The position numbers and the translations under genes were made by a program. Positions 1 through 39,434 of a stretch of 39,434 bases of DNA are shown here, in pieces. The DNA comes from a virus (Duplodnaviria > Heunggongvirae > Uroviricota > Caudoviricetes): IMG/VR virus record IMGVR_UViG_2541047689_000010. One strand, written 5' to 3'. Numbering within the stretch: position 1 is the first letter of the stretch; the number at the start of each line of letters is the position of its first letter. Under the pieces are notes generated by a model. The model ran no database searches. It saw nothing but the letters and a program-made list of their open reading frames with translations, and was not told where the DNA came from.

Positions 1-516
1 ATGAAATTTAAAAAATGTCTTCTGCCTGTGGCAATGTTAGCGTCATTCACTCTGGCAGGATGCCAGTCAAATGCTGATGATCATGCCGCCGATGTTTATC
101 AAACCGATCAACTGAATACCAAACAAGAAACTAAAACCGTTAATATTATTTCCATTCTTCCCGCAAAAGTTGCCGTAGACAACGCCCAAAATAAACGGAA
201 CGCACAAGCCTTCGGCGCGCTTATTGGCGCTGTCGCTGGCGGTGTTATCGGCCACAACGTCGGGTCTGGCAGCAATTCCGGAACGACGGCAGGTGCAGTT
301 GGCGGCGGAGCTGTAGGCGCGGCAGCGGGTTCTATGGTGAATGATAAAACCTTAGTGGAAGGTGTTTCTTTAACATATAAGGAAGGCACCAAAGTGTATA
401 CCTCCACCCAAGTGGGTAAAGAGTGCCAGTTTACGACAGGTTTAGCCGTTGTTATTACCACGACGTATAACGAAACGCGTATTCAGCCAAATACCAAATG
501 TCCTGAAAAGAGCTAA
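1..516 (+). CDS. Putative exported lipoprotein with Gly/Ala-rich (glycine-zipper-like) segment; host flank or phage moron
   Basis: ATG at position 1; N-terminal signal peptide ending in lipobox LAGC; Gly/Ala-rich stretch GALIGAVAGGVIGHNVG...AVGGGAVGAAAG typical of small outer-membrane lipoproteins. Family assignment is by composition only. Confidence 0.55.
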   Translation: MKFKKCLLPVAMLASFTLAGCQSNADDHAADVYQTDQLNTKQETKTVNIISILPAKVAVDNAQNKRNAQAFGALIGAVAGGVIGHNVGSGSNSGTTAGAVGGGAVGAAAGSMVNDKTLVEGVSLTYKEGTKVYTSTQVGKECQFTTGLAVVITTTYNETRIQPNTKCPEKS

Positions 517-531
517 TAATCAGGAGGAGTC

Positions 532-1071
532 ATGAAGAAAGTTTTTCTTTGCGCCATCTTAGCCTCCTTAAGCTATCCGGCTATCGCCTCATCATTGCAG
601 GATCAACTCTCGGCTGTCGCAGAAGCGGAACAGCAAGGTAAAAATGAAGAGCAAAGGCAGCATGACGAATGGGTCGCGGAGCGCAACAGGGAAATCCAGC
701 AAGAGAAGCAACGTCGCGCAAACGCCCAGGCCGCGGCTAATAAAAGAGCGGCAACGGCAGCAGCGAATAAGAAAGCTCGTCAGGATAAACTGGACGCCGA
801 AGCCACTGCGGACAAAAAACGCGATCAAAGTTATGAAGATGAGCTACGTAGCTTAGAGATTCAGAAACAAAAACTGGCGCTGGCGAAAGAAGAAGCCCGC
901 GTTAAGCGCGAAAACGAATTTATCGATCAGGAACTGAAGCACAAAGCTGCGCAAACCGATGTGGTGCAATCTGAAGCTGACGCAAACAGAAATATGACTG
1001 AAGGCGGTCGCGATCTGATGAAAAGCGTGGGTAAAGCAGAAGAGAATAAATCAGATAGCTGGTTTAACTAA
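532..1071 (+). CDS. Exported charged coiled-coil-like protein of unknown function
   Basis: SD AGGAGGAG 5 nt upstream of ATG; signal-peptide-like N-terminus MKKVFLCAILASLSYPAIA; remainder highly K/E/A/Q/R-rich. Confidence 0.5.
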   Translation: MKKVFLCAILASLSYPAIASSLQDQLSAVAEAEQQGKNEEQRQHDEWVAERNREIQQEKQRRANAQAAANKRAATAAANKKARQDKLDAEATADKKRDQSYEDELRSLEIQKQKLALAKEEARVKRENEFIDQELKHKAAQTDVVQSEADANRNMTEGGRDLMKSVGKAEENKSDSWFN

Positions 1072-1110
1072 ACGATGTTAGTAACTTCAAACCTATAATT
1101 CTTTAGGATA

Positions 1111-1142
1111 AAAAACCCTCTGTAGTAACAGAGGGTTTTGTT
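1111..1142. terminator. Bidirectional intrinsic terminator
   Basis: AAAAA-CCCTCTG-tagtaa-CAGAGGG-TTTTGTT: 7-bp GC-rich stem flanked by an A-run on one side and a T-run on the other, so it is U-tailed on both strands. Confidence 0.6.
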
Positions 1143-1288
1143 CATTCATAGTGCAGGGTCAAATCATTCCCACTCAATTATTTACGGATACCATAACCAA
1201 TTGAGTGATAACATTTTTCCAAAGATGAATTTTTCTCGTACCGTTTTATATACCGTCACCGGAAATCAGTACCATGAAAAATGCCATG

Positions 1289-1771
1289 CTATCTGGTCAG
1301 GGTGTCGTACTGTTTTTCGCAGACTCTTCCGGCTTCGGCTGCCCGGTCAGCATACTCTGCCAGTTGTCTATTTCTCTCGAGAGATTTGCTGAACACGTCG
1401 GCAAGCAAAACTCCGGTGTCTGCGGCTGACGACCCAGCGCCGACAATGGCGTTATAGTGCCTGAGCTGCTCACGGATGGCAACGAGCTGTTGCTGCAACC
1501 GGCCAGCGCGAGCGGCAGCATCAAGAGCATCATTGCGCGCCTGGTCGATCCTCTGCTGAGCTTCACGTTCATTGGTCACTTTCTCCTGTTCGTAGTACTG
1601 ACGAACTTTTTCTTCTTCGGCTTTGCAGTCTTCTTTCGCCTGCGCATACCCGGCGTCGTACTGACGGCTACCGTGTACATTCCAGGCAACAACTCCTGAT
1701 ATGACCAGAACAGCAAGCACTGCCACGATAATCAACTGTTTCCAGTATGCTTTTACGAATGCCCAGATCAT
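1289..1771 (-). CDS. Rz-like inner-membrane spanin (i-spanin)
   Basis: N-terminal TM segment then charged coiled-coil region; immediately downstream of the endolysin; contains an embedded lipoprotein ORF in another frame. Confidence 0.7.
1297..1572 (-). CDS. Rz1-like outer-membrane lipoprotein spanin (o-spanin), fully embedded in the Rz frame
   Basis: ORF nested within 1289-1771 in a different frame; signal peptide with lipobox LAGC followed by Pro/Ser-rich short mature region. Exact start (M1 vs internal Met) uncertain. Confidence 0.5.
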   Translation of the reverse strand: MNVKLSRGSTRRAMMLLMLPLALAGCSNSSLPSVSSSGTITPLSALGRQPQTPEFCLPTCSANLSREIDNWQSMLTGQPKPEESAKNSTTP

Positions 1772-2397
1772 ACCGCCAGCACCTTACTGGCAGTGACGTA
1801 CCGCGCGCGCCGGTCGTCGATGCCATTCCTGCCACCATTGATAATCAGAGTTACACGTGCAATATCGCCGGTATACTTCATGCAACCTTTGCTGGAGAAG
1901 AACCACGCCGCGCTACGAGCCGCGTATTCGTCCTGCGCCAACAGTTCAGGATTCTCCAGCAGGTCCACTTTCAGGCCGTTTCCGCAATCACGATAGTTAT
2001 TCAAACCGGTAATCTGGATAAGTCCGCGGCCACGGTAATTCCAGCCATCGCCGGGGGCATTGTTCCCCATGCGTTTGCTGTACACCAGATTGGCAATCGC
2101 TCGCTGGCGCTCGAGTGGCAATGGTGGTTCACCAGCATGGCGACCCAGTGCATTAGCCTGCCCCTGAGTGAGACGCCCAGCCCGAACGAAGTTAGCCAGT
2201 CCGCTGACACTGTAGTTGAAATTCTCCTGCAACCTGGTGAAGCCCCCAGACTCATGCCCGACTTGAGCAATAAACATTGCCTGATCTTCTGCTTTGCTGA
2301 TACCAAACTCTTTCATCGCAGAAGTTATATGCGAGAACCAGCGTGCGGCCAGCGCCTCGCTAATACCAGCAGCTCGCTGGAATTGTTTAATCTCCAT
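1768..2397 (-). CDS. Endolysin, glycoside hydrolase family 19 (chitinase-like lysozyme)
   Basis: Start taken at internal ATG (MEIKQF...) rather than the longer track ORF; contains GHESGGF and the GH19 signature [12 protein letters not shown]; sits between holin-like genes and Rz. Confidence 0.8.
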
Positions 2398-2695
2398 GTT
2401 TAGACCTCGATATTTTGAAAATCTGAACAACGTTACCGCGTGTTTTAATAACCGCGGCAAGCATGACAGCGTTGATAATGACCTCAGATAAATCCACAGC
2501 CATTGGCGTGCGTAACCAGATTGAATAGACGACACGAACAGGAATACTGGCCGCAGCAACAATAAGGAAATAAGCAAGCCACCCTCCCCATCTTCGATGT
2601 TGAGAGCCGTTACGCCGGAATGTGACAACGCGAATTGCTATGCCAGTACAAATAACTGCATTGGTGATAAGCAAAAAAAACTCATGCGTTACCAT
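2387..2695 (-). CDS. Holin/antiholin-like small membrane protein
   Basis: 102 aa with about three hydrophobic helices; overlaps the endolysin start and the upstream membrane-protein stop (translational coupling). Confidence 0.5.
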
Positions 2696-3086
2696 CGTCT
2701 TTTCTCCCCGGAATTAAATCGCGTGGATTGTCTGAACGGTGGTAGAGCCATATACCAATACGCACAGCGACAATTGCTGACACGAATGCGCCAGCAGAGA
2801 AAACAATCCCTTTTTCAAAAGAGTCCTGCGTGATGGTAGGGATCAGGCTGGCTATGCCGATAAGAATTGATGCTGCTGGTTTGTAGAAAAGAAGTCCACA
2901 GAGAAAGCTAAGCATCGATAAGAGTACGCGACGATGAATTGGGTACTCTACCGCAGAGGTAACAAAAATTACCGCACCAGCAAGAGCACCGAGCGCCACC
3001 TCTGGCGGAACGCCTACGATAACTGCAGCAAGAGAGCTCACACTAAGCCATTGATTTAAAGAATCAGTAGTTAGATGGGCTGACAT
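2682..3086 (-). CDS. Holin-like membrane protein (about 4 predicted TM helices)
   Basis: Start taken at ATG (MSAHLTTDSL...), 9 nt inside the track ORF; several hydrophobic helices; first gene of the lysis cassette. Confidence 0.5.
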   Translation of the reverse strand: MSAHLTTDSLNQWLSVSSLAAVIVGVPPEVALGALAGAVIFVTSAVEYPIHRRVLLSMLSFLCGLLFYKPAASILIGIASLIPTITQDSFEKGIVFSAGAFVSAIVAVRIGIWLYHRSDNPRDLIPGRKDDGNA

Positions 3087-3315
3087 AATGAACACCGTTT
3101 ATTACGCATAACAATCTCCTTACTATTGAAGATTCACACATAATAAACCATTTAAGGATAATAGTTACCTCAAAACGCTGTATTTCTACCTTCTACGGCA
3201 ATGAAAATTTCGTTCAGAAAATGGTCTAGTGTACCTCTCAGTCACAATTAAAGAAGAAAGAAGCCGAACTTACTTCGTAATAAGCAAGCCGGCTACTAAG
3301 ATTAATCCTCAATAT

Positions 3316-6072
3316 TTAGCTACTTTCAAGCATTGCAAGACGTGATTCTATTTTTTCGATTCTTCTACGCAAATAAGCTGACTCAAGCCATAAACACTGG
3401 TCAGTACGGATACCCCACCTATTTCCAGCCTTGCAAACCAGAGTTCGCTCTTCTGTTTCGTATTCTTCTTCCATCTCAATTTCGACGCCATCCACAACTT
3501 TAGTGATCATCCTTACCGCCATCACTGGCGCGTATTTATCATCCCATTCATCGTAACAGAGAAGGCCAAATCTGGTTCCATCAATCCCATGCGCGAGGAA
3601 AGTGTCTCTCACTTGTTGTGCTATAACACCAAAATGCCAGCGGGCACCATCTCCCTTTTCCCTGACGGCATCAAGCCAGCGAAAAGCTACAATCCTGATA
3701 TCTCCCCATGCATCCAGAATTGCATCACCTTCATAACCACGAGACATATACAAGCTGAGCTCACTTGTACTAATCGGTTCACTTTTTTCTCTACCATCTG
3801 ATGTGTTTATCGAACCGTTCGCAGAATAAACCTGTGCCCATCTAAATGATGGTGCACCAAGAGATTTGCTGTTATCAATAATTGGTGAAAAATTACCTTT
3901 AATGGCAATATTTCCAGAGTCGCCGAATATATTAATAACTGCAGAGTCATCACCATGGTTTTTTACGCTTAAGTTTCTTGATGAAATATTTATATCTTTG
4001 TTATATCCACTAACATTAATCCATCTTTTACCATCAATGTGATACCCGTAAATATTTCCGTCTGATTGTTCGTCAGGTGACTCTCTAAGAACAATAGCAT
4101 CTGCTCCAGACGACCATTGTATTTTTGTATCTGTAGGCCTCCAGTTCTTTATAATGAACGAACCATCAGTAAACTCCGTTTTTATTTGTCTATTGTCTAC
4201 AAATGCGTCTCTTGGTTTAAACTCACTTGTGTTAACGCTGCTCTGAAGATCAGAAGCAAAAAATCTAAGATTTCCTGTATAACCCTGAGTCTCGGTCTGG
4301 TTATACGCAATCATAATTCCATTTTCAAACTCAGATGATGTTATTTTAACATCACGGCAATCACCAAAAATGCAATTTCCTTTATCAAATGTTGTTTGAG
4401 CTTTGAATTTATCAAACCTTAAATTACGAACAGGGAAACCATCAACCTCTAATGCAAAGGATGCAGGAAGGCCAAAGTATTCTGATGGCTTACCTGATGT
4501 ATGATCAAGAGTAGTGGCTACTGTATTCTCAAAAACAGTCCCGCTAAAATTATTACCAATTGACGGAAACCTGATTACACTTATTGTACCTTGTATTTCA
4601 GGAGAAATACCAGATAGTGTGATGTTAGCTCCATCAAATGATGCATCTGAATACGTATATACTGATTCACTGCCAGCAATTTTAAACTGTTTAACTGAAG
4701 TTATTCTCATCGACTTTTTATGTTTAAATGTCACTGAGCTTTCAGTATTACTTACAAGATCAATCTGAGGGCTATTCCTTATCGCGATCCCTGACTGGAC
4801 ATAAACGTTATTAAAGTGCGTTTTTTCAGGATTTCCCTTCATTGAAAGGCTCCCGTCATTTTCTGTCAGTAGTAGTCCTTTTACCCTCCAATAGCCGACA
4901 ATCTGTACGTTATCAATAACTGAATCACAGCTATCGTATACATGCAACCCTATATCCCAGTCATCACCCAATGAATAAGAATCAGGGTTATTGTATCCTT
5001 CAATACCATTTTTACTTACCATTATTCTCAGGTTGCGTAACTGTGATGCCCTGTTGATACTAACAGCTACGCTCATGGCTTTTGGTGTAGCAGGAGTAAC
5101 ACCTACAGAATCTTCATTTGTAAACTCAGTGAACTTACAAGATATCCCTTCAACAATTTTAACTGGTCTTTCATTAGAGATGTTAAAAAAATATTTGTTT
5201 TTTTCTCCATCACCAGTAAATACAAGATGGGTTCCTTTACTCCAACTTTTTAATAATCTTTCAGGCGCTGGTCTATATGTATCCCAATAATCAATGCCAT
5301 CACCAATTAAAGACACTCCAGGAGGCACATCTATGTTCTTAGAAATCATCCATTTACCTGCAGGTATTCTAACGACACTTGCACCAGAATTTATCGCATT
5401 AATTAACCATTCAGACGCATCAACTTCAAAATTTAATGCAGCATATCTTTGCTCAAACGGAACAAAATCAAGAGCGTTAACGTTATCCCGCATCTTATCC
5501 TGGAACGTTCGGTATACTGCTCCAGAACCATACTGAATAAACCAACCAAAACCACCAACAACTCCGGCGATTGCAGCATCAACATAATTGCGCATTGATC
5601 GATTATTTACAGCATCCTGCTCAAGTGATGGATCTGCAAGGTTAGAAATTTTGTTTTGCTTTGCATCGTAATATTTTGCAAGCAAAGATGGTTTCATCAA
5701 TGCACGTCTGAACCATCCAAAACATTGCTGGATCAGCATCGTCAGATAGTCAAAGGCATCTTCATGCACCTCGGGGAAAAATTTTCCCTGATTACGAAGA
5801 TCAGTCTCCTGCACCACATCAAGCACACGATCTATCGTAATTCGCCATCCAGCAGCAAGCGGCGACGGAAGAACAACAGAACCGCCACTATAAGTGCCCG
5901 CCCCTGTTACCGTATAACCGGTATCCAGAACCAATTCTGTTACGTTCCCGTTCAGGTCAGACACCTGAACAACCAGGTCGGATTTTTTGAAAATACGGAA
6001 GGTATACGGAAATGATGTCGTAGCTCCGTTACCTGTGTATTCGTTGTGGTCAACTTCGGTTGAGACCGTCAT
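3316..6072 (-). CDS. Tailspike / tail fibre protein with C-terminal intramolecular-chaperone (peptidase S74-like) domain
   Basis: 918 aa; long central Ser/Asn/Gly-rich region consistent with a beta-helical receptor-binding domain; C-terminal ...DGREKSEPISTSELSLYMS...WHFGVIAQQV... resembles self-cleaving chaperone domains of tailspikes/endosialidases. Confidence 0.8.
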   Translation of the reverse strand: MTVSTEVDHNEYTGNGATTSFPYTFRIFKKSDLVVQVSDLNGNVTELVLDTGYTVTGAGTYSGGSVVLPSPLAAGWRITIDRVLDVVQETDLRNQGKFFPEVHEDAFDYLTMLIQQCFGWFRRALMKPSLLAKYYDAKQNKISNLADPSLEQDAVNNRSMRNYVDAAIAGVVGGFGWFIQYGSGAVYRTFQDKMRDNVNALDFVPFEQRYAALNFEVDASEWLINAINSGASVVRIPAGKWMISKNIDVPPGVSLIGDGIDYWDTYRPAPERLLKSWSKGTHLVFTGDGEKNKYFFNISNERPVKIVEGISCKFTEFTNEDSVGVTPATPKAMSVAVSINRASQLRNLRIMVSKNGIEGYNNPDSYSLGDDWDIGLHVYDSCDSVIDNVQIVGYWRVKGLLLTENDGSLSMKGNPEKTHFNNVYVQSGIAIRNSPQIDLVSNTESSVTFKHKKSMRITSVKQFKIAGSESVYTYSDASFDGANITLSGISPEIQGTISVIRFPSIGNNFSGTVFENTVATTLDHTSGKPSEYFGLPASFALEVDGFPVRNLRFDKFKAQTTFDKGNCIFGDCRDVKITSSEFENGIMIAYNQTETQGYTGNLRFFASDLQSSVNTSEFKPRDAFVDNRQIKTEFTDGSFIIKNWRPTDTKIQWSSGADAIVLRESPDEQSDGNIYGYHIDGKRWINVSGYNKDINISSRNLSVKNHGDDSAVINIFGDSGNIAIKGNFSPIIDNSKSLGAPSFRWAQVYSANGSINTSDGREKSEPISTSELSLYMSRGYEGDAILDAWGDIRIVAFRWLDAVREKGDGARWHFGVIAQQVRDTFLAHGIDGTRFGLLCYDEWDDKYAPVMAVRMITKVVDGVEIEMEEEYETEERTLVCKAGNRWGIRTDQCLWLESAYLRRRIEKIESRLAMLESS

Positions 6073-6175
6073 GTTAAATCTCCAGATAGTCGCAGCACCC
6101 GTTGCGCCGCATATCTGGTTATTCTATTACCTGAAAAACCACATATGGATAGAAAGACTGTAAATACGAATAGAT

Positions 6176-6192
6176 ATTACCTTTCAGGTAAT
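6176..6192. promoter_or_regulatory. Operator-like dyad ATTACC-N5-GGTAAT (family copy)
   Basis: Perfect inverted repeat read directly; lies just upstream of a candidate promoter for gene 6268-6525. Confidence 0.5.
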
Positions 6193-6228
6193 TTGCAAAA
6201 CGTGCTGGATAGCAAACAAATTATTTGC

Positions 6229-6248
6229 TACTGTATAAATATACAGTT
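6229..6248. promoter_or_regulatory. LexA (SOS) box
   Basis: TACTGTATAAATATACAGTT matches the E. coli LexA consensus CTGT-N8-ACAG with AT-rich spacer; ends 20 nt upstream of the ATG at 6268. Confidence 0.65.
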
Positions 6249-6267
6249 ATTGCATGGAGAAGATAAG

Positions 6268-6525
6268 ATGCAGCAGTATCACTATCCACTGGAAGACGGA
6301 TTTACCGAAAGGATTCACACGCCGGGAGGCGTCAGGTCACTGGTGGAGGGATCGCACTTGATGAAATTACTCCGGGATCTCGATAAGGATGGATTTAATG
6401 TCGATGGCCCACTTGCCGAACTGACTGCACTGATTAACTACGTCACCAGCTCACAGATGTCTATGCAGGATCTGCAAACACATCTCGACTATTGTGCCGA
6501 ACAATTACGAAAGCAAACCAGATAA
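6268..6525 (+). CDS. Small SOS-controlled protein homologous to the C-terminal domain of the adjacent Bro-N antirepressor (putative antirepressor)
   Basis: ATG with GGAG upstream, in frame with track ORF 6145-6525; about 85 aa; alignable with residues about 160-230 of the 6839-7531 product. Confidence 0.55.
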   Translation: MQQYHYPLEDGFTERIHTPGGVRSLVEGSHLMKLLRDLDKDGFNVDGPLAELTALINYVTSSQMSMQDLQTHLDYCAEQLRKQTR

Positions 6526-6555
6526 GGTTTGCAATTACCAAGTGGAGTGCTTATA

Positions 6556-6572
6556 TTTACCTTTGCGGTAAA
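6556..6572. promoter_or_regulatory. Operator-like dyad TTTACC-N5-GGTAAA embedded in a longer imperfect inverted repeat
   Basis: Read directly; flanked by GGAGTGC ... GCACTCC. Confidence 0.45.
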
Positions 6573-6838
6573 TTTACATCGCACTCCTCTTGTGCCATAG
6601 TAATCGGGCACTGGCAAAATCCAGTGCCGGGATTGGTCTCCCGGATTACTACAGAGGCACATATGCCGCATAAGCGGTTTTTTTATGTGTAAAGCGCACC
6701 TATTCTATGGTGGGCTGTGTGGGGGCACCGAAAGGTGCGCCGGGTTCCTTTGTAGCCGGTAAGACCAACTCTGCACAGTTCACCACCATCTGATTGGTCT
6801 CAGCGGTGGTGATTAACCTAACTACAAAGGTGATCGCC

Positions 6839-7531
6839 ATGAATACCAAACCTTCCATCTTTTCCTTTGAGTCATCCTGCCAGATCCGTATGTTCATGAT
6901 TGACGGAGAACCTTGGTTTGTCACCAAAGATGTGTGCAATGCTTTGAATATTGATGTTACACAAGCGAGAAAACTTGATAAAAAAGGCTGGAACAAAAAG
7001 GGGCTGTATTCAATACAGACCCCTGGTGGAATACAAGAACTATCCATCGTTTCAGAATCAGGTCTCTACATCCTTATTCTGCGTTGCAAAGAGGCAATGA
7101 CAGAGGGAACGAGAGCATTCAGATTTCTTGAATGGGTTACAGGTGAGGTTCTTCCTCAGATCCGCCGCACCGGAAGTTACATTAAAAACTCGCTCCCGCA
7201 GGAAGAACGCATAAAGATGGTTGCCGACCAGGTAGCCAACGCCACGGCGTCAGCAGTAATGCAGGCGATGAAGATAGAGAACAAAACCTACAGTGCCCCG
7301 CTGAAGCCCGGCTACCGCAGCCTGATTCACTCGCCGTCTGGTGTTCTCGGCCTGACGGAGAACTCACTGCTGATGAATCTGCTGAACCAGTTACAGGAAG
7401 ACGGGCACGACGTATCGGGCGCGGCGGCGGAGCTGACCACCATGTTCTGCTACATCGTCGGTGTGAGTAAATGCCTGCGTGATATCCAGACGCACGCGGA
7501 GTACATCAACGACAAGGCTGGGTTCTTCTGA
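6839..7531 (+). CDS. Antirepressor with N-terminal Bro-N domain
   Basis: Start at ATG (MNTKPSIF...) with SD AAGGTGA; N-terminus FESSCQIRMFMIDGEPWFVTKDVCNALNI is typical of Bro-N/phage antirepressor domains; followed by hairpin GGCACATGGATGTGCC plus T-rich tail. Confidence 0.75.
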   Translation: MNTKPSIFSFESSCQIRMFMIDGEPWFVTKDVCNALNIDVTQARKLDKKGWNKKGLYSIQTPGGIQELSIVSESGLYILILRCKEAMTEGTRAFRFLEWVTGEVLPQIRRTGSYIKNSLPQEERIKMVADQVANATASAVMQAMKIENKTYSAPLKPGYRSLIHSPSGVLGLTENSLLMNLLNQLQEDGHDVSGAAAELTTMFCYIVGVSKCLRDIQTHAEYINDKAGFF

Positions 7532-7596
7532 CGGGCGGCGGCACATGGATGTGCCTTTAAAATAATCATTGGCGATGTGATGTAGATTCGCGTAAT

Positions 7597-7613
7597 ATTA
7601 CCTTAAAGGTAAA
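7597..7613. promoter_or_regulatory. Operator-like dyad ATTACC-N5-GGTAAA overlapping a candidate -10 element
   Basis: Read directly; 25 nt upstream of the 7639 ATG. Confidence 0.5.
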
Positions 7614-7638
7614 CCATGTGTTTACATGAGGAGGAGAT

Positions 7639-7848
7639 ATGGGATTTTGGTTCGCTCGTACAAAAACGAGGGATAATGCACCCAGCCCTCAGGCAAAAAA
7701 TGCAGAAGTTCCGGCGTCAGCGCAGGTTAACAAGCGTGGTGGAGTATATATCTCATCACAGCAAATTTCTGAGCTTCCTGAGGTTAAGGAGATGCGTCGT
7801 CTCGCTGCTGCAATTGTTAAACAGGATCTTGCCACTGTAAGGAAGTAG
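7639..7848 (+). CDS. Small hydrophilic protein (69 aa), unknown function, translationally coupled to the downstream membrane protein
   Basis: SD GAGGAGGAG before ATG; stop TAG overlaps the GTG start of the next gene (TAGTG). Confidence 0.5.
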   Translation: MGFWFARTKTRDNAPSPQAKNAEVPASAQVNKRGGVYISSQQISELPEVKEMRRLAAAIVKQDLATVRK

Positions 7849-8714
7849 TGTTGCTAGCTCTTCTAATTATCCCAATCCTGGTTAGCGGTTATATTATGAT
7901 AACCGCTAACCAGTATCATTATTTCCGTTTATACCGACACGAAGGCCAGCTTCTTTATATGAAAGTAGCGGCACTAGGTACATATTGCCTTGTTGCATCA
8001 GTAATAATTGCAGCCGCTATAAAATATAAATGGCCTGATTTTCACCTAGTTCACGATATGGTGGAAACTTTTAATGTAACATCAAAACCAGAAACAGATA
8101 GAATTTACATGTGGCTGCTTCTTCTCTCAGCCACATCCATTTGCTTCTCTTTGTGTTATGTGTCTGTTGTGTGGGTGAAAGATTTTCTTCTTGGTTGTTT
8201 TTATAAACGTGATATTTACGAGCAAAAAACAGAGGCAATGAAGGCCAGAGTACTGCGAAAAACTTACTCGCAAGGTTCTTTAGACTTACTATTGCTTGAT
8301 GCTATTGAATCGGATCCTAAACGACCAATGCTGATTACTTTATCATCAAACAAAGTGTATGTTGGAATAATAAATGGTTCTGGTGAACCAACGGAAAATC
8401 AGGGTCCGCATCAGCACATATCTTTTGTTCCTTTAATGTCAGGATACAGGAACAAAGAAAACTTATCTGTCACATTCACTAATGCTTATCCAGGAGAAAT
8501 ACAGGTCAAGCGGACTGCAGCAATAAGAGGAATTAGCAGAAAGAAAGTGCCAGGACTTGAGATCATGGTGTCTATTGACGAAATAAGTTATATATCATGG
8601 TTTGATTTTGAAGTATATAAAGCAACAAATAACAAAGTAGAATCCAGGGGGCACGTTATTCGTGTTACCAAAAATGGAAGAAATATATATCAAAGAAATA
8701 GCAAAAAAGAATAG
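7848..8714 (+). CDS. Membrane protein with three N-terminal TM helices and a roughly 170-aa C-terminal soluble domain; unknown function (candidate exclusion/abortive-infection effector)
   Basis: GTG start with AAGGAAG SD; hydrophobic segments LLALLIIPILVSGYIMI, VAALGTYCLVASVIIAAAI, YMWLLLLSATSICFSLCYVSVVW; gene is visibly AT-rich compared with flanking phage genes; intrinsic terminator directly after the stop. Confidence 0.55.
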   Translation: MLLALLIIPILVSGYIMITANQYHYFRLYRHEGQLLYMKVAALGTYCLVASVIIAAAIKYKWPDFHLVHDMVETFNVTSKPETDRIYMWLLLLSATSICFSLCYVSVVWVKDFLLGCFYKRDIYEQKTEAMKARVLRKTYSQGSLDLLLLDAIESDPKRPMLITLSSNKVYVGIINGSGEPTENQGPHQHISFVPLMSGYRNKENLSVTFTNAYPGEIQVKRTAAIRGISRKKVPGLEIMVSIDEISYISWFDFEVYKATNNKVESRGHVIRVTKNGRNIYQRNSKKE

Positions 8715-8736
8715 CCCGCGCTGCGGGCTTTTTTGT
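8714..8736 (+). terminator. Intrinsic terminator
   Basis: GCCCGC-gct-GCGGGC followed by TTTTTTGT, starting at the stop codon of 7848-8714. Confidence 0.6.
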
Positions 8737-8770
8737 GTCTGCGGATTCCCGCCCGGGCGGCGGTGGCATT

Positions 8771-8798
8771 CGTTAAAAACAAGGCCGCGAAAGCGGCC
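8771..8798 (-). terminator. Intrinsic terminator (minus strand)
   Basis: Minus-strand GGCCGC-TTTC-GCGGCC followed by TTGTTTTTAACG; directly downstream of palindrome copy 1. Confidence 0.55.
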
Positions 8799-8799
8799 T

Positions 8800-8811
8800 G
8801 TGACATGTCAC
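8800..8811. repeat. Perfect 12-bp palindrome GTGACATGTCAC, copy 1 of 3
   Basis: Read directly; one nt from the stop codon of 8813-9263 and immediately before the terminator hairpin. Confidence 0.8.
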
Positions 8812-8812
8812 G

Positions 8813-9263
8813 CTACTTGCGAAATCTTTCTTTACCCTTCCAGCCAGTAGATGTTAGTTCAGGATGAATGGTTCCCAATATAAAGCCAACCATAGCGGAG
8901 CGAGGATCTTCTATTTTATCCGTTAATTCTTCGGCATAACTCACAGGCAACCAAGCAACAAGATCACCAATCCTCAGCTTTGGTCCTTTGCTGTAAGATG
9001 AATCGGCAATAACAAAAAATCCACCATCAGCTGAGCACACCTTCAGCATTGCCCTTTGTCTTCCAGAATCTAGCAAAACTGGCTGTTCCCCACTTGGACC
9101 AGGTATGATGATGGCTGGCATTGGTTTATTGGCTGAAAGGCTTGTGTCAAGATACTTACACGCATACTCAAAAGCTGAAAAGTTATCCTTAAAGATAAGA
9201 GGTTGAATTTTATTGCTAACCTCCTTACCACCGATTAATCTGTTGATCATCTTCTTGAACATA
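8813..9263 (-). CDS. Hypothetical protein (about 149 aa), unknown function
   Basis: Start taken at ATG (MFKKMINR...) with SD AGGTGA 5 nt upstream; lies in the AT-rich accessory block. Confidence 0.5.
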
Positions 9264-9274
9264 AAGGTCACCTA

Positions 9275-9715
9275 ATGATTAAGCCGATGCACGCTATTAC
9301 AGCTACCGTTTTGTTTATCCTACCAATTTTTTCGTTTGCAAACGACATATGTTTTAAGAATTTAATAAATGAGGATATGTGTGCACATGCAAACAAAATT
9401 GCATCAGAAGCAGGAAAGTCACTTCCCATAAAATTGAATGATAATATGTCTATTGTTTCAATAAATGCAATACTAAACAAACTTTTAGTTGTAGCGCATC
9501 TTAATTACAACAACAGCTATTTATCAAAAGTTTATAACGGTGATGTAACCTTAGAAAATAAATTAAAGAGTGTAATGCGAAATTATTCAAAATCGAGCAT
9601 TTGCTCCAACAGGCAAATGAAAGCATTTATTCACCTTGGCGGAGAGATTGAATATAGGTATGTATTTAGTGATGGCAATATATTTGATACATACGCCATC
9701 ACTAATTGTGAATAG
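9275..9715 (+). CDS. Secreted/periplasmic small protein with cleavable signal peptide and four Cys; unknown function
   Basis: N-terminus MIKPMHAITATVLFILPIFSFA then NDICF...; AT-rich; stop abuts the stop of the convergent tail gene. Confidence 0.5.
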   Translation: MIKPMHAITATVLFILPIFSFANDICFKNLINEDMCAHANKIASEAGKSLPIKLNDNMSIVSINAILNKLLVVAHLNYNNSYLSKVYNGDVTLENKLKSVMRNYSKSSICSNRQMKAFIHLGGEIEYRYVFSDGNIFDTYAITNCE

Positions 9716-12700
9716 CTATTTCATCTGCTCTTCAACTTTATTTAGTAACGGTGATATCGCCCACAGGTTCTGAAAAGGTAGCATTTTACGGACCGCGTGG
9801 GTTTGCTGGCTGTCAAATTCTCCGTTAAGTACACCATTCGCAACCGTCGCGGCATCACCGCCAAGATCAAAGGTAGGACCAAGTAAAGCACCAATAGCAT
9901 TACGACTCTGAAACCTTGATACCGGAGGCGCACCAAACATCGCGCCAAGACCAAACCTACCGCCGCTTATGTTCTCAACGGTATTCAGCGGCTCAGAGAG
10001 CCAGCCAAGCATTCCGCCCCGGTCGATCCCCTCTTTCACAAGGTTATTCCAGCTGTAGTCGATATCGCGACCGCTTAACTTCTGTTTCATCATATAGACC
10101 ATTGAGCCAAGCGCAATCGTGCCAAGCGCACCAAGATAGAATGCAGCATCGCCCTGCTGGATACCAGATACTAGCACCCTGTTATGCTGTGCGAAGATAA
10201 ACGTTTTGAACTGCGTGATCATCTTCCAGCCTTCTTTACTAAAAAACAGCGGTGTATCACCTACGCCAGGCGTTACAATCACTGAGTCTACATCTTTCAG
10301 CACTGCAGACTGGAAAATCTCTCTAGCGAAACGGTCATCCCACAGATGACTATGCCCGGTTAACAGCCCGTCCATATCCTCTCCGTGCTTCCCGAATTGC
10401 TCCCCGATTCGGCGCAGAACATCTTCATTGATGCCGACCTGTGCCATCTTCCGCATTTCACTTTTGGAGAGCGTGCCACCAGCAGAAACTTGGCGAGCCG
10501 CGTCAAGTATCCTCGACTGCACTATCATCCCGGACCATGATTTAAGTGCGCTGTTCCACTGATTCATCAGCGTCCAGTTACCGAATTTCTGCGTCATCCA
10601 GTTCAGACCTCGCTCAGCGGCGCTTCTCCGGCTATAGGGGTCAGTAAGATCCGCTATAGCCTTTGTACGCGTAGACAGGACATAATCAAGCCCAACGGCC
10701 ATTTCTCGCAAATCCCTGGTTGCAATTTTCACTGAGTCCATATTTTTAAGCATGCTTACCATTGGTCCGAGAGATTTTCTCAGGCCATGCTGCATCATCG
10801 GTCGCATCAGATCAGTTGCAGCGGAGACAGTCATTCCACCAAGCAAACGGAGGAAGTTAATATTCCTAGCAACTCGCCCGGCACGAACAAAGAAACTGCG
10901 TGGATCTTGAGGTGCACCGTAAGTACCAAGCAGTCGATCACGCATAGCCGTAATATCCCTAATATCAGCCTCCCGTTGCTTCTCAAGAACTGCACGTCGT
11001 TTAGGTGTTTTAGCCTCTTTTATTAGCCGGGTATATTCCTCACTAACCTGACGGATTTGCTCCCCCATATCTTTACGGCCAAACTGCGCAGTCAGCTCAA
11101 TTTCTGGTGCCACCTGCCGGAGATAACTTTCCATGATGTAGTTAACATCTGATTCAAGAAAATCTTCTATACGCTCATCAGGAATAAGCAGCGTTCTGCT
11201 TTTAGTGAAACCAGCCCGACCAACGAGTCTCTCTGGGATAATATCGGCTGGTACAAGCCCGGAAGGTGCGCCTATTATTTTATTCACGATCTCGTCAGCA
11301 GCGTCCTCTGCTTCCTCTCGGGATAGAGGCTCCATCTGCTTCAGTGCTCGTTCGCGGCTTGCATTCAGCCTTGTGGTTGAATTTGCCCGTTTTTGCAGTC
11401 GGCGAAGCTCAGAACGATATTTCCGTGGATTATCCAGCAACTCCATATGGCGCTGATAGACAGGAAGCTCACTCTTTGCCTGCGCTATATCATCAAGGCG
11501 TGTTTTAAGGTCAGAGCTTTCTTTCATCATTCTTGCCTGAAGTTTTTCTGATGAAGTCTCGGCCAACTCTTTTTCTATTCTTGTAAGACGCGCCTGTGTG
11601 TCAGTCTCCTGAGATATAAGCTTATTTCGTTTATCCAGTTCTTCCATGAGTAGAATTTTTTTACCAGACCATTTCTCCGCTTCAGCGATTTCACTAGCGA
11701 GAGCATCAGCGCGCGGTGCCGATTCCTCTGCAGTTTTTAGCAATGAATTTATCCTTTCAATTCGCTGACCTGCTTTGTCAGCACCTTTGGCACTAATCCC
11801 TTGTATCCAGTTGGCAATTCGCCCTCTGAATTCAGTGCGGTCGGAAAGTATCTTATCGAACTTATAAATGCGGGGAAGATAACTTTTCGCCGTCACGACA
11901 TCGATATCCTCAGGAAGGATCCCCAGTTCCTGCATACGGGCTTTTGTGGTCTCGAAAATGGGGCGGATTCTGGCGGCTGCTTGTGAAACCTCAGGAATAT
12001 CACTCTGATCACCACGGCGCATAGCCATGCCAACAGCTTCATTGAAATCAATAAAGTTCATCCTCTTCACGCCGCGGGCGCTAACAGATTTGCTGTACTG
12101 CTGGTAAGCATCACGAGTGGCTTCCATCTGCTTATAAAGCATGGCGTCGTATTGCTTAATCTTAGTCTCGACTGCCGTAAACGTAGCCAACCCCTCATCA
12201 TTTTTGGCGAAGAAATAGTTATTTTCGGCAAGCTGCTGGTTAATCTGACGGGAGACAAGAGATGGTGATTGAGCCAAGCGGCCAGCAGGAGTGACACTCA
12301 ACGTTTTGTTAGCAAGTCCAAGTCCAGCGAGCTGTTCCTGATCGAGTGTGGTATTGAAAACCTGAGCTGCACCAATGCTTTGAGGAGAATCCATACCTCG
12401 CAAATGATTACCTACTGAGTTAACCACTGCCTCGCGCGCGCTAGGTCCAGCAAGTAGCTGTGCACCAGCACCAAGGATCCCACCAACGAGAGCATCAACA
12501 ACAACGTTCGATACGCTCTCCATCGGTGAGCGAGCTTCCTGAGTGGCCTGTAATGCGGCTTCTGATACTCCCCCACCAGCAGCATTCGCCAGGGCAAAAC
12601 GCCCTGCCGTCTCAGCAATACTTCCTCCACGCGCTACCGCCCCTACAGGGATAAACATTGCAGCCACATTAACCGGGTCTATCATTCCCATTGCTAAGCT

Positions 12701-13105
12701 TGAAATAGTACCAGCACCACCCATTTCAGATAGATATTCTCTATCTGTTCTTTGCTTATCGATTCGATGTTTAATTGCCATTGTTTCTTCATGCGAACCG
12801 GAGTTGATAAACGAATCTGCAAAATCTTCATAGCCTTTAATATCTGCTGCATCGTTATCAAATGGGTTATATCCTTCAACCCTGTCAAACTGACTGAAAG
12901 GAGCACTGGCAATAAAGCTACCCAGCGTGTTATCTATACGAAATGCTGCTTGTCTAGACCTTTGAACGCGTTGATCACTGGTAAATGGGTTCACAGCAGA
13001 AAGCAAAGAAGGTGTTTCCATATAGAAATTACTGTCATCAGGTGCTGCTATTTGCTGAATATCCTCGCCAAGCAACTCTTTAGGATCCTGTTCATATATC
13101 GGCAT
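9716..13105 (-). CDS. Large virion internal/ejection or tail protein (1129 aa) with extended coiled-coil region
   Basis: Size, position in the structural block, long charged helical segment; no tape-measure/sheath/tube set elsewhere, consistent with a podovirus internal core protein. Confidence 0.65.
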   Translation of the reverse strand: MPIYEQDPKELLGEDIQQIAAPDDSNFYMETPSLLSAVNPFTSDQRVQRSRQAAFRIDNTLGSFIASAPFSQFDRVEGYNPFDNDAADIKGYEDFADSFINSGSHEETMAIKHRIDKQRTDREYLSEMGGAGTISSLAMGMIDPVNVAAMFIPVGAVARGGSIAETAGRFALANAAGGGVSEAALQATQEARSPMESVSNVVVDALVGGILGAGAQLLAGPSAREAVVNSVGNHLRGMDSPQSIGAAQVFNTTLDQEQLAGLGLANKTLSVTPAGRLAQSPSLVSRQINQQLAENNYFFAKNDEGLATFTAVETKIKQYDAMLYKQMEATRDAYQQYSKSVSARGVKRMNFIDFNEAVGMAMRRGDQSDIPEVSQAAARIRPIFETTKARMQELGILPEDIDVVTAKSYLPRIYKFDKILSDRTEFRGRIANWIQGISAKGADKAGQRIERINSLLKTAEESAPRADALASEIAEAEKWSGKKILLMEELDKRNKLISQETDTQARLTRIEKELAETSSEKLQARMMKESSDLKTRLDDIAQAKSELPVYQRHMELLDNPRKYRSELRRLQKRANSTTRLNASRERALKQMEPLSREEAEDAADEIVNKIIGAPSGLVPADIIPERLVGRAGFTKSRTLLIPDERIEDFLESDVNYIMESYLRQVAPEIELTAQFGRKDMGEQIRQVSEEYTRLIKEAKTPKRRAVLEKQREADIRDITAMRDRLLGTYGAPQDPRSFFVRAGRVARNINFLRLLGGMTVSAATDLMRPMMQHGLRKSLGPMVSMLKNMDSVKIATRDLREMAVGLDYVLSTRTKAIADLTDPYSRRSAAERGLNWMTQKFGNWTLMNQWNSALKSWSGMIVQSRILDAARQVSAGGTLSKSEMRKMAQVGINEDVLRRIGEQFGKHGEDMDGLLTGHSHLWDDRFAREIFQSAVLKDVDSVIVTPGVGDTPLFFSKEGWKMITQFKTFIFAQHNRVLVSGIQQGDAAFYLGALGTIALGSMVYMMKQKLSGRDIDYSWNNLVKEGIDRGGMLGWLSEPLNTVENISGGRFGLGAMFGAPPVSRFQSRNAIGALLGPTFDLGGDAATVANGVLNGEFDSQQTHAVRKMLPFQNLWAISPLLNKVEEQMK

Positions 13106-15852
13106 TATTTGCCCCCTGCGTATATATTGCTCGGAAGGTAATTGGCTGAACCATAACCGAATGGTTTGGTCAGATCTGGAGGAGTATATCCATCTTTATT
13201 GCTGAACTGCGGCAGCGGATTGCCTTCTCTCCGCACTCTAGCCTCATCAACACGTTGTTGCTGGAACTGAATGGTTTGCCTGTACATTGGAGATGTCAGC
13301 TGATCCGGCTTGAAACGAACAGGGAGACCATTTTCTCCAATATAATTTCTCGGTTCTATCGCTCCGTTTGCGTCAGGCTGTAAAACCATAACAGCATAAC
13401 TCCTATCCCTTGCCGTAAGGCCATCAGAAACAAGTATTAAGTCCGTATCACTGCGAGGACCGCCAAAGGATTTTGATTTAAGCTCGCGTTTTTCCTGCTC
13501 CCACTGCCCCTGTATCCAGTTACCAGCACCATTATTTACTCCGTACAATGCCTCAGGTGCATACTTCATAACCTCTGCTTTGCCATTAACCGTAGAAACT
13601 CCCCAGGTGGTTCTGATCATGGCATTGGTCATTTTCTCAGCCTGTTCTGCATCGCCACCTGTCTGTACAAAGTTAGCATCGTAAATTGTCTGGTAATCTC
13701 GCTGATAGGCCGCATTTGATTTTCCTGGATCGGTAATATCCGGAGACCACGAACCAAAGGAAGTCAGACTGCTGGCGTTATTTTGTGCAGCAGTTGCCCT
13801 CGCCGCGACATATTTTTTGTCTCGCATGGCAGTGGAAAGCATCTGTTTCATTCGGTCATCCTGTTGGAACACCTGGCTGTAAGCCATATCAACAGCCTTA
13901 TCCTCCGGCACGCCAGCGCGGGAATAATCGTAAACCTTGCCGTAAAATGCCATCGTACTTTTATCAAGTGTTGCCGCTGCCGCCGGATTATTATCGAATA
14001 ACTGACCGTAGAATTTTGCCATCGGGACAACCAGCGCAGGATCTCTTGATGTTGCTCCACTGTTAAGCATTGTTTTAACCTGAGTTGGTATCATGCCGCT
14101 TTTAGTTGTGACGGTGACCAGTGTATTGATGCTCTGCGGATCAGATATGGAAAACGAAGGCGCGATATCCTGCGCGAAATAACGGTCTACCGCTGCCTGA
14201 TTGTTTTTGTCGTTCGGGTCCAGCGGGAAGTTATTTTGCATTGAAGACACGAACCTGTTTCTTCCCTGCTGAATCTCCCACTCCCTATCCATCTCTTTAA
14301 ATTTGGCCTGCATTTTCTCCCAGCGTTGCTGGTTAGCTGCAAATCCAGGAGCGTTTGGATCCTGTGGACGTAAACGTTCAAGAATGTCTTGTCGTCCTTC
14401 TGGAGTGAGGTCTTTAGCGGCACCAATGACACCTCCATATTGTATCTGCGCCTGCATATCCTTCCACTTCATAGCGCCAATGCGCGGACCATTGGCCCGG
14501 ATAAAATCGTCCTCAGAAGGTAACTTCTCAGGTTTCAATCCTTCATCAAGGGCTGAATATGCATCTTTAACTACGGTGCTAAGCTGGTCCGCATACTGCT
14601 GGCGGTACTGATTTCTCAGCTCATTAGCCTGCCTCAATGCCTGTATTTGCATTTGAGGGCTCATAGCATCAAATGCCGCATTGCCCGTATAACGCTTAGG
14701 TGAATCAAGGTTAGTTAGACCAAGGGCTGCCGAGATACCAGTTTCAAGCTGTTCGGTGCTATAAGGCATACTGCCATTTTCGTGTTTAATAATCCCAGCA
14801 CATAAAGCAGCTAGTGTCTTTGGGTTAGAGATATCAAGCTGATCATTCTCCCCAACACCAAGCTCACCACACAATTCCCTAATATAAGCATCAGTATTAT
14901 TACCATCACTAGCCGGAGCATAGCGATTAACAATCTCGCTAACGGTGTCATAGCCTTGACGCTGGTAAGACAACATATTTTTACCCAACGCGCGGATTCC
15001 ATGCTCAGGGGTAGCAAACGTTGCAAAACGTCCATCGCTACCGATCTGACCTTCCCACGGGTTAGATTTGCTCGCTTCAATATTACCAGGGTTATTATTA
15101 CGTAAACCACGAGCATCCAATGAATTACCATGTGATATTGCACGACTCACACCATCAAGATCCCCTGGCTCTCCATTAACCTGAAGAAACTCGTTGTATT
15201 TTTGAGCGATATTTCCTATCCATGCTTGCTGCCCCATTTGTTCCTTGAGCTGAGTTTTCTGCTGAACACGCCACTCATCAGGAAGCCCATGCGCATCAGC
15301 GTATTGATCAATAGATTCAAATCGCTGCTTGGCTAAATCGACAAATGCTTGGTTATCGCTATATAGCCCCGCAGACTGAGTGACAGCCAATGCATTTCCT
15401 GACAAATACGTTTGATCTTGGAATTGCTGAAACTGCCCAACTTCATATCGACGTGCCTGATTGTAATAAGACTGCATAGACTGCTGGAGTTGAAAGGATA
15501 ATTTATTCCTTTCCTCACTTTCAGGAATTGAGCCTAATAATGCCTGAGCCCTTTCCTGCATATTTTTCATAACAGCGTCACTCTGACCAAGAGCGTTTTT
15601 ACCCTGTTTAGAAATCAGCCCACTTTCAGGGTTGTTAATCTGGTCATCTGCAAATTGGTTAAATTGCAGTAACGCCTCCTGGGCCATAGCAACATTCGCT
15701 TTCTGCCTGGCTTCACCATATGCCACCGCATACTGATCTGCGACATTCGCCAGCACCTGACCTGCTTGAGGAACATCGAAGATCTGAAAACCACCGGTTT
15801 GCACACCACGACTTTGCACCTGGCGTCCGGATGTAGTAGGAACAACAGGCAT
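13105..15852 (-). CDS. Large virion internal/ejection protein (915 aa)
   Basis: Position and size; Q/N-rich; tightly packed with neighbours (shared boundary nucleotide). Confidence 0.65.
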   Translation of the reverse strand: MPVVPTTSGRQVQSRGVQTGGFQIFDVPQAGQVLANVADQYAVAYGEARQKANVAMAQEALLQFNQFADDQINNPESGLISKQGKNALGQSDAVMKNMQERAQALLGSIPESEERNKLSFQLQQSMQSYYNQARRYEVGQFQQFQDQTYLSGNALAVTQSAGLYSDNQAFVDLAKQRFESIDQYADAHGLPDEWRVQQKTQLKEQMGQQAWIGNIAQKYNEFLQVNGEPGDLDGVSRAISHGNSLDARGLRNNNPGNIEASKSNPWEGQIGSDGRFATFATPEHGIRALGKNMLSYQRQGYDTVSEIVNRYAPASDGNNTDAYIRELCGELGVGENDQLDISNPKTLAALCAGIIKHENGSMPYSTEQLETGISAALGLTNLDSPKRYTGNAAFDAMSPQMQIQALRQANELRNQYRQQYADQLSTVVKDAYSALDEGLKPEKLPSEDDFIRANGPRIGAMKWKDMQAQIQYGGVIGAAKDLTPEGRQDILERLRPQDPNAPGFAANQQRWEKMQAKFKEMDREWEIQQGRNRFVSSMQNNFPLDPNDKNNQAAVDRYFAQDIAPSFSISDPQSINTLVTVTTKSGMIPTQVKTMLNSGATSRDPALVVPMAKFYGQLFDNNPAAAATLDKSTMAFYGKVYDYSRAGVPEDKAVDMAYSQVFQQDDRMKQMLSTAMRDKKYVAARATAAQNNASSLTSFGSWSPDITDPGKSNAAYQRDYQTIYDANFVQTGGDAEQAEKMTNAMIRTTWGVSTVNGKAEVMKYAPEALYGVNNGAGNWIQGQWEQEKRELKSKSFGGPRSDTDLILVSDGLTARDRSYAVMVLQPDANGAIEPRNYIGENGLPVRFKPDQLTSPMYRQTIQFQQQRVDEARVRREGNPLPQFSNKDGYTPPDLTKPFGYGSANYLPSNIYAGGK

Positions 15853-16427
15853 CAGTAACCTCCTATTTTGAATCGGGAGTCAGAATTCATAAAACCTGAG
15901 TTAGATAACATTGGCGTCCCACCACTAGATGTACTTCCTTTAGAGAACGGACTCCACGTCCCACCAAACATCTGGTACGCACCGTATGCCTTCAGAGGCG
16001 CAGTGAGCAATGTTGTTGCTGCTCCCACATTCCCCTGTTTACGGGCTGAACTGGCTTCTGCTTTATAGTTGGCAGCCTGAACCTGATAACCGTAAGCCTC
16101 GCGTTGCGCGTTATTCACCGTCGTCAGCGAATCAAGAGCGCCAAACTGGGCAGTGTCGCCAAATATATCCAGCGCGTTACCTGTAGATAAATCAGCGCCG
16201 GTAGCCCCCATTGTCGCCGCCTGTGTACCAAGCCGCTGTCGGGTCTCTCTGCGTCGTTGCTCAGCTTCAGCGTTACCTCTGTTTATTGCATCATTTGCCT
16301 GAGCTGTGGCTATATCTGCGTTCGCTTCTGCAACCTTCGAGGCATACTTTCCCTGTTGGTACTGGGTGTATGCCTGAATGCCACTCATGGCGAGCATTGC
16401 GCCACCAGCAATAACCGGATCGCACAT
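15852..16427 (-). CDS. Virion structural protein (Ala/Gly/Gln-rich, 191 aa)
   Basis: Position within the structural operon; tight gene packing. Confidence 0.55.
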   Translation of the reverse strand: MCDPVIAGGAMLAMSGIQAYTQYQQGKYASKVAEANADIATAQANDAINRGNAEAEQRRRETRQRLGTQAATMGATGADLSTGNALDIFGDTAQFGALDSLTTVNNAQREAYGYQVQAANYKAEASSARKQGNVGAATTLLTAPLKAYGAYQMFGGTWSPFSKGSTSSGGTPMLSNSGFMNSDSRFKIGGY

Positions 16428-16891
16428 TATTTTCTCTCCATGTGAAATCTGTGGAAATTAAGACCAAGAGCACCATAAGGCGCGGCTTCTTCAAGCCTGA
16501 ATCCAAGCCAGTGCAGCCATGCTTTGGCAACATGGTTTCGCTCGTCGACGTAGTTTTCCAGGCGCGGATAAACTGCCAGCATCTGCTGCAATACAGGGCG
16601 GCAGTGGCGCAGAAATGTCTTCTGATATTTTTCAATACGGCTGGTTCCTACCAGCCATGGCGTACCATTGCCACCGATCATTGACGCCGGAGATACACCA
16701 AACATGGTTACCAGTTCTCCGTTCGCGAACCCTGACCAGGCCATAGTCGCAGTGCGAAGACCAACGCGCAGCGCATCTTCGGTAGTCATCAGCGATACCG
16801 CATACAGTTCGTCAATATCAGCCTGACGAACATCCGGCAAAATCATCTGAAGATGCTCTTCGGTAGCGGGAATAATTTGAACATCGATCAT
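16427..16891 (-). CDS. Virion-associated protein (154 aa), unknown function
   Basis: Position within the structural operon. Confidence 0.5.
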   Translation of the reverse strand: MIDVQIIPATEEHLQMILPDVRQADIDELYAVSLMTTEDALRVGLRTATMAWSGFANGELVTMFGVSPASMIGGNGTPWLVGTSRIEKYQKTFLRHCRPVLQQMLAVYPRLENYVDERNHVAKAWLHWLGFRLEEAAPYGALGLNFHRFHMERK

Positions 16892-19362
16892 CAGAATCCC
16901 CCAACAGTAAGGCGAGGAATAACGGCAAGAACAGACAGCGGCAACGGGTCAAGCTGACGGATTCTTACACGTCCGTTTTTGCCCCAGTTACTGTCCAGTT
17001 TCACTTCTACTTTTCCGGTAGCGTCATCAACAGGATCATCGTAGAACTCGAATTCACGCTGTGGATATTCGTACCATTTACCGCCGGGCGTAGTCGCCCA
17101 GATGCCGCGACTGGCATTCACAACCAGAGTAACGGACGGGATCACCAGTTTTTTGTCCAGCAGCGTTTCCTGTCCGTTAATGTTGATATCCAGTGTTTCG
17201 AATTCAGCAGTTATTGGCAGGCCGATGTGCACTACAGCCCCCGGAGATTCCAGCGTGACGGCACCTCCGGAAACCACTTTCTGTGGTTCCACGTTCGCAT
17301 CAGAGAGAATGTTTACGGCCTGGCCTTCAAGATGAGACAGGCCTCCAAATGTCCGGCGCGCCATCTGCCAGTTCGTGGTGGCCACACTCCTGAGGGATGG
17401 CGGGACGTTCCTGTTAGCACGAACCACTACAGCGGTATTGCTGGTTACAGAAATAATGTCGCAACGTAATTCTTTTGACACTTCATCGCCAGTATCAGGA
17501 TCAGTTCCGGTATAAGGGAACTGTAGTTGCGCGCCGACATCACTACTGGTGAAGTACGCACCACCAGAAACACTGATTGTATATTCCGCACGGTAATCCC
17601 ATTCACCAGAACCACCAGTGATGGTCATCGTTCTGTCAGACGTATTTCTTCCATCATAGCTAAGGCCAGAATCAACAAAGAAAGCATCTTCATCGCTGAT
17701 AAATAAACGGCTGGACAGCCGCTCGATGTATCTCACTGTTTGCCCGTTAACGGTTCGGTTAACGACGAAATACACCGCATCTTCATTTCCTTCGCTGATA
17801 CTGCATGTGCTTTCATATTTTCCGGTACTGGACTGTGGTGCCCATGCAAAAACCTGTTGATCACGCAAATAGGTCATCACCAGTAATTTACCGTCATCAC
17901 GAATGCAGAAGGCGCTGGAGTAAGGGACAATAGAGAAGCACCAGTCAACGATGCTGTGCTTCTGAAAAAGATGATTAGCAAGGATGGTCAGGTCGTTCCC
18001 CTGATAGCCGTCAACATCGAATGAGTAGGCCAGATCACGGACAACACTGCCTTTCTCCTGGACGAACAGAGCAATATTCGCCACAGCAATTGGTGGGACG
18101 TTGCTTGAGCCATTTGATCCCTGAGAGCTGAATGCAAATGATGATGGGGTTAACACTTTGTTCTGGTCGCCGGTGATGACGTACTCACCTCCGGAAGTCA
18201 GCGCCACCAGAGAGCCAACATCAATCAGGTGACGGATCTCATTAACCTGACGCCCGGCATAGGTGTAGATAATTCTGTCGTCATCCTGCGTAGGATTGCT
18301 TTTGCCAAAATCCTTATAATCCCCGGTACGGCTGGCCCAGATAGTCTGAGGGAACGCAGTCGATGCGGCGAAGTAAAGACGTTGTTGATAATAAACAACA
18401 GTGCCAGGATAACCATTAACACTGTTCCAGGCATATTTAGCCCATTTATAGCTGGCATTATCCTCGCCAACGACCTGCGAAGGGATATAGGAAATCACCT
18501 CGGCAGTTGCAGTAGTTCCATTTGCAGCAGTGATACGGGCAATGCCAAAACCACTGTGCAGATATTCCCACTCAATGCCAGTATCATCATCACCGGATCC
18601 GCCCCAGCCATCCCATGATGTGCCTTCTGTATGCGAAGGGCGCAAAGTGCCTGTTTTGCCTGCTGTAACGGCGCGATAGTAGTTACTGTCTGCACGGCGA
18701 ATATCGCCAATCGACGTACTCTTACTGGTTTCCCATACCGGCACTGAATCCACTGCAGGCTGTTCCAGATAGAACAATTTGCCTACCTGCTCCGCGCCAA
18801 AAATAGAGGCGCTTGCCGTTAACGTAATTGTCCCGGTGCTGGCGCTGGCATAAACCGTCACTGACTCGTCAATATTGATATCTTCAAATGGCCCGTTCTT
18901 CGTTACCACATCAACCAGTTGCCAGTTGTCATGCGCGTAGCGGCGCAACTCTTTCGGCGGGTATGCCGGGTGAACCAGCGTAAGCACGTCGGCGCTTTGC
19001 GTGAATTTAATTCGGAACAGATCGGCTTCAGTATATGGCGTGGCAATTTCATAAATAACATTGCTGCTGTTCAGCACCAACGCACCATCTTTGATAACGC
19101 GCATGTACTGGTGCCCGAACTCCAGAGCATAGGTCTGAACCGTCGAGAACTGGAACGGGATCAGGCGGCATTTCCGATTTGGGTATTTGGCGGCACCAAC
19201 AAAACGCGTACCAGGTCGATTCTCAACGCCGCCATACTGCCGCACGATAAAGTTATCGCACTTGCGCAATGCCACCTGGTACTTCGCCATGTCGATACGA
19301 CCGTACAACGACGGTCCAATCTCACCACCGGCAAAGCTGGGCTGGATCCAACTGATAGCCAT
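16891..19362 (-). CDS. Tail hub/tail tubular-like structural protein (823 aa)
   Basis: Size and position downstream of head genes; Gly/Thr/Ser-rich beta-type composition. Confidence 0.6.
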   Translation of the reverse strand: MAISWIQPSFAGGEIGPSLYGRIDMAKYQVALRKCDNFIVRQYGGVENRPGTRFVGAAKYPNRKCRLIPFQFSTVQTYALEFGHQYMRVIKDGALVLNSSNVIYEIATPYTEADLFRIKFTQSADVLTLVHPAYPPKELRRYAHDNWQLVDVVTKNGPFEDINIDESVTVYASASTGTITLTASASIFGAEQVGKLFYLEQPAVDSVPVWETSKSTSIGDIRRADSNYYRAVTAGKTGTLRPSHTEGTSWDGWGGSGDDDTGIEWEYLHSGFGIARITAANGTTATAEVISYIPSQVVGEDNASYKWAKYAWNSVNGYPGTVVYYQQRLYFAASTAFPQTIWASRTGDYKDFGKSNPTQDDDRIIYTYAGRQVNEIRHLIDVGSLVALTSGGEYVITGDQNKVLTPSSFAFSSQGSNGSSNVPPIAVANIALFVQEKGSVVRDLAYSFDVDGYQGNDLTILANHLFQKHSIVDWCFSIVPYSSAFCIRDDGKLLVMTYLRDQQVFAWAPQSSTGKYESTCSISEGNEDAVYFVVNRTVNGQTVRYIERLSSRLFISDEDAFFVDSGLSYDGRNTSDRTMTITGGSGEWDYRAEYTISVSGGAYFTSSDVGAQLQFPYTGTDPDTGDEVSKELRCDIISVTSNTAVVVRANRNVPPSLRSVATTNWQMARRTFGGLSHLEGQAVNILSDANVEPQKVVSGGAVTLESPGAVVHIGLPITAEFETLDININGQETLLDKKLVIPSVTLVVNASRGIWATTPGGKWYEYPQREFEFYDDPVDDATGKVEVKLDSNWGKNGRVRIRQLDPLPLSVLAVIPRLTVGGF

Positions 19363-19967
19363 CAGGACAACCTCGCAATGGTAAACTCGTCAACCGGTGG
19401 CTGTGGTTCCTGTGATTCATTCTGGCTATGCGAGCCAGCACTAAGAATCACGCGATTGTACATATTGAGGGCAAACGTACCGAGGTCTGCATTCCCAGTC
19501 AGCGCCATGTTAATAGCTGCCGCAAGACGCCAAGCCAACGCCTCCATAAAAATGGCATCAAACATGTTCACATCTGTAACGCGAGAGACATACTTGAGCC
19601 ATGCCTGCGGCTGGTCTGTGTAGATCAATTTTCCTGTTCCGTTGGTGTCTGCACCAACTTCGTACTGAACACGCATTGCTGCTGTTGGATTGCGTACACC
19701 AGGAAGCATAATTTCAGTAATGCGCAGACAATCGGACGGGTACTGATACGCATATTCCCAGTCAGGCGGTGGATTGCTCGTATCTGCAAGCGCCACGCGT
19801 TTGGTAGCAAAGTTCCAGTCAAAATCAGAAAGCACAGCATCACGGCAGGCCTCAAAGTGCAGCGAACATTCCCCCGCTTCCTTGCTGGCTTCCGTCAGGC
19901 TGTTAATGCTGCGGCTGTTGCCAATATTGGACAGCGCACGATTACAGATCTCTACTACAGAGGCCAT
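19362..19967 (-). CDS. Head-tail adaptor / tail tubular-like protein (201 aa)
   Basis: Position between head genes and large tail protein. Confidence 0.5.
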   Translation of the reverse strand: MASVVEICNRALSNIGNSRSINSLTEASKEAGECSLHFEACRDAVLSDFDWNFATKRVALADTSNPPPDWEYAYQYPSDCLRITEIMLPGVRNPTAAMRVQYEVGADTNGTGKLIYTDQPQAWLKYVSRVTDVNMFDAIFMEALAWRLAAAINMALTGNADLGTFALNMYNRVILSAGSHSQNESQEPQPPVDEFTIARLS

Positions 19968-20296
19968 TACTCACCCCCATTGCCGTACAGAGTTTCAGCC
20001 GCTGATTTTTCTACATCCCCGGAAACAGGAGCGATCGCCATATCAGTGATCTGCAGATCGGCGCTGCGATTAACACCATCGTCAGTTTCTCTGGCAGACA
20101 GGCCTCGAATAACAGCCTTTGCAGTTATCATCACTTCTGTTCCGACGCCCTGAGGTTGCGCCTTCAGCTTATTCAATGTGTCGTTATTAAGAGTGATGCA
20201 CAGCCCCCACGGGTATTCATCGCGAGTTCTGGTTTCTCCGCTCTCATCCTGGTAGCTGTCAGTGCCGGTTTTGAGGTTTACGAGTTCCATATACAC
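19967..20296 (-). CDS. Small virion protein (109 aa)
   Basis: Position; compact packing. Confidence 0.5.
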   Translation of the reverse strand: MYMELVNLKTGTDSYQDESGETRTRDEYPWGLCITLNNDTLNKLKAQPQGVGTEVMITAKAVIRGLSARETDDGVNRSADLQITDMAIAPVSGDVEKSAAETLYGNGGE

Positions 20297-20340
20297 TCCT
20301 GCAATAAAGGGGCCGAAGCCCCTTGTCGGATTCGCGAGGC

Positions 20341-20685
20341 TTACACGCCCAGTTCTTTACGCTTATCTGCGATCTTCTCGCGGAGCGTTTCGGCTTTGGC
20401 GTTATGGTGTGGCTTCTCGTTAAAGAGCAATTCGTACTCTTCACGGAGCTTATCCAGTTCACCATCATCTGACACATCGTTGATGATTTTGGTGCTGGTT
20501 GCTGCCATAGACACCTTTCCTGCTACCTTTGCTTTTGCCTGTCTGGCTGCATCGTTAACAGGTTCCAGTGCGCTACCAGGCTCACCTTCGTATTCGATTT
20601 CTGCCCCCTCCGGCCACAGTGTGTTATGGATATGAGAGAGGCGCAGAACGCGGTATCTTGGTTTCTCACCTGACATCGATATCAC
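20341..20685 (-). CDS. Small virion-associated protein (114 aa)
   Basis: Position; compact packing. Confidence 0.5.
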   Translation of the reverse strand: MISMSGEKPRYRVLRLSHIHNTLWPEGAEIEYEGEPGSALEPVNDAARQAKAKVAGKVSMAATSTKIINDVSDDGELDKLREEYELLFNEKPHHNAKAETLREKIADKRKELGV

Positions 20686-20686
20686 C

Positions 20687-21124
20687 TTAACCAGTTACTT
20701 TTGAGCGGATCGGATACGGCGTATTGGCATCAACATCAAGACTGATACCAGCAGTGAATTCGCCAGCCGTTAGTGGGCCAGTTGCGACGGAGTAGTTAAC
20801 ACGCAGATATCGCTGAACACCGGCAGGCACCTTTGCAGAAACAACTCGTTTACCTGCTGTCATGGCGGTCTTTGCCAGTGCGCCACTATCATAAATAGTG
20901 GTCCATGAGCTGTTATTCTCACTCGTCTGCAACTGGATGTTTACAGTTGCATCACCGCTTGCCGCGGCGGCTGTGTTAACCAGCGCCCAAAACTCAAGCG
21001 GGTAACCCACGCCGATATCACGACGTTTTCCGTCAATTGGACCGAGATCGATTACGTCAGTAGAAGCCGCGGTATTCGTAACCGCCTGAGCTTCGGAGAA
21101 CATCAACAGTTTGTCGGTGATCAT
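20687..21124 (-). CDS. Putative capsid decoration/accessory protein (145 aa)
   Basis: Immediately downstream of major capsid gene; Ala/Thr/Val-rich beta-type composition. Confidence 0.5.
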   Translation of the reverse strand: MITDKLLMFSEAQAVTNTAASTDVIDLGPIDGKRRDIGVGYPLEFWALVNTAAAASGDATVNIQLQTSENNSSWTTIYDSGALAKTAMTAGKRVVSAKVPAGVQRYLRVNYSVATGPLTAGEFTAGISLDVDANTPYPIRSKVTG

Positions 21125-21175
21125 CTTCTTTCTCCATTAGTGGGTCTGTTACGATCCACAGGTTAATAACAGGCG

Positions 21176-22168
21176 TTACACCACGCGGGCTTCTGTTTCC
21201 AGAAGCGCATCAGTTTCACGGATTGGTACACCACGGAATGAAGTCCACCACTCGCCTTCTGTCTCTTTTACGCTGATCGCCAGAGATGTTTTCTCCAGAG
21301 ATTGCAGATCAAGAGCCTGGCCTACAGTGCGGTTCATGTAGAACACCGGGCGACCCATGCCACGATTTGGAATGCGATGCAGTGCTTTAACCATCAACTT
21401 CGCAATATTTGCGGCAGAGGAAGGTTCTGAAAGATTGCTGACATCGATGTTTGCAATGCGAACAACATAACGCCAGTCACGCAGAGCAAGTCCGTTGTCC
21501 CATTTGTAATGGGTACGGTAGCCTTCGTACTTGCCGCCATTCGCATCTTCCAGTGTCACCTGGCCTTTATCTTCCATCTGGATGCCAGCCTTCTGCCCTT
21601 TCGGGAAGATGCCATGCACGGTGTTTTCGCCCCACACCACTAACCAGATTGAGGTGTTATCTGTACCCGTGCCACCAGCATCAATGATGTTCTGAGCATT
21701 ACCCGCAGACAGGCTGGAATAGCGGGAGGACAGTCCCATAAACTGCTGAGGGTTAACGCTGGAATCACCATAAAACAACGTCTGCGCCATCTGCTGATTC
21801 ATCGCTTCAATAAATGCGCGGTCTTCAGACAGGCGGAATTCGGCGGTATTACCGTTCAGATCAGCCAGTGACTTATCGACTTCAGCATAGGTTTCCAGCA
21901 TTCCAACGGAATCGGTGACCTGCACTGTGGTTGATTTGCTTGGCTGTACGCCATAGTTCAGCAAACGCCAGGTGGCCGAAGGTAAACCAGAACGAATGGT
22001 GGTTCGGTGTCCGGTAGGAAGGTTCCCTTCGACAAAAGGCATATCCTGAAGGATCGGGTTAGTTTGACCGAGAAGCTCGATAATCTTATCGACTTTCCCG
22101 TTTGGATCGACGCGCTTACCCCAGTCAGCCAGCGTTAGCGCAGTTAAGCCTTTAACAGCCATTGTCAT
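21176..22168 (-). CDS. Major capsid protein
   Basis: 330 aa, directly after scaffold gene and before decoration-like gene; size and order typical of HK97-fold capsid proteins. Confidence 0.7.
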   Translation of the reverse strand: MTMAVKGLTALTLADWGKRVDPNGKVDKIIELLGQTNPILQDMPFVEGNLPTGHRTTIRSGLPSATWRLLNYGVQPSKSTTVQVTDSVGMLETYAEVDKSLADLNGNTAEFRLSEDRAFIEAMNQQMAQTLFYGDSSVNPQQFMGLSSRYSSLSAGNAQNIIDAGGTGTDNTSIWLVVWGENTVHGIFPKGQKAGIQMEDKGQVTLEDANGGKYEGYRTHYKWDNGLALRDWRYVVRIANIDVSNLSEPSSAANIAKLMVKALHRIPNRGMGRPVFYMNRTVGQALDLQSLEKTSLAISVKETEGEWWTSFRGVPIRETDALLETEARVV

Positions 22169-22176
22169 TTCCTCTC

Positions 22177-22872
22177 TTATTTGCCATAGAGCACTTCGGC
22201 CGCACTACGCTGGCCTTCATTACCACCGGTGACCATGCCATCTTCAGACATCGCCTTTCCGATTTTCACGAACGTTTTGACCAGATCAGGGTGATTACCC
22301 AGCCCGGTGGTGTTCAGATATTCTTTGAGCTCAGGTGTCCCGAACTGGTCAAGCGCACGCTGTGCGGCGCTAAGGTTAGAAATCAACTTGTCGCCACCGA
22401 TTTCTTTGTCAGCTTTTACATCCGCAGCCCACTGCTCGGTTGTTTTCTGCCAGGCTTCTGCCTGGCGCTGCTGAACACCTGCCAGAATCTTCGGATAAGC
22501 ATCAACCAGCTTTTGCGCTTGCTCGTTGGTCAGGTTAAGTCCTCGCGCCACAGGCTCGAATTCCTTCAACGCTTCTGTATCCAGCTCTACGCCTTCGGCA
22601 GCCTGAAACTCGTACTTCTCAGGCGCACCCTCTGGTTTATTGCCGTCCTTTTTTTCATCCTGCTTATCGTTTTCAGGCTTTTTGTCATCAGCAGGTTTAT
22701 CGCCATCAGCAACAGGTTGTGGCTTATCACCTTCCTGTTGTGATGGATCACCAACTGGAGCATGGTTATCACCTGCAGGCGCTGATGGTTCTGACGCAGC
22801 CGGAGCTGCTCCACCATCGACTGGTTGCTCATTGCAAAGACGGCGATACAGCAAACGCTCAAATAAATTCAT
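22177..22872 (-). CDS. Scaffolding protein
   Basis: Start at ATG (MNLFERL...) with AGGAG SD; acidic, Pro/Ala/Lys/Asp-rich low-complexity N-terminal region and helical C-terminus; between portal and capsid. Confidence 0.6.
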   Translation of the reverse strand: MNLFERLLYRRLCNEQPVDGGAAPAASEPSAPAGDNHAPVGDPSQQEGDKPQPVADGDKPADDKKPENDKQDEKKDGNKPEGAPEKYEFQAAEGVELDTEALKEFEPVARGLNLTNEQAQKLVDAYPKILAGVQQRQAEAWQKTTEQWAADVKADKEIGGDKLISNLSAAQRALDQFGTPELKEYLNTTGLGNHPDLVKTFVKIGKAMSEDGMVTGGNEGQRSAAEVLYGK

Positions 22873-22874
22873 GA

Positions 22875-23171
22875 TCACTCCTGTTCACTGGCCTCTTTGG
22901 CCATCTTCAAATACTGTTCAGGGCAATGCGCCATAACGCGCTGAAACAGTTCCAGCGCCAGATTGCGTTGCCCCTCATTAAATGCCATTGCCATAGCGTC
23001 CATCGGTGAGATAGCGGAAAACACACGGCCTTTCTCCAGCACCGACCAGACAACGCGACGCCCCTGTTCACTGCTCATGACAAAGCGAATGTCATCAATT
23101 TCACGCTGCGCCATGTCACGTTGCTTACGGGCGTTTTCTTCTTTCAGTTGATCGTCTTCGTAATCTGTCAT
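22875..23171 (-). CDS. Small head-associated protein (98 aa)
   Basis: Overlaps portal stop by 4 nt; charged helical. Confidence 0.5.
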   Translation of the reverse strand: MTDYEDDQLKEENARKQRDMAQREIDDIRFVMSSEQGRRVVWSVLEKGRVFSAISPMDAMAMAFNEGQRNLALELFQRVMAHCPEQYLKMAKEASEQE

Positions 23172-24847
23172 TGTGATTGCCCACCCTGACCACTAACTGC
23201 ATTCGCCATAGCTGACAAAACACTCGGATCCGAAGTTTTAGCTTCGCTTAGCGTCTTGGCACCCTGTGCCGCCGCCATCCCCATCGCCATCATTTGTTGC
23301 TGCTGTTGCTGCTGTGCCCGTTGCTGGCGAGCCTGCTCAACCTGTTCCTGCGGAACAATGACGGTTGGAGACACTCCGGACATATCAGCGAATGCATCGA
23401 TCGCCTGATCAACGTTGAGTTTGTCGAGAGCTTCTGGTTTCGCTTGCGCAAGTTGACCAATGAAGTTAACCGTGGACGCCAGACTGGACAGGCCGATAGA
23501 CTTCTGCGCCTGAGCCATGACGGAAATGTATTCGACCTTCAGGGGCATACCTTCCATCGCGTCAGGCGGTGGCGGCAGCATGTTTTTACGCACCATCATC
23601 GAGAAAGCGCGGTCAATGAGAGGGTTAAGACATTCGTCGTTCAGACGCTCCAGAACCGGCCCCAACATCAGAAGTTTTTCTTCTTTCATTTCGATCACCG
23701 CTTCAACAGGCATCGAGCGGGTATTGATGTTCTGCAACATCATGAACAGATCGACAAAGTAGGCGCTGTTAATGATTTGACGAGTGTCCTGAATGTCTGC
23801 TACCAGATCTGCTGTACTGGGGTTAACCAGATAAGCAGGCCTGAAACCATCCTGACCAGTAATCTGATCGATATACGTGATGTCGCCAGGAAGAAGGGAG
23901 GCGCGCTGATTCTTGAGGGAAGTCGGAGCAACCATCGGCGGATTGGTGGCTTTATCAATCAACTGCGACTTGCGCTTCTGGAGAAGCTGCAATGCCTTAA
24001 CAGGTCCAAGCGCCAGCATACCCGGGCATGATGATCCATAAACATCTTCGCCATTAACTTCCCAGCGCGGAGCCATAATTGGAAACTCATCAAATCCGGA
24101 CTCACGCAACAACTTGTCGTTATCGCCACCAACCTCGTAATAAACCGATTTGAATGGCTTGTTCTTGCTATCCAGCTTCGATGTATCGCGGTCAATGTTC
24201 GGGTAAACCGAATGCATCACGTCAATCCACTTCTCGTAGGTGCCGCTTTCCCACATGCTTTTTACGGATTCGCTGACGTTATTTAGCCCGAACTCCTGAA
24301 CAAGCTGACGAACAGTCATAGAGAACTTGCGAAAACAGGTGTCCACACTGCCACGAGGTGAGTTAGCCAGGTAGTAACTGCCTATCGGGAATGGCATTGT
24401 GCGAATGATGTCCTCGTCATCCTCCAGCACCGCCATTGCACCAGTGCTGTATGTGCCGAGGCTTCCGTATAACTGCGGAAGAGACTGGTAGAGATTCGAC
24501 TTATTGAACATATCGTTCATGCGGTTCTGCACCGCCTCAAGCCACAACTTAACAGGGCCATAATCCATCATTTCAGGATCTGGCGTAGCCAGGCGAAACC
24601 ACGGACGCGCGGGGCTTGTGATGCCTGACATCATGCCGCTGGCGAGAGTGCGCGCCGCCATAGTCCCGGTCGAATCAATAATGCGTGTATTGCGTCGATC
24701 GTTACGGTTGACCTCAGAAGTCAGAAAGCGGGAACCACGCGGGTTGATGTAATCACTCAACTCGCGCCAGTGCGGCTCGAACGACTGACGCTCGCTTTCA
24801 AGTTGTGCGAACTGTTTGTTCAATCGCTCTTTAGTTGTTTCCGCCAT
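23168..24847 (-). CDS. Portal (head-tail connector) protein
   Basis: 559 aa; position after terminase; Gln-rich C-terminal tail (QQRAQQQQQQQMMAMGMAAAQGAK) typical of podovirus portals. Confidence 0.8.
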   Translation of the reverse strand: MAETTKERLNKQFAQLESERQSFEPHWRELSDYINPRGSRFLTSEVNRNDRRNTRIIDSTGTMAARTLASGMMSGITSPARPWFRLATPDPEMMDYGPVKLWLEAVQNRMNDMFNKSNLYQSLPQLYGSLGTYSTGAMAVLEDDEDIIRTMPFPIGSYYLANSPRGSVDTCFRKFSMTVRQLVQEFGLNNVSESVKSMWESGTYEKWIDVMHSVYPNIDRDTSKLDSKNKPFKSVYYEVGGDNDKLLRESGFDEFPIMAPRWEVNGEDVYGSSCPGMLALGPVKALQLLQKRKSQLIDKATNPPMVAPTSLKNQRASLLPGDITYIDQITGQDGFRPAYLVNPSTADLVADIQDTRQIINSAYFVDLFMMLQNINTRSMPVEAVIEMKEEKLLMLGPVLERLNDECLNPLIDRAFSMMVRKNMLPPPPDAMEGMPLKVEYISVMAQAQKSIGLSSLASTVNFIGQLAQAKPEALDKLNVDQAIDAFADMSGVSPTVIVPQEQVEQARQQRAQQQQQQQMMAMGMAAAQGAKTLSEAKTSDPSVLSAMANAVSGQGGQSQ

Positions 24848-24861
24848 TTCAATGACTCCGG

Positions 24862-25068
24862 TTACTGACCAAGCAGCGTTTTACCGCTGGTATTAGCGGT
24901 TGATGTGTCGCCCTGAGAACCGGTAAGCAGCGTAGAACTACGACCAGCAGCAGCGCGACGGCGACGAGTTTCTTCGTCTCGGGCATCAACAACGGCGGAA
25001 TCCTGCTCCTGTGGTGCTGCCTGAACTTCTGGTGTTGCAGGCACTGATGGTGAGCTACCCATGCACAT
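24862..25068 (-). CDS. Possible small protein upstream of portal (frame uncertain)
   Basis: Two overlapping short ORFs in the track; chosen frame has a more protein-like hydrophilic composition. Weak. Confidence 0.3.
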   Translation of the reverse strand: MCMGSSPSVPATPEVQAAPQEQDSAVVDARDEETRRRRAAAGRSSTLLTGSQGDTSTANTSGKTLLGQ

Positions 25069-25157
25069 ATCAATGACTCCGTACGCAATTAAATTATTAC
25101 CAATTTAACCACATATGATTTATTTATCGTAGGCAGTTGACATTTAACGCGCGAATT

Positions 25158-25174
25158 ATTACCCTTCGGGTAAC
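25158..25174. promoter_or_regulatory. Operator-like dyad ATTACC-N5-GGTAAC next to a TTGACA hexamer (25137-25142)
   Basis: Read directly; upstream of tRNA/moron module. Confidence 0.5.
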
Positions 25175-25495
25175 AAAAAAGTTCATTCCGGTTACTAACC
25201 TGACTGGCTTGTCGTTAAATTGAACAGGTGGAGTGAGCTTTTATTTTGAGCAGTACGGCGTATGGCACATGCGACGATAGCGGTCTGGATACGTTTAAGG
25301 GGCACCCTACCTTGCTCGGGCAAACGAACCAGGTAGCCGGAATGTGCAAGTCGAGCGGTTTTATTCCGCGCACGGGGATTCACCATCCCGGCGATTCGGT
25401 GTGACGCCTCGGAAGAGACGAGGGTACAACGATGAGAGCATTTATGGAGCCGCGACAAAGTGTGGCGCCTTAACAGGCTAAGTGCTCTCAGCGTT

Positions 25496-25572
25496 GTGGC
25501 ATTAGCTCAGTTGGACAGAGCAACCGCCTTCTAAGCGGTTGGTCGCAGGTTCGAATCCTGCATGCCACACCA
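25496..25572 (+). tRNA. tRNA-Arg (anticodon UCU, reads AGA)
   Basis: Manual cloverleaf: acceptor GTGGCAT/ATGCCAC, D-arm GCTC...GAGC, anticodon stem ACCGC/GCGGT with loop CTTCTAA, T-arm GCAGG-TTCGAAT-CCTGC, discriminator A and encoded CCA. Confidence 0.8.
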
Positions 25573-25770
25573 GAATCACGCCTAAGGACCGTGATGCCAG
25601 AAGTTCCAGGGGCTTGGCGGTGATGGTTTCCCTTGAAGGACTATCACCGCCCTTTTTACAGCAGGACGCCATTGCGATGACTTCATGCTGTAAACCCGTA
25701 CAGCCACGGAAGGCATAACTCATTGCTTCCAGTTCGCCCGGTTCGCCGGGCATTTTTTTAAGGTGAGATT

Positions 25771-26127
25771 ATGAACGACCAGCAAATCGAAAAAGAAATC
25801 GTTGAGAAAGGCAAAACCGCTCCGCGAGTTACGCCTCAATATATCGAAAGCATCATTCTTGAAGAGCATTTCTTTACTGCTTATGACGGCATTCGTGCTG
25901 CCAATATGGGCGTTGGCGATTCATGGACAGCGCATAAATCTACAGACCTCCTGACTTTCTGCGTATTGGTACTGAAGAATGGCTTCACCGTCACCGGAGA
26001 GAGTGCCTGTGCAAGTCCGGAAAATTTTGATGCAGAAATTGGTCGGAAGATTGCCCGGCAGAATGCTGTAAACAAAATCTGGATGCTCGAAGGTTACTTG
26101 CTGAAGCAGAAGTTAAGCGAGCAATAA
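25771..26127 (+). CDS. Small conserved prophage protein (118 aa), unknown function; moron co-oriented with the tRNA
   Basis: ATG with SD AAGGTGAG; followed by palindrome copy 2 and an intrinsic terminator. Confidence 0.55.
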   Translation: MNDQQIEKEIVEKGKTAPRVTPQYIESIILEEHFFTAYDGIRAANMGVGDSWTAHKSTDLLTFCVLVLKNGFTVTGESACASPENFDAEIGRKIARQNAVNKIWMLEGYLLKQKLSEQ

Positions 26128-26131
26128 CACC

Positions 26132-26143
26132 GTGACATGTCAC
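26132..26143. repeat. Perfect 12-bp palindrome GTGACATGTCAC, copy 2 of 3
   Basis: Read directly; 4 nt after the stop of 25771-26127 and 4 nt before the terminator stem. Confidence 0.8.
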
Positions 26144-26147
26144 AAAC

Positions 26148-26174
26148 AGCCAGCCGATGAGCTGGCTTTGTTTT
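26148..26174 (+). terminator. Intrinsic terminator
   Basis: AGCCAGC-cgatga-GCTGGCT followed by TTGTTTT. Confidence 0.65.
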
Positions 26175-26217
26175 ATCCTCACCAGAGGATATCAACGACA
26201 TTATCCCCACCAGCGGA

Positions 26218-27693
26218 TTAAGCATAGGGATCGTAATCTGTGATGGCCTTGCCTTGCTGGTTCTGCTGACCGGGAATTCGCAGACGCTTCGACACAGGGA
26301 ACGCAAACGTCAGCAGTAGCGCATCGCCTTTACCAGGAGAACGCCCAAGCCGCTCTTTGATATCTTCCTTCGGTTCGATAACGATTTTACCGTCCACTCG
26401 AACTTTGTACTCTGCCGCCGACAGGTCGTCCGCTGTTTCATGGTCATCCAGCATGCCGCCAAGCCTCAGCCATGTCTTGCATGAGTTGAACATCTCCCCA
26501 CGCTTGTTGAGCATCTGCGGGTCAGTAGACGCGCCACCGAACGGAACAAGTTGCCATGTACGACCCCAGCCGTCACCGATTGACTTCAAACCGGTTCCGT
26601 AACCAAAGTCGATGAACACCGCGTCAGCCTGATACTGGTCTTCAAAGTCAGCGATACGCTTCGCCATAATCAGATCGTCGGTAGTCTTGTTTCCAGTCCA
26701 CAGCACCTTACTGTGTAGCCCCTGCCGCAGGTATATCACAGCGTCATCAACGCCGGAGTATGCCGGGTCAACGCCGATTATCACCGGAGCATGTGCAACC
26801 TGCGCAGCGGTTACCACCCGTTTTATTGCCTCGTCAGTAAGACCGGTAGGGATAAACTGCAATTCAGATGCATCAGGGAATATGCCACGCACACGGATTT
26901 TAACGAAGTCGCTGTCTTCCCCGTAGTCATCAACCCATTTCTGCAACTGCTGTTTGTTGGTACCTTCCACCGTCCGACTGTCAATCTGCGCAGTTTTCCA
27001 GCGGTGTTTATACTTGCGGAAACATTCACGGAAACGTCCGGTATTACGCGTCGGGTTTCCGAACGCCACCCAGATAATCTCAGTGTCTTCGTCCGTTAGC
27101 GCACCCTCGGCAACTTCCCACACCAGATCCGCAATGTTCGACGCTTCATCGAATACCACGATGATGCGTTTGCGCTCATTGTGTAATCCGGCGAATGCCT
27201 CAGTGTTGTGCTCAGACCAGGGGATTGCGTCAGCTCGCCACCGCTTGTCGTGCCCAGGGTCATTGCTGTACATCGCGGTAGCGGTACAGGTAAACCAGTC
27301 TTTCGTGATAGCAAGGTTCGACCACTTGATAATTTCCGGCCAAGTCTTCGTTCGTAGCTGGTTGTCGGTGTTGGCGGTCACCACGACCTTACAATCCTCG
27401 CAAGTGGACATGCCCCAGTTGATCAGCATTGAGATGAATGCGGATTTACCAATACCGTGACCAGAAGCGCGTGCCAGCATAAGCGGCTGATAGCGCGTCT
27501 CTGGATTCTGCAGGTGATCACGTATCTCTCGGAACGCATCAGCCTGCCACTGACGTGGGCCGGTGGCATGTGCCAGTTCAGTCCCCTCTTCCCCCCACGG
27601 GAACGCATAGAGGGCATAGCCAAGCGGATCGTGAGTGAACCCTGCAATATCTTCGATTAACTGCTCTTCAGGAGATAACACTGCATCTGTCAC
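26218..27693 (-). CDS. Terminase large subunit
   Basis: 491 aa; Walker A-like GHGIGKS; acidic Walker B-like IIVVFDEASN; nuclease-type C-terminal half; overlaps small-subunit gene. Confidence 0.85.
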   Translation of the reverse strand: MTDAVLSPEEQLIEDIAGFTHDPLGYALYAFPWGEEGTELAHATGPRQWQADAFREIRDHLQNPETRYQPLMLARASGHGIGKSAFISMLINWGMSTCEDCKVVVTANTDNQLRTKTWPEIIKWSNLAITKDWFTCTATAMYSNDPGHDKRWRADAIPWSEHNTEAFAGLHNERKRIIVVFDEASNIADLVWEVAEGALTDEDTEIIWVAFGNPTRNTGRFRECFRKYKHRWKTAQIDSRTVEGTNKQQLQKWVDDYGEDSDFVKIRVRGIFPDASELQFIPTGLTDEAIKRVVTAAQVAHAPVIIGVDPAYSGVDDAVIYLRQGLHSKVLWTGNKTTDDLIMAKRIADFEDQYQADAVFIDFGYGTGLKSIGDGWGRTWQLVPFGGASTDPQMLNKRGEMFNSCKTWLRLGGMLDDHETADDLSAAEYKVRVDGKIVIEPKEDIKERLGRSPGKGDALLLTFAFPVSKRLRIPGQQNQQGKAITDYDPYA

Positions 27694-28286
27694 TGATTAC
27701 CATCCTGACGTTCTTTGAGTCGCTTCCTGGCTGCCGCTATGCGATCAGCAATTGTCACATTCACATTAACATCCAGGCGCTCTTTGAACGCGTTGACGTC
27801 GACGTGCTTACCGATAAGCTCGAGGTTCTTCACCTTGTCAGGCCATTTAATTTTTTTGAGGATTGTCTCTATCGAATCCTCGTTCATGTTCATGATGGTC
27901 GATGACAGATCAAAGCCGCTAAGCGTAGTGCGCCAGATTTTCGGCCACTCGCGGATTGGCTTAAGGCTCCCATCGTCGTTGAGGATGTCGATCACGTCCA
28001 TCTGGTCGATCTCCACCAGGCGCATGAGAACGTAATCAGCACTGACGCGCATTCGTTTGTTGCGCTCCTCCATCAGCTCGGCAATCCGTTTTTGAATGCG
28101 TTCATCGCGCATCATGACACTGGCTTTAACTGCCGCTGTATTTGGGGAGAATCCTGCGTTAATCGCTGCCTGAGTCTGGTTTTCAGGCGTTTTGATGTAT
28201 GACTGGCAATAAGCCTCCTGCATTGCTGTTAGTGGCTTAAATTGCGTTGATTTGCGTTTATAGGTTTTAGGTTCAGCAGGCATCAT
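27690..28286 (-). CDS. Putative terminase small subunit
   Basis: Directly upstream of and overlapping the large terminase; start set at internal ATG because the longer track ORF would include an intrinsic terminator hairpin. Confidence 0.5.
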   Translation of the reverse strand: MMPAEPKTYKRKSTQFKPLTAMQEAYCQSYIKTPENQTQAAINAGFSPNTAAVKASVMMRDERIQKRIAELMEERNKRMRVSADYVLMRLVEIDQMDVIDILNDDGSLKPIREWPKIWRTTLSGFDLSSTIMNMNEDSIETILKKIKWPDKVKNLELIGKHVDVNAFKERLDVNVNVTIADRIAAARKRLKERQDGNQ

Positions 28287-28328
28287 AACCACCGTGGTAA
28301 TAGTTACCGTTGTGGTAATAGTACCATG

Positions 28329-28355
28329 CAAAATAAAGCCGCCATAGTTGGCGGC
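28329..28355 (-). terminator. Intrinsic terminator (minus strand) separating the early cluster from the packaging/late genes
   Basis: Minus-strand GCCGCC-AACTAT-GGCGGC followed by TTTATTTTG. Confidence 0.55.
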
Positions 28356-28396
28356 AGTATTCAAAACCCATCAAATTCATCATGCATAATCTACTC

Positions 28397-28408
28397 GTGA
28401 CATGTCAC
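28397..28408. repeat. Perfect 12-bp palindrome GTGACATGTCAC, copy 3 of 3
   Basis: Read directly; overlaps the TGA stop of 28405-28743. Confidence 0.8.
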
Positions 28409-28743
28409 ACTATTAATTTCGTTTCATGCCAGCCTTTAGTCACCCAGCATTGCGAGTCACCATTACACGGGCATGAATTAACGGGAACTCTCTCGCCGCA
28501 CTTACCGCAAAGTTTTCTGCTGATCGATTTTATACGCCCGCGCACACGTGCATCATCCTGGCGGATCAGCAGCGCGATGTACTCGGCCATTTCATAGGGA
28601 TCGCGACTAGGGCGCCGGGCGGCGCAGTTCCGCGCCAGCATTTCAATTTCCTGAGCATCAAGCACAATTTCCAGCTTACACACACCAGATGCAGCTTGTC
28701 TGGCTCTCTGAGCGGCTTTGCGCTCTGCTGCTGATTTAGCCAT
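28405..28743 (-). CDS. Cys-rich small protein (possible zinc-binding regulator; candidate late-gene regulator)
   Basis: Start at ATG (MAKSAAERK...); basic N-terminus; Cys cluster CGKCGERVPVNSCPCNGDSQC; last gene before the terminator and terminase genes. Function inferred from position only. Confidence 0.45.
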   Translation of the reverse strand: MAKSAAERKAAQRARQAASGVCKLEIVLDAQEIEMLARNCAARRPSRDPYEMAEYIALLIRQDDARVRGRIKSISRKLCGKCGERVPVNSCPCNGDSQCWVTKGWHETKLIV

Positions 28744-29017
28744 CAATATTTACCTTTATCGCGAACACCTTTACCGGTTTATCACCGAAGTGGGGATGTG
28801 TGATTGTCTTGATTTCATATCCGTCATACTGGACGTTAATTCTGCGGCTGGAGTCGTCGCGCTTCGGATATCCCTTTGTGATAATCAGGCGGTCATACTC
28901 CCGGAACATAATTCGCTTATTCCAGTAGTCATTACACAGGCGATACTCTTCCGTTTTCTCTCCGCGAATCATGGCATCGAAGTATTCACCTTTAACGGCA
29001 AGTTGCAGGTTAGCCAC
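28736..29017 (-). CDS. Hypothetical early protein (about 94 aa)
   Basis: GTG start preceded by AAGGAG at 6-nt spacing; longer TTG-initiated track ORF would overlap the upstream gene by 92 nt. Confidence 0.5.
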   Translation of the reverse strand: MANLQLAVKGEYFDAMIRGEKTEEYRLCNDYWNKRIMFREYDRLIITKGYPKRDDSSRRINVQYDGYEIKTITHPHFGDKPVKVFAIKVNIDG

Positions 29018-29489
29018 GGTTAACTCCTTGCTGTGTGGCGTCGAGTAATAAATCCCACAACCGCTGAGAGCAATTTCCGCATGTACAGCGTTGACCCACA
29101 ACGTTTATCGCGTTGCTGATTTCCGGCGTTACCTGTTTAGGAACCATAACCCAGCCATCCGGAGTTACCGGAGAGTTGCCATTTACATCGAAGTTTGGCT
29201 CTGCGTCCTGAACCAGGAGGATGTAACCATTCTTGGCTGTATCAAGTTCTAACGCCTCGGTGACGGTGCCGAAATAGCGATTACCTAAATCAGCATCACA
29301 AGTGCTTACATCAATGGAAACTTCCATGCCTTCGATTAATTCTGGTAAGTTGTAAGTTTGGTTTACAGGCTCTGCTTCCAGCGATGCCAGAGCAATTCGT
29401 GCCAGTTCCATTTGTTCGCCACGGGTAAGCCCGTTATCAAGCGGATTTTTAATGAATAATTCGATACGTTCTTTGGTAATAGTGGTCAT
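29010..29489 (-). CDS. Hypothetical early protein (159 aa)
   Basis: ATG start; compactly coupled with neighbours. Confidence 0.5.
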   Translation of the reverse strand: MTTITKERIELFIKNPLDNGLTRGEQMELARIALASLEAEPVNQTYNLPELIEGMEVSIDVSTCDADLGNRYFGTVTEALELDTAKNGYILLVQDAEPNFDVNGNSPVTPDGWVMVPKQVTPEISNAINVVGQRCTCGNCSQRLWDLLLDATQQGVNRG

Positions 29490-29695
29490 TTGTTAATCCT
29501 CAAAACTTTATGCCCGGGCGCAAAAGCACGTGTTTTGTCTTTACTTATTCGCCACCCGTCTTTACGGGCCTCTTTTGCACAACCAGACCATGACGTACCG
29601 ATATACTCACCGAAGTCTGGCACTGGATATACACCTTCCGTACACTGGCGGCAGTCACAATAGAGATGCATGGTGTAACTTGCAGCGATAGCCAT
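29486..29695 (-). CDS. Small Cys-rich protein (possible zinc ribbon; Lar-like restriction-alleviation protein is one speculative possibility)
   Basis: Start at ATG coupled to the upstream stop (TGATATG); motif YCDCRQC...SGC; identity not established. Confidence 0.4.
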   Translation of the reverse strand: MAIAASYTMHLYCDCRQCTEGVYPVPDFGEYIGTSWSGCAKEARKDGWRISKDKTRAFAPGHKVLRINK

Positions 29696-29696
29696 A

Positions 29697-30140
29697 TCAC
29701 TCTCCTTTGATGCGAATGCCTGTTGCAATGCTGTTTATGATGCTGTCAGTGCATGGGGTAGAAAGCTGGGCATCTCCAGCAATTTTCATGACATCAACAT
29801 CTGCATATCGAATACCGAGGTGTATCAGACCGGCTATACCTGACTTAAGCCGAGCATTTTCCATAAACAGATCCTTTGCCCGCTGTTTTTCTGCCTCAAG
29901 CTCAACGCGCAACTTCCCTACCGTTAGCGCAATATCCTCGTTCTCCTGGTCGCGGGATTTGATGTATTGCTGGTTTCTTTCCCGTTCATCCAACAATACC
30001 AGCGCGATATCTGGCGAAAAGTGCTTCATAAAATCGTTAAGCGCATTAATTCGCTGATCGAAAGGCATTACAGGTGCTTCACCAGCAATTTTTGTTTTTT
30101 CAGCGATTTCACGAAGCTTTTGATAATCAATCTTGCTCAC
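29697..30140 (-). CDS. Hypothetical early protein (147 aa)
   Basis: ORF with coupled boundaries; charged helical composition. Confidence 0.5.
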   Translation of the reverse strand: MSKIDYQKLREIAEKTKIAGEAPVMPFDQRINALNDFMKHFSPDIALVLLDERERNQQYIKSRDQENEDIALTVGKLRVELEAEKQRAKDLFMENARLKSGIAGLIHLGIRYADVDVMKIAGDAQLSTPCTDSIINSIATGIRIKGE

Positions 30141-30670
30141 TGGTTGCCTCCTTTGCGAAGCTTCGCCGCAAAATCAGCCGCAACCTCTTTGACCATATTG
30201 GATAGCGGAGTGCCACCTCCGAATTTTTCTGAGAACATCTCTACCCCCTGCGCCCGTACTTCAGCCAGGAAAGCATCGGTGGCTGGGGTTTCGATATCGT
30301 TAATTTCAGGAAGAATCTCTTCCCATGTAGCGATATCGCCATTCAAATGCCATCCGGCAATTCCACTGGAGTTATCCGCAACACTCCGAACGGCTTCAAT
30401 AGCTTCATGCATTGCCGCATTCTCCGCCGCCAGCGCCGAAAACTTCTCGTGTGCCAACTTAACAGCCGAATCAGCCTGCTTAATTGACTCAATCGCTTTC
30501 TGCTGGTCTTCGGCCATCGCATTAGCACGCACCAGTTGCACTTCCAGTTGCGTTGCCAAATCGCTGATCAGCTTTGCCACACTGCGCATATCAACGGCAC
30601 CACATTCTGCTTTCAGTTCCGAAGCCATCTCATGCCCGGCGGCAACTAACCCTTTGATATTACTTTCCAT
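30137..30670 (-). CDS. Hypothetical early protein (177 aa), acidic/helical
   Basis: ORF with coupled boundaries. Confidence 0.5.
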   Translation of the reverse strand: MESNIKGLVAAGHEMASELKAECGAVDMRSVAKLISDLATQLEVQLVRANAMAEDQQKAIESIKQADSAVKLAHEKFSALAAENAAMHEAIEAVRSVADNSSGIAGWHLNGDIATWEEILPEINDIETPATDAFLAEVRAQGVEMFSEKFGGGTPLSNMVKEVAADFAAKLRKGGNQ

Positions 30671-30731
30671 CTTTACCCTCGCTTATCCACATAACTTATT
30701 GATTACATTGATAACTAAAAAGATCGTCGAT

Positions 30732-31076
30732 TCAGAACTCTTCGATGTTCCAGCCACCACCTGCTTTCTTTGGTTTAACCGTTACCCCGATGATTCGGAA
30801 CGGATACTGATCTGCGGCGACTTTGGTTTTCACCCTGGCGTCGTCGGTCCAGAAACCTTTCACTTCGTGCAGTTCCATCTCGCCGGTGGCGAGCATCACA
30901 GCAAAATCTGGCGTATAGAACGTGTTGTCAGCTAACCGCAGCTTGATACCCTCAAATCGATACCAGACGATTTCTCCTGCACGTTTACGCAACTCAAGGT
31001 GCTGGCAATACGCAGATTCTGTTTTGTTCATCTGGCCTGTTTTGAGTCGACCAAGAGCCTGTATCTGTTTTCTCAT
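30732..31076 (-). CDS. Putative PD-(D/E)XK-type nuclease (114 aa)
   Basis: Motif ...YTPDFAV...MELHEVKG... fits PD-x(n)-(D/E)-x-K; first gene after an operator-flanked promoter. Confidence 0.5.
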   Translation of the reverse strand: MRKQIQALGRLKTGQMNKTESAYCQHLELRKRAGEIVWYRFEGIKLRLADNTFYTPDFAVMLATGEMELHEVKGFWTDDARVKTKVAADQYPFRIIGVTVKPKKAGGGWNIEEF

Positions 31077-31078
31077 AA

Positions 31079-31157
31079 TTTACCCCTGAGGTAATTAAAA
31101 ACCACATAAGACACGAAATCAATAGAGTTTAGAATACTTTGTTACCCAGAAGGTAAC
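31079..31157 (-). promoter_or_regulatory. Candidate regulated promoter: -35 TTGATT and -10 TTTAAT (minus strand) bracketed by two operator-like dyads (31079-31095 and 31141-31157)
   Basis: Dyads TTTACC-N5-GGTAAT and GTTACC-N5-GGTAAC read directly; hexamers 17 nt apart; proximal dyad overlaps the SD of gene 30732-31076. A weak hairpin plus A7/T7 run at 31169-31188 precedes it. Confidence 0.5.
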
Positions 31158-31193
31158 TATCAAGGCGTAAAAAAATGCGCTATCGCGCTGGTA

Positions 31194-31994
31194 TTACTTG
31201 ATAAATCCTGCCGCCTTTCCCCGCCTGTATTCCTCCATCAGCCACTGTGCCGGTGTTATTCCCCCCAATGTGGCGGCGTTAGGCATACACCCGAAACTTC
31301 GCCCTGGTGGATGGTAAACGTCTCTCCCTGTGTCCGGAGGCGTACTCATGGGTTCTGGCTTTGCCTGTATGCTGATCACCGGATCGGGTATCTGCTGTCC
31401 GGAAGCTACCTTTTTCGCCCAATCATCGAGCAGCCTGCGCGCGTGTTTCTCAACCTCAATCTCGCTAAGCTGGCGCTGATACATTGCACGGCGGGTATCA
31501 CATACGACCCTGTACATAACCGGATGTCGCCACGGGAATCTTTCGGGACCACCAGGATATAAACTTTTTTCCTTGCTGTACCGGTGAAACTCCGCCATCA
31601 CATCGTCAATGGTGACGCCAAGAACCATCTTGCTGTCTTTACACCACTTGATGAATTGCCCTGGCGACGGCCAGAACGGAGATTCACTGGCGCGGGCGTG
31701 GCGCATACCAGCAGAAACCTGTTCACGGGTTCGGATCCCCCCTTCGGCAAACGCAGCAATCCACTGCTGTTTTGCAGCAACTTCCTGCTCTGGAGTCTTC
31801 AGGTTGGTTACTACTGCCGCCGGAAACAGTTGTTTCAGCTGTTTGAAAAGGGCATCAACAAGCCTCTCTGCTGACATGTTCACCACATTGTCATTGTTGA
31901 CGTACTGATGCTCATAACCTGACATGCGAGAAAGGGCTTCTCCGTCACGGTTTTGTATCGCGGTAAAAACGTTGTTCACAAGAAATCCTCCCAC
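31194..31994 (-). CDS. Lambda P-like replication protein (DnaB helicase loader)
   Basis: Segment QLFPAAVVTNLKTPEQEVAAKQQWIAAFAEGGIRTREQVSAGMRHARASESPFWPSPGQFIKWCKD aligns with the conserved core of lambda P; true start may be the internal ATG at 31925. Confidence 0.8.
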   Translation of the reverse strand: MGGFLVNNVFTAIQNRDGEALSRMSGYEHQYVNNDNVVNMSAERLVDALFKQLKQLFPAAVVTNLKTPEQEVAAKQQWIAAFAEGGIRTREQVSAGMRHARASESPFWPSPGQFIKWCKDSKMVLGVTIDDVMAEFHRYSKEKSLYPGGPERFPWRHPVMYRVVCDTRRAMYQRQLSEIEVEKHARRLLDDWAKKVASGQQIPDPVISIQAKPEPMSTPPDTGRDVYHPPGRSFGCMPNAATLGGITPAQWLMEEYRRGKAAGFIK

Positions 31995-32767
31995 GCTTCA
32001 GGGCTGTTCCAGTGCGGAACGTTGTTATCAGGTAATGTTGATTGCTTCTGTCTGCTAATCTGCAGCCGCCTTGCCAGCTTCTGCTCCCACTGTGCCTGAT
32101 GGTATGCCTTACCCTCAGCCATCCAGTAAATTCTGAACTCTGCAAGCTCCTGTGCCGTTGGCAGACTGTCCAGGTAGATCCCCTGCAATGAGCTTTTCCG
32201 AAGAAAGTCATCTGATGGCTGCCATTGTTCATGCATGACAAATTTGCCTAATTGCCCTGGCCCACCAGGAGGAACAAAGTTATTCATCACGGCGTTGTTT
32301 GCGCCGGGGTCATGAGGCACAGAATCCCCGCTTTTTGTCCTGCTCTCCCTCTCTTGGTTAAATGACTGGTTATATGACTGGTTCTGGATCCCGTTTTTGG
32401 GATCATTCAACATCCCGTTTTTGGGTATATTCCCGTTTTCGGTAACATTACCGTTTTCGGGTTCATTACCCCCTTCCCGGTTGCCTTTAATGTTCCCGTT
32501 TTTGGTTATATTAAGAGAGAAAACCCGCACTCTTTTCGTCGCACCCTTTCTCTCTCCGGTATCTGAAATAAGCCCCATTTTCATGAGCGATATAAGCCCG
32601 GCCTGCACGGTTTTTTTATTCAGGCAAGTGTCTTTAACGAGGCGTTCTATGCTGGGGTAGCAGAGGTTATATTCATCGGCTCTGTCAGCCATCGAGAGCA
32701 GTATGAGCTTTAATGACGAGCTACCTGGATCTGTCTCCCAGGCCCAATCTGTTGCATGTCTGCTCAT
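31976..32767 (-). CDS. Lambda O-like replication initiator with internal iteron-encoded repeat region
   Basis: HTH-type N-terminal domain, central Asn/Gly-rich repeats (GNREGGNEPENGNVTENGNIPKNG) encoded by DNA iterons, position directly upstream of the P-like gene. Confidence 0.75.
   Translation of the reverse strand: MSRHATDWAWETDPGSSSLKLILLSMADRADEYNLCYPSIERLVKDTCLNKKTVQAGLISLMKMGLISDTGERKGATKRVRVFSLNITKNGNIKGNREGGNEPENGNVTENGNIPKNGMLNDPKNGIQNQSYNQSFNQERESRTKSGDSVPHDPGANNAVMNNFVPPGGPGQLGKFVMHEQWQPSDDFLRKSSLQGIYLDSLPTAQELAEFRIYWMAEGKAYHQAQWEQKLARRLQISRQKQSTLPDNNVPHWNSPEAWEDFL
32385..32512. repeat. Origin-of-replication iterons (about six copies of TCCCGTTTT(T/C)GG at roughly 19-20 bp periodicity) inside the O-like gene
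   Basis: Direct repeats read from the sequence; preceded by tandem ATGACTGGTT x2 (32361-32383). Confidence 0.6.
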
Positions 32768-32782
32768 GATTAATCTCCGCTA

Positions 32783-32983
32783 TCAGCTTGAATGTTGTGG
32801 GGAGGAATTAATCATGATCTGCTTAATCTCTGCCCTGATGCGACGGTTTGATTCCATAGTGCACTCAACACAGTGTCCGTTGTAAACCCAGCGTTCACTG
32901 TCATGTCCGTGCTTACATGGTTTTCCGGTGTAGTAGCGTTTAAGTCCGCGCTTTGCGGCATCAATACGTGTAATAATTTCCAT
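32783..32983 (-). CDS. Small Cys/His-containing protein at the cII-equivalent position; unknown function
   Basis: Start at internal ATG (MEIITRID...); motif CKHGHDSERWVYNGHCVEC. Confidence 0.4.
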   Translation of the reverse strand: MEIITRIDAAKRGLKRYYTGKPCKHGHDSERWVYNGHCVECTMESNRRIRAEIKQIMINSSPQHSS

Positions 32984-33133
32984 GGTAAGCCCTGTTATTA
33001 GTATTGGGATTACGGTCATTTTGTGCTGACACAAAAAAAAGATCAACCAGATTTGGTTTTTTATTACCTTTGAGGTACGAATAGATATGAAAAGACCGCC
33101 GGATGGCGGTCTACAGAGGGTTGTGGATGGATA

Positions 33134-33364
33134 TCATGAGTAGAAGAAGTATGCCAGTTCTGCTTTTGAGCGCAGCCATTGTCTTGTTTTACAGGCTTTA
33201 AAAAGCCCATTCATCAATACCTTACCTGGCATTTTGCGCTTACCTGTTAAGTGAGTCTGGATATAGTGACTCGTCGTTCCGGCTTCCTGTGCGAAGGCTT
33301 CACGCTCATCCGGAGTAAGTGCAAGCCAGTGCTTTTTGAAATCGAAATGTCCGTTATCGCTCAT
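33134..33364 (-). CDS. Cro-like HTH regulator (first gene of the replication-side early operon)
   Basis: 76 aa, divergent from the repressor gene across a 154-bp operator region; HTH-like segment EAFAQEAGTTSHYIQTHLTG. Confidence 0.55.
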   Translation of the reverse strand: MSDNGHFDFKKHWLALTPDEREAFAQEAGTTSHYIQTHLTGKRKMPGKVLMNGLFKACKTRQWLRSKAELAYFFYS

Positions 33365-33399
33365 AGCTATTGCCTGATATTTATTTCAGATAATAAATA

Positions 33400-33464
33400 T
33401 TCACCCATAAGGTAACAAAAATCAAGGATAGTTACCTATGAGGTGCATTTACCTGTTGGGTAAT
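33400..33464. promoter_or_regulatory. Immunity-region operators: three adjacent dyad sites (33400-33416, 33431-33447, 33448-33464) between the divergent cro-like and repressor genes
   Basis: TTCACC-cataa-GGTAAC, GTTACC-tatga-GGTGCA, TTTACC-tgttg-GGTAAT read directly. Confidence 0.55.
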
Positions 33465-33518
33465 ATTGCTTTAAATTGAATCATCTACTGATTCATATAT
33501 GAGGCGATTTTCCAGAAA

Positions 33519-34103
33519 ATGAAAAGTATCCAGGACGTCCGCAGGCAAAATCTCAACGACTTGATCGACCGTGAATTCAATGGTGTTCAGACGCGGATGG
33601 CAGAAAAACTTGGAACTCAGGCAAATCTGGTAAACCGCTGGGCTCTTGGCAAGAAGGTTATCGGCGACCAGGTTGCGCGAAAAATTGAAGCTGCCGCCAA
33701 TAAACCCCGTAACTGGCTTGATATCGATCGCTCGCTTTCTCAGGAAGGTTTTCAGCCTGTCGGCCCAAGCGACATTGGTCAGCTGGCGGCTCACAACCTG
33801 GAACGCTGGATGAGCGAAAGCCGCGACCTTTCAACGCAGGGAAAACTTCACCGCGCATCCGGCGTCGCCCAGGTGACAATCAGTCGCCTGTTAAACAATG
33901 AGGTCAGCGTTTCCATTTCCACCCTGGAGAATGTTGCATCCGCATTCGGGCGTCACGGATATGAACTACTGATTCACCCGCACGACCCTGCGACTATCAA
34001 CTATGACCGCTCGCGCTACGCATTGTTACCCGAAACCGAGAAAGCAAAGATCGAAAGTTACATTGAATTTGTCATCAACCAGAACGAAAAAAGCAAACAA
34101 TAA
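33519..34103 (+). CDS. Prophage repressor (CI-like) with two helix-turn-helix domains and no LexA-type (S24) autocleavage domain
   Basis: 194 aa; two HTH-like segments (...QTRMAEKLGTQANLVNRWALGKK... and ...LHRASGVAQVTISRLLNNEV...); no Ala-Gly/Ser-Lys peptidase motifs seen; divergent from cro-like gene; followed by a strong terminator. Confidence 0.65.
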   Translation: MKSIQDVRRQNLNDLIDREFNGVQTRMAEKLGTQANLVNRWALGKKVIGDQVARKIEAAANKPRNWLDIDRSLSQEGFQPVGPSDIGQLAAHNLERWMSESRDLSTQGKLHRASGVAQVTISRLLNNEVSVSISTLENVASAFGRHGYELLIHPHDPATINYDRSRYALLPETEKAKIESYIEFVINQNEKSKQ

Positions 34104-34124
34104 AAATATATTTTTCAGTAAGTA

Positions 34125-34150
34125 AGCCGCCTCATGGCGGCTTTTTTATT
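34125..34150 (+). terminator. Intrinsic terminator after the repressor gene
   Basis: AGCCGCC-tcat-GGCGGCT followed by TTTTTTATT. Confidence 0.7.
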
Positions 34151-34159
34151 GCCAGATAG

Positions 34160-34238
34160 ATTACCTTACGGGTAATTTTTTTAACTCATATCTATTGACA
34201 CCAAACCAAATAAGCATAATTATTACCTCAACGGTAAC
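34160..34238 (+). promoter_or_regulatory. Candidate regulated promoter of the recombination-side operon: dyads at 34160-34176 and 34222-34238 flanking a TTGACA hexamer (34195-34200); extra GGTAAC half-site at 34246-34251
   Basis: ATTACC-ttacg-GGTAAT and ATTACC-tcaac-GGTAAC read directly; -10 assignment ambiguous. Confidence 0.5.
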
Positions 34239-34256
34239 AGACCGAGGTAACAAGTT

Positions 34257-34409
34257 ATGCAGTGGAAAATCATCAACGGTTGGTACTGCGTTACTGCATG
34301 CGGATTCATGAGCTGGAAGTTCCGCACCTTACAGGAAGGCATTAAGTGGGCTTTCGTCAGCAAAGAAGCTCGCGATGTAGCCAACGATAATGAGATATGG
34401 GAGGGCTGA
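34257..34409 (+). CDS. Possible 50-aa leader ORF (MQWKIINGWYCVTACGF...)
   Basis: ATG 5 nt after GAGGTAAC; stop 2 nt before next gene's ATG; below the ORF-track size cut-off. Confidence 0.3.
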   Translation: MQWKIINGWYCVTACGFMSWKFRTLQEGIKWAFVSKEARDVANDNEIWEG

Positions 34410-34411
34410 TA

Positions 34412-34711
34412 ATGAACGTTAATCAGCAGAAAAATCTTCAAAAAATCATGCTGGCATTCGACAAGGACTACCGCCTGTCAGAACAGCTATATGACCGACA
34501 AGTTGAACTGATTGAGAGCATCCGACTTCATCAACTGTCCTCAACTTTCGACGTTGTAACAGGCAAAGGCGTTCGTCAGGAAGTGCTGGAGGCTGCTAAA
34601 GACAGCCCTGAGTTCGAAGAACTGATGGATGCCTACCGGCGCGAGGCAATGGCAATTATAGCGCGCTGGGATCTGGCGGATCAGCTTGATGGGCAGAGGG
34701 ACGCGGCATGA
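34412..34711 (+). CDS. Hypothetical early protein (99 aa) upstream of the recombination genes
   Basis: ATG in frame with track ORF 34397-34711; stop overlaps the exonuclease start. Confidence 0.5.
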   Translation: MNVNQQKNLQKIMLAFDKDYRLSEQLYDRQVELIESIRLHQLSSTFDVVTGKGVRQEVLEAAKDSPEFEELMDAYRREAMAIIARWDLADQLDGQRDAA

Positions 34712-35607
34712 TGCGGAACGCTGGAATCATGGATAGAACAAAATACATCGGAGGAAGCGATGTTGCAGGGATTCTTGGAATTAGCCCATGGCGCACCCCG
34801 CTTGAGGTTTATCTGGATAAGGTCCAGCCACGTGTCAAACCAGTAGACCAAAGCAAGCAGAAAGTTTTCACGCGTGGCCAGCGTATGGAGCCATACGTAA
34901 TAGACCTGCTTTCTGAGGAAACAGGGATGGAAATCGTTCATCGCGGAAACCGCTATATCCACCGTGATTACGATTTTATTGCAGCTGAGATCGATGCAGA
35001 AGCAGCGTCAGGCGAGAACATTGAGATCAAAACAGTTAGTCCGTTCAAGGCCAAAGAATGGGGAGAAATCCAGACAGATGCAATTCCTGTGCATTACACG
35101 GCCCAGGCCATGCACGGGTTGATGGTTACAAACAAACAGGTATGCGTTTTCGGTGTGCTTATCGGTGGCGACGACTTCCGAATCTATCGGGTTGAGCGTG
35201 ATGAAGAAACTATCCAGGCGATCTTAGAAAAAGAAATCGCTTTCTGGGACCGAGTGAAAAATCTTAACCCGCCGGAAGCTACCAGCGTAAGCGATGTATC
35301 GCTGATGTTTGAGAAAGATGCCGGGACAAGTATCGAGGCTGACGGAAAGGCACTCGCACTATTCAACGATCTACGAGACATGAAATCACGCAGAAAATCA
35401 CTGGAAGAAGAAATAGCTATATCAGAAGAGAAGCTGAAGATGTACATGCAAGAGCACTCAGTCCTGACCCTGGACGGAAAGCCGCTCTGCACATGGAAAT
35501 CTCAGATCAGCAACAGATTCGACCAGAAGCTATTCCAGTCAGTACACCCTGAGTTATTCGAAAAATTCAAAACAACAACGACACAACGCGTCTTCAGAAT
35601 GAAGTAA
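34708..35607 (+). CDS. YqaJ-like viral recombinase exonuclease (lambda Exo family)
   Basis: N-terminal signature GGSDVAGILGISPWRTPLEVY plus downstream acidic/Lys residues of the family; adjacent to RecT. Confidence 0.85.
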   Translation: MMRNAGIMDRTKYIGGSDVAGILGISPWRTPLEVYLDKVQPRVKPVDQSKQKVFTRGQRMEPYVIDLLSEETGMEIVHRGNRYIHRDYDFIAAEIDAEAASGENIEIKTVSPFKAKEWGEIQTDAIPVHYTAQAMHGLMVTNKQVCVFGVLIGGDDFRIYRVERDEETIQAILEKEIAFWDRVKNLNPPEATSVSDVSLMFEKDAGTSIEADGKALALFNDLRDMKSRRKSLEEEIAISEEKLKMYMQEHSVLTLDGKPLCTWKSQISNRFDQKLFQSVHPELFEKFKTTTTQRVFRMK

Positions 35608-35616
35608 GGAGAAAAA

Positions 35617-36639
35617 ATGTCTATCAATGCACTTAAGGCAGCGGCTACCGGTAACCAAGTTGCACATCATAATGAGAAACCAACAACTCTGGCCGGACTT
35701 CTGGCAGACCCAAAAATTAAAGCTCAGATGGCTTTGGCACTTCCAAAGCACATGACAGCAGACCGTCTGGCGCGCATAGCAACCACAGAGATCAGAAAGG
35801 TTCCAAAACTTGCATCATGCGACCAAGCCAGCTTCCTGGGGGCAATTATGCAATGTGCCCAATTGGGTCTTGAACCAGGCGGAGCTCTTGGACACGCTTA
35901 CCTGATACCGTTCGACAAACGCCAGAAAGTAAATGGAAGATGGGAAACCGTATCTACAGAAGCACAGCTGATTATCGGCTATCGCGGAATGATTGACCTT
36001 GCCCGCCGCTCTGGGCAGATCCTGAGTATCTCGGCTCGTACCGTACATACAAACGACAAATTCAGCTACTCATACGGCCTGGAAGAAACGCTCGAGCATT
36101 TACCTTGCGAAACAGGTGACCGCGGAGAATTAACGCACGTTTACGCCGTTGCACGACTGAAAGATGGCGGAGTCCAATTTGAAGTTATGAGCCGGGCAGA
36201 CGTTGAGAAAGTTCGTGCACTGAGCAAAGCCGGTAGCAGTGGCCCATGGGTTGATCACTTCGATGAGATGGCTAAAAAAACAGTAATTCGCCGACTGTTC
36301 AAATATCTTCCTGTTTCTATTGAAATGCAGAAGGCTGTTGTTATGGATGAGCGCGCTGAAGCTGGACTTAGCCAAGATAACGCAGCTGTTATCACTGGTG
36401 AATATTCCGTAGTTGACGATGAGCGTCAACACCTGTCGCCAATTTCAGATTCAGAACGAGAAGAAGCTCGAGAATATATCATCGCGATACTTAATAGCCT
36501 GGATCCATCTGCTGAAGATGCAAAAACGATGTTCAAGCGCGCTGAAAATGAAATTAACACCATGGCTGAAAAGCTCGGTGATGAATATCACCAAAAATTC
36601 ATGATGACGCTTAACGATATGCGTCCAGAATTCGAGTAA
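35617..36639 (+). CDS. recT: RecT-family single-strand annealing recombinase
   Basis: 340 aa; conserved core (...LIPFDKRQKVNG...IIGYRGMIDLARRSGQ...) typical of RecT/Red-beta; paired with the YqaJ exonuclease. Confidence 0.8.
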   Translation: MSINALKAAATGNQVAHHNEKPTTLAGLLADPKIKAQMALALPKHMTADRLARIATTEIRKVPKLASCDQASFLGAIMQCAQLGLEPGGALGHAYLIPFDKRQKVNGRWETVSTEAQLIIGYRGMIDLARRSGQILSISARTVHTNDKFSYSYGLEETLEHLPCETGDRGELTHVYAVARLKDGGVQFEVMSRADVEKVRALSKAGSSGPWVDHFDEMAKKTVIRRLFKYLPVSIEMQKAVVMDERAEAGLSQDNAAVITGEYSVVDDERQHLSPISDSEREEAREYIIAILNSLDPSAEDAKTMFKRAENEINTMAEKLGDEYHQKFMMTLNDMRPEFE

Positions 36640-36688
36640 CCACCACCGCGGCGCCACGTGCGCCGCACTGCAACCAAGAGAGGTATTC

Positions 36689-36937
36689 ATGAAAGGTGCA
36701 TTAGGTAAGAAAGAACTCCTGGCGGTGGTGCCACTGTCATGGAGCACTATCGACCGTATGGAGCGCGCAGGGGAATTTCCTAAACGCTGGTATATCACCG
36801 ATAAACGCTGCGCATGGAACCGTGATGAAGTTGAGCGTTGGCTTGATGAACGTCAGGCAGCAAGCCCGGCAGAGTTCCAGGGTAAAAAGCCTCCTGTTCA
36901 GCAACGTGTATATCGTCCCGTGAGCAACGCTGCATGA
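36689..36937 (+). CDS. AlpA-family DNA-binding protein (possible excisionase/regulator)
   Basis: 82 aa; motif LLAVVPLSWSTIDRMERAGEFPK; SD GAGAGG upstream. Confidence 0.55.
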   Translation: MKGALGKKELLAVVPLSWSTIDRMERAGEFPKRWYITDKRCAWNRDEVERWLDERQAASPAEFQGKKPPVQQRVYRPVSNAA

Positions 36938-37046
36938 GTGCGCTGCTAAGGCACTGGAGCAAATGGTCAGGATGGTACTTATTCCTGGCCTCTGTTTCAG
37001 CATGGCTTTATCTGCTGGCATTAATTTTCAGAGAGGGTTGGATTAA

Positions 37047-37346
37047 GTGAGAAAGTTAAGCCGACTTGAAAAATATCACATGAATAAGGTTTCAATGCGC
37101 AGTCCGTCAAAGATTGTCGCCGTTACTCCTGCGGCGATAGAGATCGAAAAACGCGCGATTGAAAGAGAGAAAAAAGGGCAATTCCGCATTGCCGCTCACC
37201 TTTGGCTTCAGTGTATGGATGTTGCTTCTGGTGATGTTGAACGTGCAAGGATCGCGGTTCGCAGGGACCAATGTATCACAAAAGGTAACGGCCTTCGCCG
37301 TGGCGACTATAGCGGCATAGGATGTTGTGGGGTGGTTTATGACTAA
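37047..37346 (+). CDS. PerC-like small transcriptional regulator (start uncertain; alternative ATG at 37080)
   Basis: Motif EKKGQFRIAAHLWLQC resembles the PerC-family signature from memory; weak. Confidence 0.4.
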   Translation: MRKLSRLEKYHMNKVSMRSPSKIVAVTPAAIEIEKRAIEREKKGQFRIAAHLWLQCMDVASGDVERARIAVRRDQCITKGNGLRRGDYSGIGCCGVVYD

Positions 37347-37989
37347 GAAATACACACTAATCTATGCAGATCCACCCTGGGTATACCGGGACAAAGCCGC
37401 AGATGGTAATCGCGGTGCCGGTTTTAAATATCCGGTTATGAGTGTGCTGGATATCTGCCGCCTTCCTGTGTGGGATTTGGCCGATGAAAACTGTCTGTTG
37501 GCCATGTGGTGGGTGCCAACACAACCACTCGAAGCACTAAAAGTTGTTGAAGCCTGGGGATTCCGTCTGATGACGATGAAGGGCTTCACGTGGATAAAAT
37601 GTGGTAGTCGACAACCAGATAAACTGGTTATGGGTATGGGACACATGACTCGCGCCAATAGTGAAGATTGCCTGTTTGCGGTAAAGGGAAAACTACCTAC
37701 GCGCATTAATGCAGGGATCGTTCAGTCATTTACCGCACCGCGGCTTGAGCATTCAAGAAAGCCAGATATCGTTCGTGAAAAACTTGTGCAATTATTAGGC
37801 GATGTTTCTCGCATTGAACTGTTCGCCCGCCAGACGTCTCATGGCTTCGATGTTTGGGGTAATCAGTGCGAAGACCCGGCAGTGCAACTACACCCTGGAT
37901 ACGCGTTGGATATTGGCGGATTAACAAATGCATTCAGCAATGCTCCGCTGTCACCAACAGACATCCAGGGGCGGGAGCGTGCTGCATGA
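37339..37989 (+). CDS. N6-adenine DNA methyltransferase, MT-A70-like
   Basis: Catalytic motif DPPW (YADPPWVY) near the N-terminus; start at ATG (MTKKYTL...). Confidence 0.8.
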   Translation: MTKKYTLIYADPPWVYRDKAADGNRGAGFKYPVMSVLDICRLPVWDLADENCLLAMWWVPTQPLEALKVVEAWGFRLMTMKGFTWIKCGSRQPDKLVMGMGHMTRANSEDCLFAVKGKLPTRINAGIVQSFTAPRLEHSRKPDIVREKLVQLLGDVSRIELFARQTSHGFDVWGNQCEDPAVQLHPGYALDIGGLTNAFSNAPLSPTDIQGRERAA

Positions 37990-38180
37990 ACAGGGCATCA
38001 CCAGCAGATTTAAGAAAATGCCTTGAAACTGCAAACATGCTTGCACACAGCGGGATCAGGTTTGTTCCAATTCCCGCTGTCACTGATGCTGAATTTGCAA
38101 CACTGTCAGCAATATTCGAAAACAAAATTGAATCACTGGCAGCAGAAGCAGAGATGGAAGAAAATCAGCAGAACTATTAA
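37986..38180 (+). CDS. Small protein (64 aa) translationally coupled to the methyltransferase
   Basis: ATG overlaps the methyltransferase stop (ATGA); unknown function. Confidence 0.4.
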   Translation: MNRASPADLRKCLETANMLAHSGIRFVPIPAVTDAEFATLSAIFENKIESLAAEAEMEENQQNY

Positions 38181-38183
38181 ACG

Positions 38184-39434
38184 TTATTCCCCCGCCATCC
38201 ACTTCTCAAACTTCGACGGGGAGAACGGAATCAGATCCGTATGCTCCCCGTCAATCCATGAATCAATCATATCGGCCCACTGCTGCAACATGTAGGCGCG
38301 CTGTCTGGCGTATTCCGCTTTGTTATATACGGCGCGCACACCTTTCTGCTCATGTGCCAGAGCCTTTTCAATCCAGTCTGAAGGATAACCAGCCTCATGC
38401 AACAACGTACTGGCTGTACGGCGCATATCATGTACAGTGAAGTCCTGAATATGCTCACCATCTTCATTTATTATTTTCACCGTTCTGTCGATCAGAGAGT
38501 TCAGCGCGGCATTAGATAATGGCTTCCGGATATTGTAACGACCAGGAACCAGATATTCACTTCCACCAGCGCACATCTGCAACCCGACCAATATATCCTG
38601 TGCCTGTTTAGGCAGGTAAATAACGTGCGCCCGGCTTCCCTTCATGCGGTCTGGAGGAATTGTCCATGTCCATTTTTTAAAATCTATTTCATCCCACGTT
38701 GCATTGGTGAATTCGCCCTTACGAACCATAGTGATAAGCACCAGTTTTAAAGCCATTTTCATAGTGCCCATAGCACCAATGGCATCCAGCGTGCGGAAGA
38801 ACAGGCCAATTTCTTCTGGTGTCAGTGTTCGCTCTCGTGGTTTAAATATGGCGATAGACGAAGGTTTAATGTCAGCCGCAGGATTAAACAAACCATGACC
38901 ACGGTCATTGGCGTGACGGTATACGCTACTGATGATCTCCCTGGCCTGCACTGCTGTTGCCCGGCCACCGCGTTCGACAATCCGGTCACACAAATCACGA
39001 ACCATCGATGTGGTAATTTCAGCCATCATTTTATTGCCAAGAACCGGAAGTATGTCACGGTCGATCACCGCCTGTTTCATTGCGCGGGTACTGTCAGCCA
39101 GGATGACGTGTTTCATATAACTGTCGGTATGTACCGCAAACGTCTCGGCACCACGAATCTTTTTGATACCGTCACGTTTAGCCGCAGCCGGTGACTGGCC
39201 TGCTTTAAGCAGCTTCTTTGCAGCAATCAGTTCTTCTCGCGCTTCTGCCAGGCTGATACCGTCACGCCCATACTGCCCGATTACCAGTGTTTCGCGGCGA
39301 CCGTTGATACGGTAGTCATAGCGAAACGAGACCGTGCCTGACGTAAGCACAGCTACATACAGCCCGTCACGATCGGAAACCTTGTACAGTTTGTCCTGCG
39401 GCTTGAGGTTTTTTAATTTTGTATCGGTAAGCAC
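38184..39434 (-). CDS. int: Tyrosine integrase (phage integrase family), N-terminus truncated by the window edge
   Basis: N-terminal ...LTDTKLKNLKPQDKLYKVSDRDGLYV... typical of phage integrases; C-terminal catalytic region with HDMRRT and the RAVYNKAEY tyrosine region; ORF runs to the last base of the window. Confidence 0.85.
   Translation of the reverse strand: MLTDTKLKNLKPQDKLYKVSDRDGLYVAVLTSGTVSFRYDYRINGRRETLVIGQYGRDGISLAEAREELIAAKKLLKAGQSPAAAKRDGIKKIRGAETFAVHTDSYMKHVILADSTRAMKQAVIDRDILPVLGNKMMAEITTSMVRDLCDRIVERGGRATAVQAREIISSVYRHANDRGHGLFNPAADIKPSSIAIFKPRERTLTPEEIGLFFRTLDAIGAMGTMKMALKLVLITMVRKGEFTNATWDEIDFKKWTWTIPPDRMKGSRAHVIYLPKQAQDILVGLQMCAGGSEYLVPGRYNIRKPLSNAALNSLIDRTVKIINEDGEHIQDFTVHDMRRTASTLLHEAGYPSDWIEKALAHEQKGVRAVYNKAEYARQRAYMLQQWADMIDSWIDGEHTDLIPFSPSKFEKWMAGE

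Follow-up and report, generated by a model that had tools for sequence, protein, structure and literature searches.

A predicted LexA–antirepressor induction module of the SPC32H type in a phiV10/ε15-like prophage of Escherichia coli

The window analysed here, a stretch of 39,434 nucleotides corresponding to the IMG/VR virus record IMGVR_UViG_2541047689_000010, is a phiV10/ε15-like (Uetakevirus) prophage of E. coli. The region under study is 91-99% identical to phiV10-like phages and E. coli prophages, and the prophage lineage was found in 545 of the 5426 complete E. coli genomes (~10%). It includes two divergent genes, namely a tailspike or tail-fibre gene on the minus strand (3316-6072, a 918-aa ORF), whose homologues in relatives are annotated as tail fibre, tailspike, glycosyl hydrolase or endosialidase-type protein, and an 85-aa antirepressor gene, ant, on the plus strand (6268-6525). 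Between them lie a 17-bp dyad, ATTACC-TTTCA-GGTAAT (6176-6192), and a LexA (SOS) box, TACTGTATAAATATACAGTT (6229-6248). The prophage repressor gene, rep, is located at 33519-34103 on the plus strand. The gene order is that of SPC32H and ε15, with the tailspike gene divergent from ant and rep far away.

The ant gene starts with an ATG at 6268, preceded by a Shine-Dalgarno (SD) sequence GGAG at 6256-6259, and its stop codon ends at 6525. A longer ORF of 126 aa, starting from an ATG at 6145, was rejected because homologues begin at the equivalent of 6268 and because the operator and the LexA box would be read through. In a phmmer search against the PDB, residues 2-84 of the 85-aa protein matched residues 3-85 of 5D50_E, "Anti-repressor protein" (E=4.1e-47), and by tblastn the ORF is ~88% identical to the ant gene of SPC32H, which encodes a protein of ~86 aa. 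The protein also matches phrog_450 (E=9e-48), a family marked "unknown function". The Pfam scan of Ant returned no significant family, the sub-threshold hit being DUF724 (17.6 bits, against a cut-off of 38.4), and the ant orthologue is covered by no Pfam or NCBIfam model; most phage records, like the RefSeq E. coli genomes, still list it as a "hypothetical protein".

The LexA box was assigned on the basis of its match to the consensus and its positional conservation. It agrees with the 20-nt consensus TACTGTATATATATACAGTA at 18 of 20 positions and is the sole match with three mismatches or fewer in the 39.4 kb, while 100 shuffles produced none. The shorter pattern CTGT-N8-ACAG occurs four times in the window, against 0.4 expected, and only the copy at 6229-6248 combines an intergenic promoter position with an all-A/T spacer. 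The near-consensus box reported upstream of the 85-aa ORF by the initial annotation is thus present, and its distance from the ATG needs only the trivial correction from 20 to 19 nt. Across 10 phages of four host genera (alignment A1), box and dyad alike keep their positions, the box staying fixed relative to the ATG while the flanks diverge; in phiV10 the dyad is degenerate (GGTGAT). Moreover, a scan of IMG/VR with Ant, covering near-identical loci with 1.5-kb flanks, found both elements in 77 of the 78 contigs carrying a near-identical gene.

The hexamers of the ant promoter were inferred from conservation and placed at 6206-6234 on the plus strand, with a -35-like TGGATA (6206-6211), a 17-nt spacer and an extended -10, TGcTACTGT (6226-6234), which would overlap the left half of the LexA box. 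Alignment A1 shows no variation in CTGGA.A or in the TG at -15/-14; the spacer is constant in length and variable in sequence in the seven sequences from E. coli, Salmonella and Enterobacter, and the three from Klebsiella carry small indels within this stretch. The hexamers are weak matches (7/12), and a consensus promoter scan missed them. Two other candidates were discarded: TTGCAA (6193-6198), abutting the dyad, as a -35, since relatives have no conserved -10 at 16-18 nt downstream, and TATAAA (6234-6239), inside the box, as a -10, since relatives show TATGTT, GTATTT or TACATA there and it is TGnTACTGT that is conserved. The box overlaps this conserved TGnTACTGT, an overlap of LexA site and ant promoter like that of SPC32H. 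Over the 1449-bp region compared between SPC32H and its variant SPC32N there are only two differences, and one of them is a single base, C to A, in the ACAG half of the orthologous LexA box. This change is reportedly sufficient for constitutive synthesis of Ant.

The product of rep, 194 aa in length, has two HTH-type domains: Pfam places HTH_3 at residues 106-147, with a weaker HTH-like match near the N-terminus at 21-61. It matches 5D50_A, "Repressor", over residues 1-190 (E=3.5e-42), as a full-length homologue of the SPC32H Rep, and 5D4Z, the C-terminal domain (E=3.6e-20). The SPC32H protein combines DNA binding in its N-terminal domain with an HTH-like C-terminal domain for oligomerisation and Ant binding. 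When Rep was aligned with the Rep proteins of SPC32H and ε15, its identity to that of SPC32H was ~47%, against 88% for Ant, so that cognate binding between Ant and Rep is an expectation in this prophage. No Peptidase_S24 match was found by Pfam in Rep, nor an S24 peptidase elsewhere in the whole window, and tblastn of the whole window with E. coli LexA and lambda CI gave a best E of 0.45. The repressor is therefore not recognisable in these searches as one of the autocleaving lambda CI/LexA type, and its earlier description as a protein with two HTH domains and no LexA-like peptidase domain holds.

Divergent from rep lies a cro-like 76-aa gene (33134-33364, minus strand), which matches phrog_35, "transcriptional repressor" (E=5.6e-13). 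A motif scan placed two operators in the rep-cro intergenic region, at 33401-33415 (one mismatch) and 33449-33463 (exact). Just downstream of rep, a P_L-type promoter, TTGACA-17-AATTAT, stands between two further operators (34161-34175 and 34223-34237) that are 62 bp apart, and the same spacing of an operator pair recurs at 31080/31142 as well as in SPC32H and ε15.

These operators belong to the same family as the dyad upstream of ant. With one mismatch allowed, the window contains 14 copies of the core TTACC-N5-GGTAA where 0.68 would be expected, a count that no shuffle attained, and they include those of the immunity region, both between rep and cro and just downstream of rep. In the GenBank record of ε15, ATTACC-N5-GGTAAT sites are annotated as protein_bind features, "repressor", and the equivalent site upstream of gp19 is among them. 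From its sequence, the dyad ATTACC-N5-GGTAAT is classed as an operator-type site for the Rep of this phage, and the operator-like dyad that had been noted upstream of the candidate ant promoter is thus confirmed at 6176-6192 as a member of a motif enriched throughout the window.

Its position is a different matter. Four promoters have a clearly acting operator, whose first base in each case coincides with the final base of the -10 hexamer, whereas no conserved promoter on either strand puts the dyad upstream of ant (core at 6177) at -10/+1. The best plus-strand candidate that would do so, TAGAAA-17-GATATT (8/12), is not conserved in SPC32H, and nothing above 7/12 was found on the minus strand. 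The centre of the dyad lies ~57 bp upstream of the predicted start of ant transcription, which would fall near 6241, within the LexA box. On the tailspike side, a block of invariant columns in alignment A1 (6126-6147, minus strand), consisting of a half-site ATTACC (6126-6131) and CATATGTGGTTT (6136-6147), belongs to the putative tailspike promoter, for which a leftward start near 6114 is predicted. The portal (25106) and 31099 promoters likewise carry CATATGTGGTTT together with a GGTAAT half-site, preceded by a full dyad 29-41 nt upstream, and the dyad at 6176-6192 is arranged like those of the portal and 31080 promoters, namely a full dyad, ~30-40 nt, CATATGTGGTT and a GGTAAT half-site. Other leftward promoters have their auxiliary operators upstream in this same layout, and the dyad is therefore, by geometry and analogy, probably a Rep operator that serves the divergent tailspike promoter from upstream in an auxiliary role.

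Taken together, these features very probably form an SOS-induction module in which a LexA-repressed Ant inactivates a non-cleavable Rep, orthologous to the Ant and Rep of SPC32H, with the dyad serving the tailspike promoter as an auxiliary operator. In a lysogen, tetrameric Rep would occupy TTACC-N5-GGTAA operators at most phage transcription units (rep-cro, P_L, the 31080 promoter, terminase, portal, tailspike and the promoters downstream of ant), while host LexA would sit on the box at 6229-6248. As the box shares bases with both the extended -10 (TGcTACTGT) and the predicted start site, ant would be silent. Upon DNA damage, activated RecA would stimulate the self-cleavage of LexA, ant would be transcribed, and Ant would bind Rep, which, having no S24 domain, would stay uncleaved; binding would dismantle the DNA-binding Rep tetramer and the phage would be derepressed. 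For SPC32H, genetic experiments and crystal structures are reported to have demonstrated control by LexA, binding of Ant to Rep and no cleavage of Rep. A review citing Kim & Ryu 2013 states that LexA cleavage permits the synthesis of Ant, which inhibits the repressor via protein-protein interaction, and the citing literature describes Rep as binding DNA as a tetramer that tetrameric Ant splits into dimers. The initial proposal, induction through a LexA-controlled antirepressor and not through autocleavage of the repressor, is accordingly supported by the orthology of both proteins to this experimentally characterised system. As both are orthologous to the Ant and Rep of SPC32H, the LexA-Ant-Rep mechanism is already described; the proposal is hence correct and not new.

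An alternative assigns the dyad to ant itself: bound at 6176-6192, Rep would co-repress the ant promoter together with LexA, or set its threshold, and the release of Rep by Ant would provide positive feedback. A bona fide operator-type dyad does precede the predicted -35 of ant by 14 nt, and the upstream dyads of P_L and of the 31080 promoter, 19 nt from the -35, probably cooperate in repression; however, at ant the spacing departs from the P_L-type arrangement by 5 bp, which puts it out of phase, and -10/+1 of the ant promoter has no primary operator, the LexA box occupying its place. A second dyad at 6557 could permit a loop of the Rep tetramer around ant, but SPC32H and ε15 do not have such a downstream partner. 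There is a precedent for an antirepressor under the control of a phage repressor in FsoA of Fels-1 (PMC3121763). Strong repression of ant by Rep, though, would prevent induction, as Rep still has its full activity at the moment of LexA cleavage. Furthermore, the dyad is intact in SPC32N, where the LexA-box base is the sole difference from SPC32H in the ant-promoter region. True dual control, with a phage protein acting on ant alongside LexA, had been read into the locus by the initial annotation; it was not upheld and is considered unlikely, and the preferred assignment of the dyad remains the tailspike promoter.

It is far less probable still that the box is a palindrome resembling a LexA site by chance or through decay, with the small gene expressed independently of SOS. 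The three other CTGT-N8-ACAG copies in the window are in keeping with such an origin, but a full-consensus match at 18 of 20 positions, with none expected by chance, a position fixed relative to the ATG across four genera with diverged flanks, the recovery of the box in 77 of 78 IMG/VR loci, and a point mutation in the orthologous box as one of only two changes between SPC32H and SPC32N all argue for a functional site. The classical route, in which RecA would stimulate Rep to cleave itself, or another protease would inactivate it, and the 85-aa protein would have a different SOS-related role, is the least credible of all. Nothing in the sequence favours it, and it is considered only on account of the ~47% identity of Rep to the characterised SPC32H repressor. 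Against it, an S24 domain is missing from Rep, no C-terminal domain resembling that of LexA or CI is found anywhere in the window, and Rep can be aligned over its whole length with the SPC32H Rep of the co-crystal with Ant.

Directly downstream of ant lies a second antirepressor module, similar to immI of P1, which had passed without remark in the initial annotation. It begins 4 nt past the ant stop codon with a plus-strand promoter, TTGCAA-17-TATATT, and a Rep operator (6529-6571, the operator at 6557-6571) whose first base is the final one of the -10; the position of this dyad is conserved in phiV10, Tyrion and E. coli AR_0085. An RNA element at 6595-6686 (plus strand), ending in an intrinsic terminator (6665-6686), was recognised by Rfam as isrK-like (74.7 bits, gathering score 50) and as a c4-a1b1 target (39.9 bits, E=4e-8). 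It is followed by a C4-type antisense RNA (6703-6790, plus strand; RF01695, 78.6 bits, gathering score 45), in which the loop CCUUUGUAG is complementary to CUACAAAGG at 6822-6830, covering the SD sequence of the next gene, and AGACCAA pairs with TTGGTCT at 6633 and 6794. That gene (6839-7531, plus strand) encodes a BRO-N protein (Pfam Bro-N, E=1.8e-13) whose C-terminal ~80 aa are homologous to Ant, with 42% identity over 74 aa (E=6e-16). It matches phrog_130, "anti-repressor Ant", and over residues 148-229 also phrog_450. A third Rep operator of the region (7598-7612) is located at a promoter, TTGGCG-18-TAATAT, for two ORFs of 69 and 288 aa; these match phrog_5739 and phrog_3630, whose function is unannotated, and gave no Pfam or PADLOC match.

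No terminator was found between ant and this module, so that transcripts derepressed from LexA would enter the a1b1/isrK element. This raises the possibility, put forward tentatively and rated as a minority view, that phiV10-like E. coli prophages have a two-tiered SOS switch in which the second, BRO-N antirepressor is turned on by both routes. The a1b1/isrK element on the read-through transcript of ant would act as target and decoy for the c4 RNA, and Ant would clear the Rep operator at the next promoter, allowing the BRO-N protein with its Ant-like C-terminus to be made. If so, induction would be amplified and irreversible, or its reach would extend to the heteroimmune Rep of co-resident prophages. 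In a weaker variant, the dyad next to the ant promoter may give a Rep-dependent tuning of ant.

Among known systems, the module downstream of ant resembles immI of P1 and P7, immA of N15 and isrK-anrP of Gifsy-1, which share a repressor-operated promoter, an a1b1/isrK element with a C4 RNA, and a loop directed against the ribosome-binding site. In P1/P7 immI and N15 immA, a c4/CA antisense RNA controls an antirepressor expressed from a repressor-operated promoter, and in P1 a small icd-like ORF is translationally coupled to ant. The region 6529-7531 has the C4 RNA, the a1b1/a2b2 complementarity including the ribosome-binding site, and the repressor-operated promoter of the immI type. Unlike P1, it has no icd-like small ORF between the end of the C4 RNA (6790) and the start of the BRO-N gene (6839), its antirepressor is a BRO-N protein with a C-terminus like the Ant of SPC32H, and it stands behind a LexA-controlled ant.

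The C-terminal part of Tum, the antirepressor of coliphage 186, is DinI-like. The Pfam scan found neither DinI nor any other significant family in the 85-aa protein, membership of the Tum group being judged by Pfam only, and the SPC32H authors reportedly called Ant structurally distinct from Tum and from the Gifsy antirepressors. The likeness to these proteins is a functional analogy and not homology: of the comparison drawn initially with 186 Tum and the Gifsy phages, the functional logic stands, while homology is dropped in view of the lack of a significant Pfam match for Ant. What is shared with Tum and with GfoA/GfhA of Gifsy-1/-3 is a small LexA-repressed antirepressor encoded outside the immunity region and acting on an uncleaved repressor (Lemire 2011, PMC3121763). 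The repressor is of another type in those phages, and so is the phage itself, the window being a podovirus.

The closest counterpart is SPC32H, a Salmonella podovirus whose GenBank record names the genes ant and rep and whose two proteins were co-crystallised (PDB 5D50). Besides the ~88% identity of Ant and the full-length orthology of Rep, whose two HTH domains are arranged alike, the two phages share the placement of the LexA box ahead of ant and the operator half-sites TTACC-N5-GGTAA, and in both Uetakevirus genomes ant diverges from the tailspike gene at a distance from the immunity region. The window differs in its E. coli host, in the ~47% identity of Rep, and in the c4/isrK-controlled BRO-N module that follows ant, which SPC32H and ε15 do not have. 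The same locus is found within the genus in ε15 (gp19/gp38) and phiV10 (p24/p23), and phiV10 has the same arrangement of ant and BRO "anti-immunity" genes as the window. In the ε15 and phiV10 records the ant orthologue is named "hypothetical protein", and the practical value of the present assignment lies in annotation, the orthologue having no functional label despite a crystal structure of the Ant-Rep complex. Worth noting are the tandem of ant with a second, c4/isrK-controlled antirepressor bearing an Ant-like domain and, in addition, the lone Rep operator in the ant-tailspike intergenic region. With regard to biology, this is confirmation and not discovery, extending the SPC32H-type switch to a prophage lineage carried by ~10% of complete E. 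coli genomes.

The PDB contains a single match to the 85-aa protein encoded at 6268-6525 (+): 5D50 chain E ('Anti-repressor protein'), with an alignment running end to end at E=4e-47. For the 194-aa product of 33519-34103 (+), the hits are 5D50 chain A ('Repressor', residues 1-190, E=3.5e-42) and the isolated C-terminal domain in 5D4Z. By homology, these proteins correspond to Ant and Rep of Salmonella phage SPC32H, whose GenBank record carries the gene names ant and rep. A domain search of Rep recovered HTH_3 (residues 106-147), a second, weaker hit of HTH-like type (21-61) and no Peptidase_S24 domain; tblastn of the whole window with E. coli LexA and lambda CI queries found no LexA/lambda CI-type domain (best E 0.45). 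The repressor described in the initial annotation, with two HTH-type matches and lacking a LexA-like peptidase domain, was thus borne out, and the locus is not a lambda-type autocleaving system. Across 5900-7700, the window shares 91-99% identity with Escherichia phages of the phiV10 type and with prophages found in 545 of 5426 complete E. coli genomes, and every close relative among phages falls within the genus Uetakevirus (ε15, phiV10, SPN1S/SPC32H). Identity to the SPC32H orthologues is ~88% for Ant and only ~47% for Rep, with unchanged operator half-sites; the Rep patches conserved at the N-terminus and extreme C-terminus may be the DNA-binding and Ant-binding surfaces, and several Rep immunity types may be served by one Ant type.

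The intergenic space at 6073-6267 separates the leftward tailspike gene (3316-6072, 918 aa) from the rightward ant, and contains the near-consensus LexA box that had been proposed there. This 20-mer (6229-6248, TACTGTATAAATATACAGTT) departs from the LexA consensus at two positions (18/20 identical) and is the sole site with three or fewer mismatches in the 39.4-kb window (none in 100 shuffles); CTGT-N8-ACAG occurs four times against 0.4 expected. It lies upstream of ant as claimed, at a measured distance of 19 nt from the ATG rather than 20, with a Shine-Dalgarno sequence (GGAG) at 6256-6259. One of 78 IMG/VR relatives, contig IMGVR_UViG_2563366870_000004, has a rearrangement breakpoint inside the box, ~110 nt upstream of the ant ATG: the right half (...ATACAGTT) is kept, the sequence upstream is unrelated, and both LexA box and dyad are lost.

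The intergenic region was aligned across ten phages whose hosts are E. coli, Salmonella, Enterobacter and Klebsiella. From the dyad to the ATG, conservation is concentrated in CTGGA(T/A)A, a TG dinucleotide, the LexA box and the Shine-Dalgarno sequence, a pattern which fits a candidate promoter made up of a TGGATA -35 (6206-6211), a spacer of 17 nt and, as extended -10, TGcTACTGT (6226-6234). The spacer varies in sequence at constant length in seven E. coli/Salmonella/Enterobacter sequences, and three Klebsiella sequences have small indels in it. These hexamers score only 7/12 and are unreported by a consensus promoter scan. The putative -10 hexamer would be the left arm of the LexA box, placing the transcription start inside the box, in agreement with the overlap of LexA site and ant promoter reportedly published for SPC32H.

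The abstract by Kim and Ryu is said to report that two nucleotides separate SPC32H from its variant SPC32N, one of them in the LexA box overlapping the ant promoter, and that this change renders Ant constitutive and the phage lytic. Exactly two positions differ in the 1449-bp region compared, one being a C->A change (...ATACAGT to ...ATAAAGT) in the box orthologous to 6229-6248. According to a passage in a review citing Kim & Ryu 2013, LexA cleavage permits the synthesis of Ant, which inhibits the repressor through protein-protein interaction; the structural work, in a later paper's summary, has tetrameric Rep bound to DNA and tetrameric Ant binding two Rep dimers and breaking the Rep tetramer. 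Because Ant and Rep are orthologous, the window would encode this same switch, established for SPC32H and assigned to this phage by orthology. LexA would keep ant off, DNA damage would remove LexA, and Ant would strip the non-cleavable Rep off its operators. The suggested induction through a LexA-controlled antirepressor instead of repressor autocleavage is supported by this orthology, and no autocleavage domain is found in the window.

The dyad ATTACC-TTTCA-GGTAAT (6176-6192), between tailspike and ant, belongs to a repeated motif: TTACC-N5-GGTAA with at most one mismatch occurs 14 times in the window against 0.68 expected. Three copies are in the ant region (6177, 6557, 7598), two separate rep from the cro-like gene (33401, 33449), and two stand immediately after rep, on either side of the promoter TTGACA-17-AATTAT (34161, 34223); further copies are at 31080/31142, 33064, 28286/28304 and 25159. 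Identical half-sites occupy equivalent places in SPC32H and ε15, and the ε15 GenBank record labels such sites protein_bind 'repressor, lysogeny', including one upstream of gp19, the ant orthologue. By this sequence evidence the dyad is a Rep operator; motif enrichment, shared half-sites and the ε15 annotation therefore make the phage operator dyad of the initial annotation correct and already on record. Measured start to start, a spacing of exactly 62 bp separates paired operators in the window (34161/34223, 31080/31142) and in the SPC32H and ε15 records (33604/33666 and 35972/36034 in L011; 32555/32617 and 35907/35969 in L010). The downstream operator of a pair starts on the final base of the -10 hexamer, and 19 nt separate the upstream operator from the -35, a pairing which fits a tetramer with two DNA-binding units. 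In phiV10 (2410-2424) and 14 IMG/VR relatives the ant/tailspike dyad is degenerate (GGTGA for GGTAA) and the LexA box intact. A tRNA-Arg gene (anticodon TCT, 25496-25572, +) lies within a block of structural genes on the minus strand, close to the operator of the portal operon (25159), and SPC32H has a tRNA-Arg at the equivalent place.

The dual control of ant by host LexA and a phage protein, proposed from this dyad, is not supported, and true co-repression by Rep through it is improbable. In four promoters with good sigma-70 matches (8-10/12; 6529-6557, 7569-7598, 34195-34223 and the leftward one at 31080), the first base of the operator is the last of the -10 hexamer; two of the four also have an auxiliary dyad, placed 62 bp further upstream and separated from the -35 by 19 nt. 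At 6177 this primary geometry is found on neither strand: the dyad centre would lie near -57 from the putative ant start, with the LexA box holding the primary-operator slot. Furthermore, strong repression of ant by Rep would prevent induction, since Rep is fully active when LexA is cleaved, and the dyad is intact in SPC32N. Read leftward, the 6177 region resembles the portal and 31080 promoters: in each, a full dyad is followed after 29-41 nt by the motif C(A/T)TATGTGGTT, beyond which comes a GGTAAT half-site or another full dyad. Since ant is inserted in the orientation opposite to the late genes, the tailspike gene requires a Rep-silenced promoter of its own, and in ε15 and SPC32H no operator other than the equivalent dyad is available to it. 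The motif, C(A/T)TATGT(G/C)GTT(T/A), lies on the minus strand at 6136-6147, 9340-9351, 25106-25117 and 31099-31110, ahead of the tailspike gene, a 152-aa ORF, the portal operon and a unit starting near 31076; the half-site or dyad follows within a few bases at the three sites examined (tailspike, portal, 31099). With up to two mismatches it has 10 matches against 3.9 expected, and it may act as a spacer or as an activator element in the middle or late promoters of the phage.

A second control region, missed in the initial annotation, starts four nucleotides after the ant stop codon. A promoter (TTGCAA-17-TATATT, 6529-6557) overlapped by a Rep operator (6557-6571) is followed by an a1b1/isrK-type RNA element ending in an intrinsic terminator (6595-6684; Rfam isrK 74.7 bits, c4-a1b1 39.9 bits), a C4 antisense RNA (6703-6790, 78.6 bits) and a gene for a 230-aa BRO-N protein (6839-7531). 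The stretch CUACAAAGG at 6822-6830, which covers the BRO-N ribosome-binding site, is complementary to the c4 loop CCUUUGUAG, and AGACCAA of the C4 RNA pairs with TTGGTCT on both sides (6633 upstream, 6794 downstream), as in the a/b target logic known from P1 immI. Over its C-terminal ~80 residues the BRO-N protein shares 42% identity with Ant (E=6e-16), and both proteins match phrog_450; the locus therefore holds two antirepressors that share a presumed Rep-binding domain, one apparently wired to LexA and the other to Rep and antisense RNA. A terminator scan found none between ant and the a1b1/isrK element, so SOS-induced ant transcripts probably extend into it, which may couple the two antirepressors. 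The module is present in phiV10, Tyrion and other E. coli prophages and absent from SPC32H and ε15. Beyond it, the third operator of the ant region (7598) overlaps the promoter TTGGCG-18-TAATAT of a 69-aa and a 288-aa ORF (7598-8714), the latter with a hydrophobic N-terminus; they match phrog_5739 and phrog_3630 (unknown function), have no Pfam or PADLOC match, and may be Rep-silenced cargo genes.

RefSeq E. coli genomes and most phage records call the ant orthologue 'hypothetical protein'; it has no Pfam or NCBIfam model and falls in phrog_450, labelled 'unknown function'. This annotation gap is a useful one to fill, the structure of the protein in complex with Rep being solved. Module 6529-7531 resembles P1 immI in its Rep-operated promoter, a1b1/isrK RNA, C4 antisense RNA and antirepressor gene. 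The proposed likeness to coliphage 186 Tum and the Gifsy antirepressors holds for the shared logic, namely LexA control, a place outside the immunity region and a non-cleaved repressor as target, but not for family membership, of which a Pfam scan of Ant found no sequence evidence. In every trait testable by sequence, the locus belongs to the SPC32H Ant/Rep family, and the initial annotation read the raw sequence correctly, rediscovering a mechanism already published.

Follow-up and report, generated by a model that had tools for sequence, protein, structure and literature searches.

Promoter-associated TTACC-N5-GGTAA dyads in an ε15-like prophage as probable operators of its SPC32H-type repressor

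Results

The window, i.e. the whole 39,434-nt stretch of DNA analyzed, is a φV10/ε15-like (Uetakevirus) prophage integrated beside host yfgI, and its regulatory region showed 97% DNA identity to φV10-group phages. The rep gene (33519-34103, plus strand) encodes a prophage repressor of 194 aa that was matched over residues 1-190 to the crystallised SPC32H Repressor (PDB 5D50, chain A; phmmer, E = 3.5e-42); DNA identity and protein match together identify the element as an ε15-like temperate podovirus with an SPC32H-type Rep. The protein comprises an N-terminal HTH DNA-binding domain and a C-terminal HTH-like domain for tetramerisation and Ant binding; it is 98% identical to the φV10/ZX5 repressor cluster, but only 42-43% identical to the ε15/SPC32H protein. 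Divergently from rep, a small Cro-like HTH protein is encoded (33134-33364, minus strand; phrog_35 'transcriptional repressor', E = 5.6e-13). It shares 76% identity with ε15 gp39, whereas Rep reaches only 43% for the same phage pair, and this higher conservation counts against Rep as the exclusive reader of the sites described below.

A scan of the window with the consensus TTACC-N5-GGTAA revealed 10 exact copies, and 14 sites were found with at most one mismatch (0.68 expected); the extended form WTTACC-N5-GGTAAW was present in six exact copies (0.01 expected). None of 100 shuffled sequences attained the count of 14 sites with at most one mismatch, bearing out the excess over chance claimed in a preliminary description of this DNA. 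In an unbiased scan of all 5-mer dyads with spacers of 0-12 bp, TTACC with a 5-bp spacer ranked first with its 10 copies, followed by a runner-up with three. The dyads form perfect palindromes; every exact copy (10/10) is promoter-proximal and intergenic, with intergenic DNA making up 7.6% of the window (P about 7e-12). The eleven sites listed in the preliminary description were all recovered at the coordinates claimed, nine of them with both arms intact; the list was incomplete, as it left out 28303-28319, 28285-28301, and 33063-33079. A one-mismatch match at 2948, inside a holin gene, lacks conservation and is probably due to chance.

Three dyads occupy the rep/cro intergenic region. The perfect one (33448-33464, TTTACCTGTTGGGTAAT) has arms that are invariant in six genomes, and its left arm TTTACC forms the candidate -35 element of the rep promoter, with TAAATT (33472-33477) as candidate -10. 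It is adjoined, at 17 bp centre to centre, by the dyad at 33431-33447, in which the right arm is degenerate (TTACC...GGTGC, two mismatches); ε15, SPC32H, and BUCT711 have a full dyad at the corresponding position. The third dyad (33400-33416, TCACC...GGTAA, one mismatch) lies inside the spacer of the cro promoter (-35 TTGATT, 33425-33420; -10 AATATT, 33401-33396), and sites of this type have one imperfect arm in 6/6 genomes. A further dyad with one mismatch (TTACCTTTGAGGTAC, 33063-33079) is located just 3' of the cro terminator, before the replication genes. It is conserved in the genus, with equivalents carrying one mismatch in φV10 (33112), Tyrion (35365), and BUCT711 (6032).

Paired dyads frame two early promoters. 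At the early-left promoter of the recombination operon, the distal dyad (34160-34176) ends 18 bp upstream of the -35 element TTGACA (34195-34200), and the proximal dyad (34222-34238), 62 bp away centre to centre, adjoins the -10 element AATTAT (34218-34223). The post-replication ('nin-like') promoter is built in the same manner: its distal dyad (31141-31157) lies just downstream of the terminator behind the P-like replication gene, and its proximal dyad (31079-31095), again at a distance of 62 bp, overlaps the -10 element TTTAAT (31099-31094; -35 TTGATT, 31122-31117). The spacer of the latter dyad holds the Shine-Dalgarno sequence of a DUF1064-like gene with its ATG at 31076. The 62-bp spacing was found in all six genomes (63 bp once) and is lost in the more distant loci L088 and L095.

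Dyads were also assigned to three late promoters. Upstream of terS, an exact dyad missed earlier (28303-28319) is orthologous to the ε15 site at 12-27 annotated 'repressor'. It is adjoined, at 18 bp centre to centre, by a one-mismatch dyad (28285-28301) that touches the probable terS start codon (ATG, 28286-28284); this tandem arrangement recurs in φV10, ε15, and Tyrion. The dyad at 25158-25174, previously assigned to a tRNA module, is instead the distal dyad of the promoter of the head operon (gp3 homologue, 24862-25068, minus strand). An invariant block (CATATGTGGTTAAATTGGTAATAAT) with a GGTAA half-site comes next, and the dyad is kept in ε15 and Tyrion, both of which lack the tRNA. In the divergent tailspike/ant control region, a single dyad (6176-6192), orthologous to the 'repressor' site at 19895-19911 of ε15, is situated upstream of a conserved tailspike promoter block (CATATGTGGTT...GGTAATAGAAT). 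The -35 element is weak in both the head and the tailspike promoter, and the invariant CATATGTGGTT block is common to the two.

On the other side of this control region, a LexA box read from the sequence (CTGTATAAATATACAG, 6231-6246; CTGTAT...ACAG invariant in six genomes) precedes the gene for the small antirepressor Ant (6268-6525, plus strand; phmmer, E = 4.1e-47 to PDB 5D50 chain E, 'Anti-repressor protein'). The gene described earlier as SOS-controlled and flanked by dyads is thus ant; the second of these dyads (6556-6572) also adjoins the -10 element of another promoter (-10 TATATT, 6552-6557; -35 TTGCAA, 6529-6534). This promoter drives an isrK-like RNA (6608-6684, plus strand; Rfam RF01394, 74.7 bits) and a C4 antisense RNA (6703-6790, plus strand; RF01695, 78.6 bits), both above the gathering score, which together form the leader (6608-6790) of a Bro-N gene (Pfam, E = 2e-13; ORF to 7531). 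A c4-a1b1 target scored 39.9 bits, below the gathering score. With a C4 RNA upstream of a Bro-N ORF and a dyad at the promoter of the same operon, this unit is, as judged from its sequence, a P1 immI-like second antirepressor module.

Behind Bro-N, a dyad at 7597-7613 overlaps the -10/+1 region of a cargo-operon promoter (-10 TAATAT, 7593-7598; -35 TTGGCG, 7569-7574). The operon (7639-8714, plus strand) encodes a 69-aa protein and a 288-aa protein with three to four hydrophobic segments at its N-terminus (phrog_3630, function unknown); no match for either was obtained in PADLOC, NCBIfam, or Pfam. It is the only true accessory unit fronted by a dyad, where several such moron-like units had been proposed. 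Because the dyad overlaps -10/+1, the operon is predicted to be silent in the lysogen rather than lysogenically expressed.

Orthologous positions in φV10, ε15, SPC32H, Tyrion, and a Klebsiella phage carry the same dyad. When six genomes from four host genera were footprinted, the arms proved invariant and the 5-bp spacer variable, and the -35/-10 elements beside the dyads were conserved. In the RefSeq record of ε15 (NC_004775.2), seven orthologous dyads are already labelled 'protein_bind: repressor / lysogeny', and all seven of these features (at 12, 2931, 19895, 32479, 32554, 32616, and 35906) contain TTACC-N5-GGTAA. By lineage, only spacer composition and the base flanking the arms vary, the latter being T in 18/18 half-sites of L088, and A in 18/20 of SPC32H and 18/22 of ε15; such lineage specificity points to a phage-specific rather than a host reader. 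Covariation between the operator and the Rep recognition helix, a test of the site reader devised here and not a published defining feature, was not found: the TTACC core is the same across loci with differing Rep helix 3 (VSETTVSLW, VKASLVSQW, and YQPNQISRY versus TQANLVNRW), which counts against reading by Rep.

Discussion

The clustering of three dyads between rep and cro, the position of the others on or around promoters, and the conservation of the arms favour one phage-encoded binding protein. We consider it probable that the dyads are operators of Rep, a tetrameric repressor of the SPC32H/ε15 type with two HTH-like domains. The earlier proposal of a single DNA-binding protein, most simply the two-HTH repressor, thus remains the best reading and is supported, but the Cro-like protein may also occupy the dispersed sites. 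The dyad operator system itself is essentially known and well organised, and its assignment to the repressor is not new. According to a secondary citation (PMC9638917), palindromic sites are bound by a tetramer of the SPC32H Rep in which paired DNA-binding domains come from different dimers. In ZX5, whose repressor is identical in sequence to that of φV10, overexpression of this protein lowered the holin mRNA level by 99.97% and prevented lytic growth (PMC9782041).

While the sites, their statistics, promoter geometry, and conservation are established directly, as are the identities of Rep, Ant, and the LexA box, we infer that Rep occupies the dispersed dyads and that one tetramer bridges each pair. 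The TTACC half-sites are 10 bp apart, and two N-terminal HTH domains could reach them on one face of the helix. With its two pairs of HTH domains, one tetramer could bridge two dyads, either abutting (immunity region and terS) or 62 bp apart with a sigma-70 promoter sandwiched in between (early-left and post-replication promoters); the loss of this spacing in L088 and L095 counts against the model. The single dyads would act in two classes, one adjoining -10/+1 (isrK-C4-Bro unit and cargo operon) and one upstream of the late-type promoters with weak -35 elements (head and tailspike). As the latter lie ~55-70 bp upstream of the candidate -10, simple occlusion is unworkable there, which counts against repression by Rep. 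In the lysogen, early, late, antirepressor, and cargo promoters would be silenced, so that nearly every unit is shut directly and not through a cascade. Following the SPC32H model, DNA damage would remove LexA from the ant promoter, and Ant, by analogy, would dismantle the Rep tetramers and open all dyad-controlled promoters together.

The dispersed dyads might instead be read mainly by the Cro-like protein as a lytic brake on early and accessory promoters, with Rep mattering only in the immunity region. This is unlikely, in spite of the assignment of the Cro-like HTH protein to a 'transcriptional repressor' family and of its higher conservation, which fits the invariant dyad core. In lambda-type switches operators are common to Cro and the repressor. 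The Cro-like protein would be expected to use the sites of the immunity region at least, and the two readings are compatible with each other. However, the helix-3 region of the Cro-like protein also differs in L088 and L095 while the dyad core is unchanged, and dyads before the late terS, head, and tailspike operons would be counter-productive for a repressor of the lytic phase. Moreover, the curators of ε15 gave the sites to the repressor, and Rep overexpression silences late lysis genes (PMC9782041). It is very unlikely that the dyads mark promoters activated by another conserved phage regulator, such as the 112-aa 'transcriptional regulator' at the end of the early-right operon (28405-28746), a PerC-like activator, or an AlpA-like protein. 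The head and tailspike promoters do have weak -35 elements, and their common block looks activator-dependent, but this block and the dyad are different motifs, a dyad also sits on the strong consensus promoter TTGACA-17-AATTAT at 34195, and three dyads lie in the rep/cro region, the expected place for an operator.

Even less can be said for a transcription factor conserved in Enterobacterales and exploited by the phages. Phages of Escherichia, Salmonella, Enterobacter, and Klebsiella do have an identical core in spite of the divergence of Rep, but no enterobacterial factor known to us has such a half-site and spacing. Exact dyads were absent from ~14.5 kb of host DNA in L007 and from the host segments of L088, L094, and L095, and the lineage-specific flanking base also argues against a host reader. 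The dyad is strictly tied to the Uetakevirus immunity module, whereas Rep homologues of lambdoid prophages have no dyads nearby. Least probable of all is a function as RNA hairpins (terminators, RNase III sites, or translational operators), for which some dyads in 5' leaders and the Shine-Dalgarno sequences embedded in two of them (31079 and 28285) could be quoted. The dyads at 34160, 31141, and 25158 are upstream of -35 elements and would hence stay untranscribed; no Rfam family was found on any dyad. Intrinsic terminators or structured RNAs were rejected, as the stems are weak (just 5-7 bp, -3.3 to -6.4 kcal/mol), lack a U-tract, and show no compensatory changes in the arms, which stay invariant while the loop varies.

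For the preferred assignment to Rep, the closest known systems are ε15 (NC_004775.2) and SPC32H (PDB 5D50 and 5D4Z), with the same TTACC-N5-GGTAA core, orthologous sites at terS, head operon, ant/tailspike, early-left, post-replication, and rep/cro regions, homologous Rep and Ant, and the same LexA box before ant. ε15 has three early-left dyads versus two in the window, and the dyads at rep/cro and the second post-replication dyad are not annotated in its record. The window differs from both phages in the second dyad behind ant, which fronts the isrK/C4/Bro-N unit absent from both, in the dyad-fronted cargo operon, and in having no dyad before the lysis cassette, located here behind the tailspike gene.

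In phage P1, the single repressor C1 acts at many scattered operators of many operons, including the antirepressor operon with its C4-encoding leader (immI, c4-icd-ant). The window likewise combines scattered operators of one repressor with a C4 RNA leader before an antirepressor. However, the P1 operators are asymmetric 17-mers for an unrelated protein, as opposed to symmetric dyads for a presumed Xre-type HTH tetramer, and induction in the window would proceed via LexA-controlled Ant, not via Coi/Ant alone. Many copies of one short repressor site are also dispersed in intergenic DNA as the conserved inverted repeats of φC31 and the stoperators of mycobacteriophage L5; the repressors of both phages are unrelated to Rep. 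L5 stoperators are asymmetric, orientation-biased, and located within transcription units, whereas the sites of the window are promoter-associated perfect palindromes with intergenic exact copies and were not classed as stoperators. With lambda OR/OL, the window shares the divergent rep/cro genes, the three operators in the intervening DNA, and a repressor oligomer that probably spans more than one operator. In contrast, the late genes of lambda are kept silent indirectly, as Q is not produced, while the late operons here carry their own operators; CI is lost by RecA-stimulated self-cleavage and not by an antirepressor, and lambda has no operator pairing at 62 bp around a promoter.

Throughout the genus the operator core appears frozen, although identity falls to about 40% for Rep and the Cro-like protein. 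If recognition by Rep is so permissive, specificity would sit in the pairing of Rep with Ant or in the flanking and spacer bases. It is a speculative and rather doubtful extension that ε15-like phages form one cross-immune, cross-inducible network with a repressor-gated cargo slot and with decoy Reps in lambdoid prophages. If true, the accessory Rep homologues of lambdoid prophages (L091-L093) could be decoys conferring immunity to ε15-like phages. The slot behind Bro-N would then be gated by the repressor, its genes firing only upon derepression, be it as cargo of the lytic phase or as a trigger on arrival of the antirepressor of a relative. This slot carries a membrane protein in the window, a YafO-type toxin in TL-2011b, and other genes in EC.W1-9; each of these three unrelated cargo sets has its own dyad beside a -10 element.

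Distribution of the dyad in the window

The dyad TTACC-N5-GGTAA, the putative operator of the prophage repressor Rep, is present in ten exact copies, all of which (10/10) lie in the non-coding 7.6% of the window (P ~7e-12). Allowing for up to one mismatch, 14 copies were found versus 0.68 expected, a number that no shuffle attained, and a stricter 17-mer form of the dyad occurred six times versus 0.01 expected. When every possible 5-mer dyad with spacers of 0-12 was scanned, the TTACC/N5 dyad ranked first with its 10 copies, followed by a runner-up with three. On the basis of expected counts, shuffles, and the all-dyad scan, chance was dropped as origin of the dyads; the recurrence beyond chance noted in the preliminary description was thus confirmed, and the 11 sites listed there were all correct as stated. 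Not listed were an exact dyad before terS (28303-28319), a one-mismatch dyad abutting it (28285-28301, also before terS), and a one-mismatch dyad behind the cro terminator (33063-33079); both groups, the terS pair and the 33063-33079 site, are kept in relatives. A match at 2948 was discarded, as it falls within a holin gene, lacks conservation, and is of a kind occurring at chance-level frequency. The resulting operator map comprises 14 sites in nine control regions and can be used for engineering and reporter design in φV10-type phages, which serve as O157 reporter phages.

Identity and layout of the prophage

The regulatory region is ~97% identical to that of φV10-group coliphages, and the gene order agrees with φV10, ε15, and SPC32H of the genus Uetakevirus. 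The left end contains the host genes yfgH and yfgI (1-1071; yfgH 1-516, yfgI 532-1071) and the att core aatcattcccactcaat (1162-1178), whose reverse complement is the attP given for ZX5, φV10, and ε15 (PMC9782041). The prophage is inserted at the attachment site on the guaA side, the location also reported for φV10, ε15, and ZX5. As the integrase gene runs past the right end, the window represents an almost complete prophage. In the minus-strand region 1289-6072, the lysis cassette (two holin-like genes, a GH19 endolysin gene, and a DUF2514 spanin-like gene) comes immediately after the tailspike gene; no separate dyad is associated with the cassette. In contrast, φV10, ε15, and SPC32H carry an O-antigen-modifying gene between tailspike gene and lysis cassette, which is absent here; the arrangement in the Klebsiella phage BUCT711 resembles that of the window. 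The prophage type is extremely common in E. coli, and an IMG/VR scan with the Rep alignment identified 441 Rep relatives.

Conservation across the genus

In φV10, ε15, SPC32H, Enterobacter phage Tyrion, and BUCT711, 13-18 dyads each (≤1 mismatch) were counted versus ~0.5 expected. Shared positions are found before terS, before the first head gene, between the antirepressor gene ant and the tailspike gene, at the early-left promoter, in the rep/cro interval, and after the replication genes; dyads before the lysis cassette and before int occur in some genomes only. A conserved one-mismatch dyad, TTACCYTAAAGGTAT, is located just upstream of int in ε15 (26882), φV10 (26870), SPC32H (26960), and Tyrion (28568); the equivalent position falls beyond the right end of the window.

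Alignments of five regulatory regions from the window and these five phages revealed invariant dyad arms and a freely variable 5-bp spacer next to conserved -35/-10 hexamers, as is typical of DNA bound by a protein. An RNA hairpin or terminator was rejected as an explanation for the dyads, because the stems have low stability (-3.3 to -6.4 kcal/mol) and show no covariation, and several of the sites would be left untranscribed. In the RefSeq record of ε15, seven features are labelled 'protein_bind, repressor, lysogeny' (at 12, 2931, 19895, 32479, 32554, 32616, and 35906), and all seven are TTACC-N5-GGTAA dyads. Because this record already annotates the dispersed operator layout, the concept of a single repressor with sites distributed over early and late operons is already public for the genus; the ε15 genome paper reportedly describes a 17-bp hyphenated inverted repeat as putative operator. 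New details comprise both site groups absent from the preliminary list, the promoter-flanking pairs at 62 bp, the operator at the isrK/C4/Bro unit, a predicted repressor-gated cargo slot, and the frozen operator core. In φV10, the annotated terS (41-715) starts at 41, upstream of two dyads (87-119); since the start codon comes after the dyads in both ε15 and the window, this start was probably annotated too far upstream.

Arrangement of the sites at promoters

All promoter elements referred to are consensus predictions. At the early-left promoter, a distal dyad (34160-34176) is followed by 18 bp, TTGACA, a 17-bp spacer, and AATTAT abutting the proximal dyad (34222-34238). The post-replication promoter on the minus strand follows the same plan with dyads at 31141-31157 and 31079-31095, the spacer of the latter, proximal dyad containing the ribosome-binding site. 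In either pair, the distance between the dyad centres is exactly 62 bp, as it is for the orthologous pairs in all six genomes (63 bp once), and insertion of half a helical turn between the dyads of a pair is predicted to weaken repression. The immunity region comprises a perfect dyad whose left arm forms the candidate -35 of rep, a degenerate dyad abutting it, and, within the spacer of the cro promoter, a third dyad that has one imperfect arm in every genome. The two abutting dyads at terS are in contact with the start codon.

Dyads are also located upstream of the head (25158) and tailspike (6176) promoters. The former had been assigned to the tRNA module; in ε15 and Tyrion, however, neither of which has a tRNA gene, it is kept along with the head promoter, and hence it belongs to the head operon. 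Similarly, the dyad at 6556-6572, previously regarded as flanking the 'SOS-controlled gene', abuts the predicted -10 of the promoter for an isrK-like RNA, C4 RNA, and Bro-N protein and is rather the operator of that promoter. The head and tailspike promoters both have a weak -35; common to the two is an invariant CATATGTGGTT block, after which a GGTAA half-site follows. These half-sites were considered as decayed proximal dyads at 62 bp; the distance to the presumed second arm fits at the head promoter (67 bp) and fails to fit at the tailspike promoter (55 bp), and the idea was abandoned. The motif TATGTGGTT occurs three times on the minus strand versus 0.19 expected (6137-6145, 25107-25115, and 31100-31108). 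Two of these promoters, those of the head and tailspike genes, contain it within the invariant CATATGTGGTT...GGTAAT block upstream of the candidate -10; a late activator of the phage may bind there.

Repressor, antirepressor, and the proposed switch

Along its entire length, Rep (194 aa, 33519-34103, plus strand) matched the repressor of SPC32H (PDB 5D50, E=3.5e-42). The product of the 'SOS-controlled gene' (6268-6525, plus strand, 85 aa) was identified as the antirepressor Ant of the same complex (E=4.1e-47); the LexA box preceding ant (6231-6246) is conserved in 6/6 genomes. According to a secondary account of SPC32H, Rep acts as a tetramer on palindromic sites, with DNA-binding domain pairs derived from different dimers, and Ant disrupts this tetramer (PMC9638917). 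In ZX5, lytic growth was blocked and holin mRNA lowered by 99.97% when the repressor was overexpressed (PMC9782041). The ZX5 repressor sequence is that of φV10, and the Rep studied here is 98% identical to this cluster.

As judged from sequence comparison, the dyads are a real, highly significant, and well organised operator set of a known repressor family. From the ε15 record features, one secondary citation, and these comparisons we infer that Rep binds them. A single protein would then silence nearly all transcription units of the prophage, and the LexA-controlled antirepressor would release all of them together. The multi-operator regulons of P1 C1 and φC31 are mechanistically alike, here combined with an SPC32H-type Rep/Ant/LexA switch; the operator set would explain silencing by one protein in a common prophage type and does not represent a new kind of regulation.

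Specificity of the dyad-binding protein

An exhaustive profile search yielded ~12 full-length Rep clusters down to 29% identity; the best 80 of the 441 IMG/VR relatives were 99-100% identical and thus without divergence for a covariation comparison. In Uetakevirus-type loci, TTACC-N5-GGTAA stays the top dyad despite different Rep helix-3 residues. Four such loci with diverged Rep contain 8-9 (L088 and L095), 5 (L096), and 3 (L090, 1.25 kb) exact copies; in all four, the helix-3 residues of both Rep and the Cro-like protein differ substantially from those of the window while the operator core is unchanged. Profile search and contig comparison revealed no alternative core specificity among the Uetakevirus-type loci with diverged Rep. 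Variation by lineage is confined to the flanking base and the spacer composition: the base beside the arm is T in 18/18 half-sites of L088 and A in 18/20 of SPC32H and 18/22 of ε15, and spacers of the φV10 group have an A+T fraction of 0.60-0.68, those of ε15, SPC32H, and BUCT711 one of 0.85-0.96. These lineage-specific differences favour a phage-specific reader over a host factor, and the latter was rejected. Conservation of the Cro-like protein exceeds that of Rep (76% versus 43%); the Cro-like protein very probably shares the immunity-region sites and might visit the dispersed ones as well.

Full-length Rep homologues with 29-38% identity were additionally detected at L091 10001-10600, L092 676-1278, L093 3660-4262, and L094 10001-10603. 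They are encoded within lambdoid prophages with their own CI/Cro, between lysis and Q or terminase genes; one stands alone beside guaA. No TTACC dyads were found near these accessory homologues, which could be decoy repressors conferring immunity against ε15-like phages.

Accessory units

On the plus strand, an isrK-like RNA (6608-6684), a C4 antisense RNA (6703-6790), and a sub-threshold c4-a1b1 target (6595-6647) precede the Bro-N protein gene (ending at 7531). This unit resembles immI of P1/P7 and constitutes a second antirepressor module beside the LexA-controlled Ant. The slot behind Bro-N is occupied by a membrane-protein operon in the window and likewise in L007, a related E. coli prophage, by two other genes in EC.W1-9, and by a YafO-family toxin unit in TL-2011b. 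The operon in the window (7639-8714) encodes a protein of 69 aa and another of 288 aa, the latter with hydrophobic segments near its N-terminus; Pfam, PHROGs, NCBIfam, and PADLOC gave function-unknown PHROG families as sole matches. Its dyad (7597-7613) overlaps the predicted -10/+1. The cargo promoters are unrelated in sequence among the phages, and each has a dyad adjoining its -10, which argues that control by the dyad-binding protein is under selection at this location. From the geometry, lysogens are predicted to keep the slot repressed, so the cargo genes are expected to be lytic-phase or derepression-triggered rather than classical lysogenic-conversion morons, with both the cargo operon and the isrK/C4/Bro unit off in the lysogen. 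The earlier remark that repressor-governed morons would be unusual therefore retains its point for the dyad-controlled, predictedly silent cargo slot, and not for the rest.

A second palindrome, GTGACATGTCAC, was found three times versus 0.03 expected (8800-8811, 26132-26143, and 28397-28408). It lies just past the last gene of minus-strand operons, adjoins terminators at 8800 and 28397, and is shorter than a matS site by one base. In ε15 it is located at the ends of terL, gp18, and gp49, and it is conserved genus-wide.

Follow-up and report, generated by a model that had tools for sequence, protein, structure and literature searches.

Two paralogous antirepressors, one stand-alone and one fused to Bro-N, under different controls in a phiV10/epsilon15-like podophage of E. 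coli

The locus examined here raises the question of why a temperate phage should encode the same presumed repressor-interacting module twice in neighboring genes, and which signals the two copies answer to. The stretch of DNA that we analyzed, referred to as the window and 39,434 nucleotides in length, is that of a temperate E. coli podophage of the phiV10/epsilon15-like type (Uetakevirus), and prophages of this type occur in 528 of 5426 complete E. coli genomes, roughly one in ten. An initial annotation had proposed that a stand-alone copy of the module lies under LexA control while a second copy, fused to a Bro-N domain, is expressed from a different promoter, and that the pair could provide either two induction inputs or a decoy relationship. 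We find a coherent arrangement of known parts in which two paralogous antirepressors, a small Ant and a fused protein encoded downstream of it, are under different controls. The coding features concerned are as follows.

6268-6525, + strand: small antirepressor gene ant, 85 aa, orthologue of SPC32H Ant
6839-7531, + strand: second antirepressor gene, 230 aa (Bro-N, linker, Ant-like C-terminal module)
6884-7156, + strand: Bro-N domain of the fused protein (aa 16-106; Pfam PF02498)
7283-7513, + strand: Ant-like C-terminal module of the fused protein (aa 149-225; match to 5D50_E)
33519-34103, + strand: repressor Rep, 194 aa, presumed target of both antirepressors (5D50_A, E=3.5e-42)

The proposed similarity between the two proteins is significant: BLASTP aligned residues 2-75 of the small protein with residues 149-222 of the large one without gaps, at 31 of 74 identical positions (42%, E=6e-16), and the midline of this alignment gives the shared pattern IH.P.GV..L.E.S.LM.LL..L..DG..V.G..AELT...Y...D.QTH..Y. 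Independent confirmation of the paralogy came from searches in which both proteins matched PDB chain 5D50_E, described as 'Anti-repressor protein' (E=4.1e-47 for residues 2-84 of the small protein, and E=9.1e-14 for residues 149-225 of the large one with 177,635 sequences searched), as well as PHROG 450 (E=9e-48 and E=3.2e-37, respectively). As had been proposed, the large protein carries a Bro-N domain in its N-terminal part: residues 16-106 match PF02498 well above the curated cut-off (51.4 bits vs 25.6, E=1.8e-13). P22_AR_N reached only 17.7 bits, below its own cut-off. In an alignment of the small-Ant clade with the fused-module clade, 14 invariant columns are common to both; in each genome examined, identity between the two modules is no more than 37-43%. 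The fused C-terminal module is also under more relaxed selection, with dN/dS values of 0.18-0.28 vs about 0.06 for small ant (the latter estimated against SPC32H and Tyrion). An AlphaFold2 model of the full-length fusion, built from a 23-sequence alignment, was too poor for use (pLDDT 53.5, pTM 0.32).

The product of the small gene is 88% identical to SPC32H_020, annotated 'ant' in KC911856, and the gene occupies the same genomic slot as SPC32H ant, beside the tailspike gene. The lytic switch formed by Ant, Rep and LexA in SPC32H was reportedly described by Kim & Ryu (2013, J Virol) and Kim et al. (2016, PNAS; PDB 5D50 and 5D4Z), and SPC32H Ant was crystallised in complex with Rep (PDB 5D50). 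As summarised in PMC9638917, Ant of SPC32H acts as a tetramer that engages two Rep dimers and disrupts the Rep tetramer. By orthology, the small Ant of this phage would likewise bind Rep and disassemble the Rep tetramer. Given this relationship, and a Rep homologue encoded in the window, the module common to both proteins is presumably of the repressor-interacting type, in agreement with the initial annotation.

LexA control of the stand-alone copy is also well founded. A near-consensus LexA (SOS) box, TACTGTATAAATATACAGTT, lies at 6229-6248 (18/20 to the 20-mer consensus), and contains the CTGT-N8-ACAG match CTGTATAAATATACAG at 6231-6246, 22 nt upstream of the small ant ATG; its offset is kept in the window, phiV10, SPC32H and Tyrion. 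We rejected a 126-aa reading from the ATG at 6145, which would cross the box. In most database records small ant is called "hypothetical", often with a length of 126-127 aa. A by-eye search for -35/-10 hexamers of the ant promoter gave no convincing conserved pair. When the window was scanned for CTGT-N8-ACAG, four sites in all were found, at 5051, 6231, 21146 and 25688, and none of these is a LexA box of the fused gene.

Rep itself contains two HTH-type regions and, by domain search, no Peptidase_S24 domain. It is about 42-43% identical to SPC32H Rep, though Ant is 88% identical between the same phages, and the genus contains at least two types of Rep that are 44% identical to each other. Several copies of a palindrome, TTACC-N5-GGTAA, were located near rep and the antirepressor genes.

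6177-6191, no strand: palindrome TTACCTTTCAGGTAA, candidate Rep operator upstream of small ant
6229-6248, no strand: LexA (SOS) box
6557-6571, no strand: palindrome TTACCTTTGCGGTAA, candidate Rep operator abutting the -35 of the putative P-isrK
7598-7612, no strand: palindrome TTACCTTAAAGGTAA, candidate Rep operator downstream of the module and before the cargo ORFs
33401-33463, no strand: candidate Rep operators in the rep-cro intergenic region (33401-33415, 33449-33463 and a degenerate copy between them)

With up to one mismatch allowed, the palindrome occurs 14 times in the window vs 0.68 expected. Four phages have copies of it between rep and cro, and from this position we infer that it is the Rep operator; SPC32H has an equivalent triplet there. 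The copy at 6177-6191 precedes the LexA box by 52 nt, and SPC32H, Tyrion and Kp4865-1 have theirs at that offset too. At 6557-6571 the half-sites are invariant and the flanks variable in an alignment of the window, phiV10, Tyrion and Kp4865-1; judged by position only, this copy would be a Rep operator at the operon promoter, an analogue of Op51. The four cargo ORFs downstream of the module had no match in Pfam or PADLOC scans.

The region between the two antirepressor genes explains how the fused copy may be controlled separately. It carries a promoter-like site of its own and two structured RNAs, and this antisense-RNA cassette, which the initial annotation had missed, makes the proposed second input concrete.

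6573-6601, + strand: promoter-like site, putative P-isrK (TTTACA-17-CATAGT, TG before the -10)
6608-6684, + strand: IsrK-type sRNA (Rfam RF01394, 74.7 bits, gathering score 50, model positions 1-77 of 77)
6633-6639, + strand: IsrK decoy site a1, UUGGUCU, complementary to C4
6649-6657, + strand: IsrK decoy site b1, CUACAGAGG, complementary to C4
6665-6686, + strand: intrinsic terminator of IsrK (stem 6665-6678 plus T run)
6703-6790, + strand: C4-type antisense RNA (RF01695, 78.6 bits, gathering score 45, model positions 1-87 of 87)
6747-6755, + strand: C4 loop b', CCUUUGUAG
6761-6768, + strand: C4 region a', AAGACCAA
6794-6800, + strand: C4 target site a2, UUGGUCU
6822-6830, + strand: C4 target site b2, CUACAAAGG, overlapping the Shine-Dalgarno sequence AGGUGA (6828-6833) of the Bro-N gene

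The -10 region of the putative P-isrK (GCCATAGT) is invariant in four phages, and the Rfam isrK match begins at 6608, 7 nt past this -10. IsrK has a fold z-score of -4.45. In phiV10, Tyrion, Kp4865-1, two E. coli prophages and L013, a distant relative, both RNAs likewise precede the fused gene and score above their gathering thresholds. The c4-a1b1 model (RF03163) reached 39.9 bits in the window, below its gathering score of 46.7. The IsrK and C4 RNAs are unannotated in database records or called as ORFs; the only ORF within C4 has 28 codons (6707-6793). Between the end of C4 at 6790 and the start of the gene at 6839, the window has no icd-like ORF coupled to ant. Because the terminator at 6665-6686 lies between the putative P-isrK and the Bro-N gene, transcripts from either promoter must read through it to reach that gene, and a terminator scan found none between ant and isrK in the window.

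Complementarity between C4 and its targets is exact over runs of 7 and 9 nt, and across eight loci the sequences of the C4 loops, the IsrK decoys and the Shine-Dalgarno site co-vary three ways, with at least five b-types and at least three a-types. A C4 pairs with its own targets over 7-9 nt vs 4-7 nt for cross-type pairs in these eight loci, although the margin in C25 is just 8 vs 7. The window is of type GGUCU for a and CUACAAAGG for b, while ZX5 and phiV10 are of type GGCGU for a and CUAAAAGG for b and have matching 1-nt deletions in b', b1 and b2. Phages that have Rep in common thus show a highly polymorphic C4 specificity, with six or more a/b combinations in the eight loci. Because the C4 loops complement both the Shine-Dalgarno site and the IsrK decoy and co-vary with them across eight loci, the fused gene is the "ant" of a cassette of the P1 immI or Gifsy-1 isrK-anrP type. 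Its C-terminal module is a paralogue of the SPC32H-type Ant and not a strict member of that group, being fused to Bro-N and lacking LexA control.

We then considered how the module is distributed and with which N-terminal domains it is combined. Bro-N is replaced by AntA or ORF6N at this locus of other E. coli prophages, while the C-terminal 80 residues remain 99-100% identical; the AntA variant (PF08346) is found at this locus in E. coli C25, and a distant relative carries Rha as the N-terminal domain on the C-terminal module. One variant (L010) has an additional 168-aa ORF between C4 and the antirepressor, overlapping the antirepressor start. Word-indexed searches with the small protein or the C-terminal module yielded little other than short proteins, stand-alone or truncated, and were misleading on architectures, which were therefore taken from an exhaustive profile search and a search of E. 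coli genomes. The profile search found the module in only 68 cluster representatives, where it either stands alone or follows a Bro-N, AntA, Rha or ORF6N domain. Of the records in the phage collection, 34-35 contain the module and 37 the Rep family, largely the same set, and all listed matches of both were epsilon15/phiV10-type phages from four enterobacterial genera. Since the C-terminal module stays constant while the N-terminal domains are swapped, it is presumably the lineage-specific, Rep-binding part. In a comparison of four lineages, which is too thin a sample for Ant-Rep co-evolution, the divergence of the fused module roughly tracks that of its own Rep (78%/78% in Tyrion and 52%/46% in Klebsiella for module and Rep, respectively) and small Ant is uncoupled from Rep type (88% vs 43% between E. 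coli and Salmonella).

The fused gene is dispensable, since it is frameshifted in phiV10 and absent from both PAS61, which has the same Rep, and all Salmonella members of the phage collection. Homologues number 963 at E<=1e-10, and the 120 listed are 210-286 aa in length, mostly 226-280. With these homologues, purifying selection and a published phenotype for the ZX5 orthologue, we rejected a reading of the fused gene as a pseudogene. An internal start at M139 or M142, which would yield a short product like P1 Ant2, was also set aside, as no Shine-Dalgarno sequence is evident. ZX5 ORF4 is 81% identical to the fused protein overall and 100% identical from aa 108 on (the C-terminal 123 residues), and ZX5 Rep is 99.5% identical to the Rep of the window. 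When ZX5 ORF4 was overexpressed, the number of lysogens fell from 1e9 to 1e6 and transcription of the repressor dropped by 75%; the experiment, done with a very highly expressed GST fusion, is indirect (PMC9782041). That study names only the Bro-N protein as the phage antirepressor, and notes that Bro-N-type domains are generally seen as DNA-binding, with an unknown role within antirepressors (PMC9782041).

These results are best read as two inputs that converge on one repressor: a non-cleavable Rep is probably switched off by two antirepressors that contain a homologous effector module and respond to different signals. Both options of the initial annotation can be weighed here; two induction inputs fit the evidence, including the ZX5 overexpression (PMC9782041), while the decoy found no support. 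As a decoy or modulator, the fused protein would co-assemble with small Ant by way of an oligomerisation surface common to both, poison or buffer the tetramer and thereby set the SOS threshold, with Rep not inactivated by it. Mixed oligomers are conceivable given the 14 invariant positions and the tetrameric state of SPC32H Ant (PMC9638917), and co-expression would be possible with no terminator between ant and isrK. Overexpression of the ZX5 orthologue shifted the phage toward lysis and not toward lysogeny, however, and a tight translational repressor is the hallmark of an antirepressor gene in P1 and Gifsy-1 and would be out of place for an inhibitor of induction, such that we consider this role very improbable.

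One may alternatively postulate that the fused protein is aimed mainly at the repressors of related prophages, as a trans-acting anti-immunity or crosstalk weapon with a different Rep specificity, leaving small Ant to serve the phage's own induction. The low identity of the two modules in every genome examined, the existence of at least two Rep types in the genus, and the polymorphism of C4 among same-Rep phages, as expected of an inter-phage weapon, would all be consistent with this, and antirepressors that act on heteroimmune repressors are known from Gifsy and Fels prophages (PMC3121763). Nevertheless, ZX5 ORF4, with an identical C-terminal module, changed the lysogeny of ZX5 itself, whose Rep is nearly that of the window, and fused-module divergence roughly follows that of its own Rep; a role mainly in trans thus appears unlikely, and it overlaps with our main explanation rather than excluding it. 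Somewhat less probable still is that the C-terminal module merely oligomerises a Bro-N, AntA or ORF6N DNA-binding protein whose job is unrelated to Rep (e.g., control of host or phage transcription, or anti-defence). The general view of Bro-N-type domains as DNA-binding (PMC9782041) and the higher dN/dS of the C-terminal module would suit such a role. Four unrelated N-terminal domains are swapped before a constant C-terminal module at one locus, however, which is the opposite of what would be expected of a protein whose particular function resides in the N-terminal domain, and both the confinement of the module to Rep-family genomes and the ZX5 phenotype argue against it as well.

Under the two-input reading, a mechanism may be outlined. 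For the first input, by orthology with SPC32H, LexA bound at 6229-6248 would keep small ant off until DNA damage removes it, upon which Ant would be made, assemble (as a tetramer in SPC32H) and bind Rep, converting the DNA-binding Rep tetramer to dimers. For the second input, the promoter at 6573-6601 would drive isrK, C4 and the Bro-N antirepressor gene and is probably controlled by Rep via the palindrome at 6557-6571. Most transcripts would end at the IsrK terminator and read-through would yield C4 RNA, the loops of which would pair with a2 and b2 (6794-6830) and mask the Bro-N ribosome-binding site, so that no protein is made in the lysogen. If Rep shuts off this promoter in lysogens, C4 would need another source there, such as a second, constitutive promoter, as in P1. 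Translation could be opened if a1 and b1 of IsrK titrate C4, much as IsrK activates anrP in Gifsy-1, or upon entry into a cell whose resident relative has a C4 of other specificity, as with P1 and P7. Once translated, the Ant-like C-terminal module would inactivate Rep, with the N-terminal Bro-N as an interchangeable accessory.

A further and more tentative possibility is that the SOS antirepressor was duplicated and that one copy was turned into the exchangeable 'warhead' of a cassette like P1 immI. In Uetakeviruses, where phages with Rep and operators in common differ in C4 specificity, this would constitute a second, RNA-based layer of immunity. A superinfecting relative with a leader unrecognised by the resident C4 would then express its BroN-, AntA- or ORF6N-Ant fusion, inactivate the resident Rep, escape immunity and induce the resident prophage. 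As no terminator separates ant and isrK, SOS-driven ant transcripts would include the a1/b1 decoys and could titrate C4, feeding forward from the small to the large antirepressor.

These findings join two literatures that had been unconnected, namely the solved Ant-Rep switch of SPC32H and the widespread IsrK/C4-controlled "Bro-N/AntA/ORF6N antirepressors", the active part of which had been unclear. Because the C-terminal ~80 residues are homologous to a crystallised repressor-binding protein and constant across four N-terminal domains, the sequence comparisons point to this region as the specificity-bearing effector. They also provide a testable model for a prophage type common in E. coli and correct the annotation of the small gene, the two RNAs and the antirepressor set of ZX5.

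Comparison with SPC32H reveals the same small Ant (88% identical, same length, tailspike slot, LexA box and upstream palindrome) and a Rep of the same two-domain family. Unlike SPC32H, the window adds a 1-kb isrK-C4-BroN-ant cassette, while SPC32H and its Salmonella relatives in the phage collection have a single ant; its Rep is 42% identical to that of SPC32H despite the similarity of Ant. A hairpin directly 3' of SPC32H ant, read by eye, is terminator-like. LexA control of an antirepressor is also found in coliphage 186 Tum, and in P22 immunity is bipartite through a second region besides immC, of which Ant is part; no sequence relationship with either was detected, and P22 ant is controlled by Mnt, Arc and sar RNA rather than by C4. 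Iyer, Koonin & Aravind (2002) are said to have described modular phage regulators with Bro-N, KilA-N, AntA, Rha and ORF6N domains and shuffled C-terminal domains. The fused protein resembles these in placing an N-terminal domain of this superfamily on a variable C-terminal domain, here with four N-terminal domains on one C-terminal module; it differs in that the C-terminal partner is tied to a crystallised repressor-binding protein, suggesting that the effector role is C-terminal.

The closest parallels to the cassette are in P1/P7 and Gifsy-1. The immI arrangement of P1 and P7, with c4 antisense RNA, icd and ant1/ant2, was reportedly worked out by Citron & Schuster in 1990. Like immI, the window has a C4 of the same family, with two loops that pair with upstream a1/b1 and downstream a2/b2 over the ribosome-binding site, loop and target specificities that are polymorphic between relatives, and a secondary antirepressor beside a small primary one (Coi in P1); the repressor operator at the immI promoter would have its counterpart in the candidate at 6557-6571. 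In P1, a C1 operator together with C4 controls ant (PMC8198154). The window differs in having no icd-like coupled gene (only the L010 variant has its 168-aa ORF in that place), in an N-terminal domain that is Bro-N and not AntA (AntA variants occur at the locus in other E. coli), in a C-terminal effector that is the Uetakevirus Ant module, and in belonging to a 39-kb integrating podovirus and not a plasmid prophage. With the isrK-orf45-anrP region of Gifsy-1 the leader is alignable (blastn, 67.6% over 84% of the query), and the order is shared: an IsrK-type region and terminator, a C4-like RNA (STnc1160), and an antirepressor with a KilA-N/Bro-type N-terminal domain. In Gifsy-1, IsrK activates anrP and AnrP induces the prophage (Hershko-Shalev et al. 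2016, PMC4825925), and a separate small antirepressor under LexA control, GfoA, likewise gives two inputs (Lemire et al. 2011, PMC3121763). AnrP, in contrast, combines ORF6N with a C-terminal region without similarity to the window protein. The pairing of differently controlled antirepressors is thus not a new principle, as P1 (Coi and Ant) and Gifsy-1 (GfoA and AnrP) already have it; in the window, the two antirepressors are adjacent and have the effector module in common.

The antirepressor region and related features are listed below. Both open reading frames lie, on the same strand, where the initial annotation had placed two antirepressor paralogs.

Features of the antirepressor region and related loci
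6229-6248: near-consensus SOS box TACTGTATAAATATACAGTT, 22 nt before the ant ATG
6268-6525, + strand: small ant, 85 aa
6557-6571: palindrome with invariant half-sites, abutting the -35 of the isrK promoter
Ending at 6601: promoter-like site TTTACA-17-CATAGT with TG upstream, 7 nt before the start of the IsrK match
6595-6647, + strand: c4-a1b1, Rfam, 39.9 bits, sub-threshold (gathering 46.7)
6608-6684, + strand: IsrK sRNA, Rfam, 74.7 bits (gathering 50)
6665-6678 plus T run: intrinsic terminator of IsrK
6703-6790, + strand: C4 antisense RNA, Rfam, 78.6 bits (gathering 45)
6839-7531, + strand: Bro-N fusion gene, 230 aa
7598-7612: palindrome after the fused gene
7639-9715: four cargo ORFs of 69 aa, 288 aa, 152 aa (- strand) and 146 aa, matching only PHROGs of unknown function
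33519-34103: Rep, repressor of the phage family

The similarity first noticed between the two products was confirmed: residues 2-75 of the small protein (small Ant) align without gaps to residues 149-222 of the large one (the fused protein) at 42% identity (BLASTP, E=6e-16). Both independently match chain 5D50_E, "Anti-repressor protein" (E=4.1e-47 for the small and 9.1e-14 for the large protein), and both belong to PHROG 450; the similarity is thus true homology rather than chance. The Bro-N domain occupies residues 16-106 of the large protein (over the Pfam cut-off). The two copies are only 37-43% identical within each genome and show no sign of homogenisation; the level of identity indicates that the duplication is old. 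Small ant is under strong purifying selection (dN/dS about 0.06) versus a looser purifying constraint on the fused module (0.18-0.28).

Salmonella phage SPC32H encodes a protein annotated "ant", SPC32H_020, to which small Ant is 88% identical, and both genes occupy the same slot, divergent from the tailspike/tail-fibre gene. SPC32H Ant is reportedly a LexA-controlled antirepressor (the description being ascribed to Kim & Ryu, 2013) that was crystallised together with Rep (5D50), and a PNAS study of 2016 is said to have found that it binds the C-terminal domains of Rep without competing for the DNA-binding surface. Judged by its sequence, the small gene is an antirepressor of this known kind. 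LexA control of the stand-alone copy, as originally proposed, is upheld by the SOS box, whose offset before ant is conserved in phiV10, SPC32H and the related phage Tyrion. Small ant was found in 528 of 5426 complete E. coli genomes. The longer reading of 126-127 aa from the ATG at 6145, which would cross the SOS box, is wrong. It is the one called (6145-6525) in many database entries and in clusters that number hundreds of proteins, among them P0003 (833 members); it also covers an operator-like palindrome and amounts to a systematic start-site misannotation. Three further CTGT-N8-ACAG matches (5051-5066, 21146-21161 and 25688-25703; four in the window versus 0.4 expected) are probably non-functional: all lack the AT-rich spacer expected of a good SOS box, and at least the first falls within coding sequence.

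An Rfam scan of the intergenic region returned three matches, all on the + strand. The fused gene had been thought to use a different promoter, and this agrees with the promoter-like site ending at 6601; the IsrK and C4 elements behind it had gone unmentioned. The C4 loop CCUUUGUAG (6747-6755) has its exact complement in CUACAAAGG at 6822-6830, a target that overlaps the Shine-Dalgarno AGGUGA (6828-6833) of the Bro-N gene, and a further C4 region, AAGACCAA (6761-6768), is complementary to UUGGUCU at 6794-6800; IsrK holds copies of both targets (6633-6639 and 6649-6657). The isrK-C4 pair likewise lies ahead of the fused gene in phiV10, Tyrion, the Klebsiella phage Kp4865-1 and a distant relative, as well as in two E. 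coli prophages. Over eight loci, Gifsy-1 included, the C4 loops and both targets co-vary, with at least five b-types (CUACAAAGG, CUAAAAGG, CUAAGUGG, CUAGUAGG and UCACCG) and three a-types (GGUCU, GGCGU and GAGAC); phiV10 and ZX5 carry matching 1-nt deletions in the C4 loop b', the IsrK decoy site b1 and the target site b2. Pairing extends over 7-9 nt within a type versus 4-7 nt between types, although the margin for the b-loop of the prophage in E. coli C25 is only 8 versus 7. The leader is widespread, being found in 237 phage records, most of them Stx phages, and in Gifsy-1.

No terminator was found between the ant stop codon and the IsrK terminator (6526-6686), and SOS-induced ant transcripts should therefore carry the IsrK a1/b1 decoys in their 3' part; by titrating C4 they could provide a feed-forward between the antirepressors. 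In SPC32H, a hairpin read by eye directly 3' of ant is apparently its own terminator, and in C25 and Kp4865-1 ant and isrK are separated by an insertion of other DNA. A 28-codon ORF (6707-6793), wholly within the C4 RNA, may correspond to orf45 of Gifsy-1; its equivalent is called an 'ash family protein' in ZX5 (1062-1175 of that locus) and part of a 319-aa gene in the distant relative. It is most probably the RNA gene that gives rise to such calls.

Rep has two HTH-type regions and lacks an S24 autocleavage domain, so that SOS induction needs an antirepressor. The palindrome TTACC-N5-GGTAA occurs at 14 sites, spread over 2948-34237 of the window, versus 0.7-1.1 expected, an enrichment of about 13-fold. 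SPC32H (18 sites), Tyrion (15) and Kp4865-1 (15) show a similar excess, and the palindrome occupies equivalent places there, including two or three copies in the rep-cro intergenic region. Pairs lie 62 bp apart beside rep and elsewhere, one copy stands 52 nt upstream of the ant SOS box, and the palindromes at 6557-6571 (isrK promoter) and 7598-7612 (after the fused gene) are two more copies. By position, the palindrome is a candidate Rep operator; if it is one, two controls would act on the second cassette: Rep on its promoter and C4 on its translation. A genus-wide operator is suggested, with one Rep tetramer perhaps bridging two sites spaced 62 bp apart. Further copies in the window lie at 31080/31142, 34161/34223, 28286/28304, 25159 and 33064, many operons being preceded by one, and the motif and its exact 62-bp spacing recur in SPC32H, Tyrion and Kp4865-1 although the Reps are 44-78% identical. 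Between the window and SPC32H, small Ant is 88% identical versus 42-44% for Rep (N-terminal domain 53%, C-terminal domain 42%), so the sequence of the antirepressor does not follow the type of repressor. Either the Rep surface that Ant recognises is a conserved one, or the segment from ant to the tailspike gene is swapped without regard to the immunity region.

The region under study is 91-97% identical to phiV10, TL-2011b, vB_EcoP_ZX5, EC.W1-9 and further E. coli phages of Uetakevirus, a genus of epsilon15-like temperate podoviruses. Matching prophages occur in 545 of 5426 complete E. coli genomes, and a tyrosine integrase gene lies at the window end. A tRNA gene was detected at 25496-25569 (+ strand; Rfam tRNA, 74.6 bits), and SPC32H has a tRNA-Arg close to the terminase genes. 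The four cargo ORFs, which separate the antirepressor module from the virion genes and are preceded by the operator-like palindrome at 7598-7612, had no match in Pfam and PADLOC scans, and the N-terminal part of the 288-aa product appears hydrophobic by eye; SPC32H has a single 46-aa membrane protein gene here, which marks this as a variable moron slot.

The fused gene is intact and common, with 963 homologues at E<=1e-10, of which the 120 listed span 210-286 aa (mostly 226-280 aa), are 66-100% identical and come from Escherichia, Salmonella, Klebsiella, Citrobacter, Enterobacter and others. At the same locus, E. coli C25 encodes an AntA-type and strain 2016C04-116 an ORF6N-type protein, whose final ~80 residues are 99-100% identical to those of the window protein and whose N-terminal parts are unalignable; in the distant relative (small Ant 43% identical), small ant, isrK and C4 are followed by the module with a Rha-type domain at its N-terminal side. 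When 1.84 billion representatives were searched exhaustively by HMM, only 68 clusters had the module, which either stands alone (80-95 aa) or forms the C-terminal part behind Bro-N, AntA, Rha or ORF6N. In the phage collection it occurs in 34-35 records and the Rep family in 37, largely the same ones, all those listed being epsilon15/phiV10-type phages of Salmonella, Escherichia, Enterobacter and Klebsiella. Given this narrow distribution and co-occurrence, the module is a lineage-specific unit tied to the Rep family, and the N-domain generic. In phiV10 the fused gene (3890-4569 of that locus) is frameshifted inside the module and annotated as a 194-aa protein plus a 29-aa ORF, so a temperate phage can be viable without the second antirepressor; the gene is absent from PAS61 and all Salmonella members of the collection. 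O157 typing phages 9 and 10 give the same two-piece match, apparently from the same frameshift. Three Klebsiella chromosomes (locus coordinates 3665-4873) encode a stand-alone 95-aa protein of the fused-type clade, starting exactly at the linker motif MPA(I/T)LE, in a small island (AlpA - Ant95 - HicB - HicA) beside chromosomal genes. This island may be what is left of a prophage, or a satellite-like element, with the effector module alone.

Li et al. (2022) overexpressed ORF4 of phage ZX5, a Bro-N "anti-repressor"; lysogens fell from 1e9 to 1e6 and repressor transcription by 75%, and the paper mentions neither small Ant, LexA, SPC32H nor the RNAs (PMC9782041). ZX5 ORF4 is 81% identical to the window protein, and 100% from residue 108 to the end, and the Reps of the two phages are 99.5% identical. 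This phenotype, together with a C-module that stays constant behind interchangeable N-domains, counts against two other explanations: that the module is a mere oligomerisation domain for an unrelated DNA-binding function, which we find quite improbable, and that the fused protein acts on the Ant tetramer as a decoy or poison subunit, a relationship entertained in the initial annotation that now seems highly improbable. It is unlikely that the fused protein is aimed chiefly at the Reps of other phages, an idea that overlaps with our main model.

That model, in which two inputs act on the one repressor Rep, is probably correct. On the first input, for which orthology gives us high confidence, DNA damage would remove LexA, small Ant would be made and Rep disassembled. 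On the second, held with moderate confidence, C4 would keep the Bro-N-Ant protein untranslated until C4 is outcompeted by the decoy sites of IsrK or, alternatively, the phage superinfects a relative with another C4 type, so that the C4 present does not recognise its leader; the Ant-like module would then inactivate Rep. More speculative, and less likely than not, is that the RNAs specify a second layer of immunity, in which transcripts reading through from ant into isrK would provide an SOS feed-forward.

None of the components is of a new kind: they belong to the SPC32H Ant family, to C4/IsrK cassettes and to shuffled regulators of Bro-N type. P1, with Coi and Ant, and Gifsy-1, with GfoA and AnrP, also have two differently controlled antirepressors. 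The apparent novelty is that both antirepressors of one phage have a homologous effector module, one of them solved in complex with its repressor, which identifies the active part of the antirepressors under IsrK/C4 control in this lineage. The window bears the signature of P1/P7 immI, where C4 RNA blocks ant expression and the match between loop and target determines heteroimmunity (Citron & Schuster 1990, summarised in PMC8198154), and, if the palindrome is a Rep operator, control of the second cassette by Rep and C4 would be just like the double control of P1 immI by C1 and C4 (PMC8198154). The same leader signature is found in the Gifsy-1 isrK-orf45-anrP locus, where short IsrK turns on translation of the read-through transcript and AnrP is an inducer of the prophage (PMC4825925). 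AnrP is of analogous build, an ORF6N domain with a C-terminal part unrelated to that of the window protein, which fits the idea that the C-terminal part matches each phage's own repressor.

Follow-up and report, generated by a model that had tools for sequence, protein, structure and literature searches.

The exclusion protein Imm of phage T4 is expressed early in phage growth, RexAB-type abortive infection is thought to act by membrane depolarisation, and many abortive-infection systems are toxin-antitoxin modules. In CBASS, the beta-barrel of Cap15 binds the signal and drives membrane disruption. The cytoplasmic beta domain of the channel MscS is classed as Sm-like, and the third transmembrane helix (TM3) of this channel lines the pore. 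In epsilon15-like phages, genes for O-antigen conversion lie close to the tailspike. [quoted passage not shown]

The locus described here is a two-gene cassette of an E. coli prophage, in a tailed-phage sequence of 39,434 nt (IMG/VR record IMGVR_UViG_2541047689_000010; this whole stretch is referred to as the window). Like SieA, its larger product has three predicted TM helices and is encoded between ejection-protein genes and immI/tailspike. Homology to SieA was considered and rejected (hhalign probability 0.7% with an 87-sequence profile, BLASTP E 3.1), and the SieA motif is not found in the 288-aa protein, where only YPGE (213-217) coincides and the flanking residues differ. SieA, moreover, is 164 aa long, has neither an Sm domain nor an obligatory small partner, and has a promoter to itself; in the present locus, the promoter of the slot that holds the genes carries a repressor operator.

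Other known systems resemble the pair in part. The modelled cytoplasmic domain of the large protein shares with Sm, LSm and Hfq proteins an N-terminal helix and five strongly bent antiparallel strands, but it is fused to a three-TM anchor, its strands 4 and 5 are separated by a 24-residue insert, it has conserved motifs of its own (KVYVG, EPxE and SGYR) and it matched no LSM or Hfq sequence profile (Sm1/Sm2 motifs), either in the query or in 87 homologues. In the model, three TM helices with the N terminus outside and the C terminus inside, followed by a cytoplasmic beta domain, also recall MscS; homology of the large protein to the MS_channel family was looked for and not found. Lambda RexAB is likewise a prophage-borne pair of a soluble and a polytopic membrane component, but the size relation is reversed here, with the membrane protein being the large one and bearing a putative sensor domain; rexAB also shares a transcript with cI in the lysogen, while this operon lies under a repressor operator, and the pair has no PADLOC match of any kind. 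Cap15 similarly joins N-terminal TM helices to a small cytoplasmic beta-barrel, though the barrel here is of the Sm type, the partner is a protein of ~60-90 aa, and no cyclase or other signal-generating gene adjoined the pair in the ~20 contexts examined. As in type II toxin-antitoxin modules, two small genes are adjacent, co-directional and coupled, with the putative antidote first, but the small protein shows no recognisable DNA-binding antitoxin domain and the pair no conserved operator of its own, the dyad in front of it being part of the phage backbone.

Both open reading frames are present in the window as first described (Table 1), and the proposed translational coupling through TAGTG was borne out, the TAG stop of the small gene and the GTG start of the large gene sharing one base. 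The small gene has GGAGG 4 nt upstream of its start codon; its product matches phrog_5739 (E 7e-52) and has a conserved core consisting of a beta-hairpin-like segment, RGGVYISSQQISELPEVKEM, and then a helix (AAAIV). The large protein matches phrog_3630 (E 1e-113). GC content falls to 0.36-0.39 over 7800-8600 versus ~0.50 in the structural genes, in agreement with the AT-richness originally noted for the second gene. Estimates of dN/dS (small gene, 0.02-0.22; large gene, 0.05-0.09) indicate that purifying selection acts on both. An overlapping 74-aa reading frame (7616-7840) was rejected because the 69-aa frame alone is conserved in distant homologues and under purifying selection.

Table 1 Features of the two-gene cassette and its slot (positions in the window).
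Feature	Position	Strand	Description
Hairpin GGCACATGGATGTGCC	7540..7555	+	Just 3' of the ant stop codon (7531); from the palindrome listing
Weak sigma-70-like slot promoter (predicted)	7569..7598	+	-35 TTGGCG 7569-7574, 18-nt spacer, -10 TAATAT 7593-7598
Putative operator dyad TTACCTTAAAGGTAA	7598..7612	.	Abuts the -10 hexamer; TTACC-N5-GGTAA family of this prophage
Small partner gene	7639..7848	+	ATG start, 69 aa, hydrophilic, no TM segment
Large gene	7848..8714	+	GTG 7848 (or TTG 7851), 288 aa, three-TM inner-membrane protein with predicted cytoplasmic Sm-like domain
Membrane region, aa 1-117	7848..8198	+	AF2 model and positive-inside analysis
Candidate attenuator hairpin	7878..7913	+	Perfect 15-bp stem, 6-nt loop, codons 11-22 of the large gene
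Cytoplasmic Sm/LSm/Hfq-fold domain, aa 145-267	8280..8648	+	Predicted
Bidirectional intrinsic terminator AGCCCGCGCTGCGGGCT + TTTTTT	8713..8735	.	Overlaps the large-gene stop codon; part of the backbone slot

The start of the large gene deserves attention. Its true start could be the TTG, the codon used by close relatives. RefSeq instead places the start at an internal ATG (7896), and TM1 is therefore lost from the annotated protein; we favour the longer form since its N-terminal motif PILVSGY is invariant across homologues. That internal ATG lies in the loop of a hairpin (stability ~-25 kcal/mol) that also folds in most Enterobacterales homologues. Over 20 sequences, 77% of cells in the stem were paired and 7 pairs had changed on both sides; the covariation score was reached by 0 of 500 shuffles (slid controls were 24-55% paired), and we regard the hairpin as a candidate element for attenuating the large protein. 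Large genes of the Enterobacterales clade combine a weak start (GTG or TTG), coupling to the small gene and this conserved 5' hairpin, and the non-ATG start, gene overlap and covarying hairpin point to toxin-like control of expression.

The AF2 model of the large protein (pLDDT 88.7, pTM 0.79) agrees with the original prediction of three N-terminal TM helices followed by a soluble C-terminal domain. The helices span aa 2-20, 33-61 and 81-117, with short interfacial helices at 22-30 and 67-75, and positive-inside analysis of 87 homologues predicts an N-out, C-in topology. The soluble domain had been described as carrying no recognisable motif; this holds at the level of sequence families, where no match was found, but not at the level of fold, which the model identifies as Sm/LSm. 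To the helix and strands described above it adds a C-terminal helix, and a variable, low-confidence insert occupies aa 215-238. Invariant residues cluster in this domain (K169, Y171, S198, G199, R201 and Y214) and in TM1, loop 1 and TM2 (conserved residues of the membrane region are P9, L11, G14, R30, G33, Q34, L36, Y37 and G44), and TM3 is poorly conserved in the homologue alignment. The model thus suggests an N-out protein whose three helices hold it in the inner membrane and whose conserved Sm-like beta-barrel faces the cytoplasm.

As originally proposed, neither protein could be assigned to a described family. The large-protein family is sizeable (2338 representatives at 50% identity), but the PHROG families of both proteins are labelled 'unknown function' and cluster members are all named 'hypothetical protein'. 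Neither protein matched Pfam or NCBIfam, nor did Pfam match any of 87 large and 15 small homologues. PADLOC-DB 2.0 gave no match to either protein at E values up to 1, and a PADLOC search with the 87 diverse large-protein homologues yielded a single borderline match attributable to chance. Sequence and profile searches of the PDB likewise returned only chance matches (e.g. NDH subunit 2 and Pizza beta-propeller hairpins). For the small protein and its 15 homologues, no antitoxin or DNA-binding domain was recognised in Pfam or the PDB. Homology to virion proteins or to proteins of seroconversion or LPS modification, which would have told against a protective role, was sought for both proteins and not found, and no description of the family was found in literature on Sm-like membrane anti-phage proteins, P2 hotspots and superinfection exclusion.

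The two genes travel together. In nearly every locus a homologous small gene, detected with an HMM of family A4, lies directly upstream of the large gene, at a distance of -31 to +68 nt, and the pair is kept across ~70 loci ranging from Enterobacterales to Acidobacteria. Wherever upstream sequence existed, no large gene was seen without its small gene; the reverse occurs in strain Ecol_542, where an intact small gene remains alone and the large gene has been replaced. Trees of the two proteins are strongly correlated (mirror-tree r = 0.93; Mantel 0/2000). Sequence comparison therefore indicates that the two genes form one unit and are co-diversifying.

The contexts in which homologous pairs occur are diverse. 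In Klebsiella, Salmonella SEN4/5, Yersinia and Enterobacter, the pair occupies the P2-like hotspot that separates gpA from the portal gene; at this site the pair adjoins bSEFIR in Klebsiella (7e-103) and IetA (4e-131) and IetS (9e-271) in Enterobacter. Both phiES15 and a Citrobacter prophage carry it next to int/attP, and in a lambdoid prophage of Enterobacter it belongs to an antisense moron island that also contains a SIR2_2 gene. It further occurs in a Mu-like prophage of Shewanella and, in Novosphingobium, in an island that includes a transposase, Mrr and ParE. Several family members are located among ordinary chromosomal genes, as scattered two-gene insertions. A previous study found that most randomly chosen loci of no known function in P4 hotspots confer phage resistance, and predicted antiviral activity for many uncharacterised P2 hotspot proteins (PMC13586616). 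The P4-hotspot systems of that study (Bandua, Aernus, Toga, Reve, Crouga and Hailong) were compared with the pair and set aside, as their domain content differs.

Within the window, the pair sits in a cargo slot. The tailspike and a P1-type immI (ant) region lie on one side and genes for internal-virion (ejection) proteins on the other; the moron position originally proposed is thus upheld, though the far-side neighbours are not tail genes. The slot promoter matches only 8/12 consensus positions, which explains why the promoter scan did not report it, and many E. coli prophages with different cargo share the stretch at 97-99% identity. Homology with those prophages stops at 7612/7613, at the end of the dyad, and resumes at ~8704, so that the terminator region is also common to prophages with other cargo. 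Related prophages fill the same slot with other genes, one alternative cargo being a YafO toxin pair, and no operator or palindrome intrinsic to the module was conserved upstream of 18 diverse copies. Together, these alignments indicate that promoter, dyad and terminator are a phage backbone cargo slot and not part of the cassette. The dyad-bearing promoter and terminator attributed to the operon do exist, the terminator being clean and the promoter only weak, but they belong to the slot.

The dyad TTACCTTAAAGGTAA is unlikely to act as RNA: 7-bp arms around a single base cannot fold, the leader fold is not unusual (z = -1.3), and a hairpin was rejected. Since its sequence is repeated across the prophage, we predict a protein-binding site. 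TTACC-N5-GGTAA occurs 14 times in the window with at most one mismatch, versus 0.68 expected, including sites at 33401, 33449, 34161 and 34223 that flank the HTH_3 repressor gene (33519-34103, 194 aa) and others at the early and ant promoters. The match to the repressor-flanking operators suggests that the operon is probably repressor-controlled, and hence more likely repressed in a stable lysogen than constitutively on. The lysogen-protective role originally proposed is to that extent not supported.

From its genomic context, we infer that the pair is a mobile two-component inner-membrane conflict module, most likely one that excludes or aborts phage infection, and we give this reading a probability of roughly 0.4. 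It is supported by the fact that unrelated temperate phages repeatedly carry the pair at classical defence or moron sites, in two cases directly beside known systems (bSEFIR and IetAS), and by the swappable slot, whose alternative cargos include the YafO toxin pair. The reading is weakened by negative PADLOC results for the query and 87 diverse members, by the several members among ordinary chromosomal genes, and by the lack of a recognisable antitoxin or DNA-binding domain in the small protein. Predicted repression in the lysogen is also hard to square with a prophage defence gene of the classic kind, which is expressed constitutively; because the slot promoter carries the operator, the module would probably be on when repression is absent or lifted, i.e. 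in early infection or induction.

Mechanistically, the cytoplasmic domains may assemble into a ring, by analogy with other Sm proteins, and a conserved pocket of that ring (K169, Y171, S198-G199-Y200-R201 and Y214) could bind a nucleic acid or nucleotide cue that appears at infection. The small protein might keep the complex inactive or serve as the sensor, and expression of the large protein may be held low relative to it, as in toxin-antitoxin operons. Once triggered, the bundle of 3xN helices would either permeabilise and depolarise the membrane (abortive infection) or block the conduit for DNA entry; poor conservation of TM3, which is pore-lining in MscS, counts against the reading. A bolder formulation, which we advance only tentatively and consider doubtful, is that the family represents a new and widespread anti-phage class, in which a membrane-anchored Sm ring on the cytoplasmic face of the inner membrane, controlled by the small partner, senses either a nucleotide signal or phage nucleic acid that is incoming or early, and directly closes entry or collapses the membrane potential. 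In epsilon15-like prophages this response would be wired to the repressor and deployed only when immunity is absent or broken.

Other readings explain parts of the same evidence. The location of sieA in P22 and the three-TM anchor of its product would suit superinfection exclusion of the SieA or Imm type, where the membrane protein blocks the ejection-protein conduit or DNA translocation without cell death and the small protein acts as an assembly or stability partner; early, repressor-controlled expression is also compatible with exclusion during establishment or lytic growth. Yet we think this unlikely, as homology to SieA is lacking, known Sie proteins have neither a conserved ligand-type cytoplasmic pocket nor an obligatory partner, and a blocker adapted to particular ejection proteins would not be expected to range, as this family does, across podo-, myo-, lambdoid and Mu-like prophages as well as non-phage loci of several phyla. 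The shared operator allows a different interpretation: co-expression with early functions is predicted, and the pair might be an accessory to the phage's own early or lytic programme, such as a membrane channel or a tethered RNA/DNA-binding ring that would adjust host physiology once repression is lifted; RNA binding is typical of the Sm fold. This, too, seems improbable given that sister prophages fill the slot with unrelated cargo, implying a dispensable function, and that the same pair is also found at non-prophage loci and in phages whose life-cycle machinery is entirely different.

A selfish addiction cassette, with a membrane toxin and a small antidote that stabilise the carrier element, would account for the gene order, the coupling, the weak start codon of the putative toxin and its 5' hairpin, as well as for the tolerated orphan small gene in Ecol_542, the YafO pair as alternative cargo and the scattered two-gene chromosomal insertions. 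The small protein, however, shows no antitoxin-type DNA-binding fold and the module no intrinsic operator, making this reading quite improbable as a separate explanation, and addiction and defence are not mutually exclusive. Position alone speaks for a serotype-conversion or envelope-modification gene that alters the receptor, as in epsilon15 or P22 gtr. Already disfavoured, this reading has very little left to recommend it: no Gtr, Wzy, flippase, polymerase, acyltransferase or glycosyltransferase family was matched in Pfam or NCBIfam, the sole folded soluble domain is predicted to be cytoplasmic and Sm-like, and P2-, Mu- and lambda-like phages carry family members too.

If the pair is indeed a defence or exclusion module, it would add a family of more than 2000 sequence clusters missed by current defence catalogues, and an effector architecture new to bacterial immunity (three TM helices, an Sm-like ring domain and an obligatory mini-partner). 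At ~1.1 kb the cassette is easily cloned, and the hypothesis is directly testable. Independently of function, the locus reveals a cargo slot in epsilon15-like E. coli prophages, with a fixed promoter, repressor operator and terminator around swappable contents, that could be mined for further systems and raises the question of why accessory genes sit under direct control of the immunity repressor. The hairpin GGCACATGGATGTGCC upstream of the slot promoter is likewise backbone sequence, common to phage HEMP4, and probably marks the end of the upstream immI/ant unit.

The two-gene cassette belongs to an undescribed, widespread family of unusual architecture, in which a small ORF precedes the gene for a three-helix inner-membrane protein. 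The coupled 69-aa and 288-aa ORFs, AT-rich composition, dyad-bearing promoter and terminator of the original prediction were all recovered: the ORFs overlap by 1 base, each behind a Shine-Dalgarno sequence, and the large gene has a GC content of 0.36-0.39 versus about 0.50 for the backbone. Purifying selection acts on both genes (dN/dS 0.02-0.22 for the small and 0.05-0.09 for the large). The GTG/TTG start region of the large gene is backed by an invariant N-terminal motif (PILVSGY), and RefSeq's shorter model cuts into TM1.

Features of the cassette, its prophage setting and its regulatory sites
Feature	Position	Strand	Detail
Tailspike	3316-6072	-	
LexA box	6231-6246		CTGTATAAATATACAG, perfect
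Small Ant-C-terminal-like gene	6268-6525	+	
isrK sRNA	6608-6684	+	Rfam, above gathering score, 74.7 bits
C4 antisense RNA	6703-6790	+	Rfam, above gathering score, 78.6 bits
BRO-N antirepressor gene	ends 7531	+	directly downstream of isrK/C4 RNA genes
Dyad	7598-7612		TTACCTTAAAGGTAA; abuts weak promoter TTGGCG-18-TAATAT
Small gene (69 aa)	7639-7848	+	
Large gene (288 aa)	7848-8714	+	
Hairpin in large gene	7878-7913		codons 11-22
Terminator	8713-8735		7-bp GC-rich hairpin and T-run; overlaps large-gene stop codon
AT-rich gene	8813-9271	-	function unknown
AT-rich gene	9275-9715	+	function unknown
T7-gp14-like internal virion proteins	9716 onward	-	
tRNA-Arg(tct)	25496-25572	opposite	
LexA-like box	25688		CTGTAAACCCGTACAG
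TTACC-N5-GGTAA sites, 15 bp each	2948, 6177, 6557, 7598, 25159, 28286, 28304, 31080, 31142, 33064, 33401, 33449, 34161, 34223		

Early in the large gene lies a hairpin with a perfect 15-bp stem (about -25 kcal/mol). Most homologues from Enterobacterales retain this stem, as does a P2-borne copy whose protein is only 39% identical. Where the 5' arm carries synonymous substitutions, the 3' arm has matching amino-acid changes. Across 20 sequences, which are related and subject to coding constraints, 77% of cells pair (24-55% in slid controls), seven pairs are altered on both sides and the covariation score was reached in none of 500 shuffles. Taken with the non-ATG start and translational coupling, the hairpin points to a deliberate limitation of large-protein synthesis.

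Neither protein could be matched to a family in the original prediction, and this held: sequence-library searches with the large protein returned only PHROGs of 'unknown function', and no Pfam or PDB relative of the small protein was found. The large-protein family is sizeable: profile searching across 1.84 billion representatives yielded 2338 members at E up to 1e-3, of which 901 reached 1e-10 or better, and nearly all are 240-340 aa long. A second search added 513 members from Gamma-, Beta- and Alphaproteobacteria and cyanobacteria, all named only 'hypothetical' and none with a Pfam domain. A confident AlphaFold2 model from an 87-sequence alignment (pLDDT 88.7, pTM 0.79) comprises long helices at residues 2-20, 33-61 and 81-117 and two linker helices; residues 145-251 then fold into a helix and five bent strands, and a C-terminal helix closes the chain. 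In the 87 homologues, the distribution of charge (loop 1 +1.4, loop 2 -1.2, post-TM3 +1.95) obeys the positive-inside rule, placing the N terminus outside and the Sm domain in the cytoplasm. Invariant residues form two patches, one in TM1, loop 1 and TM2 (P9, L11, G14, R30, G33, Q34, L36, Y37, G44) and one in the Sm domain (K169, Y171, G173, P181, E183, P195, S198, G199, Y200, R201, Y214, F252). The protein resembles Hfq/LSm and MscS at the level of fold only and is a member of neither family; it was also rejected as a SieA homologue.

The large protein has a true and conserved partner in the small one. Wherever upstream sequence is available, an ORF of 57-90 aa immediately precedes the large gene; these ORFs share a core of V-x-V-G-x-G-x-V-x-V/I-D/P/S, followed by an acidic residue and a helix that ends in A-x-x-I-V. 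An HMM of this core recognised the ORF upstream of 61 of the 71 large-gene hits; it missed genes lying at the start of a contig, pseudogene fragments in Arsenophonus and a single divergent case. Small- and large-protein distances were correlated across 40 distinct pairs (r = 0.93, reached by 0 of 2000 permutations).

The pair is distributed in the manner of a mobile cassette with an accessory or defence role. Epsilon15-like prophages of Providencia and Symbiopectobacterium have it in the same slot; elsewhere it adjoins int/attP in Cronobacter phiES15 and a Citrobacter lambdoid prophage and sits in the P2-type hotspot (gpA-portal gene) of Klebsiella, Salmonella SEN4/5, Yersinia and Enterobacter phages, where its neighbours are bSEFIR (7e-103) or IetA/IetS (4e-131 and 9e-271). 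According to PMC13586616, uncharacterised genes of P4 and P2 hotspots often have antiviral roles. The pair also lies beside a SIR2_2 gene in an antisense moron island of an Enterobacter lambdoid prophage, in a Shewanella Mu-like prophage, and with a transposase, Mrr and ParE in a Novosphingobium island; ordinary chromosomal genes flank some copies, and IMG/VR holds 33 further viral loci. In the insect endosymbiont Arsenophonus (loci L018, L020, L022), stop codons fragment the large gene, and the small gene is still detectable upstream in at least two of these loci.

Among complete E. coli genomes, 128 carry the slot flanks and only 28 the cassette. Identity with HEMP4, 118UI, IHE3034 and PCN033 spans the ant gene, promoter and dyad, ends at 7612/7613 and resumes from about 8704 where the terminator is common to both. 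The alternative cargos (in place of 7613-8712; slot loci L033, L067, L068, L069, L070) are unrelated to the cassette and encode 55 + 147 aa, 210 aa, 193 aa, or a 108-aa protein with a YafO-family toxin. PADLOC matched none of them, and the only Pfam matches among sister-prophage cargos were YafO and DUF2335. The slot is a small reservoir of uncharacterised accessory genes in sister E. coli prophages. In Ecol_542 (L070 3050-3997), an intact orphan 69-aa gene (R33C) is followed directly after its stop by divergent sequence encoding a 71-aa ORF and a DUF2335 membrane protein, which is either the scar of a recombination event between the two genes or a sign that the small protein can be kept without its partner. 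At homologous locus L041, identity to the window covers the small gene and the start of the large gene, and the remainder of the large gene has a dS of 0.45. The junction between the two genes, or its vicinity, is therefore a repeated site of recombination.

The prophage is an epsilon15/phiV10-like podovirus of E. coli, found 100% identical in NZ_OZ040490.1, where it adjoins yfgI/pdeF. Its plus-strand immI-like region, which includes the cassette, lies between the tailspike and internal virion protein genes, and isrK, C4 and BRO-N form a P1/P7-type immI arrangement within this podovirus. The slot dyad is one of 14 TTACC-N5-GGTAA sites (up to one mismatch; 10 perfect; 0.68 expected). Two of them, with a third, degenerate copy, separate a cro-like gene from the gene for a 194-aa HTH_3 repressor, and two more frame a TTGACA-17-AATTAT promoter just 3' of the repressor gene. 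Further sites precede the late region, a tRNA-Arg and both ant-type genes; most of the sites directly abut an A/T-rich -10-like hexamer. The motif recurs in the related Symbiopectobacterium slot and, as a variant (TTAACC-N5-GGTTAA), in that of Providencia. We infer that the master repressor binds these operators, and their placement suggests direct control of many scattered promoters by a single repressor, as by C1 in P1. The cargo promoter, like ant, would then be silent in a stable lysogen and fire when the repressor is absent or inactivated. Since the repressor lacks an S24 peptidase domain and a perfect LexA box lies just 5' of the small Ant-C-terminal-like gene, induction probably proceeds via an antirepressor under SOS control and not by self-cleavage of the repressor. 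Regulation presumably differs for copies of the pair that are P2-like, lambdoid or att-adjacent. The tRNA-Arg(tct) gene itself lies inside the structural-gene block, downstream of a TTGACA promoter-like element bearing the operator at 25159, and a LexA-like box occurs nearby.

Judged from genomic context, evidence for a role of the cassette in phage conflict is good, and the pair was not found in any catalogued defence system. We tentatively favour (probability roughly 0.4) an Sm ring that is anchored in the membrane, exposes a conserved pocket to the cytoplasm and is controlled by the small protein; it would stop phage by membrane permeabilisation or an entry block. A variant acting purely by exclusion is unlikely. 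Equally doubtful is an accessory role in the phage's own early or lytic programme. A purely selfish toxin-antitoxin cassette is less probable still, and serotype conversion highly improbable. The interpretation in the original prediction is partly supported. Its 'lysogen-protective' wording is weakened for this prophage because the cargo promoter is predicted to be silent in a stable lysogen, and such wiring would argue against simple constitutive protection.

Between the cassette and the internal virion protein gene lie two further AT-rich genes (GC about 0.32-0.39; phrog_9944 and phrog_8772) that look like additional morons, and the plus-strand product begins with a signal-peptide-like sequence (MIKPMHAITATVLFILPIFSFA).

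What the first reader, a model, noticed from the sequence alone, without database searches (positions are those of the whole stretch)
8771..9715. Face-to-face divergent gene pair with start codons about 12 bp apart sharing a palindromic RBS core
The minus-strand gene (ATG at 9263) and the plus-strand signal-peptide gene (ATG at 9275/9276) have their ribosome-binding sites built from the same short palindrome AGGT-C-ACCT. Each promoter must therefore lie inside the other gene and the two mRNAs must overlap antisense at their 5' ends, which implies mutually exclusive or mutually interfering expression. One product is cytoplasmic, the other is secreted with four Cys. Both are AT-rich and of unknown function.
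Basis: partly seen in the sequence, partly recalled or inferred. Interest (0 to 1): 0.45.

Follow-up and report, generated by a model that had tools for sequence, protein, structure and literature searches.

The report
Head-to-head accessory genes in a prophage
Two real, conserved accessory genes of an epsilon15-like E. coli prophage start only 12 bases apart on opposite strands, so each can only be transcribed through the other, which probably makes their expression antagonistic; it is an unusually compact case of a known kind of arrangement, and neither protein has a known function.

Summary
Gene A (8813-9262, minus strand, 149 aa, cytoplasmic) and gene B (9275-9715, plus strand, 146 aa, signal peptide, four invariant Cys) start 12 nt apart, and their two Shine-Dalgarno sites interdigitate. 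Both are under purifying selection.

The pair lies in the variable accessory slot of an epsilon15/phiV10-like prophage, between the last ejection-protein gene and the tailspike gene. This is the counterpart of the P22 sieA/immI region.

- **The palindrome:** it is incidental. Relatives have AAAGGCCACCAA, and a 9-mer like it occurs by chance in 23 of 100 shuffles.
- **What is conserved:** the head-to-head geometry (12-23 nt) in at least six diverged loci, plus a ~155-bp mosaic junction module (A codons 1-23, spacer, B signal peptide) that is exchanged independently of both gene bodies.
- **B's promoter:** it must lie inside A. The candidate is TTGCTA-N17-TAATCT at 9213-9241.
- **A's promoter:** no proximal promoter is supported, and no terminator separates A from the late operon. 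A is therefore probably transcribed antisense through all of B.

Functions and transcripts remain untested. This is a new variant of known face-to-face or excludon-type arrangements.

The parts
8813..9262 (-). Gene A: 149-aa cytoplasmic protein (WP_000473936.1, phrog_9944). Residues 1-20 are predicted disordered, followed by a helix and an OB-like beta-barrel.
9194..9348 (.). Mosaic junction module: A codons 1-23, the 12-nt spacer, and B's signal-peptide codons. It is exchanged independently of both gene bodies.
   Evidence: blastn breakpoints at about 9193 and about 9322-9348. Segment identities are 77-88% in the junction against 64-80% in A bodies, with B bodies either 83% identical or unrelated. 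Window and L033 have A bodies 87% identical but unrelated junctions.
9213..9241 (+). Candidate promoter of B inside A codons 8-17: TTGCTA (9213-9218), 17-nt spacer, TAATCT (9236-9241). Predicted transcription start about 9248.
   Evidence: PWM scans. Promoter-like sites sit at the equivalent position in two other junction types: L033 TTGCTT-18-TATCTT, and L004 TTGCCA-17-TATTCT (12 of 1000 shuffles; also flagged by the strict scan). Synonymous-codon identity is raised in A codons 1-15. This is a candidate only.
9263..9274 (.). 12-nt spacer AAAGGTCACCTA holding both Shine-Dalgarno sites: SD_B AAGG(T) at 9264-9268 on the plus strand, SD_A AGGTGA at 9273-9268 on the minus strand. The palindrome AGGTCACCT lies at 9265-9273.
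   Evidence: Sequence; comparison of junctions; palindrome statistics
9275..9715 (+). Gene B: 146-aa exported protein (WP_000595048.1, phrog_8772). Signal peptide aa 1-22 (9275-9340). The mature domain has the AspS/PA3611 fold, four conserved Cys and an LGGE motif. 31.7% GC.
9651..9678 (-). Best sigma70-like site on the A-sense strand (TTGCCA-16-TATATT), just downstream of the late-gene stop and inside B on the antisense strand. It is a possible internal promoter for A.
   Evidence: It is also present in L036, but it overlaps B's most conserved coding motif, so its conservation is uninformative.
8772..8799 (-). Intrinsic terminator ending the A transcription unit (AGGCCGCTTTCGCGGCCT followed by a T tract).
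   Evidence: an equivalent hairpin follows A in L036 and L032
8713..8738 (+). Intrinsic terminator ending the rightward block (the 288-aa gene at 7848-8714). It blocks plus-strand read-through toward B. It is annotated as 'terminator' in phage phiV10.
9716..13105 (-). Last internal-virion/ejection protein gene of the late operon (1129 aa, phrog_342). Its stop codon abuts B's stop codon (TAG|CTA), leaving no room for a terminator.

Best explanation
The window is an epsilon15/phiV10-like podovirus prophage of E. coli. The pair sits in the variable accessory slot inside the late operon, between the last ejection-protein gene and the tailspike gene. This slot is the counterpart of the P22 gene16-sieA-immI-gene9 region.

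**Layout (shown).** Gene A runs in the same direction as the late operon and is closed by an intrinsic terminator. Gene B is an AT-rich moron lying antisense between the ejection-protein gene and A. It is stop-to-stop with the former and start-to-start with the latter. Twelve nucleotides is close to the smallest spacer that can hold two SD-led starts, because each SD serves as the other gene's spacer.

**Forced by geometry.** B can only be transcribed from a promoter inside A. A can only be transcribed by polymerases that have crossed B's start region in antisense.

**Inferred.**
- B's promoter lies in A's dispensable, disordered first ~20 codons, most likely TTGCTA-N17-TAATCT at 9213-9241. 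It is used in the quiescent prophage, as for sieA and mnt in P22.
- A is transcribed across the whole of B, either by late-operon read-through or from a site such as 9678-9651.
- Leftward transcription therefore silences B by promoter occlusion, polymerase collision and full-length antisense RNA. B transcription in turn opposes A.
- The result is antagonistic, probably lifecycle-separated, expression.

**The junction and the products.** The ~155-bp junction behaves as a portable module supplying both start regions. B is a soluble periplasmic protein with an AspS/PA3611 fold and is a candidate superinfection-exclusion or envelope factor. A is a cytoplasmic OB-like protein. They are most likely independent cargo genes rather than an obligate pair.
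For: **Phage identity and slot**
- ε15-type GP7 major capsid protein, portal, Peptidase_S74 tailspike; phrog_342 internal virion protein; phiV10-like flanks.
- 522 of 5426 E. coli genomes share the flanks, but only 13 carry A+B. The others carry different cargo.
[quoted passage not shown] SieA is prophage-expressed and targets ejection proteins (PMC10461980).

**Genes**
- Conservation and purifying selection.
- Head-to-head geometry recurs with 12, 12, 12, 13, 19 and 23 nt spacers in loci whose A proteins are 57-85% identical and whose partners are of different types.

**Terminators**
- Present on the left.
- None conserved between the late gene and A.
- In L032, A follows a virion gene directly with no B, and the terminator comes only after A.

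**B as an independently expressed, lysogeny-type gene**
- Stand-alone B genes sit in the same slot in Providencia and other hosts. L005 and L020 carry TTGACG-N19-TAATAT upstream of B. L005 also has a hairpin between B and the late gene, and L020 has a 45-nt gap there that was not scanned.
- In Klebsiella, B lies 11 nt downstream of an Arc/Mnt-like repressor gene.

**Promoters and mosaicism**
- The promoter candidate for B is at an equivalent position in three junction types. My Fisher combination of the p-values gives about 0.013. A codons 1-15 show excess synonymous conservation.
- No proximal promoter for A is supported.
- A residues 1-20 are disordered and absent from Klebsiella and P0026 homologues.
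- Mosaic junction.

**Folds:**
Against: - No transcript data exist. Every promoter assignment rests on hexamer matches that individually are within shuffle expectation (7.8 bits against a shuffle-best mean of 8.9; 129 of 1000 shuffles).
- Sequence conservation of the candidate cannot be separated from conservation of A's INRL motif.
- A homologue of A in an Acinetobacter phage sits directly after the repressor gene. Another lies in a defence-island-like neighbourhood. Both suggest A may itself be a lysogeny-expressed gene rather than a late gene.
- A is found next to a divergent exported Cys-protein gene in 7 locus types. This could indicate a functional partnership.
- Late-operon read-through assumes no Rho-dependent or cryptic termination within the 441-nt untranslated antisense stretch.
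Confidence: 0.5

Rival explanations
1. Two face-to-face promoters, one in the first codons of each gene, fire toward each other with starts about 40 nt apart. The two mRNAs overlap only at their 5' ends, covering both SDs and both start codons. Expression in the lysogen is mutually interfering or bistable.
For: - The geometry forces at least a 10-nt antisense overlap.
- The junction module, which contains both 5' ends, is the best-conserved and most independently mobile part of the cassette.
- -10-like hexamers lie 25-33 nt upstream of A's ATG in three junction types: TGTAAT, TAATAT and TATATT, each with a 19-nt spacer.
- There is an experimental precedent. The Ecl18kI R and M genes are divergent, but their promoters face each other, and one start lies opposite the partner's initiation codon (PMC2760811).
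Against: - Proximal A promoter scores are not above shuffles: 416, 824, 444, 102 and 213 of 1000. L036 has essentially none.
- A 19-nt spacer is poor for sigma70.
- Stronger A-sense sites lie far upstream.
- Late-operon transcription reaches A anyway, because no terminator intervenes.
Confidence: 0.2
2. A and B form one functional two-compartment system, for example a superinfection-exclusion or defence module with a periplasmic component and a cytoplasmic one. The tight junction exists to keep them co-inherited and co-regulated.
For: - A lies next to a divergently oriented gene for an exported Cys-containing protein in 7 locus types: B1 in the window, L036/L018 and L004; B2 in L031, L033 and L035; B3 in L037.
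- B1 and B2 align collinearly with their C-terminal Cys pair matched, although the score is weak (hhalign probability 6%).
- The slot corresponds to that of P22 sieA.
Against: - Each gene occurs without the other. B is alone in Providencia, L019-L023 and L043. A is alone in L032, L038-41, L047 and an Acinetobacter phage.
- In Klebsiella they are 1.6 kb apart in different operons.
- The gene bodies recombine independently.
- There are no PADLOC hits.
- Co-occurrence can be explained by both genes preferring the same slot.
Confidence: 0.15
3. The 12-nt junction is a neutral scar of deletion or illegitimate recombination, for example loss of an immI-like arc-ant-mnt module that lies between A and B in Klebsiella relatives. 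It has no regulatory meaning, and one or both genes are poorly expressed cargo.
For: - In Klebsiella loci, the 129 bp at window 9194-9322 is replaced by 1635 bp carrying ant, arc and an mnt-like gene with its own control region.
- Phage accessory slots are highly mosaic.
- Neither gene is found in 50,697 sequenced phage isolates.
Against: - The compact geometry persists across loci as diverged as 57% (A) and 30% (B) identity, and across three different junction sequences.
- Both genes remain under purifying selection.
- Good SDs are retained for both genes in every variant.
- The junction is more conserved than the flanking gene bodies.
Confidence: 0.15

Closest known systems
P22 sieA / immI region (between ejection-protein gene 16 and tailspike gene 9)
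   Same: - It is a variable accessory region inside the late operon, between the last ejection-protein gene and the tailspike gene.
- It contains opposite-strand, prophage-expressed genes next to the ejection-protein genes (PMC8022706, PMC10461980).
- Klebsiella relatives of this cassette carry an arc-ant-mnt module between A and B.
   Different: - The phage lineage differs: ε15-like (GP7 capsid family) rather than P22-like.
- B is a soluble periplasmic protein with an AspS/PA3611 fold, not an inner-membrane protein like SieA.
- No homology to SieA was shown and no exclusion phenotype is known.
- The 12-nt head-to-head junction has no counterpart in P22. That statement rests on my own recollection of the P22 map.
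Face-to-face promoters of divergent genes (Ecl18kI R-M system; coliphage 186 pR/pL) and the excludon concept
   Same: - Divergently oriented genes whose transcripts overlap at their 5' ends.
- A transcription start located within or opposite the partner's coding region.
- Antagonistic expression through promoter competition, collision and antisense RNA (PMC2760811, PMC7154746, PMC12288877).
   Different: - Here nothing is mapped experimentally.
- The spacer is far shorter (12 nt, with interdigitated SDs).
- No regulator or operator is evident.
- The overlap is probably asymmetric, with the whole of B covered by the A-sense transcript.
AspS (T2SS pilotin, PF16549 T2SSS_2) and PA3611 of P. aeruginosa
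   Same: - The secondary-structure order is the same, and B has the extra helix after beta3 that is described for PA3611.
- A conserved Cys pair joins the long helix to the C-terminus.
- Like PA3611, B has a signal peptide but no lipobox (PMC3542185).
   Different: - Sequence identity is about 15%.
- B does not hit PF16549. Only 2 of 82 family members hit it, and only weakly.
- B has an additional N-terminal disulfide pair (C26/C36).
- It is never linked to secretin or T2SS genes. It sits in prophage slots, or in a Tn7-like element in L045.
Morons (autonomously expressed extra genes in temperate phage genomes)
   Same: - B is an extra gene present in only some otherwise collinear prophages.
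- Its GC content is strongly deviant (31.7% against 47.9%).
- It is oriented against the surrounding operon.
   Different: - B has no intergenic space for its own promoter and no terminator of its own.
- Its expression signals must be embedded in neighbouring coding sequences.

Membership tests
AspS/PA3611 fold family (Pfam T2SSS_2, PF16549) | alpha1-beta1-beta2-beta3-alpha2-alpha3-beta4-beta5 fold | tested here: met
   [not shown]
AspS/PA3611 fold family (Pfam T2SSS_2, PF16549) | Sequence-profile match above the Pfam gathering threshold | tested here: not met
   B gives no PF16549 hit. 2 of 82 family members hit at E=0.003, which is sub-threshold. Family profiles find no PDB sequence.
AspS/PA3611 fold family (Pfam T2SSS_2, PF16549) | Lipoprotein signal (lipobox Cys), as in pilotins | tested here: not met
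   The signal peptide ends SFA|NDIC, with no lipobox. This resembles the soluble protein PA3611 rather than AspS.
AspS/PA3611 fold family (Pfam T2SSS_2, PF16549) | Conserved disulfide tying the long helix to the C-terminal element | tested here: inconclusive
   C110 (end of helix 91-111) and C145 (C-terminus) are invariant in 74-82 sequences. The distance between them in the model could not be measured with the tools available.
AspS/PA3611 fold family (Pfam T2SSS_2, PF16549) | Genomic or functional link to a secretin (binding to the S-domain) | tested here: not met
   Every context examined is a prophage accessory slot or a Tn7-like element, with no secretin or T2SS genes nearby. Binding itself cannot be tested here.
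Excludon / face-to-face promoter pair | Neighbouring opposite-strand genes whose transcripts overlap | not testable with these tools
   The geometry forces an overlap of at least 10 nt if both genes are transcribed. No RNA data are available.
Excludon / face-to-face promoter pair | Identified promoters directing transcription into the partner gene | tested here: inconclusive
   The B candidate is at an equivalent position in three junction types (combined p about 0.013). The proximal A candidate is not supported.
P22 sieA-type prophage exclusion gene | Located between the last ejection-protein gene and the tailspike gene, on the strand opposite to the late operon | tested here: met
   B lies at 9275-9715 (plus strand), between the ejection-protein gene at 9716-13105 (minus) and the tailspike gene at 3316-6072 (minus). 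The P22 description is from PMC8022706. The orientation of sieA is from my own knowledge.
P22 sieA-type prophage exclusion gene | Inner-membrane protein homologous to SieA that blocks DNA injection | not tested
   No direct comparison with SieA was made. B has no membrane segment apart from its signal peptide, so it differs in kind. The phenotype cannot be tested here.
Moron | Extra gene with deviant composition, absent from otherwise collinear relatives | tested here: met
   13 of 522 E. coli genomes with the same flanks carry it. GC is 31.7% against 47.9%.
Moron | Own promoter and own terminator flanking the gene | tested here: inconclusive
   There is a candidate promoter inside A. No plus-strand terminator was found downstream of 9715.
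OB-fold proteins (gene A) | Five-stranded closed beta-barrel superposable on OB domains | tested here: inconclusive
   [not shown]

The most novel reading that the evidence does not exclude
The ~155-bp junction (9194-9348) is a portable, self-contained bidirectional switch cassette. It gives any gene body recombined onto its left side a disordered N-terminal tag, and any gene body recombined onto its right side a signal peptide. It makes their expression mutually exclusive, so a lysogen population splits into cells making the periplasmic factor or the cytoplasmic factor.

On this reading B would be a new class of soluble, pilotin-like (PA3611-fold) periplasmic superinfection-exclusion protein. 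It would intercept the trans-periplasmic ejection conduit encoded next door, or a secretin. A would act on the incoming nucleic acid in the cytoplasm.
Probability: 0.1. Interest if true: 0.7.

Novelty: new variant of a known kind. Interest (0 to 1): 0.4.

Why it matters
If the predicted antagonism is real, this is about the most compact natural example of two protein-coding genes regulating each other purely through overlapping transcription. It would have no intergenic DNA and no dedicated regulator, and it comes in a module that phages swap as a unit.

It also flags two uncharacterised protein families that recur in the accessory slot next to the ejection-protein genes of epsilon15-like prophages in Escherichia, Klebsiella, Cedecea and Providencia. 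This is the position where P22 keeps its superinfection-exclusion gene. B is the more tractable of the two: it is exported, disulfide-bonded, and has the fold of the T2SS pilotin AspS and of PA3611, a protein whose own function is still unknown. A phenotype for B could therefore shed light on PA3611-like proteins in general.

If the arrangement turns out to be neutral, it is simply a tidy illustration of phage mosaicism.

Tried and rejected
- **Palindrome as a specific element.** A 9-mer like it occurs by chance in 23 of 100 shuffles, and it is absent from relatives.
- **RNA structure at the junction.** z-scores are -1.1 and -0.4, so not significant.
- **Rfam.** The only hit is a sub-threshold Trp_leader match that is really the terminator hairpin.
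- **Extended inverted repeat around the starts.** None was reported by the repeat finder. By eye the 15-nt arms match at 11 of 15 positions in the window but only 8 of 15 in L036.
- **Pfam, NCBIfam and PADLOC for A and B.** No significant hit.
- **Genome-contig scan with the A profile.** No confirmed locus.
- **PDB sequence-profile searches for B.** Only noise.
- **afdb50 fold library.** Unavailable.
- **BFVD fold search for A.** Nothing significant.
- **Literature search by accession or PHROG id.** No papers.
- **Hairpin 9619-9598 as a late-operon terminator.** It is weak (3 GC pairs, 8-nt loop) and absent from L036, L035 and L004.
- **Proximal sigma70 promoter for A in B's signal-peptide codons.** Not above shuffles.
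- **The 95-aa gene upstream of Providencia B as an A homologue.** Not related.
- **B as a true pilotin.** No lipobox and no linkage to a secretin.
- **Names for distant B relatives.** All are 'hypothetical'.
Full report
**1. What is in the sequence**

The plus strand reads cat(9260-9262)-AAAGGTCACCTA(9263-9274)-atg(9275-9277).

- Gene A is the minus-strand ORF 8813-9262 (149 aa).
- Gene B is the plus-strand ORF 9275-9715 (146 aa).
- NCBI's PGAP pipeline annotates exactly these two CDSs in a 100% identical E. coli chromosome (WP_000473936.1 and WP_000595048.1).
- In both families the first Met is conserved and the second (residue 5) is not. The 12-nt spacing therefore reflects the real starts.

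The palindrome AGGT-C-ACCT lies at 9265-9273.

SD_B is AAGG(T) at 9264-9268, with 6-7 nt to the ATG. SD_A is AGGTGA on the minus strand at 9273-9268, with 5 nt to the ATG. Each SD lies in the other gene's SD-to-ATG spacer. Twelve nucleotides is thus about the smallest interval that can hold two SD-led divergent starts.

The palindrome itself is unremarkable:
- 0.24 copies are expected in the window, and 23 of 100 shuffles contain at least one.
- The RNA around it does not fold better than shuffles.
- Relatives carry AAAGGCCACCAA or longer spacers instead.
- Two back-to-back SDs (AGG/CCT) form an inverted repeat by construction.

GC content is 31.7% for B, 41.8% for A and 47.9% for the window. 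Only B is strongly AT-rich.

**2. Both are real genes**

- A and B each match a full-length PHROG family of unknown function.
- A has 13-20 relative clusters.
- B has 9 close clusters. An exhaustive profile search finds 306 representatives at E of 1e-3 or better.
- dN/dS against diverged copies is 0.05-0.23 for A and about 0.2 for B.
- B has a Sec-type signal peptide (SFA|ND, no lipobox), four Cys conserved across 74-82 sequences, and an LGG(E) motif.

**3. Where the pair sits**

The window is an epsilon15/phiV10-like podovirus prophage:
- It has the ε15-type GP7 major capsid protein, a portal protein and a Peptidase_S74 tailspike.
- It has a phrog_342 'internal virion protein' of 1129 aa.
- Its flanks match phiV10-type phages, including a sequence annotated as 'terminator' in phiV10.

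On the minus strand the late operon runs from portal through capsid to the ejection proteins, ending at 9716. The tailspike gene (6072-3316) follows 3.6 kb later. Between them lie B (antisense), A (sense), two terminators and a rightward block (Bro-N antirepressor and a 288-aa protein).

522 of 5426 complete E. coli genomes share the flanks, but only 13 carry A+B. The others carry different cargo, such as a single 283-aa gene or YafO, DUF4760 or DUF2335 proteins.

[quoted passage not shown] SieA is a prophage-expressed protein that blocks injection and is escaped by mutations in the ejection proteins (PMC10461980).

**4. Comparative anatomy**

*Same architecture elsewhere.* The order 'ejection-protein gene, B antisense, A sense, terminator' recurs as follows:

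| Locus | Source | A identity | B identity | Spacer |
|---|---|---|---|---|
| L011-L017 | E. coli UViGs | 99-100% | 99-100% | 12 nt |
| L036 / L018 | metagenome contigs | 68% (L036) | 78-79% | 12 nt |
| L004 | Cedecea davisae | 57% | 30% | 19 nt |

*Different partners for A.*
- In L031, L033 and L035, A faces a different exported protein, B2, at 13, 23 and 12 nt. B2 has two Cys and aligns with B only weakly, though collinearly.
- In L037, A faces a third type, B3, across 234 bp.

*B without A.*
- B occurs alone in the same slot in Providencia (L005-7), L019-L023 and L043. It is often head-to-head with other small minus-strand genes at 24-326 nt.
- L005 and L020 carry TTGACG-N19-TAATAT upstream of B. 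L005 also has a hairpin between B and the ejection-protein gene, and L020 has a 45-nt gap there that was not scanned.

*A without B.*
- In L032, A directly follows a virion gene, and the terminator comes only after A.
- Distant A homologues lie in non-phage contexts.
- In Acinetobacter phage MD-2021a, a homologue (hhalign probability 98%) lies immediately downstream of the repressor gene.

*Klebsiella.* In L008-10, A and B are both present but 1.6 kb apart, separated by an immI-like module. On A's side are ant (P22_AR_N) and arc. On B's side is an Arc/Mnt-like gene, and B starts 11 nt after it.

**5. Mosaic junction**

blastn breakpoints fall at about 9193 (A codon 23/24) and about 9322-9348 (the end of B's signal peptide).

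- Segment identities show that the junction (A codons 1-23, spacer, signal peptide) is 77-88% identical among the window, L036, L035 and L031. Their A bodies are 64-80% identical, and their B bodies are either 83% identical or unrelated.
- Conversely, the window and L033 share an 87% identical A body but have unrelated junctions.
- A residues 1-20 are predicted disordered. They are missing from the Klebsiella and P0026 homologues.

The ~155-bp junction is therefore a unit with its own evolutionary history. It supplies both translation starts, a dispensable N-terminal tail for A, and the signal peptide for B.

**6. Transcription (inference)**

*B.* Plus-strand read-through from the left is blocked by a strong terminator at 8713-8738, so B's promoter must lie between about 8740 and 9274, within A.
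- The best-placed candidate is TTGCTA-17-TAATCT (9213-9241), with its -10 element 33 nt from the ATG.
- Two non-homologous junction types carry promoter-like pairs at the equivalent place: L033 TTGCTT-18-TATCTT, and L004 TTGCCA-17-TATTCT (12 of 1000 shuffles; also called by the strict scan).
- My Fisher combination over the three junction types gives p of about 0.013.
- Synonymous-codon identity is raised in A codons 1-15 (0.61-0.68 against about 0.42).
- Individually these matches are weak, and they overlap A's INRL motif.

*A.* No proximal promoter is supported.
- The strongest A-sense site, TTGCCA-16-TATATT at 9678-9651, lies just after the ejection-protein gene's stop.
- B's stop abuts that gene's stop (TAG|CTA).
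- No conserved terminator lies between it and A.

Any polymerase that transcribes A must therefore first cross B in antisense. This probably covers all 441 nt, whether the polymerase starts in the late operon or at an internal site.

*Predicted consequence.* B and A should be expressed antagonistically. Leftward transcription would occlude the B promoter and produce full-length antisense RNA. Rightward transcription would collide with it.

By analogy with sieA and mnt in P22, and given the Mnt-B arrangement in Klebsiella, B is likely expressed in the lysogen. A's timing is less clear. Its position argues for late read-through. The Acinetobacter homologue beside the repressor gene argues that A could be a lysogeny gene.

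Experimental precedents for this logic exist:
- Ecl18kI, where divergent genes have facing promoters and one start lies opposite the partner's initiation codon (PMC2760811).
- The excludon concept (PMC7154746 and PMC12288877).

**7. The proteins**

*B.* The model is confident for the mature domain (pLDDT above 90).
- The AspS paper describes the same element order, a conserved disulfide, an extra helix after beta3 in PA3611, and PA3611 as a soluble periplasmic protein of unknown function (PMC3542185).
- B matches PA3611 on these points.
- However, B fails the Pfam T2SSS_2 threshold, has no lipobox, and is never near secretin genes. One distant relative is cargo of a Tn7-like element.
- I therefore call it AspS/PA3611-fold, not a pilotin.

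Neither protein hits PADLOC. Neither is found in 50,697 sequenced phage isolates apart from the Acinetobacter A homologue.

**8. Verdict**

This is a compact, recurrent head-to-head junction between two independently mobile accessory genes in the sieA/immI-equivalent slot of an ε15-like prophage. B's promoter is forced to lie inside A. A is probably transcribed through B.

It is a new variant of known face-to-face/excludon arrangements and of moron biology. The palindrome is incidental. The functions of both proteins, and every transcription start, remain to be shown experimentally.

Noticed in passing
window 9716-13105: PGAP names this 1129-aa protein 'DUF919 family protein'. The name rests on a 46-residue match (residues 530-575, 23 bits) to a nucleopolyhedrovirus DUF. 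PHROG identifies the protein as an internal virion/ejection protein (phrog_342, E 3e-235), so the DUF919 label looks spurious.
   Followed up: partly
window 8600-9900 flanks; E. coli genomes: The slot is a cargo hotspot. 522 of 5426 complete E. coli genomes share the flanks, but only 13 carry A+B. The others carry a 283-aa gene (WP_001555613.1) or YafO toxin, DUF4760, DUF2335 or 'transmembrane anchored protein' genes.
   Followed up: partly
L008-L010 (Klebsiella) 2024-4432: A and B are both present but separated by a P22 immI-like module: ant (P22_AR_N), arc, and an Arc/Mnt-like gene. B starts 11 nt after the Mnt-like gene. A follows ant behind a terminator hairpin and lacks the first ~20 codons seen in E. 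coli.
   Followed up: yes
L031 2544-2987, L033 2046-2477, L035 2045-2488: A second exported protein type, B2 (two Cys, motif CSPFG...SDCD), replaces B opposite A. In L031 and L035 it carries essentially B's signal peptide, so the recombination point is the signal-peptidase site. Its similarity to B is collinear but weak (hhalign probability 6%).
   Followed up: partly
L023 2662-3000 / 2983-3420; L043 4660-4956 / 5001-5471: Stand-alone B homologues are also head-to-head with small membrane-protein genes. The gaps are 44 nt or less, and the ORFs as called even overlap at their 5' ends in L023. Tight head-to-head junctions therefore seem to be a general property of this slot and are not specific to A.
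   Followed up: no
L046 (Acinetobacter phage MD-2021a) 2195-3387: A true homologue of A (hhalign probability 98%) lies directly downstream of, and co-oriented with, the CI-like repressor gene. This is the classic position of prophage-expressed exclusion or defence genes.
   Followed up: partly
L045 (Hydrogenophaga) 1539-6657: A distant B-family protein (218 aa) lies next to TnsC-like (AAA_22) and TniQ genes, so it is probably cargo of a Tn7-like transposon. Other family members are fused to Sel1, LprI/DUF1311 or AMIN domains.
   Followed up: no
L031 2812-3450 (protein P0003, 212 aa): An automated gene call extends A by 63 codons through the junction and antisense into the partner's signal-peptide codons. 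The open antisense frame invites mis-annotation. The window has a similar 70-aa antisense ORF at 9268-9480.
   Followed up: no
window 7848-8714: The neighbouring 288-aa gene (phrog_3630, N-terminal membrane segments, 36.9% GC) is another AT-rich accessory gene of unknown function. It ends at a strong terminator that is bidirectional in form.
   Followed up: no
window 8654-8736: The weak Rfam Trp_leader hit (20 bits against a gathering score of 41, E 0.45) coincides with the intrinsic terminator hairpin. It is almost certainly not a leader.
   Followed up: yes
window 9713-9718: The convergent stop codons of B and the ejection-protein gene abut to form the palindrome TAGCTA. In L031, L033 and L035 the convergent ORFs overlap by 4 nt. 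No terminator can therefore separate the two transcription units.
   Followed up: yes

Follow-up and report, generated by a model that had tools for sequence, protein, structure and literature searches.

Phage and plasmid repressors of the ribbon-helix-helix (RHH) fold, as well as related antitoxins (Arc, Mnt, CopG, AmrZ, TacA/ParD), usually bind their own promoters. MatP, an RHH-type reader as well, is organized differently, as it recognizes a few sites dispersed over a DNA molecule rather than one promoter operator. The consensus of its target matS is 13 bp long, GTGAC[AG]N[CT]GTCAC (PMC3603311). matS sites are confined to the Ter macrodomain and have been reported to be absent from 500 prophages.

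Here we analyzed a stretch of 39,434 nucleotides (the window) from a phiV10/epsilon15-like (Uetakevirus) E. coli prophage, in which a 12-bp palindrome, GTGACATGTCAC, recurs next to stop codons. The phage site shares the inverted GTGAC half-sites of matS, but the spacing is one base less: all sites in the window measure 12 bp, as compared to the 13 bp of matS (GTGACRNYGTCAC), and they reside in prophage and phage genomes. One copy contains the stop codon of a gene for a Cys-rich protein with a modelled RHH fold, such that the MatP/matS theme of an RHH-type reader with few dispersed sites seems to recur. Whereas MatP has a four-helix bundle and a coiled coil, the phage protein lacks both and carries a Cys4 knuckle instead. 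Relative to Arc-type repressors, it has an extra conserved basic N-terminal helix in addition to the C-terminal zinc knuckle and, unlike antitoxin-type RHH proteins, it has no toxin partner. A two-fold symmetric DNA target that is genetically linked to the gene is what is seen with RHH factors; what is atypical is that this candidate target occupies the gene's 3' end, as well as other boundaries between units, rather than the promoter.

Results

Palindrome copies coincide with the 3' ends of three transcription units

An exact-match count over the whole window yielded three copies of GTGACATGTCAC (Table 1). Given that the composition-based expectation is 0.0023 copies (P(>=3) ~2e-9) and that 100 dinucleotide shuffles of the window contained none, the statement in the preliminary description that three exact copies exceed chance is borne out. 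Among the perfect 12-bp palindromes in the window, this is the only one that repeats. The 14-mer CGTGACATGTCACA, correctly described as shared by copies 2 and 3, is in fact common to all three, as copy 1 carries it on the minus strand, a match missing from that description. Comparison across phages gave the general form GTGAC-N2-GTCAC, in which the 5-bp arms are invariant and the centre is free. Each copy sits at the 3' end of one transcription unit, namely the late operon (copy 1), an antisense moron (copy 2) and the early-right operon (copy 3), and the stop codons are found 1 nt away, 4 nt away and inside the palindrome, respectively, in agreement with the 0-5 nt given earlier. The further claim that the palindrome directly precedes a hairpin holds for copies 1 and 2, but only loosely for copy 3, where the hairpin follows 41 nt downstream.

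Table 1. Coordinates of the palindrome copies and of neighbouring features in the window.
Feature	Position	Strand	Remarks
Late-operon intrinsic terminator	8773..8799	-	Hairpin 8799-8782 and T tract; terminator scan, RNA fold, phiV10 terminator annotation
Palindrome copy 1 (S1), GTGACATGTCAC	8800..8811		1 nt past stop (TAG 8813-8815, minus strand) of last late-operon gene; abuts terminator hairpin
Variable gene, phrog_9944	8813..9271	-	Stop precedes copy 1
Moron gene, Phage_gp49_66 family	25771..26127	+	Upstream of copy 2; Pfam PF13876, E = 1.7e-34
Palindrome copy 2 (S2)	26132..26143		Between antisense moron stop (TAA 26125-26127, plus strand) and moron terminator, just downstream of terL
Moron intrinsic terminator	26148..26176	+	Hairpin 26148-26167 and T tract, 4 nt from copy 2
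terS	27690..28286	-	Start ATG 28286, by alignment to epsilon15 terS
Two tandem repressor-motif matches	28285..28319		ATTACC-N5-GGTAAT, one mismatch each; between terminator and terS
Early-right operon terminator	28330..28355	-	Hairpin 28355-28338 and T tract
41-nt spacer	28356..28396	-	3'-end remnant of deleted 70-codon ORF (phrog_1541); L140 comparison
Palindrome copy 3 (S3)	28397..28408		Contains TGA stop (28405-28407, minus strand) of RHH/zinc-knuckle gene
Cys-rich protein gene, 112 aa, phrog_536	28405..28743	-	Proposed cognate binding protein

Copy 1 is conserved in phiV10 and occurs at the syntenic position in epsilon15; the 78-nt island around it is present in 527 of 5426 E. coli genomes, with a median of once per genome. 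At copy 2, terminator scan and RNA fold indicated that the moron terminator acts weakly, if at all, in the late (minus) direction, and the syntenic epsilon15 site adjoins a different hairpin sequence. Between copy 3 and its hairpin, relatives carry the phrog_1541 ORF in intact form, and the epsilon15 record annotates a rho-independent terminator at the place syntenic to the early-right one. The tandem repressor-motif matches beyond this terminator indicate where the next unit has its 5' end. The same motif is annotated as prophage-repressor sites in the epsilon15 record and has 13 matches in the window, where 1.1 are expected. The TTG at 28364, called as the terS start in the ORF list, was ruled out by the epsilon15 terS alignment.

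Several known element types do not account for the palindrome. It folds at -1.2 kcal/mol and lacks a U tract, so that the neighbouring hairpins, and not the palindrome itself, qualify as intrinsic terminators. At 12 bp, it differs from REP/BIME elements, imperfect palindromes of about 35 bp with hundreds of copies per host genome. CRP sites follow the consensus TGTGA-N6-TCACA, whereas the window site reads TGTGA-N4-TCAC[A/G] and thus has the wrong spacing. A cos or genome-end role was rejected, since the phiV10 record starts in copy 3 by convention (after the stop of the last gene), and so was a packaging or pac-site role, since the N15 sites lie far from cos and terS. Reading the palindrome as a -35 element (GTGACA-N17-TAAATT in epsilon15, GTGACA-N18-CATGAT in the window) failed because the arrangement is not conserved in L140-type relatives. 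No papers on the 12-mer came up in a literature search.

The gene ending at copy 3 encodes a predicted RHH/zinc-knuckle protein

The 28405-28743 protein is the counterpart of phiV10 p55 and epsilon15 gp49, with N15 gp46 as a distant relative, and its family is spread over podo-, sipho-, Mu-like, lambda-like and telomere phages of enterobacteria and Vibrio. A first structure model, for which the alignment was shallow, was of poor quality (pLDDT 70). The high-confidence model shows that the protein adopts an RHH fold with a C-terminal zinc knuckle, in the predicted order basic helix, RHH, long helix and Cys4 knuckle. A Foldseek search against the PDB returned nothing. The best PDB matches of the phrog_536 family profile, TraR (E = 0.044) and YbiI (E = 0.064), covered residues 49-110 at scores below normal thresholds, and hhalign against TraR gave a probability of 61% (E = 8e-5). 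The weak likeness to DksA/TraR consists of a long helix followed by CxxCG..[LIV]P...G..C, but the cysteine spacing differs, being CxxC-x8-C-x7-C in the phage protein and CxxC-x17-CxxC in DksA/TraR. No significant sequence similarity to MatP was detected when narrow and diverse family profiles were aligned by hhalign to the E. coli MatP sequence, which was used without a profile, the MatP homologue search having given only near-identical sequences. The MatP Pfam families are absent among those listed for the phage protein, and neither Pfam nor NCBIfam provided a match to the Q family.

Gene and site co-occur in otherwise unrelated temperate phages

In Uetakeviruses, N15-like telomere phages, lambda-like and Mu-like phages, and Vibrio and other siphoviruses, the site overlaps or abuts the stop codon of the RHH gene, and further sites are located nearby, although only 0.01-0.04 are expected per locus. 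The preliminary description had proposed to check positional conservation in related prophages; epsilon15, the protein of which is ~78% identical, matches the window in both number and location of the sites, with exactly three of them at the corresponding positions, next to different hairpins and flanks. Of 80 close homologues sampled without seeding, 78 had a readable gene end, and in 76 of these the exact palindrome covered the stop codon, with two kinds of downstream context. Those homologues of 48-80% identity that are followed by unrelated DNA retain the site, including centre variants such as GTGACCTGTCAC. For N15 gp46 (~35% identical), the gene end reads GCG-TGA-CTGGTCAC, and protein-only look-ups of representatives with 30-36% identity revealed the TGA embedded in the site in L338, L342 and L344. 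A Mu-like phage (L340) has an extended gene that reads the site as the codons V-T-G-H, and in a single lineage (L343) the site is at the 5' end, 3 nt before the ATG of the RHH gene. The phiV10 counterpart of copy 3 is degenerate (GTGACATGTTAC).

Across the N15 clade, we counted 105 sites in 0.88 Mb (0.84 expected), at three syntenic places; their arms were invariant, and their centres varied. Vibrio K308 and L336 have three sites each, and Yersinia 42.18 a single one, 3.4 kb from the RHH gene. The RHH protein is the only, or nearly only, protein that the window has in common with N15, Vibrio K308 or Yersinia 42.18. Two lineages carry the RHH gene without any site (L337, and L345, a short contig), and another (L341) has an 11-bp spacing instead of the 12-bp site; no relatives of this 11-bp-spacing lineage (P0221) were recovered in searches.

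As for the control motif GTCAC-N2-GTGAC, neither the six complete phage genomes nor the three unseeded locus sets contained any, and the 14-mer-seeded locus set had four. The most direct comparison came from loci seeded with the gp49_66 moron: 27 loci with the RHH gene (0.49 Mb) contained 52 sites, as compared to 0 sites in 52 loci without it (0.91 Mb). In phages without the RHH gene, the same moron gene (identity up to 99-100%) ends in another terminator that lacks the palindrome. Much of the co-occurrence signal comes from few clades, such that the counts in all these comparisons are not phylogenetically independent. Together, they indicate that gene and site form a pair common to many otherwise unrelated temperate phages. 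The notion that the site always lies next to a terminator breaks down beyond the phage genus: in N15, Chlobot, L140 and Vibrio phages, a Shine-Dalgarno sequence and ATG follow it immediately, and N15 also has a site inside repA. Because these contexts differ between lineages, no single regulatory logic follows.

Discussion

Weighing alternative roles of the site

All three window copies fall within transcribed 3' UTR or intercistronic RNA, and many lineages have a Shine-Dalgarno sequence and ATG 3-20 nt past the site (N15 gene 47, Chlobot, the L140 70-codon ORF, terS of K308 and L344, and the RHH gene of L343 itself). The palindrome could thus act as an RNA hairpin with a 4-bp stem and a CNNG loop that, bound by protein or on its own, modulates the terminator, mRNA 3'-end stability or translation of the next cistron. 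In two of the few natural arm variants, GTGGCATGTCAC and the phiV10 sequence mentioned above, sense-strand G-U pairing would be preserved, although the sample of variants is too small for a strand-bias test. As the arms are 2 nt apart, a 5-bp RNA hairpin is impossible and only the 4-bp form remains, worth no more than -1.2 to -2.7 kcal/mol by RNA fold. The conserved C5 and G8 are complementary and yet unable to pair across the 2-nt loop, which fits DNA dyad symmetry rather than a tetraloop. In addition, no Rfam family matches the palindrome, one N15 site lies inside the repA coding sequence, and the linked protein has the fold of a classic double-stranded DNA reader. The RNA processing or stability element suggested in the preliminary description has therefore lost ground, and we regard an RNA-level role as unlikely.

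Even less probable, in our view, are the two explanations that dispense with the phage protein. Considering its GTGAC arms, the palindrome could be a pseudo-matS, bound by MatP or another reader of such arms, that ties prophage or phage DNA into host chromosome organization. The spacing argues otherwise, being 12 bp throughout; all four large locus sets lacked the 13-bp form GTGAC-N3-GTCAC, of which one instance was seen, in Vibrio K308. Prophages have moreover been reported to avoid matS, and a host factor would leave unexplained why so many lineages have the site on the stop codon of the same phage gene and why related phages without that gene lack it. The palindrome could likewise be a passive linker without any binding function of its own, which survives module exchange as a conserved junction or travels with terminators. 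Homology between relatives does stop at the palindrome edge, with seven different upstream genes joined there at copy 1 and four at copy 2, downstream modules vary at copy 3, and incoming ORFs often end at the TGA that the palindrome supplies. However, identity by descent cannot produce invariant arms with freely varying centres across lineages with 30-80% protein identity, nor does it account for a site conserved inside the diverged repA coding sequence or for the many unrelated hairpin sequences beside it. Junctions are expected to coincide with a selected site if this is the only homology left between diverged modules. The earlier idea of a moron-exchange boundary was hence right about the position of the junctions; as to purpose, the coincidence more probably follows from the presence of a conserved functional site.

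A candidate operator at unit boundaries

We favour the view that GTGAC-N2-GTCAC is the operator of the 28405-28743 RHH/zinc-knuckle protein, placed at unit boundaries, and assign this reading a probability of roughly 65%. The preliminary description had listed a site for the Cys-rich protein among its options, and the comparison points the same way through the linkage in many lineages, the RHH fold and the absence of sites where the gene is missing. Complementary 5-bp arms around a free 2-bp centre form the pattern expected of a symmetric dimer reading DNA. From the established motif, its conservation and positions, the gene-site linkage and the RHH fold, we infer that the dimer would contact the two GTGAC arms through its two-fold symmetric RHH sheet and the conserved basic N-terminal helices, and that its binding would affect transcription. 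One site appears to be always retained at the 3' end of the RHH gene, with the TGA stop within it, and the protein would therefore be made beside a site of action. The units of the prophage bear palindrome sites at their 3' ends and matches to the repressor motif at their 5' ends.

As a weakly supported guess, the bound protein would control the passage of RNA polymerase across these boundaries, setting read-through or termination into the downstream unit, notably into terS and the late genes. The order of elements at copy 3 resembles the lambdoid Q/qut system in that the early operon ends with the regulator gene, after which come the site, a terminator, and then terS and the late genes, with gene and site juxtaposed in cis. 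This order is seen in the Uetakevirus lineage only, and there is neither Q-family homology nor a conserved promoter embedding the site. A Q-type late antiterminator was rejected, given the repressor-motif matches between the copy-3 terminator and terS and the fact that N15 and Chlobot, a lambda-like phage, carry their own Q. Because such matches precede terS and number 13 in the window, a repressor-controlled promoter may belong to the late unit itself, although no convincing promoter was found between the copy-3 terminator and terS. The C-terminal domain, with its faint likeness to TraR/DksA, may help by contacting polymerase. Taken further, the protein could be a new DNA-tethered elongation or termination factor, the TraR/DksA-like module of which engages polymerase crossing at terS and the late genes, at antisense morons and at N15 repA, a proposal we hold to be rather doubtful. 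Still more speculatively, it could serve phages or plasmid-prophages as a MatP/matS mimic acting on SMC-type complexes (MukBEF or Wadjet-like).

With these data, the widespread "hypothetical" family phrog_536, represented by epsilon15 gp49, phiV10 p55 and N15 gp46, gains a testable function and a precise candidate DNA target. The site is unusual in three ways, as it lies within the stop codon of its putative regulator, marks 3' unit ends and combines matS half-sites with one base less between them. The coincidence of the palindrome with mosaic junctions offers a concrete example of a conserved cis-site serving as crossover point in phage module exchange. If the protein does control polymerase passage, this would help to explain how Uetakeviruses separate early from late expression without a recognized Q- or N-like factor.

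Three palindromes at the 3' ends of three units

The 12-mer GTGACATGTCAC occurs only three times in the window, where it is the sole perfect 12-bp palindrome to be repeated. Base composition predicts 0.0023 copies (P(>=3) ~2e-9) and none arose in 100 dinucleotide shuffles, which bears out the threefold exact repeat noted in the preliminary description (copies 1 to 3; Table). The distances from the stop codons reported there also hold, and the 14-mer CGTGACATGTCACA, rightly assigned to copies 2 and 3, proved common to all three copies, copy 1 carrying it on the minus strand. The claim that each copy directly precedes a terminator stands for copies 1 and 2, but only loosely for copy 3. Here, the 41-nt spacer (28356-28396) is the deletion remnant of a 70-codon ORF (phrog_1541) that is intact between palindrome and hairpin in relatives (10357-10569 in phage locus L140), where it ends ...DEFDGL*. 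A tail reading ...EFDGF* also lies beside copy-2-type sites in two contigs (L060 and L112), suggesting that rearrangements may have occurred between palindrome copies.

The window is an E. coli prophage of phiV10/epsilon15-like podovirus type (Uetakevirus), and each of its palindromes marks the 3' end of a different unit. A second motif, ATTACC-N5-GGTAAT, annotated as prophage-repressor sites in the epsilon15 record, has 13 matches with at most two mismatches in the window vs 1.1 expected. Most of these are located at unit 5' ends, among them the stretches directly ahead of terS and of the portal block, and their positions hint that the late operons may be under direct repressor control. Read along the minus strand, the gene for a Cys-rich protein (28405-28743) comes last in the early-right operon and is followed by copy 3, the terminator, two repressor-motif matches with one mismatch each (28285-28319) and terS. 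A TTG start for terS, as in the mechanical ORF 27690-28364 and the phiV10 annotation, was rejected: it reads through the terminator hairpin, and alignment to epsilon15 terS places the true start at the ATG at 28286. The three cargo ORFs flanking copy 1, none with a known function, have no DNA match among the cultured-phage collection, and only an island of about 75 nt, comprising palindrome and terminator, is conserved between them. Present in 527 of 5426 E. coli genomes, with a median of one per genome, this island is not a host-wide repeat. Elsewhere in the window, the isrK/C4/Ant segment resembles the P1/P7-type immI antisense-controlled antirepressor module, here within a Uetakevirus prophage. 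The tRNA gene overlaps a mechanical ORF (25502-25753, minus strand), and related typing phages have a tRNA-Arg annotated at its position.

Table. Features of the window and segments of the Cys-rich protein
Feature	Position	Strand	Remarks
Palindrome copy 1	8800-8811		1 nt past TAG; 0 nt from canonical terminator hairpin; 3' end of late structural operon
Palindrome copy 2	26132-26143		4 nt past TAA; 4 nt from canonical terminator hairpin; 3' end of antisense gp49_66 moron, which lies downstream of terL
Palindrome copy 3	28397-28408		TGA within palindrome; hairpin 41 nt away; 3' end of early-right operon
ATTACC-N5-GGTAAT matches	6176, 6556, 7597, 13126, 25158, 28285, 28303, 31079, 31141, 33063, 33448, 34160, 34222		
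isrK	6608-6684	+	Rfam
C4 antisense RNA	6703-6790	+	Rfam
Anti-repressor (Ant) gene	6794-7531	+	isrK and C4 RNA directly upstream
Cargo ORF phrog_3630	7848-8714	+	flanks copy 1
Cargo ORF phrog_9944	8813-9271	-	flanks copy 1
Cargo ORF phrog_8772	9275-9715	+	flanks copy 1
tRNA gene	25496-25569	+	74.6 bits; between moron and portal block
Basic helix	residues 5-19		AlphaFold model; R8 and R13 nearly invariant
Extended segment	residues ~22-29		AlphaFold model
Helix	residues 30-42		AlphaFold model
Long helix	residues 52-75		AlphaFold model
Cys cluster	residues 79-99		AlphaFold model; then short helix

The site recurs across phages as GTGAC-N2-GTCAC

Scanning viral contigs with the 14-mer yielded >120 loci in two recurring classes. 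In one, the palindrome spans the stop codon in genes homologous to that of the Cys-rich protein and the downstream DNA is unrelated; in the other, a stop codon is followed by the palindrome, 0-12 nt and a terminator, with many unrelated upstream genes and many different hairpin sequences. Salmonella epsilon15 carries exactly three copies in the same three syntenic places, next to different hairpins and flanks; of the three copies in phiV10, two are exact and the third differs at one position. Among non-seed sites, the centre varies (CT, AC, GT) and the arms are unchanged. Phage N15 (L122) has three GTGAC(TG/CA)GTCAC sites, one of which holds the stop codon of gp46, a relative of the Cys-rich protein that is only ~35% identical. 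Across 49 N15-like loci (0.88 Mb), 105 sites were present at three syntenic places vs 0.84 expected, and at the site inside repA the 12-mer has stayed unchanged while the flanking codons diverged. Vibrio phage K308 (L124) and its 75%-identical relative have three sites each, one of them 19-20 nt ahead of the ATG of terS. The control GTCAC-N2-GTGAC was absent from six complete phage genomes and three unseeded locus sets, and the 14-mer-seeded set contained 4 control matches vs 142 of GTGAC-N2-GTCAC. Judged from these comparisons, the element is a general one, extending beyond the window, with GTGAC-N2-GTCAC as its real form. In N15, the site that closes the repA operon (28550) forms part of a more extended palindrome, which in relatives reads CCCCGTGACCAGTCACGGGG; it is located about 24 nt upstream of a -35-like hexamer (TTGACG) pointing towards the antirepressor operon.

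The site is linked to the gene for the Cys-rich protein

Eighty close homologues of the Cys-rich protein were fetched by protein alone; the gene end was readable in 78, and 76 of these carry the exact palindrome over the stop codon, in two different downstream contexts. Distant family representatives were likewise looked up by protein identity alone. Three further lineages (L338, L342 and L344) have the TGA embedded in the site, and the Mu-like locus L340, with a C-terminally extended homologue, keeps GTGACTGGTCAC at 10349-10360, translated as V-T-G-H at the aligned position at which other family members stop. In L343, the site lies 3 nt ahead of the gene's own ATG, and L339 has a tandem pair 2 kb from the gene. 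The L341 locus, whose protein is 35% identical, has no 12-bp site and instead two 11-bp sites, GTGAC-N1-GTCAC (13222 and 16056), one of them ~55 nt upstream of terS; spacing could co-vary with the protein, and no relatives of this lineage were found for comparison. The gene is present and no site was seen in L337 and in the 3.9-kb contig L345. When loci were collected by the gp49_66 moron, 27 also had the gene (0.49 Mb, 52 sites); the other 52 lacked it and contained no site in 0.91 Mb. This was so even with moron proteins of 99-100% identity, and in these loci the moron ends in another, palindrome-free terminator. The Cys-rich protein is the only, or nearly only, protein common to the window and N15, K308 or Yersinia phage 42.18. 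We infer that it binds GTGAC-N2-GTCAC.

Duplex DNA, RNA, host factor or recombination

The conserved unit consists of two mutually complementary 5-bp arms and a free 2-bp centre, a pattern characteristic of duplex DNA bound by a symmetric dimer. Folded as RNA, the site would form at most a 4-bp stem (-1.2 kcal/mol), and a hairpin would give no reason for the loop positions C5 and G8 to remain complementary. No Rfam family matches the palindrome, and natural arm variants are few, a sample too small for a strand-bias test. The host MatP site, matS (GTGACRNYGTCAC, 13 bp; consensus from PMC3603311), has equal arms, whereas the phage spacing is one base shorter. True matS is reported as avoided by prophages. 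The 13-bp form did not occur in any of the four locus sets (14-mer-seeded and three unseeded); the single instance is GTGACACCGTCAC in K308 (19491), which fits the true matS consensus. A host factor also does not account for the linkage of the site to a phage gene.

The earlier proposal of a module boundary is correct as a pattern. Homology among relatives stops at the palindrome edge, copy 1 is abutted by seven different genes and copy 2 by four, copy 3 is followed by several different modules, and incoming ORFs often terminate at the TGA supplied by the palindrome. As a cause, recombination is less convincing: because the arms are invariant and the centres variable across lineages of 30-80% identity, we argue that binding-site selection would be the cause and recombination at the palindrome its consequence.

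A putative regulator at transcription-unit boundaries

The 112-aa Cys-rich protein matched no Pfam or NCBIfam family. It belongs to phrog_536, labelled 'transcriptional regulator', a small family of 148 cluster representatives. An AlphaFold model built with a diverse alignment reached a pLDDT of 93 (Table). Comparing the family profile with the PDB gave TraR (E = 0.044) and YbiI (E = 0.064) as best matches over residues 49-110, and hhalign against TraR a probability of 61%, making a TraR-like C-terminal domain a lead only.

In Uetakeviruses the sites adjoin terminators; in N15, Chlobot, L140-type, Vibrio and L344 phages, the site directly precedes a Shine-Dalgarno sequence and ATG. Repeatedly, in Uetakevirus, K308, L336, L344 and L341, it lies just upstream of terS. 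The common theme of these contexts is transcription-unit boundaries, with one site retained beside the gene's own 3' end, and on this ground we propose that the Cys-rich protein may be a boundary regulator of polymerase passage at its sites. We consider a strong forward roadblock improbable, since it would cut short the mRNA of the upstream gene. Nor is there a clear need for a Q-like antiterminator, given the repressor-motif matches situated between terS and the terminator of copy 3. A literature search found nothing on the motif or the Cys-rich protein. We rate site and protein as a probable ribbon-helix-helix regulator with its operator, a pair whose unusual features are the embedding of the site in the stop codon, its location at 3' boundaries, arms like those of matS and, possibly, a TraR-like domain.
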